Assembly (NCBI GenBank): GCA_965203055.1
Contig: OZ241863.1
Location: 2,912,001 to 2,976,000 of the forward strand
Reading direction: 5' to 3'
Source of the DNA: Spirochaetia bacterium
Lineage (GTDB): Bacteria > Spirochaetota > Spirochaetia > SZUA-6 > Bin103
DNA length: 64,000 nucleotides
In this document: one piece after another, positions 1 to 64,000 of the stretch
Position numbering within the stretch: the first letter of the stretch is position 1
Layout: each line of letters begins with the position of its first letter
The notes under the pieces: model-generated
The model's database searches: none
Told to the model about the DNA's origin: nothing
Seen by the model: only the letters and a program-made list of their open reading frames with translations
Program-made: the position numbers and the translations under genes

Positions 1-416
1 CGCCGGTGGCGGTGGTCAGCGCCGGCAGCGCCGACCTGCCGGTGGCCGAGGAGGCGGCGCAGACCCTGGAGTTTCTCGGCCTCGCCGTCGAGCGCTGCTA
101 CGACGTGGGAGTGGCCGGGCTGCACCGGCTGCTCGCCGCGCAGCCGCAATTGGAGCGCGCCGCGGTGGTGATCAGCGTGGCCGGCATGGAGGGAGCGCTC
201 ACCAGCGTGGTGGCCGGCCTGCTGGCGGCGCCGGTGATCGGGGTGCCCACCAGCGTCGGCTACGGCGCGCATCTGGGGGGCGGCGCGGCGCTGCTGGCGA
301 TGCTCAATTCCTGCGCCGCGGGCGTGGCGGTGGTGAACATCGACAACGGCTTCGGCGCCGCGCTGATGGCCGCCGCAATCGTGCGCCAGATCAGCGCCGC
401 CGGCGGGGCGCGGTGA
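1..416 (+). CDS. larB: Nickel-pincer cofactor biosynthesis protein LarB (AIR carboxylase-like), 5' truncated by the window edge
   Basis: Motifs [60 protein letters not shown] are typical of LarB; its stop overlaps the larC start (GTGA). Confidence 0.92.
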
Positions 417-1645
417 CGGTCGCCTACATCGACTGCATCGCCGGCGTCAGCGGCGACATGCTGCTCGGCGCGCTGCTTGCCGCCGGCGTCTCCGAGGCGG
501 AGCTGCGGGAGCGGCTGGCCGACCTGCATCTGCCCGGCTTTGAGCTGGGCGCGCAGCCGGTGCAGAAGGCCGGCATCGGCGCGCTGCAGGTCGAGGTGCG
601 GGTCACCGATCACGCCACCGAACGTCATCTGCCGGAAATTGCCGCCCTGCTGGAGGCGAGCGCGGTCCCGGCCGCGATCAAGCGCCGCGCCGGCGCCATC
701 TTCCAGCGCCTTGGGGACGTCGAGGCCGCCATCCACGGTTCCTCCCGCGACCGCGTCCACCTGCACGAGTTGGGCGGCATCGACACGATCGTCGACGTGG
801 TGGGCGTGCTCACCGGCTTCCAGTTGCTCGGCGTGGAGCGCGTGGTGTGCTCGCCGCTGCCGCTGGCGCGCGGCTTCGTCGACTCCGCCCATGGGCGGCT
901 GCCATTGCCGGCGCCGGCCACGGTGGCCCTTCTGCAAGGCGTTCCGGTGACCGGCGCCGAGGTGGAAGGGGAGCTGGTGACCCCCACCGGCGCGGCGCTG
1001 GTTACCGAGCTGGCCGCCCGCTTCGGGGCGCTGCCCGCGATGACGCTGCGCGCCGCCGGGTACGGCGCCGGGCGCGCGCAGCGCGCCATTCCCAACGTGG
1101 TGCGCCTGCTGGTAGGGGAGGCGGCCGGCGCCGGCGGAGACGGCGGCGGTGACGGCGGAGAGGAGGGCGGCGCCGCGCCGGAACCGCTGTTCGTGGTCGA
1201 GACCAACATCGACGACATGAACCCGGAGTGGTACGACTACGTGACCGCGCGCCTGTTCGCGGCCGGCGCGCTGGAGGTGTTCACCCAGCCGGCGGCGATG
1301 AAGAAGAACCGTCCCGCCACGCTGCTGAGCGTGTTGTGCCGCCCGGCGCAGCGCGCCGCGGTACGCCGCCTGCTGTTTCGCGAGACCACTACGATCGGCG
1401 TGCGCGAACACCTGGTGCAGCGCTACGCTCTGGCGCGGGAGACGCGGCTGGTAACGACCAGCCATGGCGAGATTCGCGTCAAGATGGTGGGCGGCGCCGG
1501 CCCGGAGCCGCGCTGGGCGCCCGAATACGACGACTGCCGGCGCGCCGCCGAGGCCACCGGCGCGCCGTTGCAGGCGGTGTATCAGGCCGCTGCCCAGGCC
1601 GCGGCGGGAGGCGCCCCCGGCGCGGCCCGCCAGGGCGCGCCATGA
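413..1645 (+). CDS. larC: Nickel-pincer cofactor biosynthesis protein LarC
   Basis: [66 protein letters not shown] and PEYDDC motifs; adjacent to larB. Confidence 0.93.
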
Positions 1646-1667
1646 AGCGCGCGCGGCGCCGGGGCAG

Positions 1668-2630
1668 CTACCGCGGTGCGGCGCCGCGCCCGGCGCTGCG
1701 CACCGAGCGGATGATGTCTTCCACCATCTCGCGCACGCCGAAGCGCGGCCGCCAGCCCAGTTCGGCGGCCGCGCGCCGGCAGTCGATGCGCCACTCGCGG
1801 TAGCCGCCTACCACCTGCATGATCACCGGGTCCGGGGCGAAGGTGAACTGCGCCTGCGGCAGGAGCTGGCGGACGTGGGCGATCATCTCCCGCACCACCA
1901 CCCGCCCGGAGGCGACGTTGTAGATGCGTTGCGGGGCCGCCGCGGCGCCGGCCAGACGGGCGAGCGCGCTGACCGCGTCGCGCAGGTACACCACCGGATA
2001 GGCGGTGTCCTCGCTCACCTCGACGGCGTAGGGTTCGCCGCGCGCGGCGCGCTCGGGGATCAGCGAGGTGAACAGGCTCGCCGACCCTGCCGCCTGGCGA
2101 AAGGGACCGGTTACCGCCGCCAAGCGGGCGGCGCGGAAGTCGATGCCGTGGCGGCGCGCATACAGCAGCCCCAGTTCCTCGGCGCACCGCTTGGTGTACC
2201 CGTACCAGCCGTCCGGCTCGGTGGCCATGCTCTCGCTGATCGGCTGCGGCAAGCCGCGCCCGTACACGCCGATGGTGCTGGCCAGCACCACCCGCCGCCG
2301 GCCGCAGGCGCGCGCCGCGTCGAGGACGTGGAAGCTGCCGCCGAGGTTCACCGCCATGCCCGACGCCGGCTCGCGGTCGCAGCCGGCGGTCAGCAGGCCG
2401 GCGAGGTGCACGATCGGATCGTGCGCGCCGCTGCGCTCCACCGCGGCCCGCACCGCAGCACGATCGCGAATGTCTCCGCTGACGTAGCTCACCCCGGCCG
2501 GCCAGCCGGCGCCGGCTGCCGTTGCCGGCGGCGCCGCGTCGAAGGCCAGTACCTCGCGCCCCGCGGCGGCGAAGTGGCGCGCCAGCGCCCGGCCGATGAA
2601 CCCGGCGCCGCCGGTGATCAGAACAGCCAC
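1668..2630 (-). CDS. NAD-dependent epimerase/dehydratase (extended SDR)
   Basis: N-terminal VLITGGAGFIG, HLAG, and YGYTK (YxxxK) catalytic motif. Confidence 0.88.
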   Translation of the reverse strand: MAVLITGGAGFIGRALARHFAAAGREVLAFDAAPPATAAGAGWPAGVSYVSGDIRDRAAVRAAVERSGAHDPIVHLAGLLTAGCDREPASGMAVNLGGSFHVLDAARACGRRRVVLASTIGVYGRGLPQPISESMATEPDGWYGYTKRCAEELGLLYARRHGIDFRAARLAAVTGPFRQAAGSASLFTSLIPERAARGEPYAVEVSEDTAYPVVYLRDAVSALARLAGAAAAPQRIYNVASGRVVVREMIAHVRQLLPQAQFTFAPDPVIMQVVGGYREWRIDCRRAAAELGWRPRFGVREMVEDIIRSVRSAGRGAAPR

Positions 2631-2688
2631 GCGCCCATCATACCCGGGACGCCGCCGCGGCGCGCGCGGATGGTGTAGGATCGGCGCG

Positions 2689-4017
2689 ATGCTGACCGCG
2701 GCGCGACCGTTTGCCCGCCACGGGACCGAAAAGATGGTCTACGACCTGCGCATGGGCCCGCAGGCGCTGTGGCACGAGGAGATGATCTACCTCGTCTACC
2801 ACTCCACCGGCGGGGCCGGCGCCGAGCTGCTCGGGCACCCCTATGCCGTTGCCTACGACGTGAGCCGCCGCCGCTGGTCGGAGCCGGTCAGGCTGGGCAG
2901 CGCGCGCGGCTACGACCATCACTACGCGCCGGTAATCTGGCGCGACCCGGGCGGCCGGCTGCACGTGCTCTACCATTGCCACGGCGCCGACGGCGGCGTT
3001 CACCTGGTGGCGGAACGTCCCGATTCGATTGCCGGCTGGCGCCCGGGTCCGGCCATCGCCCCGTCGATCTCCTATCCGCGCCTCTTCCCGCTGGGCGGCG
3101 GCCGCCTGCTGCTCTACTTCCGCACCTTCGGGCACATGGGCCACTGGGGCTACCGGCTCTCCAACGACGGCGGCTACACCTGGACCCGGCCCGAGGCGCC
3201 GCTGGTGGACTTCGACCAGAACCCGCAGACCAACCTCGATACCTGGGCCGGCACCTACCACAGCGCCTGCCTCAGCCGCGACCGCGCGTGGCTGCACCTC
3301 GGCTTCAACTACCTGGACGAGCGCGCTTCGCCCAACCCGGTGTATCGGCCGCCCTGGTACAACCGCTATCACCTCTACTACGCGCGGCTGGAGGTGGCCA
3401 GCGGCGAGTTGTACGGGCCGGACGGGGGGCGGCTGCCGCGCCCGCTGACCCGGGCCGGCGCCGAGGCATGCAAGCTGTGGCACACCGGGCACCGCTACTC
3501 GCTCAACCCGTCGATCCTGCCGGCGGACCAGCCGGAGGGCGCGGGGGAGGGCGGCGCCGCGTTCGTGGCGCCGGTGTCCGACGCCACGCCGCACGACGTG
3601 GTGTACTACTTCGTGCGCCGCCGGCAGGGGGTGTGGGAGCGCCATCCGATCGTGCGCACCAACAGCATCTGGTCCGGCTCGCACGTGACCCGCGGCGCCG
3701 ACCGCGCGATCATCGCCTACCTGACGGTGGGGACGGCGGACGGCGCCAACCTGCGCTACGGCGGCGGCACGGTCGAAGTGTGGCGCTCGCGCGACGAAGG
3801 GGTGACCTGGCAGCGCGCCGCGCGGCTGCTGCCGGAGCGCGGGCTGCTGTACAACAACCCCAAGCCGGTGGAGCGCGCCGATGGCCGCGAAGTGGCGCGC
3901 TGTCTCACCCTGTTCGGTTGGCCGGGGCCGGGCGGCCTGGAGCAGCCGCAACCGCCGTTCCGCCCGTTGGGCAACAGCGCCCGCGCCTTCCTCTGGCTCG
4001 CCGGAGAGTGGCGCTAG
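2689..4017 (+). CDS. BNR-repeat (BNR_4-like) beta-propeller protein
   Basis: DHHYAP..D..GRLHVLYHCH, SYPRL, Asp-box SNDGGYTW and SRDEGVTW; start chosen at ATG 2689, 7 nt after TAGGAT. Confidence 0.65.
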   Translation: MLTAARPFARHGTEKMVYDLRMGPQALWHEEMIYLVYHSTGGAGAELLGHPYAVAYDVSRRRWSEPVRLGSARGYDHHYAPVIWRDPGGRLHVLYHCHGADGGVHLVAERPDSIAGWRPGPAIAPSISYPRLFPLGGGRLLLYFRTFGHMGHWGYRLSNDGGYTWTRPEAPLVDFDQNPQTNLDTWAGTYHSACLSRDRAWLHLGFNYLDERASPNPVYRPPWYNRYHLYYARLEVASGELYGPDGGRLPRPLTRAGAEACKLWHTGHRYSLNPSILPADQPEGAGEGGAAFVAPVSDATPHDVVYYFVRRRQGVWERHPIVRTNSIWSGSHVTRGADRAIIAYLTVGTADGANLRYGGGTVEVWRSRDEGVTWQRAARLLPERGLLYNNPKPVERADGREVARCLTLFGWPGPGGLEQPQPPFRPLGNSARAFLWLAGEWR

Positions 4018-4120
4018 CCGCGGCGGGCTGCCAGCCGCCGCCGTGCGCCAGCCGATGACCGGACACCCGCCGCCGCGCGGCACCCCTCCGGCCCGGCCGC
4101 AGCGCCGCGCGCCGGCGGTC

Positions 4121-5461
4121 ATGCTGGTCAAGCTGCTGGCGATTCTGTCGCTGAGCGCCGCGGCGGCAAGCAGCTCCACGCCGGCGCGCGCGCAATCCGC
4201 AGCGCCGTCCGAGGGAGCCGCGGCCGTGACCGCCGCGGATACGACCACCGGCGCCGCGGCGGCGCGCGCGGAGCGCCGGTTCGCCGAGGTGCGCGCCCTG
4301 TGGGTGATCCGCACCGCCCTCGGCAGCGCCGACCAGGTACGGGCGATGGTGGAGCAGGCCGCGGCCGGCGGGTTCAACACGTTGCTGGTGCAGGTGCGCG
4401 GGCGCGGCGACGCGCTGTACGCCTCGGCCCACGAGCCGCGCGCCGAGAGCCTGCCCGACGATCCGGCCTACGATCCGCTGCAGGTGACGATCGAGGCGGC
4501 GCGCGCGCGCGGTCTGGCGGTCCACGCGTGGGTCAACACCCACCTGGTGTGGGGTCCGGCGGCGCCGCCGCGCAGCCCCGAGCACCTGGTGAACGCCCAT
4601 CCCGACTGGCTGGCGGTGCCGCGCAGTCTGGGCCGCGAGCTCTACGACCACGATCCGCATGCCGCGGGCTACGTGGAGCGGCTGCTCGGGCATGCCGCCG
4701 AGTCGCGCCATCTCGAGGGCCTGTTCACCAGTCCCTCGCACCCGGCGGTGCAGGAGCGCGTGCGGCAGGTGTGGGTCGATCTGGCGCGCAACTACGACCT
4801 GGACGGCATCCACTTCGACTACGTCCGCTTCCCCTCGCCTGAGTTCGACTACTCGCGCGGCGCCCTGGAACGATTCGCCGCCTGGGTCAAGCCGCGCCTG
4901 GCGGGCGCCCGCTTCGTGAGCCTGGCGGCCGCCGCGCAGCAGGATCCCTACGCCCTGGCGGAGGCGCTGCCGGAGTACTGGAACGTGTTCCGGCGCGACA
5001 GCGTCACCGCCCTGGTGCGGCGCGTCTACCAGGCGGTCAAGGCGCTGCGGCCTGAGCTGGTGGTCTCGGCGGCGGTCCTCCCGGACCGCCGCCGGGCGCG
5101 CGAAGAGCGCTTCCAGGCGTGGACCGCCTGGCTGGCCGACGGGATTCTCGACGTCGCCGTGCCGATGGCGTACACCGAGGACCCGGACCAGTTCCGCGAC
5201 TGGATCGCGCGCGCGCGCGCCGCGGCCGGCAGCGGCGCGCGCCTGTGGGCCGGGATCGGAGCGTACAAGAACCCGGTCGCCGGCACCCTGCTGCAGGTCG
5301 ATCACGCGCGCCGGGAAGGGGCCGGCGGCGTGGTGGTGTTCGCCTACGCCGCGGCCTCCAGCACCGCCCCGGAGCCGGGCGCCGCGCCGCCCCTCGAACA
5401 GATCGGGCAGGCGGCATTCGCCGCGCCGCAGGCGGCCCCCCCGCAGGAGGAACCCCCGTAG
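4121..5461 (+). CDS. Exported glycoside hydrolase, GHL10 (YddW/DigH-like) family
   Basis: Signal-like N-terminus; EVRALWV, FNTLLVQVRGRGDALYAS, YDPL, VHAWVN, YDLDGIHFDYVRFP and PMAY motifs. Start uncertain (4055 or 4121). Confidence 0.8.
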   Translation: MLVKLLAILSLSAAAASSSTPARAQSAAPSEGAAAVTAADTTTGAAAARAERRFAEVRALWVIRTALGSADQVRAMVEQAAAGGFNTLLVQVRGRGDALYASAHEPRAESLPDDPAYDPLQVTIEAARARGLAVHAWVNTHLVWGPAAPPRSPEHLVNAHPDWLAVPRSLGRELYDHDPHAAGYVERLLGHAAESRHLEGLFTSPSHPAVQERVRQVWVDLARNYDLDGIHFDYVRFPSPEFDYSRGALERFAAWVKPRLAGARFVSLAAAAQQDPYALAEALPEYWNVFRRDSVTALVRRVYQAVKALRPELVVSAAVLPDRRRAREERFQAWTAWLADGILDVAVPMAYTEDPDQFRDWIARARAAAGSGARLWAGIGAYKNPVAGTLLQVDHARREGAGGVVVFAYAAASSTAPEPGAAPPLEQIGQAAFAAPQAAPPQEEPP

Positions 5462-5488
5462 GGCCGCGGCCGGCTGCCGGCGGCAGGG

Positions 5489-6607
5489 CTACTGGCGGTA
5501 GGGATCGGCCGCGTCGCGCAGCCCGTCGCCCAGGAAGTTGAACGCCATCACCGTTATCACCACGAACAGGGCCGGTATCAACTGCCACGGGAAGTGCGCG
5601 ACGCTGCTGATGTTCTGCGCCTTCTGCAGCAGCACTCCCCAGCTCACCGACGGCGCGCGCAGGCCCAGCCCCAGGAAGCTGAGCGCGGTCTCGCCGAGGA
5701 TCATCCCCGGGATGGCGAGGGTCAGGTCGACGATCAGATAGCTGGCGAAGTTGGGCAGCAGGTGGCGGTTGATGATGGTCAGCTCGCGCATCCCGGCCAG
5801 GCGCGCGGCCAGGGTGAAGTCGCGTTCGCGCAGCTCCAGCAGCTTGCCGCGCACCACCCGCGCCAGACCGCCCCAGCGGATCAGGGCCACGATCACGACG
5901 ATGGCGAAGTAGATGCGCAGGTTCGACCAGTGCAGCGGCAGCGCCGCCGACAGCGCCAGCCACAGCGGAATGGTGGGAATGGAGAGCAGGAACTCGATGA
6001 CGCGCTGGATGAACATGTCCACGCGGCCGCCGAAATACCCCGAGATGCCGCCGAGCAGCACCCCGATGACGAACGTTATCGCCACCCCCACCAGCCCGAT
6101 CGACAGCGAGATGCGCGCCGCCAGAATCGAGCGCGAGTACATGTCCTGGCCCAGGCTGTCGGTGCCGAACAGGAACAGGGCGCCCGGGTCGTCCACCCCG
6201 AACAGGCGCACCGTGGCGGGCAGCACGCCGAACAGCCGGTAGGGCTCGCCGGGGACGAAGAAGCGGATCGGGTAGCGCGCTTCGTCCTCGGTGTAGATGG
6301 CGGCCAGCGTTTCGGGATCGCGGTCGGCGATGATGCCGCGCACGAACGGCCGGGTCAGGCGGCCGTCGTCGAACCAGCGGACGCGCGACGGCGGGTGGTT
6401 GATGGCGACCGGGTAGCGCCAGTCCGCGGCGTAGGGGGTGACGAAGTCCGCGAACAGGGCGAGGAAGTAGAACACGCCGAGCACGCTGCCGCCGATGATG
6501 GCCATCCGGTGCCGGCGGAACTTGCGCCACATGAGCTGCCATTGGGACGCGACGAAGTCGCGCTCCGCGGCGCTCGGCAGCGCCGCGCCCGCCGCGCGCC
6601 GCCTCAT
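5489..6607 (-). CDS. Peptide/nickel-type ABC transporter permease (OppC/DppC-like)
   Basis: OppC N-terminal SQWQLMWRKFRRHR, LFGTDSLGQD, EAA-like loop, ETALSFLGLGLRAP, FNFLGDGLRDAADP. Confidence 0.92.
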   Translation of the reverse strand: MRRRAAGAALPSAAERDFVASQWQLMWRKFRRHRMAIIGGSVLGVFYFLALFADFVTPYAADWRYPVAINHPPSRVRWFDDGRLTRPFVRGIIADRDPETLAAIYTEDEARYPIRFFVPGEPYRLFGVLPATVRLFGVDDPGALFLFGTDSLGQDMYSRSILAARISLSIGLVGVAITFVIGVLLGGISGYFGGRVDMFIQRVIEFLLSIPTIPLWLALSAALPLHWSNLRIYFAIVVIVALIRWGGLARVVRGKLLELRERDFTLAARLAGMRELTIINRHLLPNFASYLIVDLTLAIPGMILGETALSFLGLGLRAPSVSWGVLLQKAQNISSVAHFPWQLIPALFVVITVMAFNFLGDGLRDAADPYRQ

Positions 6608-7596
6608 CGACGCGCCTCCGCGAAGCGGATGCGGGGGTCCACCAGCATCAACAGCAGGTCGGAGACGAAGGTGCCGATGATGGTGAGGCTGTTCAGAAAC
6701 AGCAGCAAGGTGGACGCCAGGAACATGTCTTCGAACAGCAGCGCCCGGTAGAGCAGGGGACCGGTGGTGGGCAGCGACAGCACCAGCGCGGTGATCACCG
6801 AGCCGGAGACGATCTCAGGCAGCACCCAGCCGATGGTGCTCACCATCGGGTTGACCGCGATGCGCGCCGGGTACTTGAACAGCAAGTCGCGTTCGCCGAC
6901 GCCCTTGGCGCGCGCCGTTACCACGTACTGCTGCTTCAGCTCGTCGAGCAGGATGCCGCGCATGATGCGAATCAGCGCCGCGGTGCCGGCCGTGCCGACG
7001 ATGATGATCGGCAACGGCAGGTGCAGCATCAGATCCCACACCTTGCCCAGGCTCCAGGGCGCGTTCTGGTACTCCGCCGAAAACAGGCCGCCGACGCTGA
7101 ACCCGCGCCGCAGCAGGAAGTACATCAGGATCAGGGCGAGCAGGAAGTTGGGGGTGGCCAGGCCCACGAAGCCCACCGACATGAACGCGTAGTCGCCGGC
7201 CGAGTACTGGTGGGTGGCCGAGTAGACGCCGATGGGAATGGCCAGGGCGTAGGTGAAGATCAGGGTCGACAACGACAAGGCAATGGTGAGGCCCAGCCGC
7301 TCGCCGATCAGCGCGCGCACCGGGCGGTTGAACTGGAAGGAGTATCCGAAGTCGCCTCTGAGGATGTTGCCGAACCAGAGCAGGTACTGGACGTGCATGG
7401 GCCGGTCGAGGCCGAACCGGCGCCGGAGATTGGCCAGATCGTCGGCGTTCACCTCCTCGCCCTGGCGCGCCAACTGCGACGCGTAGGAGGAAACGAAGTC
7501 GCCCTCGGGAAGCTGGATGATTACGAACGCAACCACCGTGATGATCCACAGCAGAATCAGCATGTAGAGCATGCGGCGAACCAGATAGGAGGCCAT
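6604..7596 (-). CDS. Peptide/nickel-type ABC transporter permease (OppB/DppB-like)
   Basis: MASYLVRR start, GLDRP..QYLLW, GDFGYSF, YVVTARAKG, SDLLLMLVDPRIR; overlaps the downstream permease. Confidence 0.92.
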   Translation of the reverse strand: MASYLVRRMLYMLILLWIITVVAFVIIQLPEGDFVSSYASQLARQGEEVNADDLANLRRRFGLDRPMHVQYLLWFGNILRGDFGYSFQFNRPVRALIGERLGLTIALSLSTLIFTYALAIPIGVYSATHQYSAGDYAFMSVGFVGLATPNFLLALILMYFLLRRGFSVGGLFSAEYQNAPWSLGKVWDLMLHLPLPIIIVGTAGTAALIRIMRGILLDELKQQYVVTARAKGVGERDLLFKYPARIAVNPMVSTIGWVLPEIVSGSVITALVLSLPTTGPLLYRALLFEDMFLASTLLLFLNSLTIIGTFVSDLLLMLVDPRIRFAEARR

Positions 7597-7740
7597 CGAC
7601 GGTGGCCCACTATCGCAGGGGGTACCGTTGCAGTCAAACGCGGACCGCCGCGGCGCCGCGCCCGCCACGCCGAACCGGCGCGCGGCTTGACAGCGCGGCG
7701 GCGCCGAATCAGCATAGGGTTCACTCAAGAGGAGGATCCG

Positions 7741-9765
7741 ATGAAATCGATCTTGACGGGAAGCGTCCTGCTCCTGTGCGGCGCGGCGCTGGCGCTGGCG
7801 AGCGGGGACACCGAAGGGGCCGCGGGGGCCGGCGCCGCGGACGCCGGCATGGCCGTTGGCGGCGAGCCCTACGTGGACCACATCTTTGCCGATCCGGCGG
7901 CCTACGAGGCCGCCACCGGCAACCGCATCGAGGGCTTCGGCGAAGCGCCCGTCCTGGCGGCGCTGGTGGCCGAAGGCGCGCTGCCGCCGGTGGAGGAACG
8001 GCTGCCGGTTGACGTCCAGGTGGTGCGGCCGCGCGACGAGATCGGCAGCTACGGCGGAATCATGCGCGGCGCCGGCAGTTCCGAGGAGCCGGGCTCGGCC
8101 ATCGAGTCGAGCAACCAGAGCATGGGGGCCTATCCCCCCGATACGCAGGCCATCTACCCCAACCTGATCAAGGCGTGGGAGGCGGCCGACGACTTCACCT
8201 CCCTCAGCATTACGTTGCGCGCCGGCATGAAGTGGTCGGACGGCTCAGCGGTGACCGTCGACGACTTCCGCTTCTGGTATGAGGACGTGCTGCTCAACCC
8301 GGAGATCACGCCGCGCGTCAACAGCCGCTGGCGCCCGGGCGGGGAGGTGATGGCGATGACGGTGGTGGACGACGCCACCATCCGCTATTCGTTCGCCGCC
8401 CCGTTCTACAGCGTGTTCGAAAGCTGGGCCTTCCAGCGCCCGGTGCTCCCCAAGGAGTACCTCAAGCAGTGGCACGCGGCCCACAATCCGCAGGCCGATG
8501 CCAAGGCCAGGGAAGAGGGGTTCGATAGCTGGTGGAAGGCGTTCCAGGATCACGAGGGCGGCGCCGTCGGCAAGCGCTCGGATCCCGACCGGCCCTCGCT
8601 GCATCCGTGGAACGTGACCGAAATCGGTCCGGCGTCGCGGCTCTACGAGCGCAATCCCTACTACTTCAAGGTGGACGTGGCCGGCAATCAGCTTCCGTAC
8701 CTCGACGCGGTGCAGATCACCCAGTTCTCGCAGCCGAACCAGACCATTCCATTGCGCGCCATGTCGGGCGAGATCGACCTGCAGACCGACCACCTGGCGA
8801 TGGCCGACTTTCCGGTCTACAAGGAGAACGAGGCAACCGGCGACTACCAGGTGTATCTGTTCCCGTTCCTGTCGAAGGGCTTCGCCGCGGGCGTGGCATT
8901 GAACTACACCCACAAGGACCCGGTGCTGCGCGAGATCTTCAATGATATTCGGTTCCGGCAGGCGTTGTCGCTGGCCATCGACCGCGACGACATCACCAAT
9001 ACGTTCTTCTTCGGCCGCACCGTGCCGCACGTGGCGCCGGTGCCGCCCACCTGGACCGGCTTCGAGGATTGGATGCGCACCTACTACGCCGAGTTCGACC
9101 CGGAGCGGGCGAACGCGTTGCTCGACGAGATGGGCCTGCAGTGGGACGGCAACGGGCAGTGGCGCCTGCGTCCCGACGGGGAGATCGTGGAGTTCGAGGG
9201 GATGTGGGTCGCCGAGTGGTTCTCCTACTTCGAGGGCCTGGTGCAGATGCTGAGCAAGCAATGGGAAGCGGTCGGCGTGAAGATGAATCCCAAGTTCGTG
9301 GTCGAGGAAGCCGCGGCCAACATCGCGATCGACAACGACCAGGACGCGCTGATCGGCGGCAACGCCACCTCCACCGAGTTCCGCGCCCGCGGGGCGGAAC
9401 CGGTGACCCTGCGCCCGGCCTGGCACTGGTATAGCTGCTGCGCCCTGGCGGCGGCGCCCTGGCGGTTGTGGCACGACACCGACGGCGCCGAAGGCATCGA
9501 ACCCCCGCAGGAGATCAAGGACCTGTTCACGATCTCCGAGGAGTGGCGCAACACGCCGCGCGGCACCGACCGCTACGCCGAGCTGTCGCATCAGATGATC
9601 AGGATGAACGTCGAAAACCTGTACTTCTTCGGCACCGTCAGCATTCCGCCGAAGGTGGTGCTGGTGAGTGATCGTCTGGGTAACATGCAGCGCGAAGGCG
9701 GGTTCGTGCAGACGCTGCCCAACTTCGGGCCGCACATGCTCGACACCCTGTTCATTCGCCGCTAG
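7741..9765 (+). CDS. ABC transporter substrate-binding protein, family 5
   Basis: AGGAGG RBS before ATG 7741; signal peptide; LPPVEERLP, LRAGMKWSDG, ERNPYYFKVD..GNQLPYLD, RFRQALSLAIDR. Confidence 0.92.
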   Translation: MKSILTGSVLLLCGAALALASGDTEGAAGAGAADAGMAVGGEPYVDHIFADPAAYEAATGNRIEGFGEAPVLAALVAEGALPPVEERLPVDVQVVRPRDEIGSYGGIMRGAGSSEEPGSAIESSNQSMGAYPPDTQAIYPNLIKAWEAADDFTSLSITLRAGMKWSDGSAVTVDDFRFWYEDVLLNPEITPRVNSRWRPGGEVMAMTVVDDATIRYSFAAPFYSVFESWAFQRPVLPKEYLKQWHAAHNPQADAKAREEGFDSWWKAFQDHEGGAVGKRSDPDRPSLHPWNVTEIGPASRLYERNPYYFKVDVAGNQLPYLDAVQITQFSQPNQTIPLRAMSGEIDLQTDHLAMADFPVYKENEATGDYQVYLFPFLSKGFAAGVALNYTHKDPVLREIFNDIRFRQALSLAIDRDDITNTFFFGRTVPHVAPVPPTWTGFEDWMRTYYAEFDPERANALLDEMGLQWDGNGQWRLRPDGEIVEFEGMWVAEWFSYFEGLVQMLSKQWEAVGVKMNPKFVVEEAAANIAIDNDQDALIGGNATSTEFRARGAEPVTLRPAWHWYSCCALAAAPWRLWHDTDGAEGIEPPQEIKDLFTISEEWRNTPRGTDRYAELSHQMIRMNVENLYFFGTVSIPPKVVLVSDRLGNMQREGGFVQTLPNFGPHMLDTLFIRR

Positions 9766-9821
9766 GGGTTCATCCGCCGCTAGGGGTTCATCCGCCGCTA
9801 GGGGTTCATCCGCCGGTAGGG
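9751..9821 (+). repeat. Tandem 18-bp repeat (TTCATCCGCCGCTAGGGG, ~4 units) spanning the SBP stop codon
   Basis: Units start at 9751, 9769, 9787 and 9805; read directly from the sequence. Confidence 0.9.
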
Positions 9822-9908
9822 CGAGGCGCCCGGCGCGGGAGGTTTACTCGGTTATTCGGAGTCTGGCGCGCGGCCGCGACTGCGCGCCAGACTCGTTTGC
9901 CTGGCGGC

Positions 9909-10958
9909 TCAGGCGTACGGGGGGCCGGCCTGCTCCATGGTTGCCCGGTACTGCTTGAGGATCGCGATGACGCGCGCCGCGCGCGGACTGGTCGAGGCGA
10001 CCTCGTCCCAGAACTTCAGGGCCTCCGCCTCCACCTGCTTCCATTCCGCGTCGGGGATGGAGGTAAGTTGCAGCTTGGCGCCGCCGGTGCGGAGCTGCGC
10101 TTCGCCGCCCCAGTACCAGTGCTGGCGGTAGTAGTGCGAGCTGTCCATGCAGACCCGGAACAGCTCCTGCAGGTGCTCGGGCAGCGCGTTCCACGACTCG
10201 GTGTTGGCCAGGAACGAGCCGCACCAGGCGCCGGAGATGTTGTTGGTCAGGAAGTAGTTGGTCACCTCCGCCCAGCCCACGGCGTAGGCCTCGGTGATGC
10301 CCGACCAGGCGAGCCCGTCGAGCGTCCCGCGGCGCAGCGCGGCCTCCACGTCGTCCCACGGCAGGGTGACCGGCACCACGCCGAACCGGGCCAGGAACGT
10401 GCCGGCGGTCGGAATGGTGAACAGGCGCTTGCCCTGCAGGTCGGCCAGGCGGCGGATCGGCTCTACCGTGATGAAGTGGCAGGGGTCCCAGGCGCCGGCG
10501 CTCAACCAGGTCACGCCGTCGATCTCGCCGTAGGCCTCGGCCCAGATTTCCTTCAGCCCGTACCGTTCGAACAGCACCGGCAGGTCCAGGCTGTGGCGCG
10601 CGGCGAACGGGAAGTAGCCGCCGAACACGGCCACGTCGGCCGGCGAGGCCATCGAGTCGTCGTCGCTCTGCACCGCGTCGACGACGCCGTCCTGCAGCGC
10701 GCGGAACAGCTCCGACGTGGGTACGAGTTGGTCGGCCGTGTACAGATCGATCGTCATCTCGCCGCGGGCGATGCCGTTGAAGGCGTCGACGGCCGGCTTC
10801 ACCACGTGCTCCGCCAGCGGCGCGCCGGCGTAGGTCTGCAGGCGCCAGCGGATGGGAGCACCGGCGCGCGCAATCGCCGGCGCGCCGACCGCGGCGGCCG
10901 CGGCAACGGCGCCGAGGCCGGTCTTCTTCAGGAACTCGCGTCGGTCGATACCGCTCAT
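9909..10958 (-). CDS. TRAP transporter substrate-binding protein (DctP/TakP-like) with Tat signal
   Basis: DRREFLK twin-arginine signal; IRWRLQTYAG, DQLVPTSELFRALQDG, IRRLADLQGKR. Confidence 0.88.
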   Translation of the reverse strand: MSGIDRREFLKKTGLGAVAAAAAVGAPAIARAGAPIRWRLQTYAGAPLAEHVVKPAVDAFNGIARGEMTIDLYTADQLVPTSELFRALQDGVVDAVQSDDDSMASPADVAVFGGYFPFAARHSLDLPVLFERYGLKEIWAEAYGEIDGVTWLSAGAWDPCHFITVEPIRRLADLQGKRLFTIPTAGTFLARFGVVPVTLPWDDVEAALRRGTLDGLAWSGITEAYAVGWAEVTNYFLTNNISGAWCGSFLANTESWNALPEHLQELFRVCMDSSHYYRQHWYWGGEAQLRTGGAKLQLTSIPDAEWKQVEAEALKFWDEVASTSPRAARVIAILKQYRATMEQAGPPYA

Positions 10959-11097
10959 TTCGTCAGTCACTCCTTGCGGCGACACGTCACCTGCCCCGCC
11001 CGCCGCCCGGCTCCGAGCGTACCACGGGCGCGCCGCGCTGGTCCGCGTGGCCTGTGGGTTTCGCGCCGGGTGAATGGGTTAGGATACGCGCGAGCGT

Positions 11098-13338
11098 ATG
11101 CGCGCCTTCGAGCGGACACCGCGCCGCCGGCACTTTCCCCGCCTGGCGGTGATCGGCTGCGGCGGCGTCGCCGGCGAGCGCCATCTGCCGGCGCTGGCGC
11201 AGCTCGGCTGGCGGCCGCACGTGCTGGTCGACCCCCGGGCGGACCGCGCGGCGGAGCTGGCCCGGCGCTGCCGCGCGCAGCGCGTGGCCACAGACGTAGC
11301 CGAGCTGCAGGCGGGCGAAGTCGAGGCGGCGCTGGTAGCCACCAACGCGGCGTCGCACGCGCGCGTCACCCTGCCGCTGCTCGACCGCGCCGTCCACGTA
11401 TTCGTCGAGAAGCCGCTGGCGGCCTCGCGGGAGGATGCCGAGGCGATGGTGAGCACCGCGGCGGCCAACTCGGTCGGGCTGGCGGTCGGTCACATGCGCC
11501 GCTTCATGTTCGTCAACCGCTGGGTCAAGGCGCTGCTCGACCGCGGCGAGCTGGGGGCCATCACCGGCTTCGACGTCCGGGAGGGGGAGAACTACCACCG
11601 GCCGACCCGCGGCCGCCTGGCGGCGGCCCGGGCCGCCGCCGGGACCGGTCTGTACTCGCCGGCGCTGTGGGACGCGGAGTCGGCCGGCGGCGGCGTGCTG
11701 CTGGACACCGGCTCGCACACGCTCGACACGCTGCTCTGGTGGCTCGGCGAGGCGCGGCTCGTCAGCTACCGCGACGATTCGCTGGGCGGCGTCGAGTGCG
11801 AGGCGCTGCTCGAACTGGAGCTGCGCAACGGCGCGGTGGGCCGCGTGGAATTGAGCCGCTCGCGCACGCTCCGCAACACGGCGATCGTCACCGGCAGCCG
11901 CGGGCAAATCGAGGTGGCGCTGCACCGCAACGCCATCGCCGCCGCCCGCCCCGACCGCCTGACCGCATTCGAGCTCGACGGACGCAGCGGCGCGGAACTG
12001 CCCGAGGAACGCCTGCACGAGGATATGTTCCAGCGGGAGCTGGCGGATTGGCTGCGCGCGCTCCGCAGCGGCCGCGAGCCGTTCGTCAGCGGCGCCTCGG
12101 CCGCGCCCGCGGTCGCCATCATCGACGCTGCCTACCGCAACCGCCGGCCGCTGCGCCGGGCGTGGACCGGCAGCGGCCGCGCGGCGCGTGACGGCCCGTT
12201 ACGCGGCCGGCGGGTGCTAGTCACCGGGGCGAGCGGCTTCATCGGCGGGCGGCTGGTCGAACGACTGGTCCGCGAGCAGGGGGCGTGCGTGCGGGCCGCG
12301 CTGCGCACCTTCCGGCACGCCGCCCGCGTGGCGCGCCTGGCGCCCGCCGCGGTCGAGCTGCGCCGCTTCGACATGGCGCGGCCGGAGGTCCCCGCCGGCG
12401 CGCTCGACCGCCTGGTGGAGGGCTGCGATACGGTGTTTCACCTGGCGCGGGACAGCCGCGCGCCGCACGCCAACGCCGCCGGGGTCCGGGCGCTCGCCGA
12501 AGCTTGCCTGCGGGCCGGGGTGCGCCGGCTGGTGCACGTCAGCTCCCTGTCGGTCTACGAGCCGCTGCCGGACGGCCCGTTGACGGAAGCGAGCCCGATC
12601 GGCCGCCAGTCCGGCAACGACAAGTTCACGGCGCAGCGCGAGCTCACGCGCATGATCCGGGAGCACGGCCTCGACGCGGCGATCATGCAACCGACCATCG
12701 TCTACGGCCCATTCAGCGAACACTGGACGGACCGGCCGGCCGCTCTGCTGGCCGCCGGCGCGGTGGTGTTGCCGGCGCCCGGCGACGGGATCTGCAATGC
12801 CGTCTACGTCGACGACGTGGTCCGGGCGCTCCTCCTTGCCGCGCAGCGCAGCGAGGCGGCGGGCGAATCGTTCCTCATCTCCGGTCCCGAGCACCCGACG
12901 TGGTTCGACTTCTATTGCGCCTGCCAGCGAGCGCTGAACCGGAGCGGCGCCGTCCGCCTGCTGGCATACCGGGAGATAGAGCGCCGCAACCGCCGCGCGG
13001 ACCGGCTGTCGAACCTTCCCACGCCGCAACGCGTGCTCGGCTGCCGGCCGCTGCGCCCGTTGCGCAACGCTCTTCAGCGGGCCGTCTACCGGCGCCTGGG
13101 CGAGCGCGGCAAGGCCGCGGCCAAACGCCTCTACCGGGGGCCGGCCGCAGCCGCCGGGAACTCGACCGCGGGCGGCGAATTCCTGCCGCCGAAGAGGCTG
13201 CTGGAGCTGTACGCGGCCCGCTGTCAGGTGCGGATCGACAAGGCGCGCCGGCTGCTTGGCTACGAACCGGAGTTCGACCTGGAGCGCGGCATGGAGCTCA
13301 CCGCGCGCTATCTGGAGTGGGCGCGCGGCCGCGGGTAG
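11098..13338 (+). CDS. Fusion of Gfo/Idh/MocA oxidoreductase and NAD-dependent epimerase/dehydratase
   Basis: N half: VIGCGGVA, HVFVEKPLA, GGGVLLDTGSH; C half: VLVTGASGFIGG, QPTIVYGP. Confidence 0.85.
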   Translation: MRAFERTPRRRHFPRLAVIGCGGVAGERHLPALAQLGWRPHVLVDPRADRAAELARRCRAQRVATDVAELQAGEVEAALVATNAASHARVTLPLLDRAVHVFVEKPLAASREDAEAMVSTAAANSVGLAVGHMRRFMFVNRWVKALLDRGELGAITGFDVREGENYHRPTRGRLAAARAAAGTGLYSPALWDAESAGGGVLLDTGSHTLDTLLWWLGEARLVSYRDDSLGGVECEALLELELRNGAVGRVELSRSRTLRNTAIVTGSRGQIEVALHRNAIAAARPDRLTAFELDGRSGAELPEERLHEDMFQRELADWLRALRSGREPFVSGASAAPAVAIIDAAYRNRRPLRRAWTGSGRAARDGPLRGRRVLVTGASGFIGGRLVERLVREQGACVRAALRTFRHAARVARLAPAAVELRRFDMARPEVPAGALDRLVEGCDTVFHLARDSRAPHANAAGVRALAEACLRAGVRRLVHVSSLSVYEPLPDGPLTEASPIGRQSGNDKFTAQRELTRMIREHGLDAAIMQPTIVYGPFSEHWTDRPAALLAAGAVVLPAPGDGICNAVYVDDVVRALLLAAQRSEAAGESFLISGPEHPTWFDFYCACQRALNRSGAVRLLAYREIERRNRRADRLSNLPTPQRVLGCRPLRPLRNALQRAVYRRLGERGKAAAKRLYRGPAAAAGNSTAGGEFLPPKRLLELYAARCQVRIDKARRLLGYEPEFDLERGMELTARYLEWARGRG

Positions 13339-13430
13339 TCGAGCGGACGCCGGGTGGGAGCCGCCGGGCGCAGGCAGCGGCGAGACAGGCCACGGAAATA
13401 CCGGATGAACAAACTTGGGGACCGTTGGCT

Positions 13431-13459
13431 TTGACATGCCGCCTGCGGCAGCCGATACT
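13431..13459 (+). promoter_or_regulatory. Putative sigma70 promoter
   Basis: TTGACA-N17-GATACT, 11 nt upstream of ATG 13471. Confidence 0.55.
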
Positions 13460-13470
13460 CCACGACGTAT

Positions 13471-14433
13471 ATGCGTGATTTCGCCGTCCCGTCACTCGCC
13501 GCCGCGGCGCGCGGCGCCGTGGACCGGGGGCTCGACTTTCTCGACGCCGCCCTCCGTCCCGACGGCGCGTGGCCGTCGCTGATGTACTGGAACCTGGAGC
13601 TCGAGGGGTCTGCGGAGGAGGAACTCGCTCCCTTCGTGGCGGGCCTCGGCGCGCTCACCCTGGCGCCCTGCGACGACCCCCGAGCGCACTCGATCCGGCG
13701 CCGGACCGGCGAATTCATCGTCCGGTCGATGAGCTATCCGGGGCTGTGGCGCTACTGGCCGTCGCTGCCGAACGATCTCGACAGTCTCAGCATCTGCTCC
13801 CAGGCGATTCCGTGGCATCCCTGGGTGATGTTCGGCATGAACGTCTCGAAGATGCGGACGGCGCTGGATGACCGGGGCAGGTTCAAGACCTGGTTGACGC
13901 CGCCCAAAGCCGGCGCCCCGGACGTGGACAGCGTGGTGAACGCCAACGTGGTCGGCTACCTCGCCGCGCAGGGCCAGAGTCGACTGGGCGAGCGGGCGGC
14001 GGCGTGGCTCGCCGGTCTGGTGCGGGACGGTACCGCCGCCGGGAGTTCCCACTATTACCCCGACACCGTGGATCTCTACGAGGCGATGGCCCGCGCCCGC
14101 GCCCGCGGCGCGCCCGCGCTGCAGGACCTCGGGCCGGCGCTTGCGGACCGCATCCGCGCCCGGCGCGGGCCGGACGGCGGCTACGGCGACACCTTGCGCA
14201 CCGCGCGCGGGCTGTCCGCTCTGCATATCCTCGGAGCCGCGCCGGCCGGCGCCGAACTGGAGGCCGCGCTGGAACTGATCCTGCGCCGGCAACGTCCCGA
14301 CGGCAGTTGGCCTGCGGCCCGCTTCTGGCAGGGGCCCCTGCCGCCCGAGCCGCCGAGGGTGGGATTCGCATCCCCAATGCTCGACACCGCTTCCTGCATC
14401 GAGGCGCTCGTGCGTTTCGGCAGCGCACCTTGA
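13471..14433 (+). CDS. Prenyltransferase/squalene-cyclase repeat (alpha/alpha barrel) protein
   Basis: QW-like repeats RPDGAW and RRQRPDGSW; LPNDLDS resembles the PDxDD region of class II cyclases. Confidence 0.55.
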   Translation: MRDFAVPSLAAAARGAVDRGLDFLDAALRPDGAWPSLMYWNLELEGSAEEELAPFVAGLGALTLAPCDDPRAHSIRRRTGEFIVRSMSYPGLWRYWPSLPNDLDSLSICSQAIPWHPWVMFGMNVSKMRTALDDRGRFKTWLTPPKAGAPDVDSVVNANVVGYLAAQGQSRLGERAAAWLAGLVRDGTAAGSSHYYPDTVDLYEAMARARARGAPALQDLGPALADRIRARRGPDGGYGDTLRTARGLSALHILGAAPAGAELEAALELILRRQRPDGSWPAARFWQGPLPPEPPRVGFASPMLDTASCIEALVRFGSAP

Positions 14434-14491
14434 GCTAAGCTAAAGCTCAAGCTCAAGGCACGCCGCGCGGCCCGGCAACAGCGCCTCCCCG

Positions 14492-16063
14492 TCACATGCC
14501 CCACACGTCGACCGGGGCCGCGGCGGCGCCGCGCCGGTGGTGGAATATCTTCTCCTCCCAGGTCCGGTGCTCCCGGCAGTCGATCACCACCAAGTGCCCG
14601 GCCTCCGCCGCGCAGCGCGCCGCGTACCCCGCGGTCTGCTCCACCCCCTCGGCGATGGTCCGCTCCAGCCCGTCGCGATCCCGCACCACCTTGCACTCCA
14701 CCACCACCTCCTGCACCCGCTGCGCCAGCGCCTGCTCCCCTACCGGCCACACGATCAGCAGGTCGACCCGCCCCCGCCCCAGCGCGTACTCCCGCTCGAT
14801 CCGCCCGCCCCCGTTCACCACCCGCTGCAGGTACGCCTGCAGCAGCAACTGCGGCCACGCCTCCGCGTAGGCGAAGCGGTCGCGCCAGTGCTCGGAGTGG
14901 CGCCGGAAGAAGCTCTGGAACTCCCCCAGCAGCAGCGCCGCGTCAAGGCTGCCGTCCGCGCGCACGTAGCGCGGCGGCGACAGGTCGAGCGTCTCCTGCG
15001 CCACCCACGACAGCTCGCGCGGCAGCACCTCGGCGTAGATCGGGTTGGCGATGCGCACCGGCTGATTGCGGGCGAGCAGCCCCAGGTCGCGCGCGTAGCC
15101 GAGGTCGCGGTCGCTGATGGCGTAGCGGTCGGCGCCGGTCAGCATCGGCTCGATCACCCGCCGCACGCGCTCCTCGCGCAGCTTGTCGGCCAGGTAGTCG
15201 AGGTGGGTCACCCGATCGACGATCAGTTCCTCGCGGACGGCGGCGACCGCGGCGGCGGTGACCGGAAGCGAACGGTCGCCGCGCAGCGCCTTGTTCTCGA
15301 AGCAGGCGCCGTAGGCCAGCGCGTTGACCAGCCATGGCTGGCCGCAGGTCTGCGTCCACACCGCTTCCAGCGCCTCCGGCGCGAACACCTGCCCGGTCGA
15401 CTCGGTATGCTGGCCGAGCAGGGCCAGCGTCTCGTCACGCGAGAAATCGCCCAGCCGCAATGACTTGGCGGCGATGTTGAACGGGCTGCCGGTTGCGCCG
15501 ATGCGGTAGTCGCGCACGTCGCGCAGGCCGCACAGCACGACGCTCTGCGGGAAGCGCTCCGGACGGTCGGGGTAGCCGGCGCGGAGTTGCTGCAGCACCG
15601 CCAGCAGCGAGTCGCCCACCAGCGTGTCGATCTCATCGATCAGCAGCACCAGCGGGCGCGGCGCCGCCTGCGCCCAGCGCCGCAAGGCGGTGCGCAACGC
15701 CATGTCCGGCCCGAAATCGGCGAGGATCTCGGCCCGGACGCCGGCCAGGAAGCGATCGTCCAACGCCGCGTCCGCTGCTTCCGCCAGCGCGGCGAGCACC
15801 ACGCGCACCGCCCGCGCCACGTCGTCGCGGGCGGTGCGGGCGGTCTCCACGGTGACGTACACGCAGTGGTAGCCGCGTTCGTTCAGCAAGTCGGCCAGCG
15901 CCAGCAGCGCCGAGGTCTTGCCGGTCTGCCGCGGCGCGTGCAGCACGAAGTACTTCTTGTCCCGCACCATGCCGAACACTTCGTCCAGATCGATCCGCGA
16001 CAGCGGCGGGATCAAGTAATGATCGGCCGGCCTGACCGGACCGGCAGTGTTGAATGAACGCAT
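14492..16063 (-). CDS. AAA-family ATP-binding protein with a C-terminal PD-(D/E)XK-like nuclease domain
   Basis: MRSFNTAGP start, LHAPRQTGKTS (Walker A), LLIDEIDTL (Walker B), REYALGRGRVDL..VVECK. Confidence 0.85.
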   Translation of the reverse strand: MRSFNTAGPVRPADHYLIPPLSRIDLDEVFGMVRDKKYFVLHAPRQTGKTSALLALADLLNERGYHCVYVTVETARTARDDVARAVRVVLAALAEAADAALDDRFLAGVRAEILADFGPDMALRTALRRWAQAAPRPLVLLIDEIDTLVGDSLLAVLQQLRAGYPDRPERFPQSVVLCGLRDVRDYRIGATGSPFNIAAKSLRLGDFSRDETLALLGQHTESTGQVFAPEALEAVWTQTCGQPWLVNALAYGACFENKALRGDRSLPVTAAAVAAVREELIVDRVTHLDYLADKLREERVRRVIEPMLTGADRYAISDRDLGYARDLGLLARNQPVRIANPIYAEVLPRELSWVAQETLDLSPPRYVRADGSLDAALLLGEFQSFFRRHSEHWRDRFAYAEAWPQLLLQAYLQRVVNGGGRIEREYALGRGRVDLLIVWPVGEQALAQRVQEVVVECKVVRDRDGLERTIAEGVEQTAGYAARCAAEAGHLVVIDCREHRTWEEKIFHHRRGAAAAPVDVWGM

Positions 16064-16414
16064 GGGCCGGATGAATGTACCACGGGAGAATCGCCTGCGG
16101 CCGAGCTCGACGCCGCCGATGCCGGACACAGGGAACTGTACGGGCCGGGCACGCACGGCCGTGGTGCCGCTGGGGGGAGGGGGGGCATCGGCGGCTAGCG
16201 GACGCCGCCGGCGGGGCGCCAGGCAAGCGTTCCGGTGCCCTGAGCAACCACGTAGCCGCCTGCGGCCGTACGGGCTATCATCAGCCGGAGTTGCCGACCA
16301 ATGGCTGCCGTACACGACCACCACGGCGAAGCCCTGCGCCGCCATCGAAGCAGGCGTCTCGCGCGCACCGCCGCCGCCTGCGGGCGGCAGGCTCCCGTTG
16401 ACTGAGGGGACTAC

Positions 16415-17653
16415 GTGATTACATCGATTCGATTGGTCAACTTCAAGAACTTCGTCGCCGAGACGTTGCGGCTCGGACCGTTCAGCATGATCGTCGGCAC
16501 CAACGCCAGCGGCAAGAGCAACATTCGCGACGCGTTTCGCTTCCTGCACGGCATTGGCCGGGGCTATACGCTACCGGAGATAGTTGGCGGGAAATGGGGG
16601 GCAGGAGGCCAGCGGGAATGGCAGCCGATACGGGGCGCAGCTCATGAGGTCGCGCGTCTCGATTCTCGATCTTCGACCTTCTCATTCCATATGGAACTGC
16701 GGCGCGGCGATCAGCCGGTCTCCTACTCGATTGAAATATATTTCGATCCTATCGGTCCCCGCTATGAGGTAGAATACGAGGCGGTCAGGCTGCTTCCACT
16801 CGCGGCGCAGAAGGCACCCATGGACAACTGTTGGCAGACGATCTATGAAACGAAGTCTGCGGACGACTCGCATTGGGTCGATTTGTTCGATGACGGATAC
16901 GAACAGTTTACCCGGGACAAGCCGGCTCTGACTCAGCTTGAGCGCCCGCAGGAATCGGCCGTGCAGAGTGTGTTCCAGGCGCTTGTCGGTATGCGCTTTT
17001 GGGATCTGTCGCCGGAACTGATGCGCTATCCGGCGTATCCCGGTACGCCGTTGGGAGACCGGGGCGAGAACCTGCCGGCGGCGCTGGAGCAGACCTGCGC
17101 CGATCCCGAGCTACGATCGACGCTGGTATCGTGGCTGCAGGAACTGACTCCCATGGACGTGTCCGATCTCGAGTTTCCGCGCGATCCGAGCGGTTACGTG
17201 CACCTCATGCTCTGCGAGAGGAACGGCAGAAAGATTTCTGCCGACAGCGCGTCGGACGGGACGCTGCGCTTCCTCGCGATGCTGGCGGTGCTGCTGGGCA
17301 AGGACCCTCCCGGTCTCTGTTTCTTCGAGGAGATCGATAACGGCATCCATCCGGCGAGACTGAACCTGTTGATGGAGTTGATCGAACGACAGACTGATAA
17401 GCACGGCATTCAGGTGCTCACCACTACCCATGCATCAACCATGCTGACGGTGATGGGTGATGGTACCTTCGCCAACACGTCGGTGGTGTCTCGCCTGGAA
17501 AATAGTGCCGACGCCATCATCCGCCGTGTTGCCGATCTTGACAATGCACCGAAGCTGCGGCATGAACAAGGCGTTGGGCGACTTCATGAATCCGGCTGGT
17601 TGGAGGACGCGTTGTTCTTTACGGAGGGGCCTGACGAGGAGGCCGACGCGTGA
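16415..17653 (+). CDS. ABC-type (AAA_21-like) ATPase
   Basis: LVNFKNF, GTNASGKSN, SASDGTLRF, FEEIDNGIHP and TTTH motifs; visibly lower GC than the flanks. Confidence 0.85.
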   Translation: MITSIRLVNFKNFVAETLRLGPFSMIVGTNASGKSNIRDAFRFLHGIGRGYTLPEIVGGKWGAGGQREWQPIRGAAHEVARLDSRSSTFSFHMELRRGDQPVSYSIEIYFDPIGPRYEVEYEAVRLLPLAAQKAPMDNCWQTIYETKSADDSHWVDLFDDGYEQFTRDKPALTQLERPQESAVQSVFQALVGMRFWDLSPELMRYPAYPGTPLGDRGENLPAALEQTCADPELRSTLVSWLQELTPMDVSDLEFPRDPSGYVHLMLCERNGRKISADSASDGTLRFLAMLAVLLGKDPPGLCFFEEIDNGIHPARLNLLMELIERQTDKHGIQVLTTTHASTMLTVMGDGTFANTSVVSRLENSADAIIRRVADLDNAPKLRHEQGVGRLHESGWLEDALFFTEGPDEEADA

Positions 17654-18237
17654 GAGTCCTCGTCGTTCCTGAGGACTCGCGTAAGGACAAGTTCATTCTG
17701 AAGCCGCTATTCAAGGCATTGTTTCGATCAATAGGAAAGCCGAAGGCGTATGTCAGCGTATGTGAAGATCCCATACTTGGCAGCGTCGAAGAGGTCTTGA
17801 AGTCAAGTCGTATCGAGCAGGTCATAGCACGTTACCGGATGGTCAGCATATTCATTCTATGTGTCGATCGTGACGGCAAGACAGGAAGGCGTCAGCGGTT
17901 GAATCAGATCGAATCTGAGTTTGGGGATTCCCAAGTAATTCTGGCGGAGAACGCGTGGGAGCAGATCGAAACCTGGGTGCTGGCGGGATTGAAGCTCCCA
18001 GGAGAGTGGCGTTGGACGGATGTCCGTGCGGAAGTTCAGGTCAAAGAACGATATTTCGACCCGTTTGCCTTACAGCGCGGCGTATCAGATCTGCCGGGCG
18101 GAGGCAGAAAGCCGCTCGGAGAGGAGGCGGCGCAGCGGATCACCGCCATCCGGCAGAAGTGTCCTGAAGACTTCGATCACCTTGCGCGTCGGCTTGAGGA
18201 CGCCATGCGCACCGCAAGGAGAGCACCTGCGCCATGA
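17650..18237 (+). CDS. Hypothetical protein, TOPRIM-like (DUF4276/RloB-like), coupled to the ATPase
   Basis: GTGA overlap with the ATPase; acidic pattern VVPED..., ILCVDRD, EQIETWVLA. Confidence 0.55.
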   Translation: MRVLVVPEDSRKDKFILKPLFKALFRSIGKPKAYVSVCEDPILGSVEEVLKSSRIEQVIARYRMVSIFILCVDRDGKTGRRQRLNQIESEFGDSQVILAENAWEQIETWVLAGLKLPGEWRWTDVRAEVQVKERYFDPFALQRGVSDLPGGGRKPLGEEAAQRITAIRQKCPEDFDHLARRLEDAMRTARRAPAP

Positions 18238-18304
18238 GCGCGCGCGTCTCGTAGAGCGCCGAGCCCCGGCACGCCGCGGTGCCGGCCCAGCGCTCTACGC
18301 ATTC

Positions 18305-19057
18305 CTAGAAATGGTACCCGAACGTGGTGGCGATCCGCTGCAGCGCGCCGGCGACGTGAGCGCGGGACCAGTCGGTGTAGTAATCGCGGTAGCCGCCGCC
18401 GTCCTGCAGCTTGTTCTTGGTGCGGGGCAGCCGCGATCGGGGAAGCTGCAGCAGGCGGCAGACCTCCGCGTAGTCCTGCTGCAGATTCTCGAAGCGGATG
18501 TAATAATCGGCGTAGGGTCGCCCGTCGAGGAAATAGAACGCCTGCTGGTCGGCCAGCAATTCGGCGAACCACGCGCGCTTCAAGATCAACTCGAGGTTCC
18601 GGCGATGGCGGCCGAGCAGGTAGTTGGGCAACGTTCGGCACAGCCGGTAGCGCGACCGCAGGAAGCCGCGCCGCGCGCGGTGAAAGGACGGTTTCTCCGC
18701 CCGCCATTCGACGTCGATCTTCCAGCGGTACAGCGACGCGAACCAGTCCCACGGGTTTCTGACCACGGTGAACTTGAAGTATTCGTCCCAGGCGCCGGGC
18801 GCCACGGTCCGGCGGATCGTTTCCGGCAGGACGTGGCCTTGCGCTCCCCGAACGCGCAGCTCGGGAATGACCTGGGCATTGCGCGCCGCAATCACGAACC
18901 GGTCATCGTCCACCGCCGGCAGGTAGCGGTCCAGAAAGCAGTCCGCGACGACGTCGCCGGGCGCGCACAGCGGTGACAGCGCCGCCAGGATGCTGGTGCC
19001 GCCCACCTTGCGCGGGCGCACGAATATGAACTTGTGACGGTGTGAGATGATGCTCAC
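18305..19057 (-). CDS. PAPS-dependent sulfotransferase (Sulfotransfer_2-like)
   Basis: IISHRHKFIFVRPRKVGGTSI (5'-PSB), YFKFTVVRNPWDWFASLY (3'-PB), IRFENL, YRDYY, FGYHF; GTG start 19057. Confidence 0.85.
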   Translation of the reverse strand: MSIISHRHKFIFVRPRKVGGTSILAALSPLCAPGDVVADCFLDRYLPAVDDDRFVIAARNAQVIPELRVRGAQGHVLPETIRRTVAPGAWDEYFKFTVVRNPWDWFASLYRWKIDVEWRAEKPSFHRARRGFLRSRYRLCRTLPNYLLGRHRRNLELILKRAWFAELLADQQAFYFLDGRPYADYYIRFENLQQDYAEVCRLLQLPRSRLPRTKNKLQDGGGYRDYYTDWSRAHVAGALQRIATTFGYHF

Positions 19058-19118
19058 CGCTCTGCTCCCGGCGCGCGGGCTGCCGCCGCCTCGGTCGGGT
19101 ACTATACTATCGGGCGCG

Positions 19119-20549
19119 ATGCAGCCGTTCCATCGGGGGCGCGGTGCGGCGCTCCCCAAGCCGGCGCAGGTCCGCTATAACGACTGGCGGCAGGTGGCGT
19201 TGCCGCCGCCCGCAGAGTTCACCCCCGCGCTGCCGGTCAGCGTGATCATGCCCTGCTATCAGACGCCCCCGGCGGTGCTGGCGCGCACCCTGGCGGCGCT
19301 GGCGGGGCAGACCTGGCCGCGCGACCTGTTCGAGGTGGTGATCGTCGACGACGGCTCCGAGCCGCCGCTGGCCCCGCCCCCGGGAGCGCCGCCGAACGTC
19401 CGGGTGGTGCGCCAGGAACGCCGCGGGTTCGGGATCGCGCGCGCGCGCAACACCGGCGTTCGGGCGGCCACGCACGGCATCATCCTGTTCCTGGACGGCG
19501 ATTCGCTGCCGGAAGCGGGTTGGCTGGCGGCGCACGCCCGCTGGCACCACGCCGTGTCCGACGCGGTGACCGTCGGGTTGCGCGCCAGCGTCGCGATGGA
19601 GGACCTGGAGGCGGAGGCGATCCGGGGCCGGCCCGGCACCCTGCGCGAGCTGTTCGCGGACCGCCCGTTCGACCCGCCCTGGGTCGAACCGTACCTGCGG
19701 CGGACGCGCGATCTGACCACGCGCGCGGACGACCTGTTCCAGTGCGTGGTGGGGGGGAATTTCGGGATCGGCCGGGAGTTCTACCGGGAGGTGGGCGGCA
19801 GCGATGAATCGTTCGTGCGCTGGGGGATCGAGGACAATGAGCTCGCCTATCGAGCCTACACCCGCGGCGGGTTGTTCGTGCCGGTCCGCGCCGCGCTGGT
19901 CTGGCACCAGGGCCGCTGGGCCGAAGGACGGGCCGCGAAGGAGCGCAGCCGCCGCTTGCAGCAGGGCAAGGCGGCCAACCTGATCGCCCATCCCCGCTAC
20001 CGCGGCGCGGCGCGCGGGCGCAGCTATGCGGTGCCCCGCTACGTGGTGACCGTCGAGGCCGGCCGCGGTTCGGTCGAGCAGGCGGCTGCGGTGACCGAGG
20101 CCCTCCTGGCCGACCGCGAGCATGATCTGGTGGTGCGCCTCGAACTCGGCGCGCGCCGCGACCCGGAGCGGCTGGCCCGGCTGCATGAGGCGTTCGCACC
20201 GGACCCGCGGGTGCGCGTCGCGCCGGACCGCTCCGCCCTGGACGAGTTTCCGGCGGCGCCGTTCCATGTGACGCTGCCCGCCACCGTGCTGGCGAAGGAC
20301 CTGGTGACTCGCCTCCGCGCCCGGCTCGGCAGCGCGGCCGTTGCCGCCGCGCTCCTGCCGGACGGCGCGCGGGTGGCGATCGCGCGGGCGTGGGCGCTGC
20401 ATCGGGCGCGGCGTACCGGCGGCGCCCCGGCGGACTTCGGCGACGTCCGTGAGATCGCCCCCGCAAGGCTGCGGCTCGCGGCCGCGGCCCCGCCCGCCGG
20501 CGCCGCCGCGCCCCGCTGGCGCCGCCTGCTCCGACGGGTGCGCGGATGA
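19119..20549 (+). CDS. Glycosyltransferase family 2
   Basis: VSVIMPCY, EVVIVDDGS, ARARNTG, LFLDGD, WGIEDNELAYR. Confidence 0.88.
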   Translation: MQPFHRGRGAALPKPAQVRYNDWRQVALPPPAEFTPALPVSVIMPCYQTPPAVLARTLAALAGQTWPRDLFEVVIVDDGSEPPLAPPPGAPPNVRVVRQERRGFGIARARNTGVRAATHGIILFLDGDSLPEAGWLAAHARWHHAVSDAVTVGLRASVAMEDLEAEAIRGRPGTLRELFADRPFDPPWVEPYLRRTRDLTTRADDLFQCVVGGNFGIGREFYREVGGSDESFVRWGIEDNELAYRAYTRGGLFVPVRAALVWHQGRWAEGRAAKERSRRLQQGKAANLIAHPRYRGAARGRSYAVPRYVVTVEAGRGSVEQAAAVTEALLADREHDLVVRLELGARRDPERLARLHEAFAPDPRVRVAPDRSALDEFPAAPFHVTLPATVLAKDLVTRLRARLGSAAVAAALLPDGARVAIARAWALHRARRTGGAPADFGDVREIAPARLRLAAAAPPAGAAAPRWRRLLRRVRG

Positions 20550-22354
20550 GGTACGCCGGCGCTGCCGTGGGGGAGCGGGTGCGAGATCGGCTGCGGTCGT
20601 GGTCGGCCGCCGCCGGCGCCCTGCCCTGGCGCCTCCTGGCGCGGCGCGCCGCGCTGTCCGCGGCCTTGCTGGCCGGCTGGCTGGCGCTCTCCTGGGCGCT
20701 GCGTACGTGGCTCGGGGCGTGGGAGGACGGCGGCGGCGGACTGAGCGGCAAGATCATGCGGTTCTACCTTCGCAACTGGGCGAGCTGGACCTGGCTGGGC
20801 GCCCTCTGGTGCGCGGCGTGGTGGGGCGTCAAGCCGCTGTGGCGGGCGCTGCAGGAGCCGCGCTTCTTCGACCGCGCGGTCGGCGCCGCCACCCCCGGCG
20901 CCCTGGGCGCGATCCGCGCCTGGGTGTGCGCGATATTGCTGATCATGACACTCCGGGAGGACCTGATGAGCGTGGCGCTGCTGCCGCGCGTCATGGTCCG
21001 CCAGCAGGGTCTCATGGCGATTCTGCATCTGCTGCCGATCGGCTTCGACGCGTTTCTTGCCAACGCCACCGCGCTGCGGGCGTTTCAGTATCTCACCGCG
21101 GCGCTGTTGGCGCTCGGCGTGGTCGGGTTGGGTACGCGGGCGGTGGTGCCGGCCGCCGCGGTCTGCTACTTCGTGCTGGGCGGCATCGTGCGCGAGCACT
21201 CGTTCTACTACCACTCGGGGATCGTGCCGTTGTACGCGCTGGCGGTGCTGTCGTTCACGCGTTGCGGCCAGGGGTGGTCGCTGGACCGACTGTGGCGGGC
21301 GGCGCGCGGCAAGGCGCCGGCGGCGGCGGATCGGCCCGGCGCCTATTTCGGCTGGGCGCGGTATGCGGTCTGGACCGTGATCGCCCTGCCGTACGCGGCG
21401 GCCGGGTGCAGCAAGCTCTATTACATGGGTCTGCGCTGGGTGTCGGCGGACAGCGTGCGCTGGATGCTGCTGCGGCCGACGCTGGATCCGCGGCCGTTCG
21501 ACTTCGACTTGGCGCTGCGCATCATGCCGCTGCCCGACGCGCTGTTCGTGCTGTTGGGGATCGTCGCGCTCGGCACCGAACTGGCGTTCGGGCTGGTACT
21601 GGTCTCGCGGCGCGCCCGGGCGCTGCTGCCGGCGGCCACGGTCGGCATCCACGTCGGCATCCTGTTCCTGCAGAACATCTTGTTTCTCGACCTGATGCTG
21701 TTGCTGTGGGTGTTCTACGACTGGAGCCCGCTGGCGCGGCTGGGCCGGCGGCTGGCAGGAAGGGCCGGCGCGGCGGACGGGCCGGAGCCGGTGGCGGACG
21801 CGGCGCCGGTAGCGGAGGCGGCGGCGGAGGAGCCGCGCGCCCGCCCGGCTGCCGGGCGGCTGGCCGCCGCGCGCCCGGCAGCCGCGCACCGGCGGGGCGC
21901 GGCTGCCGCCCTGGCGATCATGCTGTTTCTGGCCTCCTGGTGGGTGACCAAGATCGAGTGGTATCCGCTGACGGCGATGCAGATGTTCACCGCTCACGGC
22001 CGCGGGGAGGCCGGCGTCGTTTCGTACGTGGCGGCGATCGCCCACTACGAGGACGGCAGCCGCGCACCGGCGCCGTTCGGGGAGTGGATCGGGGCGATGC
22101 CGCCGGGCCGCACCCGGCCGGTCCTCCGGCGCACGCTGCAGGACCCCGCGGGGCGGGCGGTGGGACAGCAACTGCTGGACGCCATGATCCGGGCCGCCAA
22201 CGCGACCGGCGCCGGACCGCGCGTGACGAGCGTGGAGCTGCAGCGCCGGCGCTGGGACTTCCGGGCCGACCCGGACGATCCGGGCCGCGGCGTGCTGACG
22301 CACCGCTACGTGCATCCCGCCCCGGCGGCGGAGCGGGGTGATGGCGCCCGCTAG
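20546..22354 (+). CDS. Multi-pass membrane protein, HTTM-like domain
   Basis: Many hydrophobic segments; WSLD, Y..AG.SKL, H.GI and C-terminal EWYPLT..MF patterns seen in HTTM proteins; ATGA overlap with the GT2 gene. Confidence 0.6.
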   Translation: MRYAGAAVGERVRDRLRSWSAAAGALPWRLLARRAALSAALLAGWLALSWALRTWLGAWEDGGGGLSGKIMRFYLRNWASWTWLGALWCAAWWGVKPLWRALQEPRFFDRAVGAATPGALGAIRAWVCAILLIMTLREDLMSVALLPRVMVRQQGLMAILHLLPIGFDAFLANATALRAFQYLTAALLALGVVGLGTRAVVPAAAVCYFVLGGIVREHSFYYHSGIVPLYALAVLSFTRCGQGWSLDRLWRAARGKAPAAADRPGAYFGWARYAVWTVIALPYAAAGCSKLYYMGLRWVSADSVRWMLLRPTLDPRPFDFDLALRIMPLPDALFVLLGIVALGTELAFGLVLVSRRARALLPAATVGIHVGILFLQNILFLDLMLLLWVFYDWSPLARLGRRLAGRAGAADGPEPVADAAPVAEAAAEEPRARPAAGRLAAARPAAAHRRGAAAALAIMLFLASWWVTKIEWYPLTAMQMFTAHGRGEAGVVSYVAAIAHYEDGSRAPAPFGEWIGAMPPGRTRPVLRRTLQDPAGRAVGQQLLDAMIRAANATGAGPRVTSVELQRRRWDFRADPDDPGRGVLTHRYVHPAPAAERGDGAR

Positions 22355-24179
22355 TTCGCCGGCGCCCCGGCCGCGCAGCGGGCGGGGGTGGGGGCGGGGG
22401 CGGGGGAACGGGTTGCGCGGCGCCGGGCAGTTGGCGCAGGCGCTCACCGCTGACCGGCCGCGCACCGCGGCGCTGGCCGCGCTGCTGCAGTTGGCGTCGA
22501 ATGCGACCGAAGCGTTCGGCTTCCTCCTGCTCATCCCGCTGCTGCACGCGGCCGGCGTGGGCGCGGCGGAAGACCGGCAGGACCGGATGGCGGAGCTGCT
22601 GGCCGGCGCCGCGGACCTGGTGCAGGCGGAGCTGGCCTTGCCGGCGGCGCTCGCCGTCTTCGTCGCGCTCGCCGCGGTGCGCGCGGCGACCGTCTGGCAA
22701 CGCGACGTGCTGCTCGCCCGGACGCGGCTCGACTTCGTCCATCGCTTCCGCGCCACGCTGCAGGATGCGGTGGCGCGGGCGCAGTGGCGGTTCCTCGCCG
22801 GCCAGCGCCAATCGGACATCCAGCACGTGCTGACCGGCGACGTGTACCGCATCGGCCAGGCGGCCGCGCACCTGGTGAAGGTGACCGTGGCCGGCTTGCT
22901 GGCGGTGACGCAGTTGGCGGTCGCCGTGCTCATCTCGCCGCCGGTCTCGGCCATGGCGCTGGCCGCGGGCGCCCTGTTCCTGCTGCTGACGGCGCCGCTG
23001 CTGCGCCGTTCGCGGCTCCTGGGCGATCAACTGACCGGCGTGAACCGCGTGATCTTCGCCCACGTGCAGGACTTTCTGGCCGGCCTGAAGCTGGCCAAGA
23101 GCTTCACCTCGGAACGGATCCACGTGCGGCGCTTCGCCGCGGCCGTCGATGTCGTGCGCCGCCGGCAACTGGCCACCACCCGGGCGGGCGCGACGGCGCG
23201 GGCGACGCTCAACGTGGGCACCGCCGCGGCGCTGGCGGGAGTGGCCTGGTTCACCGTGGTCGAGGCCGGATTGGCGCTGCCGGAGCTGGCCGTGCTGGCC
23301 GCGGTCTTCGCGCGCGTGATGTTCGCGCTGGTGAACCTGCAGCAGAGCGCGCACGAGCTGGCCAATACGCTGCCCGCCTACCACCACGCCCGGGAGATGC
23401 TGCTCGCGCTGCGGGGCGCCGCGGAAGACGCGGCCGGGCGCGGCTCCGAGCCGCGCATGCCGCTGAACCGGGCGCTGGCGGTGCGCGCCGTCTGCTTCGA
23501 CTACGGGCAGCAGGGCGGCCGCGCGGCGCTGGCCGGCGTGACGCTCGACCTCCCGGCCGGCGAGATCACGGCGATCGCCGGACCGTCGGGCGCCGGCAAG
23601 AGCACGCTGGCCGACGTACTGCTAGGCCTGCTGGAACCGACGAGCGGCGCGGTGCTGGTGGACGGCGCGCCGCTCGTCGGCGCCAATCGACGCCGCTGGC
23701 GGCGCTCCGCCGCGTACGTGCCGCAGGAGCCGTACCTGTTCCACGACACGATCCGCGCCAACCTCGCGTGGTCGCGCCCGGGGGCGACCGACGACGACCT
23801 CTGGCGGGCGTTGCGCGCGGCCGCGGCGGAGGAGTTCGTCCAGGCGCTGCGGCACGGCCTGGACACCGTGGTGGGCGACCGCGGCGGCCGCCTGGCGGGC
23901 GGCGAACGGCAGCGCGTGGCCCTGGCGCGCGCCCTGCTCGCCGCGCCGGCGCTGCTGGTGCTGGACGAAGCGACCAGCCAACTGGACGCACGGACCGAAG
24001 GCCGCGTGGTCGCCGCGCTGCGGGCGTTGCGCGGGCGCATGACGATCGTCGCCGTGGCCCACCGCCCGGCGGTGCTGGCCGCCGCGGACCGGGTGGTGCG
24101 GCTGGACGCCGGCCGCGTGGTGGCGAACCGAACGATGGGAGCGGGGGATGGTCAGCTTGGGGATCGCGCGCTACCATGA
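22341..24179 (+). CDS. ABC exporter, fused permease/ATP-binding protein
   Basis: N-terminal TM domain; [34 protein letters not shown]. Confidence 0.92.
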
Positions 24180-24211
24180 TCGACGGGCGGACACGCCGCC
24201 GGAGGGAAGAC

Positions 24212-26407
24212 TTGGGTAGAGCATCGTTGGTATCGCTGTTGCTGGCCGCCGGCATCGCCGCGCTGATGGCCTGTTCCCAGGCGGCGCGCCCGGCCGCCGC
24301 GCCCGCCGACCCGGCCCAGGGGGGGGGGGGTAAGCCGCCGAGCGAGCCGCCGCCAACCCCGCAGCCGGCAGAGCCGGCAGAGAAGCGCTGGAGGATCGGC
24401 GCGGCTGACTTTGGCGATGATGAACTGAACCTGGCGGGCGCAGTGTCCAACCGTTCCGCGCCGTATGCCTGGGAGCGGGTCACCGCCCGCAACGTGCGCG
24501 TTTCGATCGGCGGACACGAGCTGCCGTTCACGAGCACGAGCGCCAAGCCGGTCTTCGCGTCCGACATCTCCGGCGCGGAGTGGACGGTTGCCGCCGAGGT
24601 GCGGGCGGGGGAAGTGGTGCTGGTGCTCACCGCCCCCGATCAGTCGGGCGCCGGCGACACGGTTGCGTCGGTCACGATCACCAACCCGGGGAGCGGCTAC
24701 ACGACAGACCCGACCGTGACCTTTTCGGCGCCGCCGTCCGGCGGCGCCACCGCAACCGGCACCGCGACGGGGTCCCGGTACGTCGACTCCGTGACGATTA
24801 CGACCGCCGGGAGCGGCTACACCTCGGTTCCCACCGTGACCTTTTCGGCCCCGCCGTCCGGCGGCACGGCAACCGGCGCCGCGGTGGGGTCCGGTACCGT
24901 CGATTCCGTGACGGTGGGAACCGCCGGGAGCGGCTACACCTCCGTTCCCAGCGTGACGTTCGGGGCGGCGCCGTCCGGCGGCACCACGGCCGCCGGCGCC
25001 GCGGTGGGGTCCGGGTACGTCGATTCCGTGACGGTCGGAACCGCCGGGAGCGGCTATACGGCGGACCCTGCGGTGACGTTTTCGGGCGGAGGAAGCGGCG
25101 GCGGTGCGGCCGCCTCCGCGGTGCGGCAATCCGGCGTAGCGTCAGTGACGATCACGGACCGGGGGAATACCTATACCTCTGACCCCAGCGTGACGTTTGG
25201 GGCGCCGCCGCCCGGCGGCACTACGGCGACCGGCACCGCAACGCGGAGATCCGAAGTTATCATTGTGCAGATGTCGAACTTGGGGAGCGGTTACACGTCT
25301 GTCCCAACCGTTACCTTTGGCGCGCCGCCGTCCGGTGGCACCCGGGCAACCGGCACAGTGGTGATAAGTGGCGGTCAAGTGTCTTCCGTAACCGTCACGA
25401 ACGGGGGGAGCGGCTACACCTCCACCCCTTCCGTCACGTTTTCGGGAGGAGGGGGCAGTGGTGCGGCCGGCACCGCGGTGAGAAGCGGCGGTCAAGTGTC
25501 TTCCGTAACCGTCACGAACGGGGGGAGCGGCTACACCTCGGCCCCTTCCGTCACGTTTTCGGGAGGAGGGGGCAGCGGTGCGGCCGGCACCGCGGTGATA
25601 AGTGGCGGTCCGGTGAGTTCCGTAACCGTCACGAACGGAGGGAGCGGCTACGCCTCGGCCCCTTCCGTCACGTTTTCGGGAGGAGGGGGCAGCGGTGCGG
25701 CCGGCACCGCGACTCTGGGAAGAACCAGAATAGAGGCCGTGACGATCACGACCCCGGGGAGCGGCTACACCTCCGCCCCTTCCGTGACGTTTTCGGCCGC
25801 GACGGTCACGCGGTTCACGGCGACCGGAACCGCGGTGCTGGAAAGCGGCGTGGCGTCGGTGACGGTCACGAACCGGGGGAGCGGCTACACCTCCGTCCCG
25901 ACCGTGACCTTCGGAGCAGCGCCGGGCGGCGGCACCACCGCAACCGGCACCGCGGCGCTGCGCTACGGCGTAGCGTCGGTGACCGTGACGAACGGCGGGA
26001 GCGGCTACACCTCGCCCCCGACCGTGACCTTCGCGGCAGCGCCGAGCGGCGGCGCCACGGCCGCCGGTACCGCGGACATGCGCTACGGCGTAGCGTCGGT
26101 GACCGTCATGAACGGAGGGAGCGGCTACGCCTCCGCCCCCACCGTGACCTTCGCGGCGGCGCCGAGTGGCGGCACCACGGCCGCCGGCACCGCGGTGCTG
26201 CGAACCGGCGTAACGTCGGTGACGGTCACCAACGGTGGGAGCGGTTACACCGCTGCCCCAACCGTGACCTTTGCGGCGCCGGCCAGTGGCACCACCGCGA
26301 CCGGCACGGCCAAGCTGGCGGAGGGCGGCTACGATCAATACCAGAACCTGTATTGGGCGCGCCAGACGCTGGCCGGCAAGCAGCTTCTGGTCGAGCTGGC
26401 GGACTAG
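24212..26407 (+). CDS. Surface lipoprotein with 14 tandem ~40-aa V.SVT.T..GSGYT..P.VTF repeats (paralogue 1)
   Basis: GGAGG RBS then TTG 24212 (alternative ATG 24176); lipobox-like ALMA-C; repeats counted from the translation. Confidence 0.8.
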
Positions 26408-26513
26408 GACACGGCTGCTGACCGGGAGCTTCCATCAGCCTGGGTAGCAGGCGACTCCTGCCGGCGGCGCTCACGCCGCCCGACCGGCGGAGCAACGGCA
26501 AGTGGCATCCTCC

Positions 26514-26609
26514 ATGACGACCACGTTGAACATCTCCGCGGAAGCGATGGCGCGCGTGCGCCAACTCGCGCTAAGCCGCCGACCTCGGCTTGGTGAACTC
26601 GCTCCGTGA
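26514..26609 (+). pseudogene. Truncated VapB/RHH-type antitoxin-like fragment
   Basis: Hand translation MTTTLNISAEAMARVRQLALSRRPRLGELAP* resembles the M.TTL.I N-terminus of VapB-like antitoxins; only 31 aa. Confidence 0.4.
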
Positions 26610-26681
26610 CGCCGATTTTGGAAATGCGCCCCATGGTTTGACGATTTGCGACATTCGGTGTAATGTAGTCGAGACTGGAGG

Positions 26682-26966
26682 ATGAATTGTCCCCCAGGAA
26701 AACGGATTTCCGTCGATTTCAAGATCACGGCTCAGGCAGGTGTATGGTACGACGAGGAGGCAGGGCAGTACGTATCGGCGTGTCCTGCGCTTGATCTGTA
26801 TTCTCAAGGTGATACCGAAGATCAAGCGATCTCCAACATACAGGAGGCAGTCATCCTGTTCCTGGAGACCTGCTACGAGCTCGGCACCCTCAACCAGGTT
26901 CTGCAGGAACGAGGCTTCCGTCGAGAAGGTCAGGCTGACCGGTCTACCATTCCGCTTACAGCATAA
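26682..26966 (+). CDS. hicB: HicB-family antitoxin
   Basis: YVSACPALDLYSQGDTEDQAISNIQEAVILFLE motif. Confidence 0.85.
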   Translation: MNCPPGKRISVDFKITAQAGVWYDEEAGQYVSACPALDLYSQGDTEDQAISNIQEAVILFLETCYELGTLNQVLQERGFRREGQADRSTIPLTA

Positions 26967-27009
26967 ACGTTGAAGAGCCGGTCGAAATGCCGTAGTTGCC
27001 CCTTCCTAT

Positions 27010-27072
27010 AGCAACCTTCGTACGGCCGAAATGTCCAGGGACAGATACCTGCAACTCTTCATGAAGCTGTAG
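27010..27072 (+). pseudogene. C-terminal remnant of a HicA-family toxin
   Basis: Hand translation SNLRTAEMSRDRYLQLFMKL* directly after hicB resembles HicA C-termini; no intact N-terminus. Confidence 0.5.
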
Positions 27073-27304
27073 TGAGCGAACGATGCAGACCCCGATGGCG
27101 CCCGGCACCGAAACCCGGAATCAGCGGCCGCCGAAAGCCAGTAGACCCTGCGCGCGAAGTGGGCTCCGACGTAGGCAAGGTGCGGCGCGCCGCGCCGGCC
27201 AGAGGCGCCGAGCAAACTTCGGCGCCGAAGACGCAGGCGGCCTCGTCTCGCGGCGCTGCCCCGGCAGCGAAGCAGGAGGCCAGCGCGGATGATGGACGCA
27301 AGGC

Positions 27305-27333
27305 TTGACGCCGGCGTAGCGAGAGGCTACGGT
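27305..27333 (+). promoter_or_regulatory. Putative sigma70 promoter of the Rpn gene
   Basis: TTGACG-N17-TACGGT, 13 nt before ATG 27347. Confidence 0.5.
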
Positions 27334-27346
27334 CGCCATCGGGTTC

Positions 27347-28423
27347 ATGGCTGACGATCACGCATCGGACCAACCACGGTCTGCCGACCCACCGCCGGTC
27401 AGCCAGCGGCACGACAAGTACTTCTACCGCGTGTTCTCCGATCTCGAGAACGCCGCCGGCCTGTTGCGCTCCTACCTGCCCCAGGAACTCGCCAGCACGC
27501 TGCGGTGGTCCACCCTGACCCACCGGCCTAGCCGCTTCGTCAGTGACGACTGGCGCAGTCGCGAGGCCGACCTGCTGTTCTCCGTCGAGCGCGAGCTCTC
27601 CGGCCCGCCGGTGCTCGTCTTGGTGCTGCTCGAACATCAGTCCACGCCCGACCGCTGGATGCGGCTGCGGTTGCTGCATTACTGCCTGATGGCCTGGATG
27701 CAGTGGCACCGCGAGCACGAGCAGGAGCGGCAGTTGCCGCTGATCGTGCCGGTGGTATTCTATCAGGGAGCGGAGCCATGGAGATTCTCGCGGCAGTTCG
27801 CGGAGTTGGTTGCCGGCGCGGAGTCCGACCCGGGTTGGGTGCCGCAGTTCGAGCACCTGCTGATCGACCAGACCGAGCAGAACCCGGAGTCGGTGGAGGG
27901 GACGCTCGGCGCGCGGCTGGCGCAGCTCGGGTTGATGGCCGAGTTCCGCCGCGCGGGCTGGAAGGGCTGGGGCGACTTGCTCAACCAAGCGTTACAGTTG
28001 GTGGAGGAGCTGTATCCGGCCGAAGGGTTCGACGTGGTGGCGCTGCACGTGGAGTACTTGGTGCTGGCGCTGAAGACGAATGAGCAGCAGCAGGCGTTCG
28101 CGGACGCGCTACGACGGACCGTGCCGGGCCGAGGAGGAGAGATAATGACCTACGTGCATCAGATGATCGAAGAGGGTATCCGGGAGGGCGTTCGGGAGGG
28201 CATCCGGGAGGGCATCCGGGAGGCCCGCCAACAGGCCCGCCAAGAAGGCCGCCAGGAAGGCCGCCAGGAAGGCGAGATGAGGGGACAGTTGCAAACCATC
28301 CAGCGATTCCTGGAACGCGATGTACCGTGGTCCATCATAGAGGCGGCCACCGGCATCGACGAGGCTACGTTCCGGCGCCTCAAGCAGCAGCTCGACGACA
28401 ATGGCGCCGGCCACGCCGAATAA
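27347..28423 (+). CDS. Rpn-family recombination-promoting nuclease/putative transposase (YhgA-like)
   Basis: HDKYF, ADLLFSV, LLEHQSTPDRWM.LR, LPLIVPVVFYQG..PW, and a C-terminal EG.R/EGRQ low-complexity run. Confidence 0.9.
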   Translation: MADDHASDQPRSADPPPVSQRHDKYFYRVFSDLENAAGLLRSYLPQELASTLRWSTLTHRPSRFVSDDWRSREADLLFSVERELSGPPVLVLVLLEHQSTPDRWMRLRLLHYCLMAWMQWHREHEQERQLPLIVPVVFYQGAEPWRFSRQFAELVAGAESDPGWVPQFEHLLIDQTEQNPESVEGTLGARLAQLGLMAEFRRAGWKGWGDLLNQALQLVEELYPAEGFDVVALHVEYLVLALKTNEQQQAFADALRRTVPGRGGEIMTYVHQMIEEGIREGVREGIREGIREARQQARQEGRQEGRQEGEMRGQLQTIQRFLERDVPWSIIEAATGIDEATFRRLKQQLDDNGAGHAE

Positions 28424-28476
28424 GGGCCGCCGGCAATACCCACGCCCGGCCTGTCAGCCGCAGGGCATCGAACTAG

Positions 28477-29108
28477 TTGAACCACTTGAAGGCTCCCGAA
28501 GGATGGGTGCATCGACGGCTCTGCGAGTGTGCCGACCAGCGAACTGAGAAGTTTACACCTGCCGCAGGAGATCACCGTCCATATTTAGCTCTTGAGCATC
28601 TTGCGCAGGGGCGTCCTGCGCTTCTCGGCTCGTTGTCAGCCGGCAGCGCGACCAGTGCAAAGACGGTCTTCTACACAGGGGATATTCTGTTCGGAAACTT
28701 CGTCCAAACTCCGGATCACTAGTGTTTCCGAAGCATGGTGAGGCCATATTCAAGAATCGAGTTCGGTTGCTCGGAACGAAGGCGACAGTGGATCCAAATC
28801 TGATGATACTGACTCCTACGGCCGCTTATGTTCCGTCGTTCCTTATGTATTTACTGATACACATAGGGCTCTTCAATCTAAGTGATAACTCAGCTATCCC
28901 TCAGTTAAACAACAAGCACTTGTATCCGTTTACTGTTTCCAGTTCCACCAATCGATGAACAGGCAAGAATCGCGGAGTCGATACTGGCCGTCGACAATCG
29001 GATAGCGTCCGAGGAAGATAAGATGATCGGGTTATCCAAACTCAAACGAGCTCTCATGTCGGTTCTTCTCACCGGCGAGGTGCGCGTGACTCCGGATACG
29101 GAGGCGGC

Positions 29109-29112
<4 letters not shown>
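28477..29112 (+). pseudogene. hsdS: Type I restriction-modification specificity subunit, fragmented
   Basis: PEGW..., GDILFGKLRP (frameshifted), GSLVFPK..., AIPQLN, PVPPIDEQARIAE..., LKRALMSVLLTGEVRV; the pieces are in different frames and low in GC. Confidence 0.8.
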
Positions 29113-29420
<308 letters not shown>

Positions 29421-29470
29421 GCAGTCCACCGGCTACGATGCCGGCAACCGCGACCTCGCTTCCGATCTCG

Positions 29471-29900
29471 ATGAGGCAGTCCCACGACCCGCCGCCCGCG
29501 CCGCGCGAGTTCGTCAGCGGCGAGAGCGTGCTCTATCTCGGCCGCCACTATCGCCTGAAGGTACATTCGGGAGAGACCGGCGCCGCCAAACTGCGCGGCG
29601 GTTGGCTGCACGTACCCGCGCCGCATGGAGCGGAGCGGATGGAGCACGTGCGCGCCGCCATGGTCAATTGGTTTCGCGGGCGCGCGGCCGCGCGGTTGCC
29701 GGTAACGGGTGGCGGCCTGGCGCGCGAAGGCCGGCGTCGAGCTGCCGCGCGTCGTCATCTCCGATCAGCAGAAGCGGTGGGGGAGCTGCGACCGCACCGG
29801 CACCATCCGCCTGAACTGGCGCATCATCCAGGCCCCCATGCGGCTGATCGACTACGTCGTGGTCCACGAGCTGATCCACCTGCGCCACCGCGACCAAGCG
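29471..29900 (+). pseudogene. YgjP/M48-like (DUF45) metallopeptidase remnant, frameshifted
   Basis: FVSGESVLYLGRHYRL in one frame; KRWGSC..IRLNWRII..IDYVVVHELIH (HExxH) in another. Confidence 0.8.
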
Positions 29901-30033
29901 GATGATGGGGGCGGGGTCGTCAGGCGTTGGGAGCGTGTGCTACCATGCCCGCGGCGCGGCACGTCGGCCAACCGCCGGCAGCGGCCGGCGTGATCGACTG
30001 ATCGACGGGCGGATACGCCGCCGGAGGGAAGAC

Positions 30034-31524
30034 TTGGGTAGAGCATCGTTGGTATCTCTGTTGCTGGCCGCCGGAATCGCCGCGCTGATGGCCTGTTCCC
30101 AGGCGGCGCGCCCGGCCGCCGCGCCCGCCGCCCCGGCCCAAGGGGAGCCGCCGAGCGAGCCGCCGCCAACGCCGCAGCCGGCAGCTCCGGTAGAGCAGCG
30201 CTGGACGATCGGCGCGGCTGACTTTGGTGACGATGAACCGGACCTGACGGGCGACGCGTCCAGCCGTTCCGCGCCGTATGCCTGGGAGCGGCTCACCGGC
30301 GGCGAGGCGCGCGTTACGGTTTCGATTGGCGGGCACGAGTTGCCGTTCACCAGCACGAGCGCCGAGCCGGTCTTCGCGTCCGATCTCTCCGGCGCGGAGT
30401 GGACGGTTTCCGCCGAGGTCCGGGCGGGCGCACTGGTGCTGGTGCTCACCGCCAAGGATCAGAGGGAAAACCTGGGCTTCGTCGAATCCGTCATGATCAC
30501 GACCCCGGGAAGCGGCTACACGGCGGCCCCGACCGTGACGTTCGCGGCGCCGCCGCCCGGCGGCGCCGCGGCGACCGGCACCGCGGCAACGTCCGGCAGA
30601 GTCGATTCGGTGACGATTACGACCGCCGGGAGCGGCTACCCGGCGGCTCCAGCCGTGACGTTCGCGGCGCCGCCGGACGGCGGCACCACGGCAACCGGCG
30701 CCGCCGAGGTAGGGTCCGGCATCGTCGATTCGGTGACGATTACGACCGCCGGGACCGGCTACACGGCGGTTCCCACCGTGACGTTTACGGGAGGCGGCGG
30801 CAGCGGTGCGGTCGCCACCGCGGTGCGGCAAAGCGGCGTAGCGCGAGTGAATATTTCGGCCCGAGGGGGCTTTTATTCCACACAACCATCCGTGACGTTT
30901 GGCGCGGCGCCTTCCGGCGGCACCACGGCGACCGGCACCGTAGTTCGGCAAGGCACCGAAGTACACGCAGTGACGATCACGAACCACGGGAGCGGCTACA
31001 CGTCCGCCCCTACCGTTTCGTTTTCGGCCCCGAATTTTGGCGGCTCCGGCTTTCAGGCAAGCGGCACCGCGGTACTGCAAACCGGCATAGCGTCGGCGAC
31101 GGTCTCGAACGGGGGGAGCGGCTACACGTCAGCCCCCACCGTGGCCCTCGGGGCAGCGCCGAGCGGCGGCACCACCGCCGCCGGCACCGCGGGCATGCTC
31201 TACGGCGTAGCGTCGGTCGATGTCACGGACGGGGGGCGCGGCTACACCGCTGCCCCTGCCGTGACCTTTGCGGCGGCGCCGGGCGCCGGCACCACGGCCG
31301 CCGGCACCGCGGTCGTGCTCTACGGCGTAGCGTCGGTCGATGTCACGGACGGGGGGCGCGGCTACTTCGTTGCCCCTGCCGTGACCTTCGCGGCGCCGGC
31401 CAGCGGTACCACCGCGACCGGCACGGCCAAGCTGGCAGAGACCGGCAACGATCCATTCCAGAACCTGTATTGGGCGCGCCAGACGCTGGCGGGCAAGCAG
31501 CTTCGGGTGGAGCTGGCGGACTAG
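30034..31524 (+). CDS. Surface lipoprotein with 8 GSGYT repeats (paralogue 2)
   Basis: Same GGAGG/TTG start and signal peptide as 24212; same C-terminus [20 protein letters not shown]. Confidence 0.8.
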   Translation: MGRASLVSLLLAAGIAALMACSQAARPAAAPAAPAQGEPPSEPPPTPQPAAPVEQRWTIGAADFGDDEPDLTGDASSRSAPYAWERLTGGEARVTVSIGGHELPFTSTSAEPVFASDLSGAEWTVSAEVRAGALVLVLTAKDQRENLGFVESVMITTPGSGYTAAPTVTFAAPPPGGAAATGTAATSGRVDSVTITTAGSGYPAAPAVTFAAPPDGGTTATGAAEVGSGIVDSVTITTAGTGYTAVPTVTFTGGGGSGAVATAVRQSGVARVNISARGGFYSTQPSVTFGAAPSGGTTATGTVVRQGTEVHAVTITNHGSGYTSAPTVSFSAPNFGGSGFQASGTAVLQTGIASATVSNGGSGYTSAPTVALGAAPSGGTTAAGTAGMLYGVASVDVTDGGRGYTAAPAVTFAAAPGAGTTAAGTAVVLYGVASVDVTDGGRGYFVAPAVTFAAPASGTTATGTAKLAETGNDPFQNLYWARQTLAGKQLRVELAD

Positions 31525-31538
31525 GCCGGCGGCTGGGC

Positions 31539-32519
31539 TCAACGGAGCAGGCGCCGGCACAGCGACACCGTCTGCTCGACGGCGTGCACGATCAGGGACG
31601 GCCGGCGCCACTCTCGCTCGCTCACCAGCGAACCGTGCATGGGGGGCGCGTTCGGCGGCCGGATCGGGAGCGTGTCGATGCGCAACTCCGCGCTGCGCAT
31701 CACTTCCAGCGCCGTCTGATAGACCAGATAGTTGTCCGGCAGCGGCTCGCCGGAGGCCGACAACAGCGCCGCCAATGCCGGAAAGTCGAGTTCGCGGAAG
31801 ACGCGATAGTGCTGCCGCAGCCGGTTCCAGAACGCCGGGTCGCGCTCGTCCGAGAAGACGAACAACACGGCGCCGTCAGCGACGCCGGCCGCCTGCAGGC
31901 GCTCGCGAATGCGCGCCGGCTCGGTCATGCGGCCGGGGTAGCGCCGGTCGGAGCGGCGGCGCAGGCGCGGATACTCGCGCATGCGGTCGCGCCGGCGCAC
32001 GTGCACGGCGGCGAAGCGTCCGCGGTCGAGCGAGCGCAGCAGTTCGACCACGGGCCGCGCCAGCGCCAACACCTGCGGCGCGGCGCGCAGCCGCAGCCGC
32101 AGCGCGGCCAGCGCCTGCGCCGGCACGTCGACCGCGAACTGGGGATGTTCGATGCGGCGCACCACCAGCCGGTACGAGCCGGCGTCGGGCGGCAGCGCCG
32201 CTCCCGGCGGCACGCGCAAGGCGCGCAGGCCGGCGGTGGCCGGCGCCGGCGCGGCGGCGAGCGGCAGCGGATGCTCGCGCCCGGCGGCGTCGACCAGACG
32301 GCTGCCGCGCAAGTCGAAGAACGACTCCCAGCGCCACTCGCGGCCGATGTTGAAGTTGTACTTCGGTTCCAGCAGCAACGGCGGCAGCAGCGCCCGGCGG
32401 CCGCAGGCGTGCGCCTCGCGCAGCAGGCAGGCCAGGTTGGATGCCTGGTGGTTGAGGCCCGTCACCACGGCGACCGACCGTTCGTAGCGGAGATAGCGCG
32501 GATGCTCGGCGTCCGTCAT
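31539..32519 (-). CDS. O-fucosyltransferase-like glycosyltransferase (GT-B)
   Basis: TGLNHQ..., AAVHVRRRD and LFVFSDE correspond to the three GDP-fucose-binding motifs of fucosyltransferases. Confidence 0.6.
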   Translation of the reverse strand: MTDAEHPRYLRYERSVAVVTGLNHQASNLACLLREAHACGRRALLPPLLLEPKYNFNIGREWRWESFFDLRGSRLVDAAGREHPLPLAAAPAPATAGLRALRVPPGAALPPDAGSYRLVVRRIEHPQFAVDVPAQALAALRLRLRAAPQVLALARPVVELLRSLDRGRFAAVHVRRRDRMREYPRLRRRSDRRYPGRMTEPARIRERLQAAGVADGAVLFVFSDERDPAFWNRLRQHYRVFRELDFPALAALLSASGEPLPDNYLVYQTALEVMRSAELRIDTLPIRPPNAPPMHGSLVSEREWRRPSLIVHAVEQTVSLCRRLLR

Positions 32520-32611
32520 GGCGAAGTGACTGCCACGGCTCGCGCCGAGTCTGACCGACAACGCGCATCGCTGTCCATCATCCGAGGGCCGGCATCGCCT
32601 ATAATCACGGC

Positions 32612-34123
32612 GTGACTTCCTGCTCGGCAGACGGCGACCGGCGCCTGGAGTGGGCCGCGCTTGCCGCCGTGACGCTGATCGGCTTCGGCCTGCGGTGGTC
32701 GTATCTGGGCGACCCGATACGGGTCGACGAGGGGAAGATCGCGGCCTGGGTGCAGTCCTGGACGTTCCGGGAAGTGGCGTCGTTCTACGAAAACATCGGC
32801 AACCACATCCTCCATACGCTGCTCGTGGACCTCTGCCACACGCTGTTCGGGCTGCAACCGTGGAGCATTCGCCTGCCGGCTCTGCTGCCGGGCGCCGCCT
32901 TGATTCCGGCGACCTACCTGGTCGGCGCGGCGCTGTTCTCCCGGCGGTCGGCGCTGCTGGCCGCCGGGCTGGCGGCGGGCGCTCCGTTCCTGGCGTTGTT
33001 TTCGGTGATCTCGCGCGGCTACGTGCTGCAGAGCGCGCTGCTCATGGCGCTGGCGTGGCTGCTGCTGAGGCTTGCCGAGTCCCGGTGGCGGGGCCTGACG
33101 CTCGCCGCCGGCGTCCTCGCCGCCGGCATCGTCGGAGCGCTCGCCCTCCACACCCTTCCCACCACGTTGTTCGCGCTTCCCGGCCTCTACGCCGGCGCGG
33201 CGCTGCGGACGGCGTGGGTCGCCAAGCCGGCCGCAGCGGCGCGGGGCCGGACCGGCAGCGCGGGCCGGCTGCTGCCGGCGCTGGTGGTCACCGGCGGCCT
33301 GGCGCTGCTCCTCTACCTGCCGGTATTCCTGGGGACCGAGTGGGAACGGATCGCGGCCAACCGGTACACCGCGGCGCAGCCGGCGGCCCTGCTCTGGGAA
33401 CGACTGGTGGACCGTATGGCGGGGACCGCCCGGCACTGGGCCTGGGACCTTCCCGTGCCGGCGCAGGCGCTGTGGGCGCTGGCGGCGGGCGCCGGCCTGC
33501 TGGCCGCGGCGCGCCGGCGGCAGGCCTCGTCGGCGTGGTTCGTGGTGCTCGTGATCACTTCGACCGTGGCCTTCTCGGTGGCGCTGCGGCGGGTGCCGCC
33601 GGTGCGCGGCTACCTGTTTCTCATGCCGTTCTTCCTGCTGCTGCCGGCCGTCGCCATCGACGCCGCGGCGCAGCGCCTGGCGCCGGGGCGCGGGGCGGCG
33701 GCAACGCGCTTCGCCGTCCCGCTGCTGGCGGTGCTGCTGGCCGCCGCCGGCGCGGTCTGGACCTGGTCGGGCGGCTGGCTGGAGGCCGAGCGGGGCCTGC
33801 TCAGGGGGCGTTACGCCGGCGCCGAGAGCGCCATGCGGGCGCTTGCGGCGGTGGTGGGCGAACGGGACGTGGTGGCGCCGCCGGCGTGGCCGTATCGCTA
33901 CTACGCCGCGCTGCACGACCTGCCGATCCGCTTCGCAGCCCCCGAGTCAGGAGACATCGGGGCCGGCGACGTCGACAACGTCTACCTGCTGGTCCTGGAC
34001 GGCGACGAGGTGAGCGGCGCCGTCGAGCGGTACGGACTCCGCGACCGGTTCGGGGAGCCGCGCCCGTTCGGCGTGTTCCCGGATCTTCGGGTCTTCGTCG
34101 TCAGCCGGCAGCGCGGCCGGTAA
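32612..34123 (+). CDS. GT-C fold membrane glycosyltransferase (PMT_2/GT39-like)
   Basis: First TM ends LR, followed by a loop with DE (PIRVDE), NHILH, IRLPALL, SRGY; polytopic. Confidence 0.75.
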   Translation: MTSCSADGDRRLEWAALAAVTLIGFGLRWSYLGDPIRVDEGKIAAWVQSWTFREVASFYENIGNHILHTLLVDLCHTLFGLQPWSIRLPALLPGAALIPATYLVGAALFSRRSALLAAGLAAGAPFLALFSVISRGYVLQSALLMALAWLLLRLAESRWRGLTLAAGVLAAGIVGALALHTLPTTLFALPGLYAGAALRTAWVAKPAAAARGRTGSAGRLLPALVVTGGLALLLYLPVFLGTEWERIAANRYTAAQPAALLWERLVDRMAGTARHWAWDLPVPAQALWALAAGAGLLAAARRRQASSAWFVVLVITSTVAFSVALRRVPPVRGYLFLMPFFLLLPAVAIDAAAQRLAPGRGAAATRFAVPLLAVLLAAAGAVWTWSGGWLEAERGLLRGRYAGAESAMRALAAVVGERDVVAPPAWPYRYYAALHDLPIRFAAPESGDIGAGDVDNVYLLVLDGDEVSGAVERYGLRDRFGEPRPFGVFPDLRVFVVSRQRGR

Positions 34124-34132
34124 GGCGGCCCC

Positions 34133-35677
34133 CTACGGCGCGCCCGGCGCCGCGCCGGACGCCGACGCGGGGGCCATGCTGCGCACGCTGGCGATGCGCG
34201 CGGGGGGATTCAGGAGCTTCCACAAGACTTCGTTCATAAAGTCCAGCACCTCGGGTTGCACCGTGGTATTGCGCATCGTCGGGTGCAGCCAGTTCATTCG
34301 CGCCGGATCGAAGTCGGCATCGAGGTGACCGCCGGCGACCGCCATGTCGAACAGTTGCGATCCCGGATAGGGGGTGGCGAGTTGCAGGTTGGCGCGGTAC
34401 ATGCCGGCGTCCATGTGGCGCTTCGCCAGCATGATCGTCGCCTTCATTTCGTCCAGCGTTTCGTCCGGCCAGCCGATGATGTAGTTCCCCCCGACCGTTA
34501 TGCCATTGCGCTGAGCGGTCTCGATGATCGAGACGGTATCGGTCTTGTCGAGGTTGATCTTGCCGGTGGCGTACTTGTCGATGATGCGCTGCGAGGCGGA
34601 CTCGAAGGGCAGGGAAATCTCCTTGAATCCGGCGTGCGCCATCACCTCGAACAATTCCTGATCCGCGACCAGCCGGCCGGATTGCGGGCGGCACATGTGG
34701 ACGATGTTGATGCCGTTCAGGTCCTTCAGCTTCAGACCCTTGCCGATGACTCCGCGGATGATCTGCAGCGCCCGCTTCTTCTTGGCGAGCAGGGAATCGT
34801 CCTCGATGAACACGTACTCGACGTCGAGCGATTGCAGGACGTCGAACTCCTCCATGACGCGGGGGATCGACTTCACCCGCAGCTCGCGCAGGTTGCCGGT
34901 GAACGAACCGACGTCTTCCTTGGAGATATGACAAAACGTGCACTTGAACGGACAGCCGCGGGAGGTCATCAAACTGCCGTACCGGATGCGGTCGCTGCCC
35001 TGAATCCCGCCGCCCTTGGGACGCGCGATGTCCCAGTACCTGTCCAGCGGAGCCAGGTCCCACGCCGGGAACGGCAGTTCGTCCAGATCGTGTATCACCG
35101 ACGTCGACGAGGTGCAGCGCATGGTCCCGTCCCGGAGGAACGCCACGCCCGGAACCGCGGAAAAGTCGCGGGAGCCGCGCCGCAACTGCGCGCCGACCGC
35201 CACGATGCCGCATTCCGCTTCCGACAGGAATACCAGGTCGGCCCCGGCCTGCAGAAACCAGTTCGCCATGTGCCGCGCATTGGTGCCGCCGACCATCACC
35301 AGCTTGTCCGGGTAGGCCGCCTTGATGGCGGTCACCGTCTCCGCGGCCGGGGGCGCCTGAGCGGTGTACAGGTTGGTCAATCCGACCACGTCGAAGTCGC
35401 GGACCGCCGCCAGGATCGCCTCCTGCGTCATGCCGATGCGGGCGCGGCCGTCGGGCAACTGCTCGACCCGGTAGAAGGTATCCTCCAGCGGCGCCTCCGG
35501 CGGACCCACGACCGCGTCCAGGAGTTCCACGTCATACCCGCGGGAACGCAACGCGCCCGCGATGTACAGCAGGCCGAGAGAACCGTCCGGCTTGGCGCTG
35601 TCGTCCGGCCAAAAGGCCATGGGCGGATACATCAGGAGAAACCGGGGGGCGATCCGCCTGCCGGTGATCTGTGCCAT
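34133..35677 (-). CDS. B12-binding radical SAM protein
   Basis: SLGLLYIAG..GG cobalamin-binding region; TSRGCPFKCTFC (CxxxCxxC), FIEDD, IIGWPDET, TPYPGS. Confidence 0.92.
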   Translation of the reverse strand: MAQITGRRIAPRFLLMYPPMAFWPDDSAKPDGSLGLLYIAGALRSRGYDVELLDAVVGPPEAPLEDTFYRVEQLPDGRARIGMTQEAILAAVRDFDVVGLTNLYTAQAPPAAETVTAIKAAYPDKLVMVGGTNARHMANWFLQAGADLVFLSEAECGIVAVGAQLRRGSRDFSAVPGVAFLRDGTMRCTSSTSVIHDLDELPFPAWDLAPLDRYWDIARPKGGGIQGSDRIRYGSLMTSRGCPFKCTFCHISKEDVGSFTGNLRELRVKSIPRVMEEFDVLQSLDVEYVFIEDDSLLAKKKRALQIIRGVIGKGLKLKDLNGINIVHMCRPQSGRLVADQELFEVMAHAGFKEISLPFESASQRIIDKYATGKINLDKTDTVSIIETAQRNGITVGGNYIIGWPDETLDEMKATIMLAKRHMDAGMYRANLQLATPYPGSQLFDMAVAGGHLDADFDPARMNWLHPTMRNTTVQPEVLDFMNEVLWKLLNPPARIASVRSMAPASASGAAPGAP

Positions 35678-35790
35678 TTCGGGTGCTCCTCCTCCGCAGC
35701 CGGCCCGTGCGCTTGCCGGCGCGGCGACGATACCACAGCCGGGCGATTCCGTTCATCCGTCAAGCGGCCGGCCGGCGCCGGGGCGAGGCG

Positions 35791-37359
35791 TCAGGCGCGG
35801 GCCACCTCGAAGGCGGCGATGTTGCGCGCCTCGCGGCTGAACTCCACGCCGAGCAGGTGGATCGGTTCGCCCAGGGCGCGGTACTTCTCCGCGTAGCCGC
35901 GCGCCTGCAACTGCGCCAGCGCGGCGCCCTCCGGCTCCAGCTCCACCACCTTGAACTCGAACAGATAGACGTTGCCCCGGTACCGCACCGCCAGATCGAC
36001 CCGCCCGCGGCTGCTCGAATCCTCGACCGTGACGTCCAGCCCCACCGCCGCGAACCAGGAATAGCAGACGCTCGCGTAGTAGCCCTCGTAGCGCGCGATG
36101 TCGTTGCGCGTGTGCCACTCGTACGGGATGCCGGCGAAGAACGCCCGGAACAGCGCCTCCAGCCCGGCGAAGTCGTTCGCCGCCAGCAGCCGGCGCAAGC
36201 GTGGGCGGTCCGCGGCCTGACCGGCGGCGCCGAGCGCGCGAAGCAGGCTGCGGTTGAGGCTCTGGCGCACCTCGCGGTTGGGATAGCCGAGCCGGTAGAG
36301 CGCCTCGCCATCGTCGTCTTCGACGTCCCGAATGGTCAGGTAGCCGGTCTGGAACAGCAGCGCCGCTGGCTCCATCTCCTCCACGTCGAACGCGGACAGC
36401 AGCTCGGCGCCGGCCAGCATCCCGTCCAGCTCAGGCGAGACGACCCCGCGCTTGATCAGCGCGTCGATCAGAAACGACGGCGTGCCGGTCTCGAACCAAT
36501 GGGCGGCGAACTCCCGGCGGTCGAACAGCAGCAGGATGTCGAACGGGTTGTAGACCCGATCGTCACCGCGCCAGTTGTAGCCGTTGTACCAATCGCGGAT
36601 CTCCTCCCGGTCCAGGCCCGGCAGCTCCGCCGCGAACACCGTGTCGAGGTCGGCCTCGGTGTAGCCGCAGATCGCCGCATAGCGCGGATCCAGCGTGATG
36701 TCGATCAGGTTGTTGAGGCCGGAGAAGACGCTGACCTTGGAGAACTTGCTCACCCCGGTCAGCAGCGTGAAGCGGATGTGCGCGTCGGCGAACTTCACGT
36801 TCGAGTAGAGGCTGCGCAGCAGCCGGCGGTTGGCGGCCGCGATCGCCGGCGTCCCCAGCGCGTCCAGGATCGGCTTGTCGTACTCGTCGATCAGCACCGC
36901 TACCCGTTTGCCGGCGCTCCGGTGCAAGCCCTCTAGCAGGCGCCGGAAGCGGATCGGCGCGGAGGCGCTGCGCGCGCTCGCGCCGGCGGCCGTCTCGAGC
37001 GCCGTCAACTGATCGGCCAAGTCTTCTTGCAGGCCGTCCGGCGCCGCGTAGTCGCCGCCGCCGAAGTCGAGGCGCACCACCGGGCGGCGCTCCGACCACT
37101 CCCAGTGGTCGTGGACGTGCAGGCCGCGAAACAGTGCCTCGCTGCCCTCGAACAGTTCCTTGATGGTGTCGACCAGCAGGCTCTTGCCGAAGCGCCGCGG
37201 GCGCGACAGGAAGTAGTGCTTTCCCTTCTGCGTCAGGCGGAGGATGAAGGCAGTCTTGTCGACGTAGTAGCAGTCGTCCTCGCGGATCTCGCGGAAGGTC
37301 TGGATGCCGGTCGGCAGCTTCCTCCTCGTCATGGGCGCGTCTCGATGCGGCGCGGTCAC
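35791..37359 (-). CDS. AAA-ATPase-like protein with a C-terminal PD-(D/E)XK nuclease (copy 1)
   Basis: LP.GIQTF, YYVDKT, RPRRFGKSL, LIDEYDKP, WFETGTP, GRVDL..LFEFK. Start 37359 (GTG) or 37332 (ATG). Confidence 0.9.
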   Translation of the reverse strand: MTAPHRDAPMTRRKLPTGIQTFREIREDDCYYVDKTAFILRLTQKGKHYFLSRPRRFGKSLLVDTIKELFEGSEALFRGLHVHDHWEWSERRPVVRLDFGGGDYAAPDGLQEDLADQLTALETAAGASARSASAPIRFRRLLEGLHRSAGKRVAVLIDEYDKPILDALGTPAIAAANRRLLRSLYSNVKFADAHIRFTLLTGVSKFSKVSVFSGLNNLIDITLDPRYAAICGYTEADLDTVFAAELPGLDREEIRDWYNGYNWRGDDRVYNPFDILLLFDRREFAAHWFETGTPSFLIDALIKRGVVSPELDGMLAGAELLSAFDVEEMEPAALLFQTGYLTIRDVEDDDGEALYRLGYPNREVRQSLNRSLLRALGAAGQAADRPRLRRLLAANDFAGLEALFRAFFAGIPYEWHTRNDIARYEGYYASVCYSWFAAVGLDVTVEDSSSRGRVDLAVRYRGNVYLFEFKVVELEPEGAALAQLQARGYAEKYRALGEPIHLLGVEFSREARNIAAFEVARA

Positions 37360-37401
37360 GGTCCGGCCATGATAGCCGAACCCCGCGCGGCTATCATCCG
37401 C

Positions 37402-39792
37402 TCATTCGCCGGAGTCGGCCTCACGGCCCTGCGCCGCGGCCGGCGCCGCAATCTCCGCGCTCCAGAGCCGGCCCTGCCCGCTGATGAACTGGCCGGTGCG
37501 GAGGCCGGCGATCTCATACTCCGGCAACGGCGCCAGCGCCACGCACGCCGCGCCGAACCGCGCCCCGTGTTCGTGGTAGTCGAAGTCCCGGTTCTCGAAG
37601 CCGCGCCGCCGGTCTTGCGGGGACAGGTCGCCGGCGTCCGCCGGAATCACGTGCAGGAAGAACCGCGCCCGCAGGTCCTCCGCCGCGCACGGCTCCTTGT
37701 GATATGCCAGCACCCGCCCGTCGAGGTAGAGGTCGAACGCCGCGCGCGCGGCCGGCGCTCCCCAGGCGCCGGAGCGGATCGCGGCGCGCGCCTCCCAATA
37801 GCGCTGCGCGGCCGGTCCGGCCGCGAACTCGACGCTCCAGAGCTGGGGCCAGCCGCGGGTTTCGAATTGCCCGGTACGGATGCGCGTGAACTCGTAATCG
37901 GGCAGTGTCACGACCGCCACGCAGGCGCCGTCGATCCGCGCGCCGCCCTCCCAGAGATAGAAGTCCCGGTTGTCGAACCCCAGCTCCCGCTGGTGGGCGG
38001 GCAGGTCGGCGGCGTCCGCGGGGAAGAGGTGCAGGAAGAACTTCTTCTCATCCAGGTCTTTCACCGGGCAGTTGTCCTTGACGTAGGTCAGCGTGGCGCC
38101 GTCGAGATACAGGTCGTAGTCCGAGCGGGCGACCGGCTCCCGCGAGCGTGCGGCGCGGTACGCTTCCCGGAAGTCTGCGACGGTCGCAGCGTCGATCTGC
38201 GCCGGGTCGAGGGCGGCCACCGTGAGGATGGTGTTGTGGTAGATGCGGCGCGCATAGACCGCGGGCGAGAACGGGAAGCTGCGGCGGTGATTGGCGCGAG
38301 TATGATTGGTGATGGCGTAGTGATGGTTCGCCGCGGCGTCATGCGCGCGGTCGGTGATGACGACTCTGCGGCGTTCGGTTGCAGGGAGTATGCGCAGATT
38401 GGCGCTGACGAGCGCGTGTCGCCAGTTCTTCGCCGCAACGACGTGGATGGTTTCCTGCGGGTGGCGGCGGAGCAGATGCTCCAGCCCTTCGCGGTAGGCC
38501 GGCCCCCAGTACTCCATCTCGTAGCGGGTACGCAGGTATTCGGGGGTGCGGCGGTCGACCAGGAAGTTGAAGTACACCGTCTGATGGGGGTGGATCAGCG
38601 CCATCTCGACCGCGGCCGCGGCCAAGCCCGCCGCGGCCAGCGCGTAGATGCCGCGCCGGAGCCACGGCCGCCGGCGCGCGGCGGCCAGCAGTCGGCGCAG
38701 GCCGTAGACCGCCAGCAGGGCCAGCGGAGCGGCCAGGAAGTACATCTGCCGCCAGCCGTTGTAGAGGTTGGCGTCGACCGCGATGACGGCCGCGGCCGGC
38801 AGGGCCAGACAGGCGACCAGCAGCGCCCCGAAGCGCGTGACGGGGGTGTTGCGGAGGACCTCGCGCGGGCGCGTCAGGCTGCGCGCGAACACGGCGACGA
38901 TTCCGGCCAGGCTCAGCAGCAGCGCCGCCGGCGGCGTGGTGATCGCCATCCAGGTCGGCAGGTAGTGCGGCGGAACCTCCGGCCAGCGCACCATTTCGCC
39001 TTGAAACAGTGTTGGAATAGGGGAGGGATGGCGCGCGAACGTGACGACGGCGTCGATCAGCTCGAACGGGTCGCGCCAGAGATGGGGGGAGACCGCGTAC
39101 AGGGCCGCCGCCGCGGCCAGCAGGAACGCGCCGGCGGTCGCCAGCGCGCGCCGCCGCTCCGCCGGCCCATGCGCCTGCAGCAGGTCGAGCGCCCGCAGCG
39201 CCGGCACCGCGGCGCACAGCAGCAGGCCCATGATCCGCAGGTTGACCAGCACGCCCACGCCCACCCCGCAGAGCGCGAACGCGCCGGCGGTGTCGCGGCG
39301 GAAGGCGCGCTGCACCAGATAGAGCGCGATCATGAACATGACCAGGAAGGGGATGTCCTTGGTGTTGAAGAAGGAGTGGGCGTACAGGCGGGGCTGCAGC
39401 AGGAACAGCAGCAGGGCGAACAGCGCCAGGCGGCGGTCGCGGAACAGGCGGAAGGTCAGCAGCCAGCAGAAGAAGCCGCCGGTGAGGAAGAACAGGTGGG
39501 TCAGCAGGTGGCGGCTGAGGTAGACGGCGCGGCTGTCGGTGAGGCCGAGCAGCCGTTCGACCAGGATCAGCGGCGCTTCGAACGCGACTCCGTAGTAACG
39601 GTTGTGGTCTGCGGCCAAGGCGCCGGCGTCGCCTTGCGCGTAGGCGACCGCCGCCTGGCCGATGCTGCGCTGGCGGTGCTCATCCCACGATATGCCGTAG
39701 TCGTCGAGGACGGCGGCGCCAATTGCCGTGAACGCGATGAGCGCGATGAACGCGTCGCGCCACGGCAGCCGCCGAGGCGTATCCTGCGGCAA
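37402..39792 (-). CDS. GT-C/PMT-like membrane glycosyltransferase with two C-terminal Cys-paired modules (paralogue 1)
   Basis: YGISWDE loop, HSFFNTKDIPF, LYNGWRQ, YFN..EYWG; two FDLYL..KxPC..FFLH..TGQF..LWS modules. Start uncertain. Confidence 0.8.
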   Translation of the reverse strand: MPQDTPRRLPWRDAFIALIAFTAIGAAVLDDYGISWDEHRQRSIGQAAVAYAQGDAGALAADHNRYYGVAFEAPLILVERLLGLTDSRAVYLSRHLLTHLFFLTGGFFCWLLTFRLFRDRRLALFALLLFLLQPRLYAHSFFNTKDIPFLVMFMIALYLVQRAFRRDTAGAFALCGVGVGVLVNLRIMGLLLCAAVPALRALDLLQAHGPAERRRALATAGAFLLAAAAALYAVSPHLWRDPFELIDAVVTFARHPSPIPTLFQGEMVRWPEVPPHYLPTWMAITTPPAALLLSLAGIVAVFARSLTRPREVLRNTPVTRFGALLVACLALPAAAVIAVDANLYNGWRQMYFLAAPLALLAVYGLRRLLAAARRRPWLRRGIYALAAAGLAAAAVEMALIHPHQTVYFNFLVDRRTPEYLRTRYEMEYWGPAYREGLEHLLRRHPQETIHVVAAKNWRHALVSANLRILPATERRRVVITDRAHDAAANHHYAITNHTRANHRRSFPFSPAVYARRIYHNTILTVAALDPAQIDAATVADFREAYRAARSREPVARSDYDLYLDGATLTYVKDNCPVKDLDEKKFFLHLFPADAADLPAHQRELGFDNRDFYLWEGGARIDGACVAVVTLPDYEFTRIRTGQFETRGWPQLWSVEFAAGPAAQRYWEARAAIRSGAWGAPAARAAFDLYLDGRVLAYHKEPCAAEDLRARFFLHVIPADAGDLSPQDRRRGFENRDFDYHEHGARFGAACVALAPLPEYEIAGLRTGQFISGQGRLWSAEIAAPAAAQGREADSGE

Positions 39793-39868
39793 TTGCGGCA
39801 GTAGCGGCGGTCGGTTCAGTGCGATGGCAGGCCCCCTGCTTCGACCACGCCGGCGCCGGGGCGGGGCG

Positions 39869-40828
39869 TCAGGCGCGGGCCACCTCGAAGGCGGCGATGG
39901 TGCGCGTCTCGCGGCTGAACTCCACTCCGAGCAGGTGGGTCGGTTCGCCCAGCGCGCGGTACTTCTCCGCGTAGCCGCGCGCCCGCAACTGCGCCAGCGC
40001 CGCCCCCTCAGGCGCCAGCTCCACCACCTTGAACTCGAACAGATAGACGTTGCCCCGGTACCGCACCGCCAGGTCGACCCGCCCGCGGCTGCTCGAATCC
40101 TCCACCGTGACCTCCAGCCCCACCGCCGCGAACCAGGAGTAGCAGACGCTCGCGTAGTAGCCCTCGTAGCGCGCGATGTCGTTGCGCGTGTGCCACTCGT
40201 ACGGGATGCCGGCGAAGAACGCCCGGAACAGCCGCTCCAGCCCGGCGAAGTCGTTCGCCGCCAGCAGCCGCTCCAACGCCGTGTCCTGCGCCAGCCGGCG
40301 CGCCGCGGCGGGCGCCAGCGCCCGCAGCAGGCGTTCGTTCAGAGCGAGCCGCACTTCGCGGTTGGGATAGCCGAGCCGGTAGCGCGGGCCGCGCGCCGAG
40401 TGCTCGACGCTGCGGATGGTCAGGTAGCCGGTCTGGAACAGCAGCGCCTCGGGTTCCATCTCGTCCACGTCGAACGCGGACAGCAGGTCGCCGCCGGCCA
40501 GCATGCCGTCCAGCTCCGGCGAGGCGACGCCGCGTTCGATCAGCGTGTCGATCAGAAACGACGGCGTACCGGTCTCGAACCAATGGGCGGCGAACTCCCG
40601 GCGGTCGAACAGCAGCAGAATGTCGAACGGGTTGTAGACCCGATCGTCACCGCGCCAGTTGGTGTCGAGCAGCAGGCTCTTGCCGAAGCGGCGCGGGCGC
40701 GACAGGAAGTAGTGCTTTCCCTTCCGCGTCAGGCGGAGGATGAAGGCGGTCTTGTCGACGTAGTAGCAGTTGTCCTCGCGAAGCCTGCGGAAGGTCTGGA
40801 TGCCGATCGGCAGCTTCCTGCGCGTCAT
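39869..40828 (-). pseudogene. AAA-ATPase/PD-(D/E)XK copy 2 with an in-frame internal deletion
   Basis: KSLLLDT joins directly to NWRGDDRV (junction 40660/40661); the 588 nt at 36577-37164 of copy 1, including Walker B, are missing. Confidence 0.85.
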
Positions 40829-40850
40829 GGCGCGTCTCGATGCGGCGCGG

Positions 40851-41591
40851 TCACGGCAATGAGGTTGCGCTTGCGTCCTCGATCTCCTCGATGATGCGCT
40901 GCGCTGCTTCCTTGGGCCGCTCGGCCCGCAGAACCGGCCTCCCCACCACCAGGTAGTCCGCGCCCTGTCGGATCGCGTCGGTGGGGGTGGTGAATCGCGC
41001 ATGATCGTCCGGCGCGGTCCAGGATGGCCTGATGCCAGGGGATACCAGCGTCGTCGTATCGGGTAAGGCTTGCCGGCACGCGCCGATAGCGGTCCCGGAA
41101 ACCACCAACCCGTCGCAGCCGGCCTCCAGCATCGCGCGTCCGCGCTCGACGATGTAGGCGTCAACCTCACCTGCCGGTTCGCCTTCCGGGGTGGCGATGC
41201 TGGAGAGGAGCGGCACCATGAGGAATTGCGGGAAGCCTGAACCGCGCCTCGCTTCCCGGCCGGCATCCAACGTGTGCCGGGTGAAGGAGGGCTCGGCCGC
41301 TTCCACCAAGGTGACGAACCGAATCCCCAGAGTAGCGGCGCGTTGCACGAAGCTGGTGATGGTATTGCCGATGTCGCCCGCGATCTTGAGGTCGATGAAC
41401 ACCTTGCCGTCATCCCGCTCCTCGTTCAGACGTTCCAGCAGCCCGAACAGGTTTCCCCCAAGGAGCAACTGCAGCCCGATCTTGAAGAACGACACGTTCT
41501 CCAGCTTCCCGACCAGATCGACCGCTTCATCATGGGTCGAAACGTCAAGCGCAACGATGATGCGGTCATTGCTCGCCACCGCGTGCTTCAT
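40851..41591 (-). CDS. pyrF: Orotidine 5'-phosphate decarboxylase family protein
   Basis: IIVALD, FKIG, FIDLKIAGDIGNT, SPGIRP, TP..AI..GADYLVVGRP. Confidence 0.82.
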   Translation of the reverse strand: MKHAVASNDRIIVALDVSTHDEAVDLVGKLENVSFFKIGLQLLLGGNLFGLLERLNEERDDGKVFIDLKIAGDIGNTITSFVQRAATLGIRFVTLVEAAEPSFTRHTLDAGREARRGSGFPQFLMVPLLSSIATPEGEPAGEVDAYIVERGRAMLEAGCDGLVVSGTAIGACRQALPDTTTLVSPGIRPSWTAPDDHARFTTPTDAIRQGADYLVVGRPVLRAERPKEAAQRIIEEIEDASATSLP

Positions 41592-41657
41592 GCCCTGCAG
41601 CGTATCATGCCTGATGGAGACGAGGAAGCAGGTTTCCAGCCCGCTTACGTACTGACG

Positions 41658-44165
41658 TCACTCGCTGACGGCTGACCGCCCGTTCGGCTCAGCGCCGGCC
41701 GGCGCCGCAATCTCCACGCTCCAGAGCTGGCCCTGACCGCTGATGAACTGGCCGGTGTCGAGGCGGGCGATCGCGTACTCCGGCAACGGCACCAGCGCCA
41801 CGCACGCTTCGCCCAGCCGCATCCCGTATTCCCGAAAGTCGAAGCCGACGTTCTCGAAGCCGTAAGGCCGATGTTCCGGCGGCAGGTCCCCCTCGTCCGC
41901 CGGAGTCAGGTGCAGGAAGAACCGCTCCCGCAGGTCCTCCGCGGCGCACGGCTCCTTGTAGTACGCCAGCGCGGTTCCGGCGAGATAGAGGTCGAAGGTC
42001 GCGCGCGCGGCCGGCGCTCCCCAGGCGCCGGAACGAATCTCGGCGCGCGCTTCCGGCGCCACCCCTTCAACCGGCGCTCCCCAGACGCCGGAACGAATCT
42101 CGGCGCGCGCTTGCCGATAGCGCTGCGCGGTTGGTCCGGCCGCGAACTCCACGCTCCAGAGCTGGCGTCCGCCCCGCCGAACGAATTGCCCGGTACGGAT
42201 GCGCGTGAACTCGTAGTCGGGCAGTACCACGACCGCCACGCAGGCGCCGCCGCGCCGCACGCCGCCCTCCCAGAGATAGAAGTCCAGGGTCTCGATGCCC
42301 ATCTCCCGCTGGTAGGCGGGCAGATCGGCGGGGTCCGCCGGGAAGACGTGCAGGAAGAACTTCTCCTGCACGTCCTCCGGCGTGCACCGGTCCCTGACGT
42401 AGGTCAGCGTGGCGCCGTCGAGATACAGATCGAAGTGCGAGCTGGCGGTCGGCTCCCCCGACCGGGTGGCGCGGTCCGCTGCCCGGAAGGCGGCGGCGGC
42501 GGTATCGCCTCTCGGCGAGGGGTCGAGGGTCGCCACCGTGAGGATGGTGTTGTGGTAGATGCGGCGCGCGTATACCACCGGCGAGAGCGGGAATCTGCGG
42601 AAGTGATCGGCGCGGGTATGGCTGGTGATGACGTAGTAGCGATGGTCGGCCACGTCGTGCGCGCGGTCGGTGAAGACGATCCTGCGGCGTTCGGCCGCGG
42701 GGAGAATGCGCAGGTTGTTTCTGACGTGCGCGCGCCTCCAGTCGCTCTGCGCAACGACGTGGATGGCTGCCTGCGGATCGTGGCGGAGCAGATACTCCAG
42801 CCCCTCGCGGTACGCCGAACCCCAGTACTCCATCTCGTACCGGGTGCGCAGGTACTCCGGGGTACGGCGGTCGACCAGGAAGTTGAAGTACGCGATCTGA
42901 TGCGGGTGGATCAGCGCCATCTCGACCGCGGCCGCGGCCACGCCCGCCGCGGCCAGCGCGTAGATGCCGCGCCGCAGCCACCGCCGCCGGTGCGCGGCGG
43001 CCAGCAGCCGGCGCAGGCCGTAGACCGCCAGCAGGCACAGCGGAGCGGCCAGGAAGTACATGTGATGCCAGCCTTTGTAGAGGTTGGCGTTGACCGCGAT
43101 GACGGCCGCGATCGACAGAATCGGACAAGCGACCAGCAGCACCCCGAAGCGCGTGACGGGGGTGTTGCGGAGGGCGGCGCGCGGGCGGGTCAGGCCGCGC
43201 GCGAGCACGGCGCCGATCCCGGCCACGCTCAGCAGCAGCGCCGCCGGCGGCGTGGTGATCGCCATCCAGGTCGGCAGGTAGTGCGGAGGAATCTCCGGCC
43301 AGCGCACCACCGTGCCCTGAAACAGCGTCCGAATGCGGGCCGGGTGTTGCGCCAGCGTGACGACGGCGTCGGCCAGCTCCAGCGGGTTGCGCCAGAGGTA
43401 GGGAGAGACCGCGTACAGGGTCGCCGCCGCAGCCAGCAGGAACGCCCCGCCGGTCGCCAGCACCCGCCGCCGCTCCGCCGGCCCGCCGGCCCGGATCAGG
43501 TCGAGCGCCCGCAGCGCCGGCACCGCCGCGCACAGCAGCAGGCCCATGACGCGCAGGTTGACCAGCACGCCCACGCCCAGCCCGCAGAGCGCGAACGCGC
43601 CGGCGGTGTCGCGGCGGAAGGCGCGCTGCACCAGATAGAGCGCGATCATGAACATCGTCAGGAAGGGGATGTCCTTGGTGTTGAAGAAGGAGTGGGCGTA
43701 CAGGCGGGGCTGCAGCAGGAACAGCAGCAGGGCGAACAGCGCCAAGCGGCGGTCGCGGAACAGGCGGAAGGTCAGCAGCCAGCAGAAGAAGCCGCCGGTG
43801 AGGAAGAACAGGTGGGTCAGCAGGTGGCGGCTGAGGTAGACGGCGCGGCTGTCGGTGAGGCCGAGCAGCCGCTCGACCAGTACCAGCGGCGCTTCGAACG
43901 CGACTCCGTAGTACCGGTTGTGGTCGGTCGGCAGGGCGCCGGCGTCGCCCAGCACGTAGGCGATCGCCGCCTGGCCGTAGCTGCGCTGCGCGGACTCGTC
44001 CATCGACACGCCGTAGTCGTCGAGGAGGGCGGCGCCCACCGCCGCGAACGCGATCAGCGCGATCAGCGCGTCGCGCCAGGGCGGCCGCTGAGGCGCATCC
44101 TGTGGCAGTTGCCGCAGTTGCGGCGGGCGGCTCAGTATGATGGCAGGTCCCCTCGCTTCGACCAT
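41658..44165 (-). CDS. GT-C/PMT-like membrane glycosyltransferase (paralogue 2)
   Basis: Highly similar to 37402-39792; YGVSMDE loop; two C-terminal modules; 42-bp internal duplication (42011-42052 / 42071-42112). Confidence 0.8.
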   Translation of the reverse strand: MVEARGPAIILSRPPQLRQLPQDAPQRPPWRDALIALIAFAAVGAALLDDYGVSMDESAQRSYGQAAIAYVLGDAGALPTDHNRYYGVAFEAPLVLVERLLGLTDSRAVYLSRHLLTHLFFLTGGFFCWLLTFRLFRDRRLALFALLLFLLQPRLYAHSFFNTKDIPFLTMFMIALYLVQRAFRRDTAGAFALCGLGVGVLVNLRVMGLLLCAAVPALRALDLIRAGGPAERRRVLATGGAFLLAAAATLYAVSPYLWRNPLELADAVVTLAQHPARIRTLFQGTVVRWPEIPPHYLPTWMAITTPPAALLLSVAGIGAVLARGLTRPRAALRNTPVTRFGVLLVACPILSIAAVIAVNANLYKGWHHMYFLAAPLCLLAVYGLRRLLAAAHRRRWLRRGIYALAAAGVAAAAVEMALIHPHQIAYFNFLVDRRTPEYLRTRYEMEYWGSAYREGLEYLLRHDPQAAIHVVAQSDWRRAHVRNNLRILPAAERRRIVFTDRAHDVADHRYYVITSHTRADHFRRFPLSPVVYARRIYHNTILTVATLDPSPRGDTAAAAFRAADRATRSGEPTASSHFDLYLDGATLTYVRDRCTPEDVQEKFFLHVFPADPADLPAYQREMGIETLDFYLWEGGVRRGGACVAVVVLPDYEFTRIRTGQFVRRGGRQLWSVEFAAGPTAQRYRQARAEIRSGVWGAPVEGVAPEARAEIRSGAWGAPAARATFDLYLAGTALAYYKEPCAAEDLRERFFLHLTPADEGDLPPEHRPYGFENVGFDFREYGMRLGEACVALVPLPEYAIARLDTGQFISGQGQLWSVEIAAPAGAEPNGRSAVSE

Positions 44166-44265
44166 GATAGCCTGAGCGCCGCGCCGCTATCATCCGCTCA
44201 TCCGCCTGCCTCACGGCCCTGCGCCGCGGCCGGCGCCACCCGAATCATTCGGTTGGCACTTCTCG

Positions 44266-44712
44266 CTAGCGTGGCCCGCGCCTGCCCGTGAGCGGATTGC
44301 GCCAGGGGACGTTCCGCAGGCGAACGAAATCGGTGTCGGCGGTATGGACCGTAGCTCGGTACCTGAGCGCCAACGCGCCGATCTGGGCGTCGGTCGTCAG
44401 ACTGCCGCCGGCGCCGGCAGATTCGAGCAGACCGAACGCAACGTCGATGTCGCCGGAGTCATGTTCCAGCAATGTGGTAGCCGGTACCTCCAGCCAGCTA
44501 CGGACGGTCCCGGCGCACTCCTTCAACGACAGCGGCTCGGCGTAGATGCGCGGACTGGTGGACAACCGAATGAACGCGAAGATCACGACCGGCGCCAAGC
44601 CGACCGCTTCCGAGCCATTCAGACACCGCGCCCACCAGTCCGCCGACTCGCGGTGAAAGGGACTGCTCGAGTCGTAGGCGTAGAGGATGAGATTGACGTC
44701 CGGGACGATCAT
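44266..44712 (-). CDS. vapC: VapC-family PIN-domain toxin
   Basis: PDVNLILYA, F.R..T.PRI, TDAQI.ALA, HTADTDF. Confidence 0.9.
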   Translation of the reverse strand: MIVPDVNLILYAYDSSSPFHRESADWWARCLNGSEAVGLAPVVIFAFIRLSTSPRIYAEPLSLKECAGTVRSWLEVPATTLLEHDSGDIDVAFGLLESAGAGGSLTTDAQIGALALRYRATVHTADTDFVRLRNVPWRNPLTGRRGPR

Positions 44713-44981
44713 CGCTCCGCCGGCATGGCTCGATCGGTGACACGGAGGAAGCGCTCCTCCTCCGCGTCCTGTTCGCGCTCATGCATACGGGCAGGGTCGA
44801 CCCCGGTTCGCAGTCCCATAGGCCGCGCATGCACCCGGAACGCCGGTCGCCGCTCCGAGGCTCGTTTCAATCCGTTGCGAATCGCTTCGTTCAGGGTGAC
44901 CTTGAAGCTGCGCTGCGTGCGGCGCATGTCATCGCGGATCATGCGCTCGGTATCATCATCGAGCGTTACCGTAGTCCTCAT
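44709..44981 (-). CDS. VapB-like (RHH/CopG) antitoxin
   Basis: MRTTVTLDDD...SFK.TLNEAIRNGL; ATGA overlap with vapC. Confidence 0.85.
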   Translation of the reverse strand: MRTTVTLDDDTERMIRDDMRRTQRSFKVTLNEAIRNGLKRASERRPAFRVHARPMGLRTGVDPARMHEREQDAEEERFLRVTDRAMPAER

Positions 44982-44989
44982 CGTAAGAA

Positions 44990-45020
44990 TCATCATGATG
45001 ACAATGGACGGTGCTGTCAA
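44990..45020 (-). promoter_or_regulatory. TA promoter with an overlapping operator palindrome
   Basis: TTGACA-N17-CATGAT on the minus strand; perfect palindrome TCATCATGATGA (44990-45001) over the -10 box. Confidence 0.7.
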
Positions 45021-45049
45021 GAAAGCGCCCCCGGCTGCGGACATGGTTC

Positions 45050-46963
45050 TTACGCGCCGGCCGGCGCCGGGAACTCGACGCTCCAGAGCTCGTCCCCGCT
45101 GAACTGTCCGGTCCTGATGCGGGCGATCGCGTAGTCCGGCAGCGTCACGGACACCAGGCAGGCGCCGTCCCGGAGCACGCCGTGGGTCCAGAACAGGAAA
45201 TCGAGGTTGTCGAATCCCTGATCCCGGCTGCCGGAGGCCAGATCGTCTTCGGCGGCCGGGAAGACGTGCAGAAAGAAGCGCGCCCGGACATCCTCCGGCG
45301 CGCAGGGCGCCTTCGCGTATACCAGCCGCTCCCCTGCCAGATAGAGGTCGAACGCCCCGCCGGCGGCGCGCTGCCGGCCGCGCAGGGTCGCCGCCAGCTC
45401 CTCGAACCTTGCCCGCTCCTTCGCCCGGTAGTAGTCCTGCGCGAACGTCGCGGCATGCGCGTGCGCGGGCGCCGCGGCCGGCGCCCGCAGCATGGTCTCG
45501 CCCATGATCGCCTCGTTGCCGCCGTAGGCCCGGTACCGCGTCGGAAAGCTCGCGCGCGGGGCATGCCAGTGCAGGGTATCGACCCGGAACACTTCGTTGC
45601 CGGCGGCGTCCACCTCCACCACGGAGCGGTTGCCTTCCTGGTCGCCCCGGGTGAAGTTGATCAGGGTATTGCCGTTGCTCAGCCGGTACGCGCTGCCCCG
45701 GCCCGTCAAGTGGATGTCCGGCGTCGGCCGATACTCCCACACCTTCACCGCGGTGCCGGCCGCCTCGTCCAGCCGCAGCTCCAGCGCGCGCGAGTAGGGC
45801 CCGCCCTCGGCGTCGGGCCGCCCCCTGCCGTTGTCGAACAGCAGTACGTTGCCGTTGTCGAGCTGCGCCGCCGTGTGCTGTCCGTAGAACCGGTCGTTCG
45901 GGTCCGGGAACTCGTAATCGCTGTCCGGCCCGTTCAGTTGCCATTCGATCTCCCGCCGGTCGGCGCTGAGCGAAACCACCTGATTGCGATCGCGGAACGA
46001 CAGGACGAGGTTGCCGCGCGGGCCGCTGCTCACCGAGTTGAGGTGCGTCCAACCGAACGGGACTCCGGGTCCGGGGCTGCGCAGGCGCTGCGCCGGGTCG
46101 AGCAGGTCCCAGGCCTCCTTGGAGTCCCATATCTGCTCGATCTGTCCGCTGTTGCGGTCCCAGACGCGCAGATTGTCGATCGTAAACGTGACCGCCGCCG
46201 GCCCGCCGTTCGCCGAGTCGTCGATGACGACGAACTCCCGGCTGGGGTAGATCGCGCGGCCATCGGCGAGCACGGTGACCTCATGGTGCGGAATCCCCGT
46301 TGCGCCGTCCCGCTCCAACCGGTTGACCTCCTCTCCCAATGGGGTGATCTCGACCAAGCCCCTCCCGCGGTCCAGGAAGAGGAAGGTGCCGGCGGGCGTC
46401 TGCGAGATGGCGCTGGGCTGGAACGACCTGGTATCGGGCGCATCGTAGTACCAGACGATTGCGCCCACCTCGTCCCAGAAGAGGAAGTACCCGCGCCGGT
46501 AATCGGACAGGATGAGCGGTTGCGAGCTCCTGCCGCGCACCCGCATCGGAATGGCGGCGAGGCGCAGCGGCAACGGTCCGGTGGTAAACCGGCCGCCCGG
46601 CCCGGCGGCCGCATCGGCGCCGTCGACCGCGGCCTCGTCCGTCACGGAGCCGTCCACCACGAAGATGGTGTAGTCGTAGGTCGTCTCCGGGCGCAGCCGG
46701 ACGAGCGGGATGACGTGCGCCGCGCCCGGCTCGCTCAGCGGCGTGCGGTAGCGGCCGGCCTGCGGGTTGTCGTACTCGACGAACACCCGCGCCGCGCGCG
46801 CCAGCGTTACCCGCACCTCGACGATCAGCGCGTTGCGCTCGCTCACGGACGCGCCGTGCCGCAGGACCGCGGCCGCATCCGCGGACGCCGGCCCCGCGCC
46901 GAGCACGCCGGCCGCGGCCGCCAGACCGAGGATCAAGCTCATGCGGAGCGCCGGATACCTCAC
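45050..46963 (-). CDS. Aryl-sulfate sulfotransferase (ASST) with an N-terminal Ig-like domain and a C-terminal Cys-paired module (paralogue 1)
   Basis: Signal peptide; LRPETTY; PHHE, WTHLNSV, SFR, FYGQHTA, LLFDNG, LSNGNTLI; GTG start overlaps the upstream stop. Confidence 0.82.
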   Translation of the reverse strand: MRYPALRMSLILGLAAAAGVLGAGPASADAAAVLRHGASVSERNALIVEVRVTLARAARVFVEYDNPQAGRYRTPLSEPGAAHVIPLVRLRPETTYDYTIFVVDGSVTDEAAVDGADAAAGPGGRFTTGPLPLRLAAIPMRVRGRSSQPLILSDYRRGYFLFWDEVGAIVWYYDAPDTRSFQPSAISQTPAGTFLFLDRGRGLVEITPLGEEVNRLERDGATGIPHHEVTVLADGRAIYPSREFVVIDDSANGGPAAVTFTIDNLRVWDRNSGQIEQIWDSKEAWDLLDPAQRLRSPGPGVPFGWTHLNSVSSGPRGNLVLSFRDRNQVVSLSADRREIEWQLNGPDSDYEFPDPNDRFYGQHTAAQLDNGNVLLFDNGRGRPDAEGGPYSRALELRLDEAAGTAVKVWEYRPTPDIHLTGRGSAYRLSNGNTLINFTRGDQEGNRSVVEVDAAGNEVFRVDTLHWHAPRASFPTRYRAYGGNEAIMGETMLRAPAAAPAHAHAATFAQDYYRAKERARFEELAATLRGRQRAAGGAFDLYLAGERLVYAKAPCAPEDVRARFFLHVFPAAEDDLASGSRDQGFDNLDFLFWTHGVLRDGACLVSVTLPDYAIARIRTGQFSGDELWSVEFPAPAGA

Positions 46964-48942
46964 GGCTGCCGCGCCGCGCCCGGCCGCGCAATCTCCGCAC
47001 TCCAGAGTTCGCCCTCCCCGCTGATGAACTGGCCTGTGCGGAGGCGGGCGATCTCGTACTCGGGGAGCGTCACGGCCGCCAGACACGCGCCTTCCCACAG
47101 CGTTCCCCGGTCCGGGAACGAGAAATCGAGATTTTCGAATCCCTGCTCCCGGCTGCCGGAGGCAAGATCGCCATCGGAGGCCAAATCGCCATCGGCCGGG
47201 AAGACGTGCAGGAAGAACTGCGCCCGGAAATCGGCCCGCGCGCAAGGCTCCTTCGCGTACACCAGCCGGTCCCCGGCCAGATACAGGTCGAACACCCCGC
47301 CGGCGGCGCGCCGCCGGCCGTCCAGGGCGGCCTCCAGTTCGCGGAACCCGGCCAGCTCCTGCGCCAGGTAGTAATCGTCATCGAACGGCTCGGGCGCCGC
47401 CGCCGGCGGGCGCAGCATGGTCTCGCCCATGATCGACTCGATGCCGCCGTAGGCCCGGTACCGCCGCGGGTAGCGCGGGCGCAATTCATACCACTGCCGG
47501 GTATCGACCCGGAACACTTCGTTGCCGGCCGCGTCCACCTCGACGACGGTCAGCGGCAGGGTGTCGAGCGCCCTGGTGGCGGTTCTCACGCCGAAGTTGA
47601 TCAGCGTGTTGCCGTTGCTCAGCCGGTAGGCGCTGCTCTGGCTCGCCGAGTAGATGTCCGGCGTCGGCCGGTATTCCCACACCTTCACCGCGGTGCCGGC
47701 CGCCTCGTCAAGCCGCAGTTCCAGCGCGCGCGAGTAGGCGCCGCCTTCGGCGCCGGGCCGCCCGGAGCCGTTGTCGAACAGCAATACGTTGCCGTTGTCG
47801 AGCTGCGCCGCGGTGTGCTGCCGGTAGAACCGGTCGTTCGGGCTCGGAAACTCGTAGTCGCTGTCCGGCCCGTGCAGTTGCCATTCGATCGCCCGCAGGT
47901 CGGCGCTGAGCGAGACGACCTGACTGCGCGCGCGGGACGAGATGATGAGGTTGCCGCGCGGACCGATGCTCACCGAGTTGAGGTGTATCCAATTGGTAAC
48001 GTCGCCGTTCGGGTCCGGCACGCGCTGGGCCGGGTCCCGAATGTCCCATGCCTCCCGTGGGTCCCAGACCTGTTCGATGCGTCCGCTCGCGCGGTCCCAG
48101 ACGCGCAGCGTGTCGATTCCGAAGGTAACTTCCGCCGGCCCGCCGTTCGCCGAGTCGTCGATGACGACGAACTCCCGGCTCGGGTAGATCACGCGGCCAT
48201 CGGCGAGCAGGGTGACCTCGTGGTGCGGAATCCCCGCGGCGCCGCCCTGCTCGATCCGGGTGACGATCTCACCCAAGGGGGTGATCTCGGTAATCCGCTC
48301 GCGGTCCAGGTAGAGGAAGTTGCCGTCCGGCAACTGAGTGATGGGGCTGAGATGAAACTTCTCGATGGTACCGTAGTACCAGACGGTTCCGCCCAGTTCA
48401 TCCCAGAATACGAAGTACCAGCGGCCGTCGCCGCGCCGGTAATCGGACAGGATGAGCGGCTGCGAGCTTCTGCCGCGCACCTGCATCGCCATGGCGGCGA
48501 GGCGCCGCGGCAGCGGGCCGGTGGTGAACCGGCCGCCCGCCTCGGGCGTGGCATCCGCACCGACCGCCGCGGCGCCGTTCGCCGCGGAGCCCTCCGCCGC
48601 GAAGCCCTCCGCCACGAAGATGGTGTAGTCGTAGGTCGTCTCCGGGCGCAGCCGGACGAGCGGGATGGCGTGCGCTGCGCCCGGTTCGCTCAGCGGCGTG
48701 CGGTACCGCCCGGCCTGCGGGTTGTCGTACTCGACGAACACCCGCGCCGCGCGCGCCAGCGCTACCCGCACCTCGACGATCAGCGCGTTGCGCTCACTGA
48801 CCGACGCGCTGTGGCGCAGGACCGCGGGCGGTGCCGGCGGGGCCGCCGGCCGCGGGGAGGGCGCGGCGCCGAGCATGCCGGACGGCGCGGCCGCCAGACC
48901 GAGGACCAAGCTCATGCGGAGCGCCGTCGAGAGATGCCGCAT
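46960..48942 (-). CDS. Aryl-sulfate sulfotransferase (paralogue 2)
   Basis: Same architecture; WIHLNSV, SSR, FYRQHTA. Confidence 0.82.
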   Translation of the reverse strand: MRHLSTALRMSLVLGLAAAPSGMLGAAPSPRPAAPPAPPAVLRHSASVSERNALIVEVRVALARAARVFVEYDNPQAGRYRTPLSEPGAAHAIPLVRLRPETTYDYTIFVAEGFAAEGSAANGAAAVGADATPEAGGRFTTGPLPRRLAAMAMQVRGRSSQPLILSDYRRGDGRWYFVFWDELGGTVWYYGTIEKFHLSPITQLPDGNFLYLDRERITEITPLGEIVTRIEQGGAAGIPHHEVTLLADGRVIYPSREFVVIDDSANGGPAEVTFGIDTLRVWDRASGRIEQVWDPREAWDIRDPAQRVPDPNGDVTNWIHLNSVSIGPRGNLIISSRARSQVVSLSADLRAIEWQLHGPDSDYEFPSPNDRFYRQHTAAQLDNGNVLLFDNGSGRPGAEGGAYSRALELRLDEAAGTAVKVWEYRPTPDIYSASQSSAYRLSNGNTLINFGVRTATRALDTLPLTVVEVDAAGNEVFRVDTRQWYELRPRYPRRYRAYGGIESIMGETMLRPPAAAPEPFDDDYYLAQELAGFRELEAALDGRRRAAGGVFDLYLAGDRLVYAKEPCARADFRAQFFLHVFPADGDLASDGDLASGSREQGFENLDFSFPDRGTLWEGACLAAVTLPEYEIARLRTGQFISGEGELWSAEIARPGAARQP

Positions 48943-48972
48943 TGCCTCCCAGGAGATACCGGCCCCGCCGGG

Positions 48973-49953
48973 TCACGTCCGGCGGGCGGTGTTGCCTGCT
49001 ACCCGGTCGAGGAGCTCGGCTCCGGTCGCGCACTCGATGATCCAGATGCCGGCCTGCGCCAAGCGGTCAGGATCGGCGGTCTGCTCCAGCAGCACCGCCA
49101 GCCGTTGCGCCGTGTCGTCGTCGAACTTCCGCGCCGCCATCCGGCACAGCCGCGCGCGCTCCTCCGCCCGCCCCTGCTCCAGGCCGCGCTCGAATCCCCG
49201 GCGCCGTTGCGACCGCAGCAGCGGATCGTGATCCGGTCCGGTGCCCTCCCGCTCGCCGAGCACCGTCCCCACCCGCTCCAGCACCGCACTGGTCTGCGCC
49301 GACAGCATCGGTTCGTTCAACGCCGCGTGGATCTCCTCCGCCTTCCACCCCGGAAACGCCCGGCTCTCCGGCGCCGCCCGGTACGCGCCATCTTTCAGCA
49401 CGTGGATCGTCAGCCCCGGACGCCGGCTTCGCGGGCGGCTCGGCGCGGCCTCGTCCGGCACCTCCACCCATACCTCCGGGAACCCCCACGACTCGTACAA
49501 CCCCAGCTTGCCGCGCCGCACGTCGGTGGTGTGGTCCACCTCCAGCACCACGTCGGGATAGTCATCCACGCCGATCACCATCGCCGACGGCCCCGGCAGC
49601 CGGGCGCTGCCCGGATGCAGGTACACCGACTCGTCGGCCTGCATGATGCTGCGCGGCCCGTCGTGCTGCCGCAGGTCCATCGAGCCATAGCTTTCGATCG
49701 GCGCGCCGCGCACCTGCGCGATCCGCTCGGTGAACCGGGTCAGGCGGCCGGACGGCCGTTCGTGGTAGGGGCTGGCCGGTTCGCAGATCCAGGCGGTTTG
49801 GGTAGCGCCGTCCCAATACTCCAACCGCTGGTCGCTGCGTTCGAGCTCGTCTGCCGGCAGATGGACCGGCGTGCAGCCGGGGAACTCCGGCGCCGCCGGC
49901 GCGGCAGCCGTGTCGGGACGGGGTGGCCCGACGGCGGTCTTGGAAACAGCCAT
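48973..49953 (-). CDS. Uma2-family restriction-endonuclease-like protein
   Basis: MQADESVY, PDVVLEVDHT, KLGLYESWGFPEVW; ATG 49953. Confidence 0.8.
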   Translation of the reverse strand: MAVSKTAVGPPRPDTAAAPAAPEFPGCTPVHLPADELERSDQRLEYWDGATQTAWICEPASPYHERPSGRLTRFTERIAQVRGAPIESYGSMDLRQHDGPRSIMQADESVYLHPGSARLPGPSAMVIGVDDYPDVVLEVDHTTDVRRGKLGLYESWGFPEVWVEVPDEAAPSRPRSRRPGLTIHVLKDGAYRAAPESRAFPGWKAEEIHAALNEPMLSAQTSAVLERVGTVLGEREGTGPDHDPLLRSQRRRGFERGLEQGRAEERARLCRMAARKFDDDTAQRLAVLLEQTADPDRLAQAGIWIIECATGAELLDRVAGNTARRT

Positions 49954-50044
49954 GGCGCGCCCAGGGTACGCGGGCCGCTCCGGTCGCGCAACTGCGTGAG
50001 CTGGCCCTGCCCGCTGATGAACTGGCCGGTGCGGGGGCGGGGCG

Positions 50045-51634
50045 TCAGGCGCGGGCCACTTCGAAGGCGGCGATGTTGCGTGCCTCGCGGCTGAACTCCA
50101 CTCCGAGAAGGTGGATCGGTTCGCCCAGCGCGCGGTACTTCTCCGCGTAGCCGCGCGCCTGCAACTGCGCCAGCGCCGCGCCCTCGGGCGCCAGCTCCAC
50201 CACCTTGAACTCGAACAGATAGACGTTGCCACGGTACCGCACCGCCAGATCGACCCGCCCGCGGCTGCTCGAATCTTCCACCGCGACGTCCAGCCCCACC
50301 GCCGCGAACCAGGAGTAGCAGACGCTCGCGTAGTAGCCCTCGTAGCGCGCGATGTCGTTGCGCGTGTGCCACTCGTACGGGATACCGGCGAAGAACGCCC
50401 GGAACAGCGCCTCCAGCCCGGCGAAGTCGTTCGCCGCCAGCAGCCGCTCCAACGCTGTGTCCTGGGTCAGCCGGCGCGCCGCGGCGGGCGCCAGCGCCCG
50501 CAGCAGGCGTTCGTTCAGAGCGAGCCGCACTTCGCGGTTGGGATAGCCGAGCCGGTAGCGCGGTCCGCGCGCCGAGTGCTCGACGCTGCGGATGGTCAGA
50601 TAACCGGTCTGGAACAGCAGTGCCTCAGGCTCCATCTCGTCCACGTCGAACGCGGACAGCAGGTCGCCGCCGGCCAGCATGCCGTCCAGCTCCGGCGAGG
50701 CGACGCCGCGCTCGATCAGCGCGTCGATCAGAAACGACGGCGTACCGGTCTCGAACCAGTACGCCGCGAACGTCCGCTCGTCGAACAGCAGCAGGATGTC
50801 GAACGGGTTGTAGACCCGCTCCTCGCCCAGCCAGTTATAGCCGTTGTACCAGTCGCGGATCTCCTCCCGGTCCAGGCCCGGCAGCTCCGGCGCGAACACC
50901 GTGTCCAGGTCGGCCTCGGTGTAGCCGCAGATCGCCGAGAACTCCGGTTCCAGAGTGAGGTCGATCAGATTGTTGAGGCCGCCGGATAACACGCTAGCCA
51001 TGGAGAACTTGCTCACCCCGGTCAGCAGCGTGAACTCGACGTGCGCGTCGCAGGTCTTGATGGTCGCGTACAGCCCGCGCAGGTAGCGGCGGTTGGCGCG
51101 CGCCGTCTCCTTGTGTTCCAGCACGTCCAGGATCGGCTTGTCGTACTCGTCGACCAGCACCGCCGCCCGCTGCCCGGATCGCTCGTGCAGCGCTTCCAGC
51201 AGGTAGGCCAGCCGGCCCGGCGCGGTGCGGTACTCGGCGGCGATACCCGCGCGCCGCTCGATGGCGGCGAGCTGCTCCATGACGCTGGCTTCGAGCAGGG
51301 CCGGGTCGCGGTAGTCGCCGGCGCCGAAGTCGAGGCGCACCACCGGGCGGCGCTTGGACCACTCCCAGTGGTCGTGGACGTGCAGGCCGCGGAACAGCTC
51401 CTCGCTGCCCTCGAACAGTTCCTTGATGGTGTCGAGCAGCAGGCTCTTGCCGAAGCGGCGCGGGCGCGACAGGAAGTAGTGCGTGCCCTCCTGGGTCAGA
51501 CGGAGGATGAAGGCGGTCTTGTCGACGTAGTAGCAGTCGTCCTCGCGAAGCCTGCGGAAGGTCTGGATGCCGATCGGCAGCTTCCTGCGCGTCATGGGCG
51601 CGTCTCGATGCGGCGCAGTCACGGTGACGGCCAT
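50045..51634 (-). CDS. AAA-ATPase-like protein with a C-terminal PD-(D/E)XK nuclease (copy 3)
   Basis: Same motifs as copy 1, full length. Start 51634 or 51595. Confidence 0.9.
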   Translation of the reverse strand: MAVTVTAPHRDAPMTRRKLPIGIQTFRRLREDDCYYVDKTAFILRLTQEGTHYFLSRPRRFGKSLLLDTIKELFEGSEELFRGLHVHDHWEWSKRRPVVRLDFGAGDYRDPALLEASVMEQLAAIERRAGIAAEYRTAPGRLAYLLEALHERSGQRAAVLVDEYDKPILDVLEHKETARANRRYLRGLYATIKTCDAHVEFTLLTGVSKFSMASVLSGGLNNLIDLTLEPEFSAICGYTEADLDTVFAPELPGLDREEIRDWYNGYNWLGEERVYNPFDILLLFDERTFAAYWFETGTPSFLIDALIERGVASPELDGMLAGGDLLSAFDVDEMEPEALLFQTGYLTIRSVEHSARGPRYRLGYPNREVRLALNERLLRALAPAAARRLTQDTALERLLAANDFAGLEALFRAFFAGIPYEWHTRNDIARYEGYYASVCYSWFAAVGLDVAVEDSSSRGRVDLAVRYRGNVYLFEFKVVELAPEGAALAQLQARGYAEKYRALGEPIHLLGVEFSREARNIAAFEVARA

Positions 51635-51816
51635 GGCGCCACGGTACGCGGGCCGCTGCCGGTCGCGCAACTGCGTACCGGCCCCGGCTCGGTCAACCTC
51701 GGCATTGCAGCGGGAGGCAGAGGGGTCGGTCAGGCCGGTCGTCAGTCGTCAATCAGTCGTCACGCTGGTGGTTGACAAGCCGAGGGAGCGGTCTTTAGGT
51801 TTAGGTTGAAGTCTTC

Positions 51817-53160
51817 ATGGTCAAGGAGATGCGCTACCTTCCCCTTATCGTATCGGCGGTTGTCGGCATACTGCTGCTCACTACGTTGGCAGGTTGCCAG
51901 CAGGCGTCGCCCAGCGGCGCAAGGCCGGCCAATCCTCCTGCCCAACCTGCGAGTCCGCCGGCGGCCGAACCGGCAGCGGCGATCACGTGCGCGGACTCGG
52001 CGATCCGTCTGCTTGACCGCGGCGCCGGAATCCACGGCGCGATCGTATCCGACACGTTGCACCTGGGCGGGGCCACGACGCCGGTCACGTGCGCGGCGCC
52101 GGCGAACCAGTCCGTGGCCGGCGCGTTCGACCCGGCCGGGCGTGCGGCGTCATCTCATCAGTCCGAGTACTCCCTGATCGTGATTCGCTATCCCGCCGGC
52201 ACTCGGCTGTACATCATCAGCCGCCGCGCCGACGGCACCTCCTGCGTGGTCGATACCAACGACGCGTGCATTGCGGAAGTGTCCGACTTGCCGGACGGCT
52301 TCGACGTCGATGACCTGCCGGAGGACGTGCCTCCGATCATTCCCGCCGGCCGGACCGTGGTGGTGGAAGACCAGGCCAGGGCGCCGGCAGCGGCCGGCAA
52401 CCCGAATCCCCGCGACGGGGCGACCGGGGTGACGGTCGACGCGCCGGAGCTGCGCTGGACCGCGGGCGCGCGGACGGCCAGCTACGACCTCTACTGGGGG
52501 ACCGGGAGGAGCCTCGGCGCGGACGCTGCCCTGGGTACGCCGGTCCGCACTCGTTACACCGCCTGGACCATACGGAGGCCGGGCACGACCGCAGCCGACC
52601 GGAGGCTGGCAAGCGCCACGACGTACTACTGGCGGGTCGACGCGAAGAACGAGCACGGCACCACCAAGGGTACCGTGTGGTCGTTCACCACGACCGACGA
52701 TCCCGGCCCACAGCCGCCGCCGGGCGGTGGTGACCCGCCGCCGGTAACGCCGCCGCCGGCGGGCGGTGGTTACACGGCGATCACCATATCGATCGCCGAT
52801 CAAAGCGTTACCGAAGGCAACCGCGGCCGGTTGGTCTACACCTCCGGGTATACGGCGTCCACGTGGGTACCGTCTGAAGACCTGCATTGGCTCCCGGTGC
52901 GGTTGAGTCGGCCCACCCCCGAGGGGGAGCTCGTAGGATTTCAGTCGTCGGCCGGCACGGCGACGGCGGGTGATGATTACCAACTTCGCAGCGGGCAGCT
53001 GTACTTCAACCGCGGCTCTGCTTCGAAGACCCTGCATTTCGTCACGTGGGGCGACCTTGACGATGAGCCGAACGAGACGTTCACGGTGACCGTCACGCCG
53101 CCGAGTGACTGGACGTGCGCGAAGTGCACCGCGACCATCACCATCGTCGATGACGATTAG
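51817..53160 (+). CDS. Lipoprotein with FN3-like and C-terminal Calx-beta domains (copy A)
   Basis: Lipobox LAG-C; YDLYWG..TTYYWRVDAKN..G.VWSFTT; ISIAD.SVTEG..GTATAGDDY..DDEPNETFTV..ATITIVDDD. Confidence 0.8.
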   Translation: MVKEMRYLPLIVSAVVGILLLTTLAGCQQASPSGARPANPPAQPASPPAAEPAAAITCADSAIRLLDRGAGIHGAIVSDTLHLGGATTPVTCAAPANQSVAGAFDPAGRAASSHQSEYSLIVIRYPAGTRLYIISRRADGTSCVVDTNDACIAEVSDLPDGFDVDDLPEDVPPIIPAGRTVVVEDQARAPAAAGNPNPRDGATGVTVDAPELRWTAGARTASYDLYWGTGRSLGADAALGTPVRTRYTAWTIRRPGTTAADRRLASATTYYWRVDAKNEHGTTKGTVWSFTTTDDPGPQPPPGGGDPPPVTPPPAGGGYTAITISIADQSVTEGNRGRLVYTSGYTASTWVPSEDLHWLPVRLSRPTPEGELVGFQSSAGTATAGDDYQLRSGQLYFNRGSASKTLHFVTWGDLDDEPNETFTVTVTPPSDWTCAKCTATITIVDDD

Positions 53161-53231
53161 GAGCCTCGCCCCGCCAGCGAGGTGAGCGGGTTCCGGGAGG
53201 GGTCGGCCAAGGCCAAGCCCAAACCTGCCTG

Positions 53232-55388
53232 ATGCCGAACCCGCGCCGCCTGGAACGAGCCCTGGTCCGCGCCATCCGCGCGGGCGCGGCGCTGGTGCTG
53301 CTGACGCCTCTGATCGTCACGCCGGCGACCGTCTACCCGTTCGTCGTCGGCAAGGCGCTCTATTCGCGGGCCGCCATCGAAGTGGTCGTCGGCCTGTACG
53401 CGGCGCTGGCGGCCCTGCGCCCCGCCTACGCGCCGCCGCGGCGGTCGCGGCTCCTGCTGGCGCTCGCCGCGGCCCTTGCGGCAGCGCTGGCCGCGGCGGT
53501 GCTGGGCGTCAGCCCCCGGCGCAGCCTGTGGTCCGATTACGAATCGATGCAGGGCGTCGTCGACGCGGCGCACTGGTTCGCGTTCACGGTCGTCATCGCC
53601 GCCACCTTCCGCACCGCGCGGGAGTGGCGCGCGCTGTTGAACGTCAACCTCGGCGTGGGCTCGGCGATCGCCCTGCTGGCGGTGGCCAGTTCATTGGCGG
53701 TGGACCTGCCGTTCTTCGGCTCCCTGCCGGAGTACCGGTACCCGCGAATCGCCACCGTGTTCGGCAACCCCCTCTATCTCGGCGCCTACATGCTGGTGAA
53801 CGCGGTGGTCGCCGGCGGGTTCCTGGCGCGGTCGTTTGCCGGCGCCGGCGGCGGCGCCCGGTTCAGGTGGGGCCGGCTCCGGTGGGGCGCGGCGGCCGCC
53901 CTCCACCTGTGGGCGTTCACCCTGGCCGGCTCGCTCGGCGCATTGGCGGGACTCATCGCCGCCGGCGGGTTCCTCGGCGCGGCGTACCTGTTGCTGGCGC
54001 GCGCCCGGGCCGCGCGGATCGCGGGCGCGGTCGCCGCGGCGCTGGCCGCCGCCGCGGCGACCGGCCTGGCACTGCCGCTCCTCGCCGGAGGCGGCCTGCC
54101 GGAGCGCGCCATCGACTCCTCCCTCAACCCGTTGCTGCAACGGATCGACCGCCTCAGCTTCTCGACCGGGACGCTGCAAGGCCGTCTGGCTGCCTGGCAG
54201 GCGGGTCTCGCAGGTTTCGCGGCGCGGCCGCTGCTGGGCTGGGGGCCCGACAACTTCGCGGTGGTGTTGGGCCGGTACGCCGCCGCCGCCGGCGATTCGA
54301 CCATTGCGTACGTAGGGTACGCGCACAGCAAGATCGTGGAGGAGGCCGCGACCAAGGGCCTGGCCGGCCTGGCGACCTATCTGGCGGTGTGGGCGGCGGC
54401 GCTGGCCGTCATCGCGCGCGCCGGCCGGCGCGCGGACCCGGGGGAGCAGGCGCTGGTACTGTTCACCGGCGCGGCGCTGGCCGGCGCCGGCGCGCAGATC
54501 CAGACGCTGTTCGACCACAGCGCCTCGTCCCTGCAATACGCGCTGCTGTTCGGCTTCGTCATCCACCTGGAGATTCGGCAGCGGGCCGCCCGCCGGCCCG
54601 CCGGCCCGCCGGTCCCCGCAGGCAACGGGCGCCGGCGGCCCTGGCGGCGCCGTGCGGGCGCCGGGACGCGCGCTGCGCTCGCGTTGGGCGTGTTGGCGTT
54701 GGCGGGGGCCGGCCTGGCGGCCAACCGCGCCATCTACTCGGCCGCGGTCGCGCTCAAGGACAGCTATGCCGCCGAGCACTACCCGGCCGCGGTGGAGCGC
54801 GCCATCGCCGCCTTCCCGCCGCTGGCGAACCTGCCGCGGCGGCTCTGGTTCCTGAGCCTGGCGAACCACTGGCAGGAGCTGCATGCCCGCGACCCCGCGG
54901 CGGCGCAGGAGATCCTGGCGCGGGCCGACGTCGAAGCGTCGGCCGCGGTCGCCGCCGAGCCGGAGAACTGGCTGATCCAACAGGCGCTGGCCTTGATGTA
55001 CCGCGCCGCGGCGTCCACCGAACCGGAGTACCGCGCCAAGGCCGAGCGCTTCTTCCGGCAGTCGCTGGAGCTGGCCCCCCACCGCGACCGGTTCGCCGCC
55101 CCGCAGGTCGATCCCTACGGCGCGCCGCGGCAGTTGCGGGTTCGCCGTCACGGACCCGGGAGCTACACGTTGACCTGGCGCAATCCCCCCGGCTATCGGG
55201 GGAAATTCGAGGTGCAGGAGCGGGTGGGCGACGCGCAACGGACCGCGGTCGTCGACGGCACCTGGCTCCCGCTGTCGGGCATGAGCCCCGGCATCTACTT
55301 CTATCGGGTGCGGGCCTGCGGGAGCGGCAACCGGTGCGGCCGGTGGGCGTCATGGCCGCCCATTCACGTCCCGGCGGGCGGCGGCTGA
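53232..55388 (+). CDS. O-antigen ligase/O-oligosaccharyltransferase-like membrane protein with a C-terminal FN3-like domain
   Basis: YPFVVGK, RIATVFGNP, R..AW..G..RPLLGWGPDNF, YAHS..E..G..GL (Wzy_C); tail YTLTW..YFYRVRAC. Confidence 0.8.
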   Translation: MPNPRRLERALVRAIRAGAALVLLTPLIVTPATVYPFVVGKALYSRAAIEVVVGLYAALAALRPAYAPPRRSRLLLALAAALAAALAAAVLGVSPRRSLWSDYESMQGVVDAAHWFAFTVVIAATFRTAREWRALLNVNLGVGSAIALLAVASSLAVDLPFFGSLPEYRYPRIATVFGNPLYLGAYMLVNAVVAGGFLARSFAGAGGGARFRWGRLRWGAAAALHLWAFTLAGSLGALAGLIAAGGFLGAAYLLLARARAARIAGAVAAALAAAAATGLALPLLAGGGLPERAIDSSLNPLLQRIDRLSFSTGTLQGRLAAWQAGLAGFAARPLLGWGPDNFAVVLGRYAAAAGDSTIAYVGYAHSKIVEEAATKGLAGLATYLAVWAAALAVIARAGRRADPGEQALVLFTGAALAGAGAQIQTLFDHSASSLQYALLFGFVIHLEIRQRAARRPAGPPVPAGNGRRRPWRRRAGAGTRAALALGVLALAGAGLAANRAIYSAAVALKDSYAAEHYPAAVERAIAAFPPLANLPRRLWFLSLANHWQELHARDPAAAQEILARADVEASAAVAAEPENWLIQQALALMYRAAASTEPEYRAKAERFFRQSLELAPHRDRFAAPQVDPYGAPRQLRVRRHGPGSYTLTWRNPPGYRGKFEVQERVGDAQRTAVVDGTWLPLSGMSPGIYFYRVRACGSGNRCGRWASWPPIHVPAGGG

Positions 55389-57731
55389 CCGCCGGTTCGG
55401 CTCCGCGCCGGCCGGCACCGGGACCTCGACGCTCCAGAGCTGGCCCTGCCCGCTGATGAACTGGCCGGTGCGGAGGCCGGCGACCGCGTACTCCGGCAAC
55501 GGCGCCAGCGCCACGCACGCTTCGCCGAGCAGCGCTCCGTATTCCCGGTAATCGAAGCCCCGGTTCTCGAAGCCGTGCGGCCGGTCCTGCGGAGACAGGT
55601 CCTCCTCGTCCGCCGGAATCAGGTGCAGGAAGAACCGCTCCCGCAGGTCCTCCGCCGCGCACGGCTCCTTGTGGTACGCCAGCGCCCGGCCGTCGAGATA
55701 GAGGTCGAAGGCCGCGCGCGCGACCGGCGCTCCCCAGGCGCCGGAGCGGATCGCCGCGCGCGTTTGCCGGTAGCGCTGCGCGGTCGGCCCGGCCGCGAAC
55801 TCCACGCTCCAGAGCTGCCGCCCGCTCTGCCGAACGAATTGCCCGGTGCGGATGCCGGTGAGCTCGTAGTCGGGCAGCGTCACGGCCGCCAGGCAGGTCC
55901 CGCCGCGCCGCACGCCGCCCTCCCAGAAGTAGAAGTCGAAATTGCCGAACCCCTGTTCCCGCTGGTAGGCGGGCAGGTCGGCGGCGTCCGCCGGGAAGAG
56001 GTGCAGGAAGAACTTCTCCCGCAGGTCCTCCGGCGCGCACCCGTCCTTGACGTAGGTGAGCGTGGCGCCGTCGAGGTACAGGTCGAAGTGCGAGCTGGCG
56101 GCCGGGAATGCCGCCGCGGTCGTATCGTCGGCCAGCGACGGGTCGAGTCCGGTCACCGTGAAGATGACGTCGTGGTAGATGCGGCGCTCATATAGCACCG
56201 GCGAAAACGGAAATCTGCGGCGCTGGTCGGCCACCGAATCGCTGGTGATGACGTAGTACCGGTGCGCTGCCTCGGGCACCCCGTCGGTGAGGACGATTCT
56301 GCGCCGCTCGGCCGCGGGGAGTATGCGCAGATTGGCGCGGGCGAGCTGCAGGCCCCAGCCGTTCGCGGCGACGACGTGGATCGTTGCGTGCGGATCATAC
56401 CGGAGCAGATACTCCAGCCCTTCGCGGTACTCGGTTCCCCAATACATCACCTGATAGCGGTCGCTCAAGCGCTCCGGCGTGCGGCGGTCGACCAGGAAGT
56501 TGAAGTAGGCCTGCTGATAGGGATGCAGGCGCGCGAGGTCGACCGCCATGCCGGCCAGCGCCGCCGCGGCCAGCGCGTAGATTCCCTGCCGGAGCCAGCG
56601 CCGCGGCGCCGCGGCCAGCAGCCGGCGCAGGCCGTAGACCGCCAGCAGGCACGACGGCGCGGCCAGGAAGTACATCTGCCGCCAGCCGTTGTAGAGGTTG
56701 GCGTTGACCGCGATGACGGCCGCCACCGGCAGCGCCAGACAGGCGGCCAGCAGCGCCCCGAAGCGGGTGACGGGCGTGTTGCGGAGGAGCTCGCGCGGGC
56801 GCGTCAGACCGCGTCCGAGTACGGCAACGATCCCGGTCAGGCTCAGCAGCAGCGCCGCCGGCGGCGTGGTGATCGCCATCCAGGTCGGCAGGTAGTGCGG
56901 CGGAATCTCCGGCGCGCGCACCACCTCGCCCTGAAACAGCGTCGCAATGCGGACCGGGTGGCGCGCCAGCGTGACGACGGCGTCGATCAGCTCCAGCGGG
57001 TTGCGCCAGAGATAGGGGGAGACCGCGTACAGGGTCGCCGCCGCGGCCAGCAGGAACGCGCCGCCGGTCGCCAGCGCCCGCCGCCGCTCCGCCGGCCCGC
57101 CCGCCTGCAGCAGATCGAGCGCCCGCAGCGCCGGCACCGCCGCGCACAGCAGCAGGCCCATGATCCGCAGGTTGACCAGCACGCCCACGCCCAGCCCGCA
57201 GAGCGCGAACGCGCCGGCGGTGTCGCGGCGGAAGGCGCGCTGCGTCAGGTAGAGGGCGATCATGAACATGACCAGGAACGGGATGTCCTTGGTGTTGAAG
57301 AAGGAGTGGGCGTACAGGCGGGGCTGCAGCAGGAACAGCAGCAGGGCGAACAGCGCCAGGCGGCGGTCGCAGAACAGGCGATAGGTCAGCAGCCAGCAGA
57401 AGAAGCCGCCGGTGAGGAAGAACAGGTGGGTCAGCAGGTGGCGGCTGAGGTAGACGGCGCGGCTGTCGGTGAGGCCGAGCAGCCGCTCGACCAGGATCAG
57501 CGGCGCTTCGAACACGGCGCCGTAATACCGGTCATGGCGGTCCGGCAGGGCGCCGTCACCCAGCGCGTAGGCGATCACCGCCCGGCCGGTGCTGCGCTGC
57601 GCGGCCTCGTCCGACGCCGCGCCGTAGTCGTCCAGGAGGGCGGCGCCCAGCGCCGCGAACGCGATCAGCGCGATGAGCGCGTCACGCCACGGCAGCCGCC
57701 GCGCGGCGCACGGATGCGCCGCCGTCACCAC
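55350..57731 (-). CDS. GT-C/PMT-like membrane glycosyltransferase (paralogue 3)
   Basis: YGAASDE loop; near-identical core to paralogues 1 and 2; two C-terminal modules; 3' end overlaps the convergent gene by 39 nt. Confidence 0.8.
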   Translation of the reverse strand: MVTAAHPCAARRLPWRDALIALIAFAALGAALLDDYGAASDEAAQRSTGRAVIAYALGDGALPDRHDRYYGAVFEAPLILVERLLGLTDSRAVYLSRHLLTHLFFLTGGFFCWLLTYRLFCDRRLALFALLLFLLQPRLYAHSFFNTKDIPFLVMFMIALYLTQRAFRRDTAGAFALCGLGVGVLVNLRIMGLLLCAAVPALRALDLLQAGGPAERRRALATGGAFLLAAAATLYAVSPYLWRNPLELIDAVVTLARHPVRIATLFQGEVVRAPEIPPHYLPTWMAITTPPAALLLSLTGIVAVLGRGLTRPRELLRNTPVTRFGALLAACLALPVAAVIAVNANLYNGWRQMYFLAAPSCLLAVYGLRRLLAAAPRRWLRQGIYALAAAALAGMAVDLARLHPYQQAYFNFLVDRRTPERLSDRYQVMYWGTEYREGLEYLLRYDPHATIHVVAANGWGLQLARANLRILPAAERRRIVLTDGVPEAAHRYYVITSDSVADQRRRFPFSPVLYERRIYHDVIFTVTGLDPSLADDTTAAAFPAASSHFDLYLDGATLTYVKDGCAPEDLREKFFLHLFPADAADLPAYQREQGFGNFDFYFWEGGVRRGGTCLAAVTLPDYELTGIRTGQFVRQSGRQLWSVEFAAGPTAQRYRQTRAAIRSGAWGAPVARAAFDLYLDGRALAYHKEPCAAEDLRERFFLHLIPADEEDLSPQDRPHGFENRGFDYREYGALLGEACVALAPLPEYAVAGLRTGQFISGQGQLWSVEVPVPAGAEPNRRSAAARRDVNGRP

Positions 57732-57794
57732 GGCGTCAGGCGCGGCGCGGCGCGCGCTCGCGCCGGCCGGGCGCCGCGCGGCTCACCGCCGGCC

Positions 57795-59714
57795 TCACGG
57801 CTCCGCTCCGCCGGCCTCACGGCCCGGCTCCGCCGCCGGCGCCTCGAGCTCCGCGGCCCAGAGCTCGCGCCCCGTATCTCTGACGAGCTGGCCGGTTCTG
57901 AGGCGGGCGATGGCGTAGTCCGGCAGCGTCACGGCTGCGAGACAGACGCCTTCCCAGAGCACTCCCTGCCACCAGAACTCGAAGTCGAGGGTGTCGAAGC
58001 CCCGCTCCCGGATGCCGGAGGCAAGATCGCCATCGGAGGCCAGCTCGTCCGCGGCGGCCGGGAAGACGTGCAGGAAGAAGCGCTCCCGGACATCCGCCCG
58101 GCCGCAAGGCTCCTTCGCGTACACCAGCCGGTCCCCGGCCAGATACAGGTCGAACACCTCGCCGGCGGCGCGCCGCCGGCCGGCCAGCGAGGCCTGCAGC
58201 GCGCGGAACTCGGCCAGCTCCTGCGCCAGGTAGTGATCGTCGTCGAACGGCTCGGGCGCCGCCGCCGGCGCGCGCACCATGGTCTCGCCCATGATCGACC
58301 CGATGCCGCCGTAGGCCCGGTACCGCCGCGGGAAATTGGGCCGCGGCACGTACCGTTGCCGGGTATCGACCCGGAACACTTCGTTGCCGGCCGCGTCCAC
58401 CTCGACCACGGTCAGCGGCAGGGAGTCGCTCACCCGGGTGGTGGCTCGCACGCCGAAGTTGATCAGCGTATTGCCGTTGCTCAGCCGGTAGGCGCTGCTC
58501 ATGGCCGGCGAGTAGATGTCCGGCGTCGGCCGGTATTCCCACACCTTCACCGCGGTGCCGGCCGCCTCGTCCAGCCGCAGCTCCAGCGCGCGCGAGTAGG
58601 CGCCGCCCTCGGCGTCGGGCCGCCCCCAGCCGTTGTCGAACAGCAGTACGTTGCCGTCGTCGAGCTGCGCCGCGGTGTGCGGCCCGTAGAACCGATCGTT
58701 CGGGTTCGGGAACCGGTAATCGCTGTCCGGCCCGTGCAGTTGCCATTCGATCGCCCGCAGGTCGGCGCTGAGCGAGATCACCTGATTGCGCACGCGGGAC
58801 GAGATGATGAGGTTGCCGCGCGGGCCGATGCTCACCGAGTTGAGGTGCGTCCACCTGACCGTGCCGAGTTGCTCCGCGCGTCGGGTCAAGTCGCGAATGT
58901 CCCAGAACTCCCCGGCGTCCCAGACCTGCTCGACCTGTCCGCGCGCGCGGTCCCAGACGCGCAGATCGTCGACCCTGAACTCGACCTCGTCGAAGACGAC
59001 CGATTCCCGGCTCAGGTAGATCACGCGGCCATCGGCGAGCGCGAGGACCTCATGGTGCGGAATCCCCGCGGCTCCGCCCCGCTCCAACCGGTCGACCACT
59101 TCTCCCAAGGGGGTGATCTCGATCAGACCCCTCCGGGGGTCCGTGAAGAGCAAGGCGCCGCCGGGCAACTGAGCGATGGCGCCGACCTGCAACGCCCGGA
59201 CAGCGGAGGCGCCGGACGCATCGTAGTACCAGACCGGCGCCCCCGTTTCATCCCGGAACAGGAGGTATGCGCGTCCGTCGCCGCGCAGGTAACCGGACAG
59301 GATGAGCGGCTGCGAGCTTCTGCCGCGCGCCTGCGTCGATATGGCGGCGAGGCGCCGCGGCAGCGGTCCGGTGGTGAACCGGCCGCCCGGCCCGGCGGCG
59401 CCTTCCGCCGCGGCGCCGTCCATTGCCGAGCCGTCAGCTGCCGAGCCGTCCACGACGAAGATGGTGTAGTCGTAGGTCGTCTCCGGGCGCAGCCTGACGA
59501 GCGGGATGACGTGCGCCGCGCCCCGCTCGCTCAGCGGCGTGCGGTAGCGCCCGGCCTGCGGGTGGTCGTACTCGACGTACACCCGCGCCGCGCCTGACAG
59601 CGCTACCCGCACCTCGACGATCAGCGCGTTGCGCGCGCTGACCGACGCGCCGTGGCGCAGGACCGCGGCGGCGTCCGCCGCCGGCGCCGGCGCGGCGGCG
59701 AGCGCGATCGACAC
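57795..59714 (-). CDS. Aryl-sulfate sulfotransferase (paralogue 3)
   Basis: PHHE, WTHLNSV, SSR, FYGPHTA; the signal region is shorter than in the other two, so the start is uncertain. Confidence 0.8.
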   Translation of the reverse strand: MSIALAAAPAPAADAAAVLRHGASVSARNALIVEVRVALSGAARVYVEYDHPQAGRYRTPLSERGAAHVIPLVRLRPETTYDYTIFVVDGSAADGSAMDGAAAEGAAGPGGRFTTGPLPRRLAAISTQARGRSSQPLILSGYLRGDGRAYLLFRDETGAPVWYYDASGASAVRALQVGAIAQLPGGALLFTDPRRGLIEITPLGEVVDRLERGGAAGIPHHEVLALADGRVIYLSRESVVFDEVEFRVDDLRVWDRARGQVEQVWDAGEFWDIRDLTRRAEQLGTVRWTHLNSVSIGPRGNLIISSRVRNQVISLSADLRAIEWQLHGPDSDYRFPNPNDRFYGPHTAAQLDDGNVLLFDNGWGRPDAEGGAYSRALELRLDEAAGTAVKVWEYRPTPDIYSPAMSSAYRLSNGNTLINFGVRATTRVSDSLPLTVVEVDAAGNEVFRVDTRQRYVPRPNFPRRYRAYGGIGSIMGETMVRAPAAAPEPFDDDHYLAQELAEFRALQASLAGRRRAAGEVFDLYLAGDRLVYAKEPCGRADVRERFFLHVFPAAADELASDGDLASGIRERGFDTLDFEFWWQGVLWEGVCLAAVTLPDYAIARLRTGQLVRDTGRELWAAELEAPAAEPGREAGGAEP

Positions 59715-59853
59715 CGCCGCCAGAGTGAGGATCGAGCGCCGACGCGGCGCCGGCGCTCGAGCGGGGTCCCGGTGAGAACGGGGCGCCCGAATCGCTACCT
59801 GCCTTGGGGAATACGCCCGGCCGCCGACGGTTGGCCGCGCCGGCCAACCGCCA

Positions 59854-61407
59854 TCACCCTTCGCCTACCCGGACCCGAAGCTGCCTGCCGGACAGCGTGT
59901 CGCGCGCCCAAAACAGGTTCTGGTACCGGTCGTTGCCGCTTTCCGCCAGCACTGCGACGCCGGTCGCGGTGGTGCCTGTGGACGGCGCCGCCGCAAAGGT
60001 GACGGTGGGGGCCGAAGTATAGCCGCTCCCCCCGTTCGTGATCGTCACTGACGTAACCTCGGTTCTCAACGTCGCGGTGCCGACGGCCGTGGTGGCGCTG
60101 CCGCCGGACGGCGCTGCCGCAAAGGTGACGGTGGGGGCCGAGGTGTAGCCGCTCCCCGGGTTCGTGATCGTCACGTCCGCCACGTCATAGTTCATCACCG
60201 CGGTACCGATCGCCGTGGTGCCGCTGCGCGGTGGCGAAAAGTACACCGCGGGCGCCGAGGTATAGCCGCTCCCCCCGCTCGTGATCGTCACTCCGTCGAT
60301 CTTCTCGCGCAGCACCGCAACGCCGCGTGACCCGCCATCGGGATCGCCGCCGGCATTCGGGGCGAAGGTCACGGTGGGGGCCGAGGTGTAGCCGCTCCCC
60401 CGGTATCTGTCATCCCAATAGAACCCGACGCGGTCGACCTTGTCGCCGGAAAGGAACACGGTGACTATACTCGGCTTGGTCCCGCCCGGCCGCTGCGGTG
60501 CCGAGAATATGATCCGGGGCGTCGCGGTCCAGCCGCTCCCCGCCTCCGTGATCGTCACTGACTCGACTCTGTCGGGCCCAAACACGGTGCCGGCAGCCGT
60601 GGCGCCGCCGGCCGGCGGGGCCCCGAACGCGACGGTTGCGGTCGGGGTGTAGCCGGTCCCGCCGCTCGTGATCGACACCGACGCGACTTGACCGATTGCC
60701 ACTGCGGCGGCGGCAGCCGTGGTGCCGCCGGACGGCGCTGCCGCAAAGGTGACGGCGGGGGCCGAGGTGTAGCCGGCTCCCGGCGTCGTGACCCTCACGG
60801 ACGCGACTTGACCGGGCCCCGCCGCGGTGCCGGCGGCTGTGGCGCCGGCGGCCGGCGCGGCCCCGAACGTCACGGCCGGGGGCGCGGTGTAGCCGCTCCC
60901 GCGGTTCGTGATCCTGACCGACTCGACGTAGTCCAGCGCTTCCGTCTGATTCGGGGCGGTGAGCACGAGCACCACCGCTCCCGCACGGACTTCGAAGTCA
61001 ACCCTCCACTCCGCGCCGCTGAGATCGTTCTCGAAGCGCGGTGCGGTCGCCTTGTTCGTGAACGGCAGGTCGTGGCCGTCGATCGACACGGTCACCTTCT
61101 CGCCCTCGGCGCCGGTGATCCCGTCCCAGGCGAACGGCTTGGAACGGTTGGACGTTGCGATCAGGTTCGCGTCGTCATCGAAGGCGTCCTCCCCGATGGA
61201 CCAGATCTTCTCTGCCTGCTGTGTCTGCTGTGGCGGCGGGTCGGCCTCAGGCGGGGAGGCAGGCGAGGCAGGCGACGCCGGGGCGGCGGCGGTCGTTGCG
61301 GGTGGCCGCGCCGCCTGCGGGCACGCCGTCAGCGCGATGCCGGCGGCCACCGCGAGCGCCAGCATCGCTGCCGTCCGCTCCCTTACGCCCTTGGTTTCAG
61401 TCATCAT
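59854..61407 (-). CDS. Surface lipoprotein with 8 GSGYT repeats (paralogue 3)
   Basis: Lipobox-like ALTA-C; same flanking domain and C-terminus YQNLFWARDTLSGRQLRV; ATG 61407. Confidence 0.8.
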   Translation of the reverse strand: MMTETKGVRERTAAMLALAVAAGIALTACPQAARPPATTAAAPASPASPASPPEADPPPQQTQQAEKIWSIGEDAFDDDANLIATSNRSKPFAWDGITGAEGEKVTVSIDGHDLPFTNKATAPRFENDLSGAEWRVDFEVRAGAVVLVLTAPNQTEALDYVESVRITNRGSGYTAPPAVTFGAAPAAGATAAGTAAGPGQVASVRVTTPGAGYTSAPAVTFAAAPSGGTTAAAAAVAIGQVASVSITSGGTGYTPTATVAFGAPPAGGATAAGTVFGPDRVESVTITEAGSGWTATPRIIFSAPQRPGGTKPSIVTVFLSGDKVDRVGFYWDDRYRGSGYTSAPTVTFAPNAGGDPDGGSRGVAVLREKIDGVTITSGGSGYTSAPAVYFSPPRSGTTAIGTAVMNYDVADVTITNPGSGYTSAPTVTFAAAPSGGSATTAVGTATLRTEVTSVTITNGGSGYTSAPTVTFAAAPSTGTTATGVAVLAESGNDRYQNLFWARDTLSGRQLRVRVGEG

Positions 61408-61481
61408 GACGGTTCCTAAGATAAGGTTACCTGATGGATAGCACCACTGTCGCCCACGACGCCCTCCCCCCAGGGCCTCCT

Positions 61482-61512
61482 GGGCTCGTTCCAGGCGGCG
61501 CGGGTTCGGCAT
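61482..61512 (-). pseudogene. First 10 codons (MPNPRRLERA) of the O-antigen-ligase-like gene
   Basis: 31 bp identical to 53232-53262 in inverted orientation, then unrelated sequence. Confidence 0.8.
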
Positions 61513-61565
61513 CAGGCAAGCCTGGGCTTGGCCGAGCCGACTACCCGCCAGCGGGGACGAGGCTC

Positions 61566-62945
61566 CTAATCGTCATCGACGATGGTGACGGTCGCGGTAC
61601 ACCGCGACGGCAAACCGCACGTCAGGGGCGCCGGCGGCGAGATCGTCACCGTGAACGTCTCGTCCGGCTCATCGTCAAGGTCCCCCATCACTCCGATATA
61701 GATACTCACGGTCTGCGAAGTGGAGCCGGCCGGGAATAGCAGATACCCGTTGGTAAAGTCAGCCGCTTCGGGATGGTCGGGAGTGATAGCAGCACCTGCG
61801 TAATCATCACCCGACGTCGCCGTGCCGTCCGACAACCGATATGTCAAGCGCGCCGCCCGCGCCCGGGGGGTGGCCGAACTCAACCGCACCGGGAGCCTGT
61901 ACCCGGTTGGATACGGCAGCCATCTGGGCGTATACCCGGTCGTGATCAACCGGCCGCGGTTGCCTTCGGTAACGCTTTGATCGGCGATCGATATGGTGAT
62001 CGCCGCGTCGCCACCGCCCGCCGGCGGCGTTACCGGCGGCGGGTCACCACCGCCCGGCGGCGGCTGCGTGCCGGGATCGTCGGTCGTGGTGAACGACCAC
62101 ACGGTACCCTTGGTGGTGCCGTGCTCGTTCTTCGCGTCGACCCGCCAGTAGTAGGTCGTGGCGCTCGCCAGCCTCCGGTCGGCTGCGGTCGTGCCCGGCC
62201 TCCGTATGGTCCAGGCGGTGTAACGAGTGCGGACCGGCGTACCCAGGGCAGCGTCCGCGCCGAGGCTCCTCCCGGTCCCCCAGTAGAGGTCGTAGCTGGC
62301 CGTCCGCGCGCCCGCGGTCCAGTGCAGCTCCGGCGCGTCGACCGTCACCCCGGTCGCCCCGTCGCGGGGATTCGGGTTGCCGGCCGCTTCCGGCGCCTGC
62401 GACGGAGCCTCCAGCCACGGTCGGGCGCCGGGAATGGTCGGCGGCACGTCGTCCGGCAGGTCATCGACGTCGAAGCCGTCCGGCAAGTCGGATACTTCCG
62501 CAATGCACGCGTCGTTGGTATCGACCACGCAGGAGGTGCCGTCGGCGCGGCGGCTGATGATGTACAGGCGAGTGCCGGCGGGATAGCGAATCACGATCAG
62601 GGAGTACTCGGACTGATGAGATGACGCCGCACGCCCGGCCGGGTCGAACGCGCCGGCTACGGACCGGTTCGCCGGCGCCGCGCACGTGGCCGGCGCCGTG
62701 GCCCCGCCCAGGTGCAACGTGTCGGATACGATCGCGCCGTGGATTCCGGCGCCGCGGTCAAGCAGACGGATCGCCGAGTCCGCGCACGTGATCGCCGCTG
62801 CCGGTTCGGCCGCCGGCGGACTCGCAGGTTGGGCAGGATCGGGCTGCGTTGCGACCGGACGCGACGCCTGCTGGCAACCTGCCAACGTGAGCAGCAGTAT
62901 GCCGCCTACCGCCGATCCGACAGAGTACCGCATCACCTGGACCAT
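61566..62945 (-). CDS. Lipoprotein with FN3-like and Calx-beta domains (copy B)
   Basis: Inverted paralogue of 51817-53160: near-identical core, divergent Calx-beta interior. Confidence 0.8.
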   Translation of the reverse strand: MVQVMRYSVGSAVGGILLLTLAGCQQASRPVATQPDPAQPASPPAAEPAAAITCADSAIRLLDRGAGIHGAIVSDTLHLGGATAPATCAAPANRSVAGAFDPAGRAASSHQSEYSLIVIRYPAGTRLYIISRRADGTSCVVDTNDACIAEVSDLPDGFDVDDLPDDVPPTIPGARPWLEAPSQAPEAAGNPNPRDGATGVTVDAPELHWTAGARTASYDLYWGTGRSLGADAALGTPVRTRYTAWTIRRPGTTAADRRLASATTYYWRVDAKNEHGTTKGTVWSFTTTDDPGTQPPPGGGDPPPVTPPAGGGDAAITISIADQSVTEGNRGRLITTGYTPRWLPYPTGYRLPVRLSSATPRARAARLTYRLSDGTATSGDDYAGAAITPDHPEAADFTNGYLLFPAGSTSQTVSIYIGVMGDLDDEPDETFTVTISPPAPLTCGLPSRCTATVTIVDDD

Positions 62946-62971
62946 CAGACTTCAACCTGAACTGTTCTCCG

Positions 62972-63000
62972 ACCTTACGGCGAAGGGCGCCCGGCGTCAA
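62972..63000 (-). promoter_or_regulatory. Putative sigma70 promoter of Calx-beta copy B
   Basis: TTGACG-N17-TAAGGT on the minus strand. Confidence 0.5.
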
Positions 63001-63133
63001 CCTCCATGGGCGGGCGGACGGACGCCACTCTCCCCGACGCCATGAAGCGGGACGGCACGCGGCGTGCGGCTCGCCGGGTGGCGGGCGGCGTTGCATTTGA
63101 ACAGACTGCGCCCGGCTTGCTATCGTGGCGCGG

Positions 63134-64000
63134 ATGAGATCAGAGCCGCCGCAAGCGGTACGAAACTGCTCGCTCCTGTCGGTGGTGGTCGCCTGCTTCG
63201 ACGAGGAGGCGGTCATCTCCGAGACCCACCGCCGGCTGGTGGCCGCCCTGGAGCGCATACCGGAGACCGGATTCGAAATCATCTACGTCGACGACGGCAG
63301 CCGGGACGGCACCCTGGAGCTGTTGCGGGGACTGCAGGCGGCCGACGCGCGCGTGCGGGTGGTCGCTCTTGCCCGGAACTTCGGCCAACCGATGGCGCTT
63401 ACCGCCGGCGTGGCCGAAGCCGGCGGCGAGGCGGTGGCGGTGATCGACGCCGACCTGCAAGACCCGCCCGAGATCATCGCCGAGATGCTGGAGCGCTGGC
63501 GGCGGGGCGTCGACGTCGCCTACGGCCTGCGGCCCGACCGCGAAGGCGAGACCGCCTTCAAGCGCTGGACCTCCAGGGCGTACTACCGGCTCCTGGCGCG
63601 CATTACGGACGTCGCCATCCCGCTCGACACCGGCGAATTCCGGCTGATGGACCGCGCGGTCGTCGACGCCTTCCTGGCGATGCCGGAGCGCGACCGGTTC
63701 ATGCGCGGCATGATCGCCTGGGCCGGCTTCCGGCAGGAGCCGGTGCGCTACCGCCGGGCGCCGCGCGCCGCCGGGACGACCAAGTATTCGCTCAGGAAGA
63801 TGGTCGGCGTGGCCGCGGACGGCATCCTGTCGTTCTCCCTGCTTCCGTTGCGGGCGGCGACGTGGCTGGGCGCCGGCGCTGCCGGGCTGGCTCTGGCCGG
63901 CATCGTCTACGCGCTGGGCGCGCGGCTGGCCACCGGCGCCTGGGTCGGGGGCTGGGCGGCGACGTTCCTCGCCGTGCTGTTCCTGGGCGGCGCGCAACTC
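63134..64000 (+). CDS. GtrB/polyprenol-phosphate glycosyltransferase (GT2), 3' truncated by the window edge; absent from the ORF track
   Basis: Hand translation from ATG 63134: LSVVVACFDEE..IIYVDDGSRDGT..LARNFGQ..IDADLQDPPE..DTGEFRLMDR..ERDRFMRG..AGTTKYS. Confidence 0.9.
   Translation, partial: MRSEPPQAVRNCSLLSVVVACFDEEAVISETHRRLVAALERIPETGFEIIYVDDGSRDGTLELLRGLQAADARVRVVALARNFGQPMALTAGVAEAGGEAVAVIDADLQDPPEIIAEMLERWRRGVDVAYGLRPDREGETAFKRWTSRAYYRLLARITDVAIPLDTGEFRLMDRAVVDAFLAMPERDRFMRGMIAWAGFRQEPVRYRRAPRAAGTTKYSLRKMVGVAADGILSFSLLPLRAATWLGAGAAGLALAGIVYALGARLATGAWVGGWAATFLAVLFLGGAQL

Follow-up and report, generated by a model that had tools for sequence, protein, structure and literature searches.

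GT-C glycosyltransferases and ASST-type sulfotransferases share an undescribed C-terminal domain in a mobile island of an uncultured spirochaete

The closest described counterparts of this locus are three-component systems, namely O-antigen glucosylation by GtrA/GtrB/GtrC and the polyprenyl-phosphoribose synthase, MATE flippase and GT136 enzyme of Citrobacter youngae, in which the Ig-like C-terminal CBM of the GT136 enzyme ORF12 is described as binding the acceptor O-polysaccharide (PMC11127046). The same source describes acceptor binding by the CBMs of the mycobacterial Emb proteins and AftD. Sulfation in two steps is known from caprazamycin, involving Cpz6 (a type III PKS), the PAPS-dependent Cpz8 and the ASST-type Cpz4, which is supplied by Cpz8 and sulfates a sugar hydroxyl (PMC4257720, PMC13426309). 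Characterised ASSTs, as presented in PMC13426309, use aryl sulfate donors and mostly phenol acceptors, with few natural substrates known; the same account places sugar sulfation within their reach, with Cpz4, DhAST and HefAST as examples.

The locus reported here belongs to a high-GC uncultured spirochaete (genome G000, 4.56 Mb). Seven of its nine substantial ASST matches, and all of its approximately 800-aa GT-C paralogues (nine full-length and one broken), lie within two clusters at 2.782-2.815 and 2.949-2.997 Mb, a clustering far beyond chance. The window, the whole 64,000-nt stretch that was analysed, ends halfway through the second cluster (Table 1). As in the Gtr systems, a GtrB-like GT2 is encoded beside GT-C proteins, and one carrier of the shared C-terminal domain (CTD) elsewhere matches GtrII; as in C. 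youngae, a phosphoribosyltransferase-like UbiA gene is located beside GT-C genes in the sister cluster, and the island GT-C proteins end, like ORF12, in an Ig-like beta-sandwich. Unlike these systems, however, the genome yielded no GtrA-family flippase, the GT-C proteins are multiple rather than single, no described family is detectably related in sequence to the CTD, which is present in 1 to 10 copies per protein, and the CTD-bearing ASSTs have no counterpart there. Mycobacterial EmbC/EmbA/EmbB and AftD are likewise tandem GT-C paralogues with C-terminal extracytoplasmic CBMs and draw, as the island may, on a polyprenyl-phosphate sugar from a UbiA-family enzyme. The island GT-C proteins nevertheless belong to the PMT_2/PMT Pfam family and carry a far smaller, repeated CTD; they are not from an actinobacterium, and ASST and selfish genes are interspersed among their genes. 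Both sulfotransferase types occur in one island, as in caprazamycin, but no type III PKS (a Cpz6-like aryl-carrier maker) was found in the genome, the PAPS-type sulfotransferase is of the Sulfotransfer_2 family, and the ASSTs start with a signal-like segment and end in a CTD, with a polymer rather than an antibiotic as the presumed acceptor.

Table 1. Genes at positions 18,305-64,000 of the window and the basis of their assignment
Gene product	Position	Strand	Basis and remarks
Sulfotransfer_2 (PAPS-type carbohydrate sulfotransferase family)	18305..19159	-	Pfam PF03567, E 1.9e-7; 0 TM predicted
GT2a, GT2 glycosyltransferase, 500 aa	19047..20549	+	Pfam
HTTM-like polytopic membrane protein	20546..22354	+	Language-model features; Pfam without match
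ABC exporter, TMD and NBD fused	22338..24179	+	Pfam; NCBIfam below cut-offs
Repeat lipoprotein 1	24180..26407	+	LMAC lipobox by direct reading; start codon uncertain
Transposase_31 (YhgA/Rpn-like)	27347..28423	+	Pfam
Repeat lipoprotein 2	29902..31524	+	Lipobox readable; 61-62% identity to repeat lipoprotein 1
Soluble protein, weak O-FucT resemblance	31539..32561	-	PF10250, sub-cut-off
Short GT-C, PMT_2, 503 aa, without CTD	32612..34123	+	Pfam
B12-binding radical SAM enzyme (methyltransferase-like)	34133..35677	-	Pfam, NCBIfam
AAA-ATPase_like + PDDEXK_9	35791..37359	-	Pfam
GT-C1, PMT_2, 796 aa	37402..39792	-	CTD1 37813-38124; CTD2 37438-37746
Degenerate AAA-ATPase_like/PDDEXK_9	39869..41413	-	50 of 201 ATPase profile positions matched
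GT-C2, PMT_2, 835 aa	41658..44165	-	CTD1 42132-42440; CTD2 41697-42005
PIN-domain toxin, small partner upstream	44266..44712	-	Pfam; inserted between ASST1 and GT-C2
ASST1, beta-propeller, signal-like N-terminus	45050..46942	-	PF05935; CTD 45059-45358
ASST2	46960..48942	-	PF05935; CTD 46981-47298
Uma2-family gene	48973..50232	-	Pfam; start uncertain, called frame overlaps next gene
AAA-ATPase_like + PDDEXK_9	50045..51670	-	Pfam
Calx-beta lipoprotein 1	51817..53160	+	Pfam; LAGC lipobox, P/A-rich linker
Wzy_C protein (O-antigen ligase/polymerase-like), 718 aa	53232..55388	+	Polytopic; long soluble C-terminal part
GT-C3, PMT_2, 793 aa	55350..57731	-	CTD1 55785-56093; CTD2 55410-55718
ASST3	57795..59714	-	PF05935; CTD 57834-58160; called start GTG
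Repeat lipoprotein 3	59854..61512	-	LTAC lipobox
Calx-beta lipoprotein 2	61566..62945	-	Pfam; 75-76% identity to Calx-beta lipoprotein 1
GtrB/ArnC/PgfS-like GT2 (polyprenyl-phosphate sugar synthase type)	63125..64000	+	Frame stops 138 bases past window end

An earlier note had read this region as a glycosylation and sulfation system, and every item of its gene inventory was placed by Pfam, or by NCBIfam for the GtrB-like gene. The weak call is the protein it termed fucosyltransferase-like: the gene is present, encodes a soluble product and is syntenic in the related genome G011, but its PF10250 match (E 0.12; 12.4 bits against a cut-off of 31.5) is sub-cut-off. Eight selfish, unrelated or fragmentary genes are interspersed with the pathway-type enzymes. 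Unlisted in that inventory were the B12-radical-SAM gene, three AAA-ATPase_like/PDDEXK_9 genes, the PIN toxin, the Uma2 gene (a candidate selfish or unrelated gene), Transposase_31 and a type I R-M/YgjP fragment. The first PDDEXK_9 gene, located 42 nt downstream of GT-C1, belongs to a genome-wide set of 17 close paralogues and had no PADLOC match, and is a candidate for a selfish element or for some other role. Transposase_31 is outside the pathway and sits within a low-GC insertion that splits repeat lipoproteins 1 and 2.

Of particular interest is the CTD, a domain of approximately 100 aa common to the three large GT-C proteins, with two copies each, and the three ASSTs, with one each. It is an undescribed domain without a model in Pfam or NCBIfam, having no match at E<=10 in the former and none in the latter. 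An HMM built from the window copies gave 36 domain matches in 25 genomic open frames, and a whole-genome search gave 37. The predicted model (pLDDT 90.5) is an Ig-like beta-sandwich of 7-8 strands, and two Cys residues invariant in 45 sequences from many lineages probably form a disulfide bond. The best fold matches are generic FN3/Ig/GH2-sandwich domains at Z 7.7, a range the tool calls common, so the label CBM comes solely from architecture and precedent; on these grounds, the CTD may be an acceptor-binding module.

Outside this genome, the CTD is found chiefly on polytopic GT-C-like proteins in several phyla. PMT_2 carriers in Dehalococcoidia and Gammaproteobacteria MAGs are often organized in tandem arrays and have up to 4 CTDs. 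At least 5 hydrophobic segments were seen in 12 of 14 scanned carriers, most without a Pfam match, and of the top 150 representatives, 91 were predicted by a hydropathy scan to have at least 6 TM segments. When 50 of these 150 were scanned with Pfam, PMT_2 was identified in ten, and Wzy_C, GtrII, DUF2079, ASST and Polysacc_deac_1 in one each. Further carriers include an ASST (Dehalococcoidia), SGNH/AlgX-like proteins (Pseudomonadales) and a PQQ glucose/sorbosone dehydrogenase (Caldilineaceae), and the soluble non-ASST carriers with a Pfam match are all glycan-acting enzymes. The CTDs of the Spirochaetia ASSTs fall in one clade (98/94), whose sister (97/89) is CTD1 of the GT-C proteins of the same genome; that of the Dehalococcoidia ASST is placed, with weak support (86/48), with those of Dehalococcoidia GT-C proteins. 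Because the domain is common to both enzymes and the ASST version has the same-genome GT-C CTD1 as its sister, the association of ASSTs with GT-C proteins amounts to more than adjacency, and hints that both act on one cell-surface sugar polymer.

The three window ASSTs match PF05935 with E values of 8e-27 to 3e-33. The ASST profile aligns with E. coli CFT073 AssT (PDB 3ELQ) at E 3.4e-20 over positions 154-467, and the equivalents of His252, His356, Arg374 and His436 are kept in all three, the register having been set by the H436N mutant entry 4p04. They differ from E. coli AssT in their extra C-terminal CTD, their multi-copy family and their adjoining GT-C genes, and no DsbL/DsbI-type partner is present among the window gene calls. 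ASST3, whose best PDB sequence match is 9kf4/9kf6 (titled 'Sulfotransferase'), begins 64 nt upstream of GT-C3, and a hydrophobic leader containing RRR is in frame upstream of its called GTG. Sulfation of the island's glycan by the ASSTs is plausible.

All four GT-C proteins of the window match PMT_2, and the family also matches Pfam PMT; the short GT-C is the only copy of its kind in the genome. A structure model of the GT-C3 paralogue returned AglB (9e-6) and ArnT (1.4e-5) in Foldseek, along with EmbA/B, AftA, AftD and STT3, and the D of a DE motif after TM1 (D41) is invariant in 17 sequences. For the GT2 at 63125, PgfS is the closest NCBIfam family (E 3e-66, under its cut-off), and in the diverged island of G010/G012 a gtrB homologue is located directly upstream of the GT-C arrays. 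The logic of a GtrB-like synthase serving GT-C enzymes, as the earlier note proposed, is borne out by these matches, and glycosylation by the island is well supported. For the sister-cluster UbiA protein, the scores are 348.5 bits against PRK08238 (cut-off 351) and 143 bits against decaprenyl-phosphate phosphoribosyltransferase. The ABC exporter resembles HepA/MsbA/PglK, each score being under its cut-off, and is a candidate flippase or exporter.

Among the cytoplasmic enzymes, Sulfotransfer_2 genes number just two genome-wide, one in each cluster, and both genomic copies of GT2a adjoin one. The window copy of Sulfotransfer_2 has a readable RKVGGTS close to its N-terminus, a putative PAPS-binding loop, and APS kinase and CysD-like/CysNC-like genes are present in the genome. 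GT2a homologues adjoin CTD/GT-C genes in G011, G015 and a Binatia MAG, with the order GT-C, GT2a, Sulfotransfer_2 retained in G015. The polytopic protein whose start overlaps the GT2a stop is HTTM-like from language-model features (score 0.96), a lead only.

In three of nine cases in this genome, the ASST gene is directly upstream of a GT-C gene, and in two more the pair is parted by a selfish gene alone. The same order is found in G011 and in G010/G012, whose version of the island is approximately 65% identical. Between this genome and G011 the island identity is 95-99% while RpoB identity is only 76%, which indicates recent horizontal transfer between genera; the synteny they have in common thus counts as one observation, not two. 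In G014 and G015, 10 and 22 CTD matches are accompanied by only 2-3 ASSTs, which are basal or fragmentary, and no GT-C gene adjoins the Dehalococcoidia ASST-CTD gene (L044). The coupling of ASSTs with GT-C enzymes proposed from the window holds in the common CTD, the kept catalytic residues and the gene order of G011 and G010/G012; however, it is not universal, since neither the ASST expansion in G014/G015 nor a GT-C gene beside L044 was found. Nor is the region a tidy pathway: it is a mosaic, a recently transferred island of paralogue arrays and selfish genes.

We see about an even chance that this mobile island of approximately 80 kb serves as a toolkit for decorating a cell-surface glycan outside the cytoplasm, in which the CTD is the acceptor-binding module. 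Decoration would take place at the outer face of the cytoplasmic membrane. Judged by family, the GtrB-like GT2 and the sister-cluster UbiA would load sugars onto polyprenyl phosphate, with the MsbA/PglK-like ABC exporter as the candidate flippase, and each approximately 800-aa GT-C, whose fold and motif are evident, would move one such sugar to an exported acceptor. The one to several CTDs per GT-C, Ig-like in fold, may bind that acceptor in parallel to the C-terminal Ig-like CBMs of ORF12, EmbA/B/C and AftD. ASST paralogues may have acquired the CTD from resident GT-C genes; with this CTD and a complete sulfo-histidine active site, they would be directed to the polymer that the GT-C enzymes decorate, and its O-sulfation from an aryl-sulfate donor would be their most likely reaction. 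In the cytoplasm, the conserved GT2a and Sulfotransfer_2 pair may provide a second, PAPS-dependent sulfation or a priming step, diverged paralogue arrays could give variety in the surface glycan, and the PDDEXK_9, PIN, Uma2 and transposase genes may be passengers or drivers of the duplications. Host-glycan mimicry is speculation.

It is possible, though we lean against it, that there is no joint pathway: the ASSTs would act on small phenolics in detoxification or aryl-sulfate exchange, the CTD would merely anchor them at the cell surface or on a matrix glycan, and the GT-C proteins would decorate the envelope independently. The mostly phenolic acceptors of characterised ASSTs (PMC13426309) agree with this, as do 45 sulfatase-family matches in the genome, which fit life on sulfated substrates, the lack of a carrier-making type III PKS in the genome search, the occurrence of the CTD on unrelated enzymes, and the existence in G014, G015, Dehalococcoidia and Gammaproteobacteria of CTD-bearing GT-C arrays that no ASST expansion accompanies. 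The derivation of the ASST CTD from same-genome GT-C CTD1, the position of ASST genes immediately before GT-C genes in both diverged versions of the island, the glycan-acting nature of the other soluble carriers and the sugar-sulfating Cpz4, DhAST and HefAST (PMC13426309) argue against it. That the CTD is a protein-protein assembly domain, docking ASSTs, GT-C proteins and others mutually or onto a scaffold as an envelope complex with no glycan binding, seems very unlikely to us. Ig/FN3-like sandwiches are frequent mediators of contacts between proteins, FN3 and cytokine-receptor domains are numerous among the top fold matches, and the similarity of the ASST CTD to same-genome CTD1 would suit docking; however, 1-10 tandem copies across very different enzyme families and phyla are typical of substrate-binding modules, and the GT-C precedents are CBMs (PMC11127046).

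Where the toolkit reading takes a polymer as acceptor, the earlier note named the lipoproteins first, with a surface polymer as the other option, and PMT/Pgf-type O-glycosylation of their Pro/Ala/Ser/Thr-rich linkers, followed by sulfation of the glycans by ASSTs, is in our view unlikely. The Pgf system glycosylates surface adhesins, and the PMT_2/PMT and PgfS matches fit such a role. All five lipoproteins have a lipobox by direct reading (LMAC, LMAC, LAGC, LTAC, LAGC) followed directly by the linker, with S+T+P at 27-33% against 13.8% in five window enzymes; repeat lipoprotein 1, without a Pfam or NCBIfam match, combines a P/A/S-rich linker with GSGYTSxPTVTF repeats of approximately 40 aa. 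G011 retains the order Calx lipoprotein, repeat lipoprotein, ASST, GT-C but, at 95-99% island identity, is no independent witness. The lipoproteins are not supported as the specific target: the repeat-lipoprotein family is scattered over 32 matches genome-wide, and no homologue of either lipoprotein type was found in the fetched G010/G012 island loci or any other-phylum locus fetched. The GT-C beta-sandwich has polysaccharide-binding CBM precedents (PMC11127046), and the CTD is also found on Wzy_C, GtrII and AlgX-like proteins, polysaccharide-acting by Pfam name. Very unlikely, in our view, is the absence of any coherent pathway, with the region a recombination hot spot where selfish genes and decaying paralogues accumulate and gene adjacency carries no functional meaning. 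Such a hot spot would fit the eight interspersed genes, PDDEXK_9 copies that have degenerated, the broken GT-C, a CTD fragment on its own, an ASST interrupted by an in-frame TGA, the low-GC insertion between lipoprotein paralogues and, in G011, CTD fragments before PDDEXK_9 genes three times in succession. Most GT-C and ASST copies are nevertheless intact long open frames (GC3 0.84-0.93) with conserved catalytic residues, CTD-bearing GT-C arrays occur in other phyla without any PDDEXK_9 gene, and the island has been kept at its high identity after transfer between genera.

The arylsulfate sulfotransferases (ASSTs) and the PMT_2 membrane glycosyltransferases (GT-Cs) of the window share a C-terminal domain (CTD) of about 100 aa, which the translations place twice at the C-terminus of each GT-C of about 800 aa (CTD1 and CTD2) and once on each ASST. 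Across the 4.56-Mb genome, an HMM built from the window copies gave 36 domain matches, spread over 25 open frames (37 as counted by a whole-genome search); the domain has no Pfam match, even at E<=10, and no NCBIfam match. Two cysteines are invariant in 45 copies from many lineages, a pattern consistent with a disulfide-bonded domain outside the cytoplasm, in an oxidising compartment. The AlphaFold model of the CTD is an all-beta sandwich (pLDDT 90.5), whose best structural matches by exhaustive VIA alignment are generic FN3, Ig and GH2-sandwich domains (best Z 7.7); a Foldseek search of the PDB returned none at E<=1e-3. In the full model of GT-C3, one of the window enzymes with two CTDs, two sandwiches lie C-terminal to residue 545, so that the CTD and GT-C3 models place an Ig-like sandwich after the membrane domain on the extracytoplasmic side, as in GT136 ORF12, EmbC and AftD. 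A literature search found no description of the CTD or of an ASST/GT-C system, a weak negative for an unnamed domain that is not searchable by name; we consider the CTD undescribed and the system a new form of extracytoplasmic glycan modification.

Genes were called by third-position GC, a choice made because the G+C content of the window is about 70%, and the called genes were scanned against Pfam and NCBIfam. Together with direct reading, these scans located every item of the gene list in the earlier note, including its fucosyltransferase-like gene, which is present but matches O-FucT only weakly (E 0.12). The Wzy_C protein scores 41.3 bits to PF04932 (cut-off 31.7) and has several hydrophobic segments; the family match would fit an O-antigen ligase, a polymerase or an O-OTase equally. 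The five lipoproteins have readable lipoboxes and P/A/S/T-rich linkers in translation, with an S+T+P content of 27-33% compared with 13.8% in five enzymes. Genes beyond the earlier list encode a B12-radical-SAM protein, a PIN toxin, Uma2, an R-M/YgjP fragment, three AAA-ATPase_like/PDDEXK_9 proteins and a Transposase_31 protein, the last within a low-GC insertion.

Features of the putative glycosylation and sulfation island in window coordinates
Feature	Position	Strand	Source
Sulfotransfer_2	18305-19159	(-)	Pfam/NCBIfam scan
GT2 (GT2a)	19047-20549	(+)	Pfam/NCBIfam scan
HTTM-like membrane protein (lead)	20546-22354		
ABC exporter	22338-24179	(+)	Pfam/NCBIfam scan
PMT_2 GT-C protein	32612-34123	(+)	Pfam/NCBIfam scan
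PMT_2 GT-C protein	37402-39792	(-)	Pfam/NCBIfam scan
PMT_2 GT-C protein	41658-44165	(-)	Pfam/NCBIfam scan
ASST	45050-46942	(-)	Pfam/NCBIfam scan
ASST	46960-48942	(-)	Pfam/NCBIfam scan
Wzy_C protein	53232-55388	(+)	Pfam/NCBIfam scan
PMT_2 GT-C protein	55350-57731	(-)	Pfam/NCBIfam scan
GT-C3 CTD1-CTD2 region	55410-56093		
ASST	57795-59714	(-)	Pfam/NCBIfam scan
ASST3 CTD	57834-58160		
GtrB/ArnC/PgfS-like GT2	from 63125, continues past the window end		Pfam/NCBIfam scan

Three groups of proteins carry the CTD in this genome: the GT-C paralogues of about 800 aa (nine full-length and one broken), eight of nine substantial ASST paralogues, and several other polytopic proteins, including a 651-aa PMT_2 GT-C and a 1619-aa PMT-like protein. 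The latter, with two CTDs, forms a third small CTD cluster at 180-200 kb (L005) with two polytopic CTD proteins, next to genes for a GT2, an LPG_synthase_TM protein and a GNAT acetyltransferase. An ASST gene at 1.407 Mb that is interrupted by TGA had no CTD match by HMM; this paralogue (1407338-1408846, 61% identity to ASST3, one in-frame TGA) is probably a pseudogene, and in-frame TGA codons also occur in several basal ASSTs of related genomes.

The domain is not rare. Of 1.84 billion representative proteins, 2344 match its profile at E<=1e-3, of which 1879 reach E<=1e-10, and a single protein may hold as many as 10 copies. A search of public genomes with a 10-sequence alignment placed it in MAGs titled Spirochaetia, Dehalococcoidia, Caldilineaceae, Vicinamibacterales, Binatia, Latescibacterota, Gammaproteobacteria, Pseudomonadales and Azotimanducaceae. 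PMT_2 GT-C carriers in Dehalococcoidia and Gammaproteobacteria often stand in tandem arrays and have up to four CTDs; other carriers are an ASST (Dehalococcoidia), SGNH/AlgX-like proteins (Pseudomonadales) and a PQQ glucose/sorbosone dehydrogenase (Caldilineaceae), and many have no Pfam match. At least five hydrophobic segments, the GT-C architecture, were found in 12 of 14 carriers scanned, most of them without a Pfam match, and among the 150 best representatives 91 have six or more membrane segments as predicted by a hydropathy scan. A Pfam scan of 50 of these 150 identified PMT_2 ten times and Wzy_C (in a representative with 10 CTDs), GtrII, DUF2079, ASST and Polysacc_deac_1 once each. Judged by the Pfam-identified partners, every identifiable partner of the CTD is thus a glycan-acting enzyme outside the cytoplasm, and the domain marks a cross-phylum set of extracytoplasmic activities comprising glycosylation, acetylation or deacetylation, oxidation and possibly sulfation. 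The highest copy number seen, ten, is that of P0001, a Wzy_C protein of 1851 aa. A further ASST-family gene stands next to a CTD array in a different phylum: in a Vicinamibacterales MAG (OZ241843.1), six to seven polytopic proteins with CTDs are encoded in tandem, and immediately after them comes an Arylsulfotran_2 gene (PF14269; L048, 13929-15464(-)) in which no CTD was detected.

Both enzyme families of the island look active from their sequences. The window GT-Cs match PMT_2 at E 8e-9 to 8e-7, and their first 400 residues contain six to seven strong hydrophobic segments. The GT-C3 model (pLDDT 76.6) was matched by Foldseek to AglB (3wak, 9.4e-6) and ArnT (5ezm, 1.4e-5), followed by EmbA/B, AftA, STT3 and PglB, and the model, these matches and PMT_2 agree on a polytopic N-terminal membrane domain of the GT-C fold; a phmmer search of the PDB sequences with GT-C3 returned no meaningful match. 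Conserved acidic residues occupy the first extracytoplasmic loop, where, among 17 sequences from three phyla, D41 of the D-E pair after TM1 is invariant and D35 nearly so. We take this D-E motif to be catalytic in the GT-C family.

The ASSTs match the beta-propeller family PF05935 at 94.6, 115.7 and 109.6 bits (cut-off 24.2), and the ASST profile aligns E. coli AssT (3elq) at E 3.4e-20. With the register set by the H436N mutant entry 4p04, all three have equivalents of His252, His356, Arg374 and the sulfo-histidine His436 (E. coli numbering), in the motifs IPHHEV, W[TI]HLNS, S[SF]R and [PQ]HTAAQ; in one paralogue outside the window, Gly takes the place of His356. Their N-termini, by reading, are hydrophobic and Ala-rich with ASA|D and AADA|A-like sites (the start codon of ASST3 is uncertain) and look like signal peptides, pointing to putative export to the periplasm.

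The genomic arrangement also ties the two families together. Three of the nine ASST genes in the genome have a GT-C gene immediately downstream on the same strand, and in two further cases only a PIN pair or a PDDEXK_9 gene intervenes. Among related genomes, ASST and GT-C genes are likewise interleaved in G011 and in the island of G010 and G012. The coupling does not extend to G014 and G015, which lack the expanded ASSTs: these have 10 and 22 CTD matches, respectively, and only two to three ASSTs, basal or fragmentary. The island ASSTs of G010 and G012 are only about 65% identical to those of the window. A maximum-likelihood tree built from 45 CTDs unites those of the Spirochaetia ASSTs in one clade (98/94), sister (97/89) to CTD1 of the GT-Cs of the same genome, and places the sole Dehalococcoidia ASST CTD, though weakly (86/48), with the CTDs of Dehalococcoidia GT-Cs; on this placement, the ASSTs seem to have acquired the CTD from local GT-C genes, possibly twice independently. 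The Dehalococcoidia gene has no GT-C neighbour in its locus (L044). The CTD links the orphan ASST family to GT-C enzymes and, through what it would bind, makes the ASST substrate experimentally approachable.

Within the phylum, the CTD occurs in six of 41 relatives (the genome of the window counted), all of one family; another 300 genomes, drawn from across the phylum, gave no match. RpoB identity to the genome of the window is 91% for G010, of the same genus, and only 76% for G011 and G012. The G011 island (OZ241907.1, 4.014-4.091 Mb) matches that of the window genome at 95-99% nucleotide identity in blocks of 4-8 kb, and the two clusters of the latter (the sister cluster at 2.782-2.815 Mb and that at 2.949-2.997 Mb) form one contiguous stretch in G011. 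On these sequence comparisons, about 80 kb moved recently between genera; because of this near-identity, the synteny of the two islands counts as one observation and not two. Such a transfer bears on surface variation in uncultured, probably host-associated bacteria, and the set of CTD-carrying lineages may resemble consortia living together in marine invertebrate hosts.

On the donor side, a polyprenyl-phosphate-linked sugar is the putative GT-C donor, for which the evidence consists of the nearby GtrB-like GT2 and a phosphoribosyltransferase-like UbiA in the sister cluster. The GT2 matches Glycos_transf_2 (E 4e-32), PgfS (E 3e-66) and ArnC-type PRK10714 (E 2e-34), the last two below equivalog cut-offs, and a gtrB homologue lies directly upstream of the GT-C arrays in G010 and G012. 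The window thus holds the GtrB-like polyprenyl-phosphate sugar synthase of a three-component Gtr system, whereas the GtrA-family flippase of that system (PF04138) has no match in the genome, which is 95.9% complete. The UbiA gene, beside a CTD-bearing GT-C and with an orthologue in G015 that lies upstream of a gene for a CTD membrane protein, scores 348.5 bits to PRK08238 (cut-off 351) and 143 bits to decaprenyl-phosphate phosphoribosyltransferase.

In PMC4257720 and PMC13426309, Cpz4, an ASST, is described as sulfating a sugar hydroxyl and as able to be supplied by a PAPS-dependent enzyme. As in Cpz, a Sulfotransfer_2 gene and ASSTs occur together in both clusters, the PAPS dependence of the former being assigned from its family. 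GT2a and Sulfotransfer_2 have exactly two copies each in the genome, adjoining in each cluster; the order GT-C, GT2a, Sulfotransfer_2 is retained in G015, a CTD gene in a Binatia MAG has a GT2a homologue beside it, and APS kinase and CysD-like/CysNC-like genes are present in the genome. Unlike the two-step Cpz sulfation, which has a type III PKS to make the aryl carrier, the genome has no match to PF02797.

In known systems, as set out in PMC11127046, a polyprenyl-phosphate donor and a GT-C enzyme add sugars to glycans that have already been exported, and several of these enzymes (GT136 ORF12, EmbA/B/C and AftD) have at their C-termini Ig-like CBMs by which the acceptor polysaccharide is bound. 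The island GT-Cs would resemble these enzymes with the CTD in place of the CBM. Extracytoplasmic glycosylation is probably what the island does, and by the same analogy the CTD is somewhat likely to be a glycan-binding module. It would then serve the GT-Cs as an acceptor-binding module on an exported polymer; since the ASSTs bear a copy of it, they would be brought to the same polymer, where their most plausible act would be to sulfate what the GT-Cs have modified. That the ASSTs sulfate a glycan at all is a tentative reading, on balance doubtful. The complete proposal, in which the ASSTs are polysaccharide sulfotransferases guided by the CTD to the GT-C polymer outside the cytoplasm, draw sulfate from aryl sulfates that come from the surroundings or are made with the aid of the conserved GT2a and Sulfotransfer_2 pair in the cytoplasm, and belong to a toolkit that moves between co-resident bacteria as one island and builds a variable sulfated coat, perhaps imitating sulfated host matrix, is unlikely to hold in every part. 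If true, it would give the ASST family, for most members of which natural substrates and roles are still called unidentified in PMC13426309, more than 40 years after discovery, its first natural polymer substrate, and bacteria a PAPS-independent route to sulfated surface glycans.

Other readings of the domain, the carrier and the target were weighed against this scheme. The idea that the CTD directs secretion or sorting in the manner of a T9SS-CTD was dropped, because it is present in up to ten repeats, on polytopic membrane proteins, and in lineages of Chloroflexota, which are not known to have a T9SS. A complex prediction for the GT-C CTD1-CTD2 region with the ASST CTD scored 0.00 and gives no verdict either way. 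The sister-cluster UbiA as maker of a prenylated-phenol sulfate carrier was likewise abandoned, because the protein is closest to polyprenyl-phosphate phosphoribosyltransferases. The earlier note had proposed that the island decorates the repeat lipoproteins or a surface polymer: its extracytoplasmic glycosylation and its tie between ASSTs and GT-Cs find support here, but the lipoproteins as specific target do not. Their family has 32 matches genome-wide, and no homologue was found among the loci examined from the G010/G012 island and from other phyla, which makes them a poor candidate acceptor.

Several mobile or defence-related genes accompany the island. In the low-GC stretch at window 26400-29900, where GC falls to about 40-50%, Transposase_31 is accompanied by pieces of a YgjP-like gene and of a type I R-M subunit; the stretch lies between two lipoprotein paralogues with near-identical N- and C-termini and seems to have been inserted into a tandem duplication. 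The AAA-ATPase_like/PDDEXK_9 genes (window 35791-37359, 39869-41413 and 50045-51670) have 17 close paralogues in the genome, stand 3-45 nt 3' of GT-C genes between 2.78 and 3.00 Mb, and are missing from the CTD loci of other phyla. Three consecutive copies in G011 (L024) each have a CTD fragment before them, and an orphan CTD fragment lies at 2996999-2997619 of the window genome; the pattern suggests that these genes drive duplication at CTD-coding 3' ends or insert there. PADLOC returned nothing for the PDDEXK_9/AAA-ATPase_like genes, the PIN gene or Transposase_31. Just left of the island genes, where GC dips to about 60%, an AAA_21 ATPase (window 16415-18237(+)) matches the candidate defence family PDC-M07A (E 1.5e-56) and is overlapped at its 3' end by a 195-aa gene without a family; a pair of AAA_21 and DUF4276 genes also flanks the Dehalococcoidia ASST-CTD locus. 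Elsewhere, an element of about 1.5 kb with a 447-aa HNH-domain protein (L001 11779-13122, genome 2791779-2793122) recurs at at least 17 other sites, with copies 89-94% identical by blastn, and is probably an active mobile element.

At the left edge of the window (1-1645), LarC (Ni insertion) and a LarE-like gene adjoin a stand-alone APS kinase about 1.4 kb outside it (L066). The genome has 45 sulfatase-family matches, some of them by CTD proteins or ASSTs (178141, near the 180-200 kb cluster; 4313955, adjoining the CTD protein of L008; 1409271, adjoining the ASST at 1407338), and the organism appears geared to sulfated substrates.

Follow-up and report, generated by a model that had tools for sequence, protein, structure and literature searches.

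Three genes in the window, by which we mean the whole 64,000-nucleotide stretch analysed, encode paralogous lipoproteins (P0001, P0002 and P0003; Table 1), in whose translations the signal peptide ends at a putative lipobox cysteine (LMAC in P0001 and P0002, LTAC in P0003). An HMM of the repeat, trained on units taken from the window itself, recovers 14, 8 and 8 copies of a GSGYT unit of about 40 residues in P0001, P0002 and P0003, respectively, and Tandem Repeats Finder reports periods of 117–126 bp with 75–93% matches within the arrays. In all three paralogues the array is flanked by an N-terminal domain of about 95 residues and a C-terminal block of about 25 residues; the conserved motifs described for these flanks in an earlier, sequence-only reading (..VLVLTA.DQ in the former, QNL.WAR.TL.G.QL.V in the latter) are present in each protein. 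Neighbouring genes in the window encode an ABC exporter, glycosyltransferases, sulfotransferases and transposases, and nuclease-type genes occur too; the window yielded no genes for phage structure or replication, and a scan for promoters and terminators gave no signal above chance. An association with PMT_2 and arylsulfotransferase genes proved to be a feature of the island at 2.78–2.99 Mb and not of the lipoprotein family.

Table 1. Positions of the three lipoprotein genes and their parts, counted from the first nucleotide of the window
Feature	Position	Strand	Remarks
P0001, lipoprotein gene, 14 repeat units	24212-26407	+	731 aa; TTG start, GGAGG 8 nt upstream
P0001 G12 tract, between lipobox and N-domain	24319..24330	+	in frame here, codes GGGG
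P0001 N-terminal base domain	24380..24643	+	aa 57-144
P0001 repeat array, units 1-14	24656..26332	+	aa 149-707
P0001 units 7-9, recent 117-bp triplication	25373-25723	+	93% at DNA level
P0001 central units 7-8, predicted tip pair	25373..25606	+	
P0001 C-terminal block	26333..26404	+	aa 708-731
P0002, lipoprotein gene, 8 repeat units, without poly-G tract	30034-31524	+	496 aa
P0002 N-terminal base domain	30190..30474	+	aa 53-147; first strand predicted in contact with the protein's last strand
P0002 repeat array, units 1-8	30475..31449	+	aa 148-472
P0002 central units 4-5, predicted tip bead	30832..31080	+	one-domain alignment in both models
P0002 C-terminal block	31450..31521	+	aa 473-496; in the model, helix, then final strand
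P0003, lipoprotein gene, 8 repeat units	61407-59854	-	517 aa
P0003 N-terminal base domain	60937..61212	-	aa 66-157
P0003 repeat array, units 1-8	59935..60933	-	aa 159-491
P0003 central units 4-5, most divergent	60307..60573	-	..FLSGDKVD / RVGFYWDDRYRG..
P0003 C-terminal block	59857..59934	-	aa 492-517

A multigene lipoprotein family with poly-G tracts

P0001–P0003 are members of a lineage-restricted multigene lipoprotein family of an uncultured high-GC spirochaete. The window's genome (G000) carries 27 intact copies plus broken ones, scattered along the chromosome, and three related genomes carry 20–30 copies each; matches to the N-terminal domain, which are not copy numbers, amount to 5 in G207, 22 in G206, 26 in G217 and 29 in G213. 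A lipobox lies upstream of all 27 intact copies and is in frame in 21 of them, the signal peptide being out of frame in the other six. Poly-G tracts of 10–17 nucleotides occur in 15 of the 27 (16 if one G7 is counted), and we propose that they would toggle many family copies on and off. In three sequencing runs, one or two minor contigs show a one-base deletion at position 24320, a reading confounded by the short contigs and by paralogues; the contigs of the four runs are pieces of 100–400 nt to which paralogues map too, and unit-number variants cannot be read from them. The organism's DNA turns up in runs labelled as sponge and marine metagenomes.

A search of 1.84 billion representatives for a base domain devoid of an array (n = 0) gave 59 hits but no such form, its short hits being fragments or frameshifted pieces, and a search for longer homologues returned only unrelated repeat proteins, with the N-terminal domain in 0 of 120. 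No Pfam or NCBIfam family matched the whole proteins or their parts, PADLOC gave no match, a sequence search of the PDB with P0002 and the repeat profile returned nothing meaningful, and the best ESM Atlas score (0.81, DUF6252) was too low for use.

Predominantly even unit numbers and symmetric losses

The sequence-only reading had stated that the unit number is always even and had proposed that unit k pairs with unit n+1-k. Parity holds for the three window genes and for all 27 intact copies in their genome (n = 4, 6, 8, 10, 12 or 14), but it is not absolute elsewhere: across five genomes, 92 of 96 complete copies have an even number, ranging from 4 to 30. By genome, even copies account for 23 of 26 in G213, 4 of 5 in G207, 20 of 20 in G206 and 18 of 18 in G217 (one with 30 units), where nine copies from G206 and G217 were scored as four units from their span of 166–172 residues while the HMM gave three, four of them having been checked by eye. 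Odd numbers, whose frequent occurrence would have told against the pairing, are thus rare, at 4 of 96 complete copies and, among sequences that segment cleanly, 5 of 117 (112 even); after clustering at 80% identity, 53 of 59 clusters are entirely even and six contain an odd member. The odd copies have n = 1, 1, 9 and 11 in genomes and 5, 5, 7 and 7 among metagenome proteins. Because some of them retain an in-frame lipobox (L091 with n = 11, P0029 with n = 5 and P0036 with n = 7), even parity, as read from these sequences, is a strong bias rather than a law. Unrelated proteins that carry the repeat, in contrast, frequently have odd arrays (70 of 198), and arrays of 9 are as common there as arrays of 10. 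They too show a mild even excess (128 against 70), so part of the bias in the family may stem from counting or from pairwise duplication.

Differences in length between paralogues are arranged symmetrically about the centre. Compared with a 12-unit paralogue, a 10-unit copy is missing units 2 and 10, P0002 is missing these two and also units 6–7, and P0001 has two additional units adjoining the centre. These patterns bear on an alternative in which neighbouring units (2m-1, 2m) form each domain, so that the protein would be a linear string of beads with its termini far apart. Such an arrangement would account for even numbers, offers the simplest folding route and is that of most known stalk proteins (PMC9704523, in its available part), and P0001 did expand by a local tandem triplication. 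However, the shorter paralogues lack one unit per half and not two neighbours, and units differ according to the half in which they lie, with no alternation of two types; together with the covariation and predicted structures described below, this makes linear beads, in our judgement, quite improbable.

The two halves differ in their linkers. Over the 27 intact paralogues, first-half junctions are of the Gly/Pro/Ser type in 73 cases, hydrophobic in 19 and other in 28, against 8, 91 and 21 in the second half. The asymmetry noted earlier is therefore real, but as a statistical trend. A crude best split by linker type lies no more than one unit away from n/2 in just 15 of the 27.

Divergence is concentrated where the earlier reading had placed it, near the middle of the array. 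Among paralogues of equal length, per-unit identity is lowest at units 3–4 for n = 8 (0.39), units 6–7 for n = 12 (0.61 and 0.59) and units 7–8 for n = 14 (0.48 and 0.51). In the 30-unit copy, units 15 and 16 are divergent and bear Cys, and the odd-looking VIIVQMSNL unit of P0001 is unit 6, one off centre. As to adjustable length, n does vary between paralogues; between two related genomes, by contrast, only one of 20 reciprocal-best pairs (G000 against G213) differs. Since n is equal in the remaining 19, the unit number appears not to be tuned on short time scales.

Covariation and predicted structure

Covariation between units was pooled over 367 unit pairs (Neff 177), with an antiparallel band defined as p+q = 41–49 and covering 20% of the cells. 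When each unit is partnered with n+1-k, 20 of the top 25 covarying pairs fall within this band, a count that does not change if the central pair is omitted. Shifting the partner by +1 or -1 leaves 2 or 1 in the band, and by +2 or -2, 6 or 5; translating it by n/2 gives 9, and 20 row shuffles give 2–10. Neighbouring units reach 11–13, but for them the band includes sequence-adjacent residues. The antiparallel signal is thus strongest for n+1-k, which argues against linear beads. Within units, covariation points to a b1-b2-b3 meander. Between the N-terminal domain and the C-terminal block, 9 of the top 30 pairs were N-C pairs, a count that is uninformative at Neff 31.

The same data speak to a further alternative, a continuous beta-solenoid of the kind seen in many phage fibres and spikes, in which each unit would form one coil with three strands per turn. 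Each unit does have three strands with turn motifs, and the repeat is found in phage tail and baseplate proteins. Nevertheless, a solenoid predicts no parity, the antiparallel covariation disappears for partners shifted by a single unit, and the models described below show antiparallel meanders and not parallel stacking; we regard this reading as very improbable.

Structure prediction was performed on P0002. Presented as two separate chains, the N-terminal domain with units 1–2 and units 7–8 with the C-terminal block are predicted to associate with an ipSAE of 0.72 (runs 0.71–0.73), the best of three controls being 0.00. Of 157 solved complexes, 116 attain the mark used for ipSAE, as do 2 of 215 mismatched pairs; these figures apply only approximately, because our own alignment was used. 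Contact agreement between runs was at least 99% and partner pLDDT at least 89. The contacts are anti-diagonal, with unit 1 on unit 8, unit 2 on unit 7 and residue 5 on residue 438, followed by 98-102/412-415, 116-118/398-400, 128-132/383-389, 138-142/373-376 and 158/358, and both termini are predicted to lie in one base domain. AlphaFold2 models of mature P0002 (pLDDT 91.3, pTM 0.58) and of units 3–6 alone (pLDDT 94.5, pTM 0.78) contain small domains formed from distant segments: solved domains of 55–85 residues align over 1..444, 139..378 and 217..297 of the former, and small solved domains over 42..121 and 3..159 of the latter. Linear beads would not lead us to expect that base fragments lacking a chain connection bind each other, nor that ranges such as 1..444, 139..378 and 3..159 each align to a single small domain, and the predictions give neither linear beads nor distant termini. 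Complex prediction, AlphaFold2, covariation, symmetric losses and parity thus all support the pairing of unit k with n+1-k proposed from sequence, with the reservation that the structure predictors and the covariation test share one co-evolution signal and are not fully independent.

Covariation and two-chain prediction cannot separate contacts within a chain from those between identical chains. The same contacts would also arise in an antiparallel homodimer, in which two extended chains lie head to tail, unit k of one against unit n+1-k of the other, forming a flat rod anchored at both ends. Yet a homodimer requires no even number, whereas 92 of 96 copies are even; it does not explain why divergence should peak at the centre or why insertions and Cys should occur there, and it leaves the differing linkers of the two halves unexplained. 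In addition, AlphaFold2 folds a single chain back on itself with a pLDDT of 91–94. We therefore consider the homodimer unlikely.

Proposed architecture

We consider it highly probable that a single chain folds back, the array running out to a tip and returning so that unit k meets unit n+1-k; in three dimensions this pairing is a prediction of the models. Based on the models and the covariation, we propose the following arrangement, in which (i) the lipidated cysteine would be followed by a Pro-rich tether of about 35 residues; (ii) a small base domain, made of the N-terminal domain and closed by the helix and strand of the C-terminal block, would effectively host the repeat array as an insertion; (iii) units 1 to n/2 would form the outgoing arm and units n/2+1 to n the returning arm, each unit being a three-stranded meander; (iv) unit k and unit n+1-k would interlock antiparallel (b1-b3', b2-b2', b3-b1') into one bead of about 80 residues; (v) from the third strand of each unit the chain would continue directly as the first strand of the following unit, which would fuse the beads into a rod; and (vi) the two central units, the part differing most between paralogues, would form the exposed tip. 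Rod length would be set by n/2, at an estimated 2.5–2.8 nm per pair judging from strand lengths, and units would be gained or lost only as pairs, with a single unit in each arm or both of them at the tip. In such nested half-domains, each bead, of which there are up to 15 per protein, may be completed only once the returning arm has joined the outgoing one, and the resulting stalk would be rigid.

Taken as a whole, the observations are probably best explained by a multigene set of switchable lipoproteins forming fold-back rods of paired beads with a variable tip. The rods would be exposed on the cell surface and could serve as a switchable repertoire of presented tips, for binding or for shielding, or might act in adhesion or as a phage decoy, as the earlier reading suggested; that the tip binds a ligand is a tentative suggestion. 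If a structure bears the architecture out, it would point to a switchable tip repertoire on an uncultured spirochaete. It would also explain the even numbers and the symmetric insertions and deletions, such that proteins of this kind would be recognisable from sequence alone, and it would provide a simple scaffold whose length can be programmed, its two ends lying at the base and its tip being free. It would further offer a first structural reading of the 40-residue repeat, which abounds in phage virion proteins and in giant proteins from many phyla but lacks a family model. The units in phage fibres, like those in giant proteins from other phyla, may pair across chains or across arrays that lie far apart, which, if true, would supply a structural logic for a widespread and uncurated repeat.

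Comparison with known systems

In mycoplasmas, the phase-variable lipoprotein families Vlp and Vaa comprise many paralogues with in-frame repeats and frame-shifting homopolymer tracts. The spirochaete family resembles them in consisting of paralogous lipoproteins with in-frame repeats and homopolymer tracts that set the frame, but it involves another protein in another phylum, its tracts consist of G in a high-GC genome, and a structural parity rule applies to its repeats.

The occurrence of similar repeats in phage proteins, noted earlier, is borne out by matches of all three lipoproteins to PHROGs 460, 19630, 701 and 5342 (E 1e-24 to 1e-75), and tblastn adds weak hits in tail fibre genes of cyanophages. 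The likeness is local only, because the 53 BFVD matches at E <= 1e-3 have global TM-scores of just 0.13–0.26. Cyanophage baseplate and fibre proteins thus have the repeat unit in common with the lipoproteins, whereas phage repeat proteins lack the N-terminal domain and C-terminal block, and the lipoprotein genes, unlike phage repeat genes, are chromosomal and lie outside any virion gene set.

No solved structure clearly matches the predicted one. Foldseek found no PDB match at E <= 1e-3 for either model, and VIA-align gave best Z values of 7.0 (55 residues aligned) for the whole model, 6.3 in a second look and 4.9 for the four-unit model, below the tool's bar of about 8, so that no fold is assigned; the best bead match was to residues 99–187 of T4 gp18 (Z 4.9, rmsd 3.2, 74 aligned). 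The nearest known topologies are those of the hairpin-like periplasmic adaptors and of the Si3 insertion. Periplasmic adaptor proteins of tripartite efflux pumps (MexA/AcrA type) have an N-terminal lipidated cysteine and, as predicted here, a hairpin-like course of the chain, with every domain built from parts near both termini, according to the available part of the source (PMC8277102). In the lipoproteins, by contrast, beads of a single type recur in 2 to 15 copies, the P0002 model has a single 12-residue helix and lacks an alpha-helical hairpin, a beta-barrel and a membrane-proximal domain, and the proteins form a switchable multigene family and not a pump component. Lipoyl domains and adaptor proteins are absent among the VIA-align matches listed for the P0002 models, and hhalign against a lipoyl-bearing adaptor-type ORF of the same genome (Pfam Biotin_lipoyl_2) gave a probability of 0.07%. 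Si3 of cyanobacterial RNA polymerase was the top Foldseek match of the whole P0002 model (8emb_C), with a non-significant E of 0.06 and a TM-score of 0.13, and it is likewise absent, as SBHM, among the VIA-align matches listed. Like the array, Si3, with its eight sandwich-barrel hybrid (SBHM) domains (PDB 8emb), is inserted into a host element; unlike it, as far as the available description goes, Si3 is cytoplasmic and irregular, with only some of its domains split, and that description gives no parity rule.

Among surface stalks, the streptococcal antigen I/II adhesins have a similar overall plan: their A and P regions form a stalk that holds the V domain apart, so that here, too, an out-and-back stalk carries a variable domain at its far end, on the evidence of the source's available part (PMC6586375). 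That stalk, however, is an alpha-helix wound with a polyproline helix and not a set of beta repeats, and its anchor is an LPXTG cell-wall anchor of Gram-positive bacteria. In periscope proteins and fibrillar adhesins, tandem repeats set the reach of the functional end, and their stalks are 'highly anisotropic linear arrays', the available portion of that text making no mention of a hairpin or an antiparallel arrangement (PMC9704523). The lipoprotein arrays have neither the near-identical DNA repeats with strain-variable number (75–93% matches; same n in 19 of 20 pairs) nor the linear head-to-tail domains of periscope proteins; predictions and covariation give a fold-back array, with the functional end in mid-sequence. 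A search of the literature for fold-back or nested stalks found no beta-repeat stalk like it, which does not prove absence, and a text search for 'GSGYT' returned no relevant paper. It is conceivable, at close to even chances, that the lipoproteins represent a previously undescribed design of surface rod, characterised by recursive nesting of half-domains, length set by n/2, a tip encoded in mid-gene and evolution under a pairing rule. If an experimental structure confirms it, this would be the most regular out-and-back repeat stalk so far, with up to 15 nested split domains, and would extend the known designs of bacterial surface stalks, presented in reviews as linear arrays, by a new one.

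Three paralogous lipoproteins of a restricted family

The window (G+C about 71%) was confirmed, by translation and by an HMM built from its own units, to encode the three paralogous repeat lipoproteins described by the sequence-only reading, with 14 (P0001), 8 (P0002) and 8 (P0003) units between conserved end blocks; Tandem Repeats Finder gave the same periods at the DNA level. All three follow one order: a signal peptide ending at the lipobox Cys, about 35 Pro-rich residues, a conserved N-domain of about 95 residues ending ..VLVLTA.DQ, the array of ~40-residue units with the core V.SVT.T..GSGYTS.PTVTF....GG..A.GTA, and a conserved C block (..QNL.WAR.TL.G.QL.V...). Translation of P0001 and P0002 starts at TTG, GGAGG lying eight bases ahead of it. 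The two genes are near-identical at the 5' end (window 24175-24318 and 29997-30140, taking in some 35 bases before the TTG), and this sequence likeness suggests a recent duplication or gene conversion.

Features of the window and their coordinates
Feature	Position	Strand	Remarks
GT2 glycosyltransferases	19038-20546, 63101-63997
ABC exporter	22299-24176		just before P0001
P0001	24212-26407	+	731 aa, translated ORF, paralogue of P0002/P0003
YhgA-like transposase	27320-28420	+	between P0001 and P0002
P0002	30034-31524	+	496 aa, translated ORF
PMT_2 genes (four)	32555-34120, 37402-40335, 41658-44183, 55350-57779
B12/radical-SAM gene	34133-35749
Gene with AAA-ATPase_like and PDDEXK_9 domains (three copies)	35791-37398, 39869-41422, 50045-51745	-
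Arylsulfotransferase genes (three)	45050-47374, 46960-48969, 57795-59861
Calx-beta domain protein	51805-53157	+
Wzy_C ligase	53154-55385
P0003	61407-59854	-	517 aa, translated ORF
Calx-beta domain protein	61566-62942	-	directly upstream of P0003

Neither Pfam nor NCBIfam matched the whole proteins or their parts, and sequence searches of the PDB returned no meaningful match. In PHROGs the repeat strongly matched many phage virion families, with E values as low as 1e-75, so the earlier remark that GSGYT..PTV repeats occur in phage structural and tail proteins was right. Judged by sequence searches, the family itself is large and lineage-restricted. The genome of the window (G000), a single contig of 4.56 Mb, contains 27 intact copies, each with the two end blocks, and a few frameshifted ones. 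The N-domain was found in 5 of 92 genomes of the same order, all five in one family-level group and with 5-32 matches each, and in none of 200 other genomes sampled from the class; 1.84 billion representative proteins yielded only 59 matches at E <= 1e-3. The named records carrying the family bear the title 'MAG: Spirochaetia bacterium'. The ~40-aa unit, which has no Pfam model, is also found 4-24 times in a row in large, unrelated proteins from many bacteria and archaea (P0075-P0123, P0167-P0286), among them proteins with multicopper-oxidase, FN3 or Kelch domains and records named Methanoperedens, Akkermansiaceae and Cyclobacteriaceae.

Unit numbers and the two halves of the array

We propose that the array probably folds back on itself, units 1 to n/2 running outward and the rest returning, with unit k paired to unit n+1-k and the two central units forming the tip. 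Four lines of computational evidence support this reading, and none refutes it. Rod length would then grow with n/2, by an estimated 2.5-2.8 nm or so for each pair of units.

The claim that the number of units (n) is always even holds for all 27 copies of G000, which have 4, 6 (three copies), 8 (five), 10, 12 (eight) or 14 (nine) units; elsewhere it fails as a strict rule, n being even in 92 of 96 complete copies over five genomes. For the four other genomes complete copies only were counted; nine 4-unit copies of G206 and G217, in which the HMM missed one divergent unit, were scored by span, four of them being read by eye. In a wider set that includes metagenome proteins, restricted to those whose HMM count fits the span, 112 of 117 are even, and all-even clusters make up 53 of 59 at 80% identity and 34 of 40 at 70%. 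The odd members are single, recent-looking variants, such as the 9-unit L022, in which three near-identical units of its 12-unit orthologue are missing. Not every odd copy has its signal peptide in frame, but it is so in L091 (11 units) and in the metagenome proteins P0029 (5) and P0036 (7). By sequence comparison, evenness is not demanded by the repeat itself, because odd arrays are common in unrelated proteins (70 of 198 arrays in 120 long proteins), and among Bacteroidota-type and phage-like proteins 9-unit arrays occur as often as 10-unit ones.

Complete family copies with even unit numbers in G000 and four other genomes
Genome	Even copies	Remarks
G000	27/27
G213	23/26	odd: 1, 9, 11
G206	20/20
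G217	18/18	one copy of 30 units among them
G207	4/5	odd: 1

The proposed division of linker types by half stands as a bias: over the 27 G000 copies, first-half junctions are Gly/Pro/Ser-rich in 73 of 120 cases and second-half junctions hydrophobic or aromatic (L-R-Y-G and the like) in 91 of 120. The best split, a crude measure, lies within one unit of n/2 in only 15 of 27 copies. More telling than this split is a unit-level alignment with a 12-unit paralogue as reference, in which a 10-unit copy lacks units 2 and 10, one per half, units 2 and 10 and the central pair 6-7 are all absent from P0002, and P0001 equals the 12-unit plan with two further copies of unit 7 beside the centre. Linear beads of two neighbouring units each would account for the parity but leave these symmetric losses and the half-wise linker types unexplained.

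Among paralogues of equal n the two central units are the least conserved, which bears out the suggestion that divergence is greatest near the middle of the array. In a 30-unit protein the divergence and the Cys residues fall precisely on units 15 and 16, and Cys makes up 0.58% of residues in central units versus 0.17% elsewhere. The 30-unit L087 of G217 has an in-frame lipobox; its orthologue in G206, L086, is frameshifted after unit 14. G206 and G217 also encode a 4-unit subfamily (L049, L051, L054, L074) whose central two units have been heavily altered and contain two to four Cys; such centres could be disulfide-braced tips.

Covariation between paired units

We aligned 767 units from 103 distinct proteins to the unit HMM, pooled the unit pairs and calculated APC-corrected mutual information for the 40 positions in one unit against the 40 in its partner. 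With n+1-k as partner, 20 of the 25 strongest pairs fell within the antiparallel band p+q = 41-49, which covers 20% of cells, and the count remained 20 without the central pair, whose units are sequence neighbours. Control counts were 2 and 1 for partners shifted by one unit, 6 and 5 for a shift of two, 9 for partner k+n/2 and 2-10 in 20 row shuffles; neighbouring units gave 11-13, but the band there includes sequence-adjacent residues. Covariation within the unit describes a three-stranded meander (b2-b3 pairs sum to 56-60; b1-b2 pair 6-23). The between-unit and within-unit signals therefore place b1 of unit k on b3 of unit n+1-k, b2 on b2 and b3 on b1. Read in this way, the covariation says that a bead would consist of two interlocking three-stranded motifs, one from unit k and one from unit n+1-k.

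Structure predictions

A linear model gives no reason for contact between two P0002 pieces that are distant in sequence, the N-domain with units 1-2 and units 7-8 with the C block. Complex prediction for these pieces gave an ipSAE of 0.72 (three runs, 0.71-0.73), with 0.00 for the best of three controls; 116 of 157 solved complexes attain the ipSAE mark, as do 2 of 215 mismatched pairs, counts that are only rough here because our own alignment was used. Contact agreement in these runs was at least 99% and partner pLDDT at least 89. The anti-diagonal contacts foreseen by the sequence-only reading were found in these models: the lowest-error ones join unit 1 with unit 8 (98-102/412-415, 116-118/398-400, 128-132/383-389) and unit 2 with unit 7 (138-142/373-376 and 158/358). 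The foreseen completion of the N-terminal domain by the C-terminal strand likewise appears in the prediction, where residue 5 in the first N-domain strand meets residue 438 in the last strand of the protein.

AlphaFold2 predicted mature P0002 with a mean pLDDT of 91.3 and a pTM of 0.58; long strands continue from the third strand of a unit into the first of the next, and the C block forms a helix and then the final strand. Units 3-6 alone, a fragment of 161 residues, gave 94.5 and 0.78. Model topology was read from structural alignments to small solved domains of 55-85 residues, whose ranges in the whole model are 1..444 (base), 139..378 (units 2 and 7) and 217..297 (units 4 and 5), and in the 4-unit model 42..121 (inner bead) and 3..159 (outer bead). 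An antiparallel homodimer of two extended chains would yield the same covariation and the same two-chain prediction as the fold-back, but it requires neither an even number, a special centre nor a difference between halves, and AlphaFold2 folds the single chain back on itself. Linear beads also leave the partner-specific covariation and the predicted base-fragment binding unexplained, and a solenoid accounts for neither of these, nor for parity, symmetric losses or half-wise linkers.

Foldseek found no solved structure at E <= 1e-3 for either P0002 model. The best VIA Z value for the whole model was 7.0, from a phage neck protein with 55 aligned residues at the base; its tip bead scored 5.2 against the Klebsiella phage KP1 sheath and 4.7 against T4 sheath gp18 residues 99-187, and with the 4-unit model both sheath proteins scored 4.9. 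All these values are below the tool's own bar. Among predicted viral structures, cyanophage baseplate and fibre proteins supplied most of the 53 matches at E <= 1e-3; TM-scores were only 0.13-0.26, and the viral likeness is therefore local to the unit rather than to the whole shape.

Variation, surroundings and possible function

Poly-G tracts of 10-17 bases occur in 15 of the 27 G000 copies (16 counting one G7), either between lipobox and N-domain or upstream of the start, and six of the 27 have their signal peptide and mature part in different reading frames. The tract of P0001, G12 at 24319-24330, is in frame; in P0002 the tract has been lost. At this G12 of P0001 a minor one-base deletion appears in contigs from three public runs, a signal confounded by paralogues. 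Public runs labelled sponge metagenome and marine metagenome, from several studies, contain identical or near-identical pieces of window 24150-26450. Between G000 and G213, orthologues share 92-99% identity, and n agrees in 19 of 20 pairs; length classes are therefore fixed per gene, and the repertoire comes from paralogues.

The window lies within a surface-glycan island with an ABC exporter, GT2 and PMT_2 glycosyltransferases, arylsulfotransferases, an O-antigen ligase and Calx-beta proteins. The island spans 18305-24176 and 32555-63997 and includes a sulfotransferase; one 19-bp tandem repeat occurs at both 40294 and 50470. The Calx-beta gene at 61566-62942 stands in a single minus-strand row with one arylsulfotransferase and one PMT_2 gene. 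Genes of the PMT_2 and arylsulfotransferase types are concentrated at 2.78-2.99 Mb of G000, and most family members lie elsewhere in the genome.

A role as a variable binding or shielding coat would fit the predicted picture: rigid, tethered rods that end in a hypervariable tip, come in several lengths from numerous paralogues and are switched on and off at random. They may possibly act as decoys for phages using the same repeat, the only pointer to this being the shared unit.

Comparison with known systems

The Si3 insertion of cyanobacterial RNA polymerase, the top though non-significant Foldseek match of the P0002 model, is described as a 150-A rod of eight SBHM domains whose chain doubles back over itself, with four of the domains assembled from distant segments (PMC10895346). 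Si3 and the periplasmic adaptor proteins (PMC8277102) are solved systems with the same kind of topology that is predicted here. The tests run gave no kinship to either: P0001-P0003 have no Pfam match, and hhalign against a lipoyl-bearing adaptor-type ORF of G000 (Pfam Biotin_lipoyl_2 match) returned a probability of 0.07%. Antigen I/II adhesins are a functional analogue, but their out-and-back stalk is described as helical (PMC6586375), and for variable-length stalk proteins the passages concerned in reviews give linear arrays only (PMC9704523), in contrast to the fold-back predicted here. Hairpin-topology lipoproteins and switchable surface lipoprotein families are known designs; the predicted nesting of this family is unusually regular and deep, and deserves a structure.
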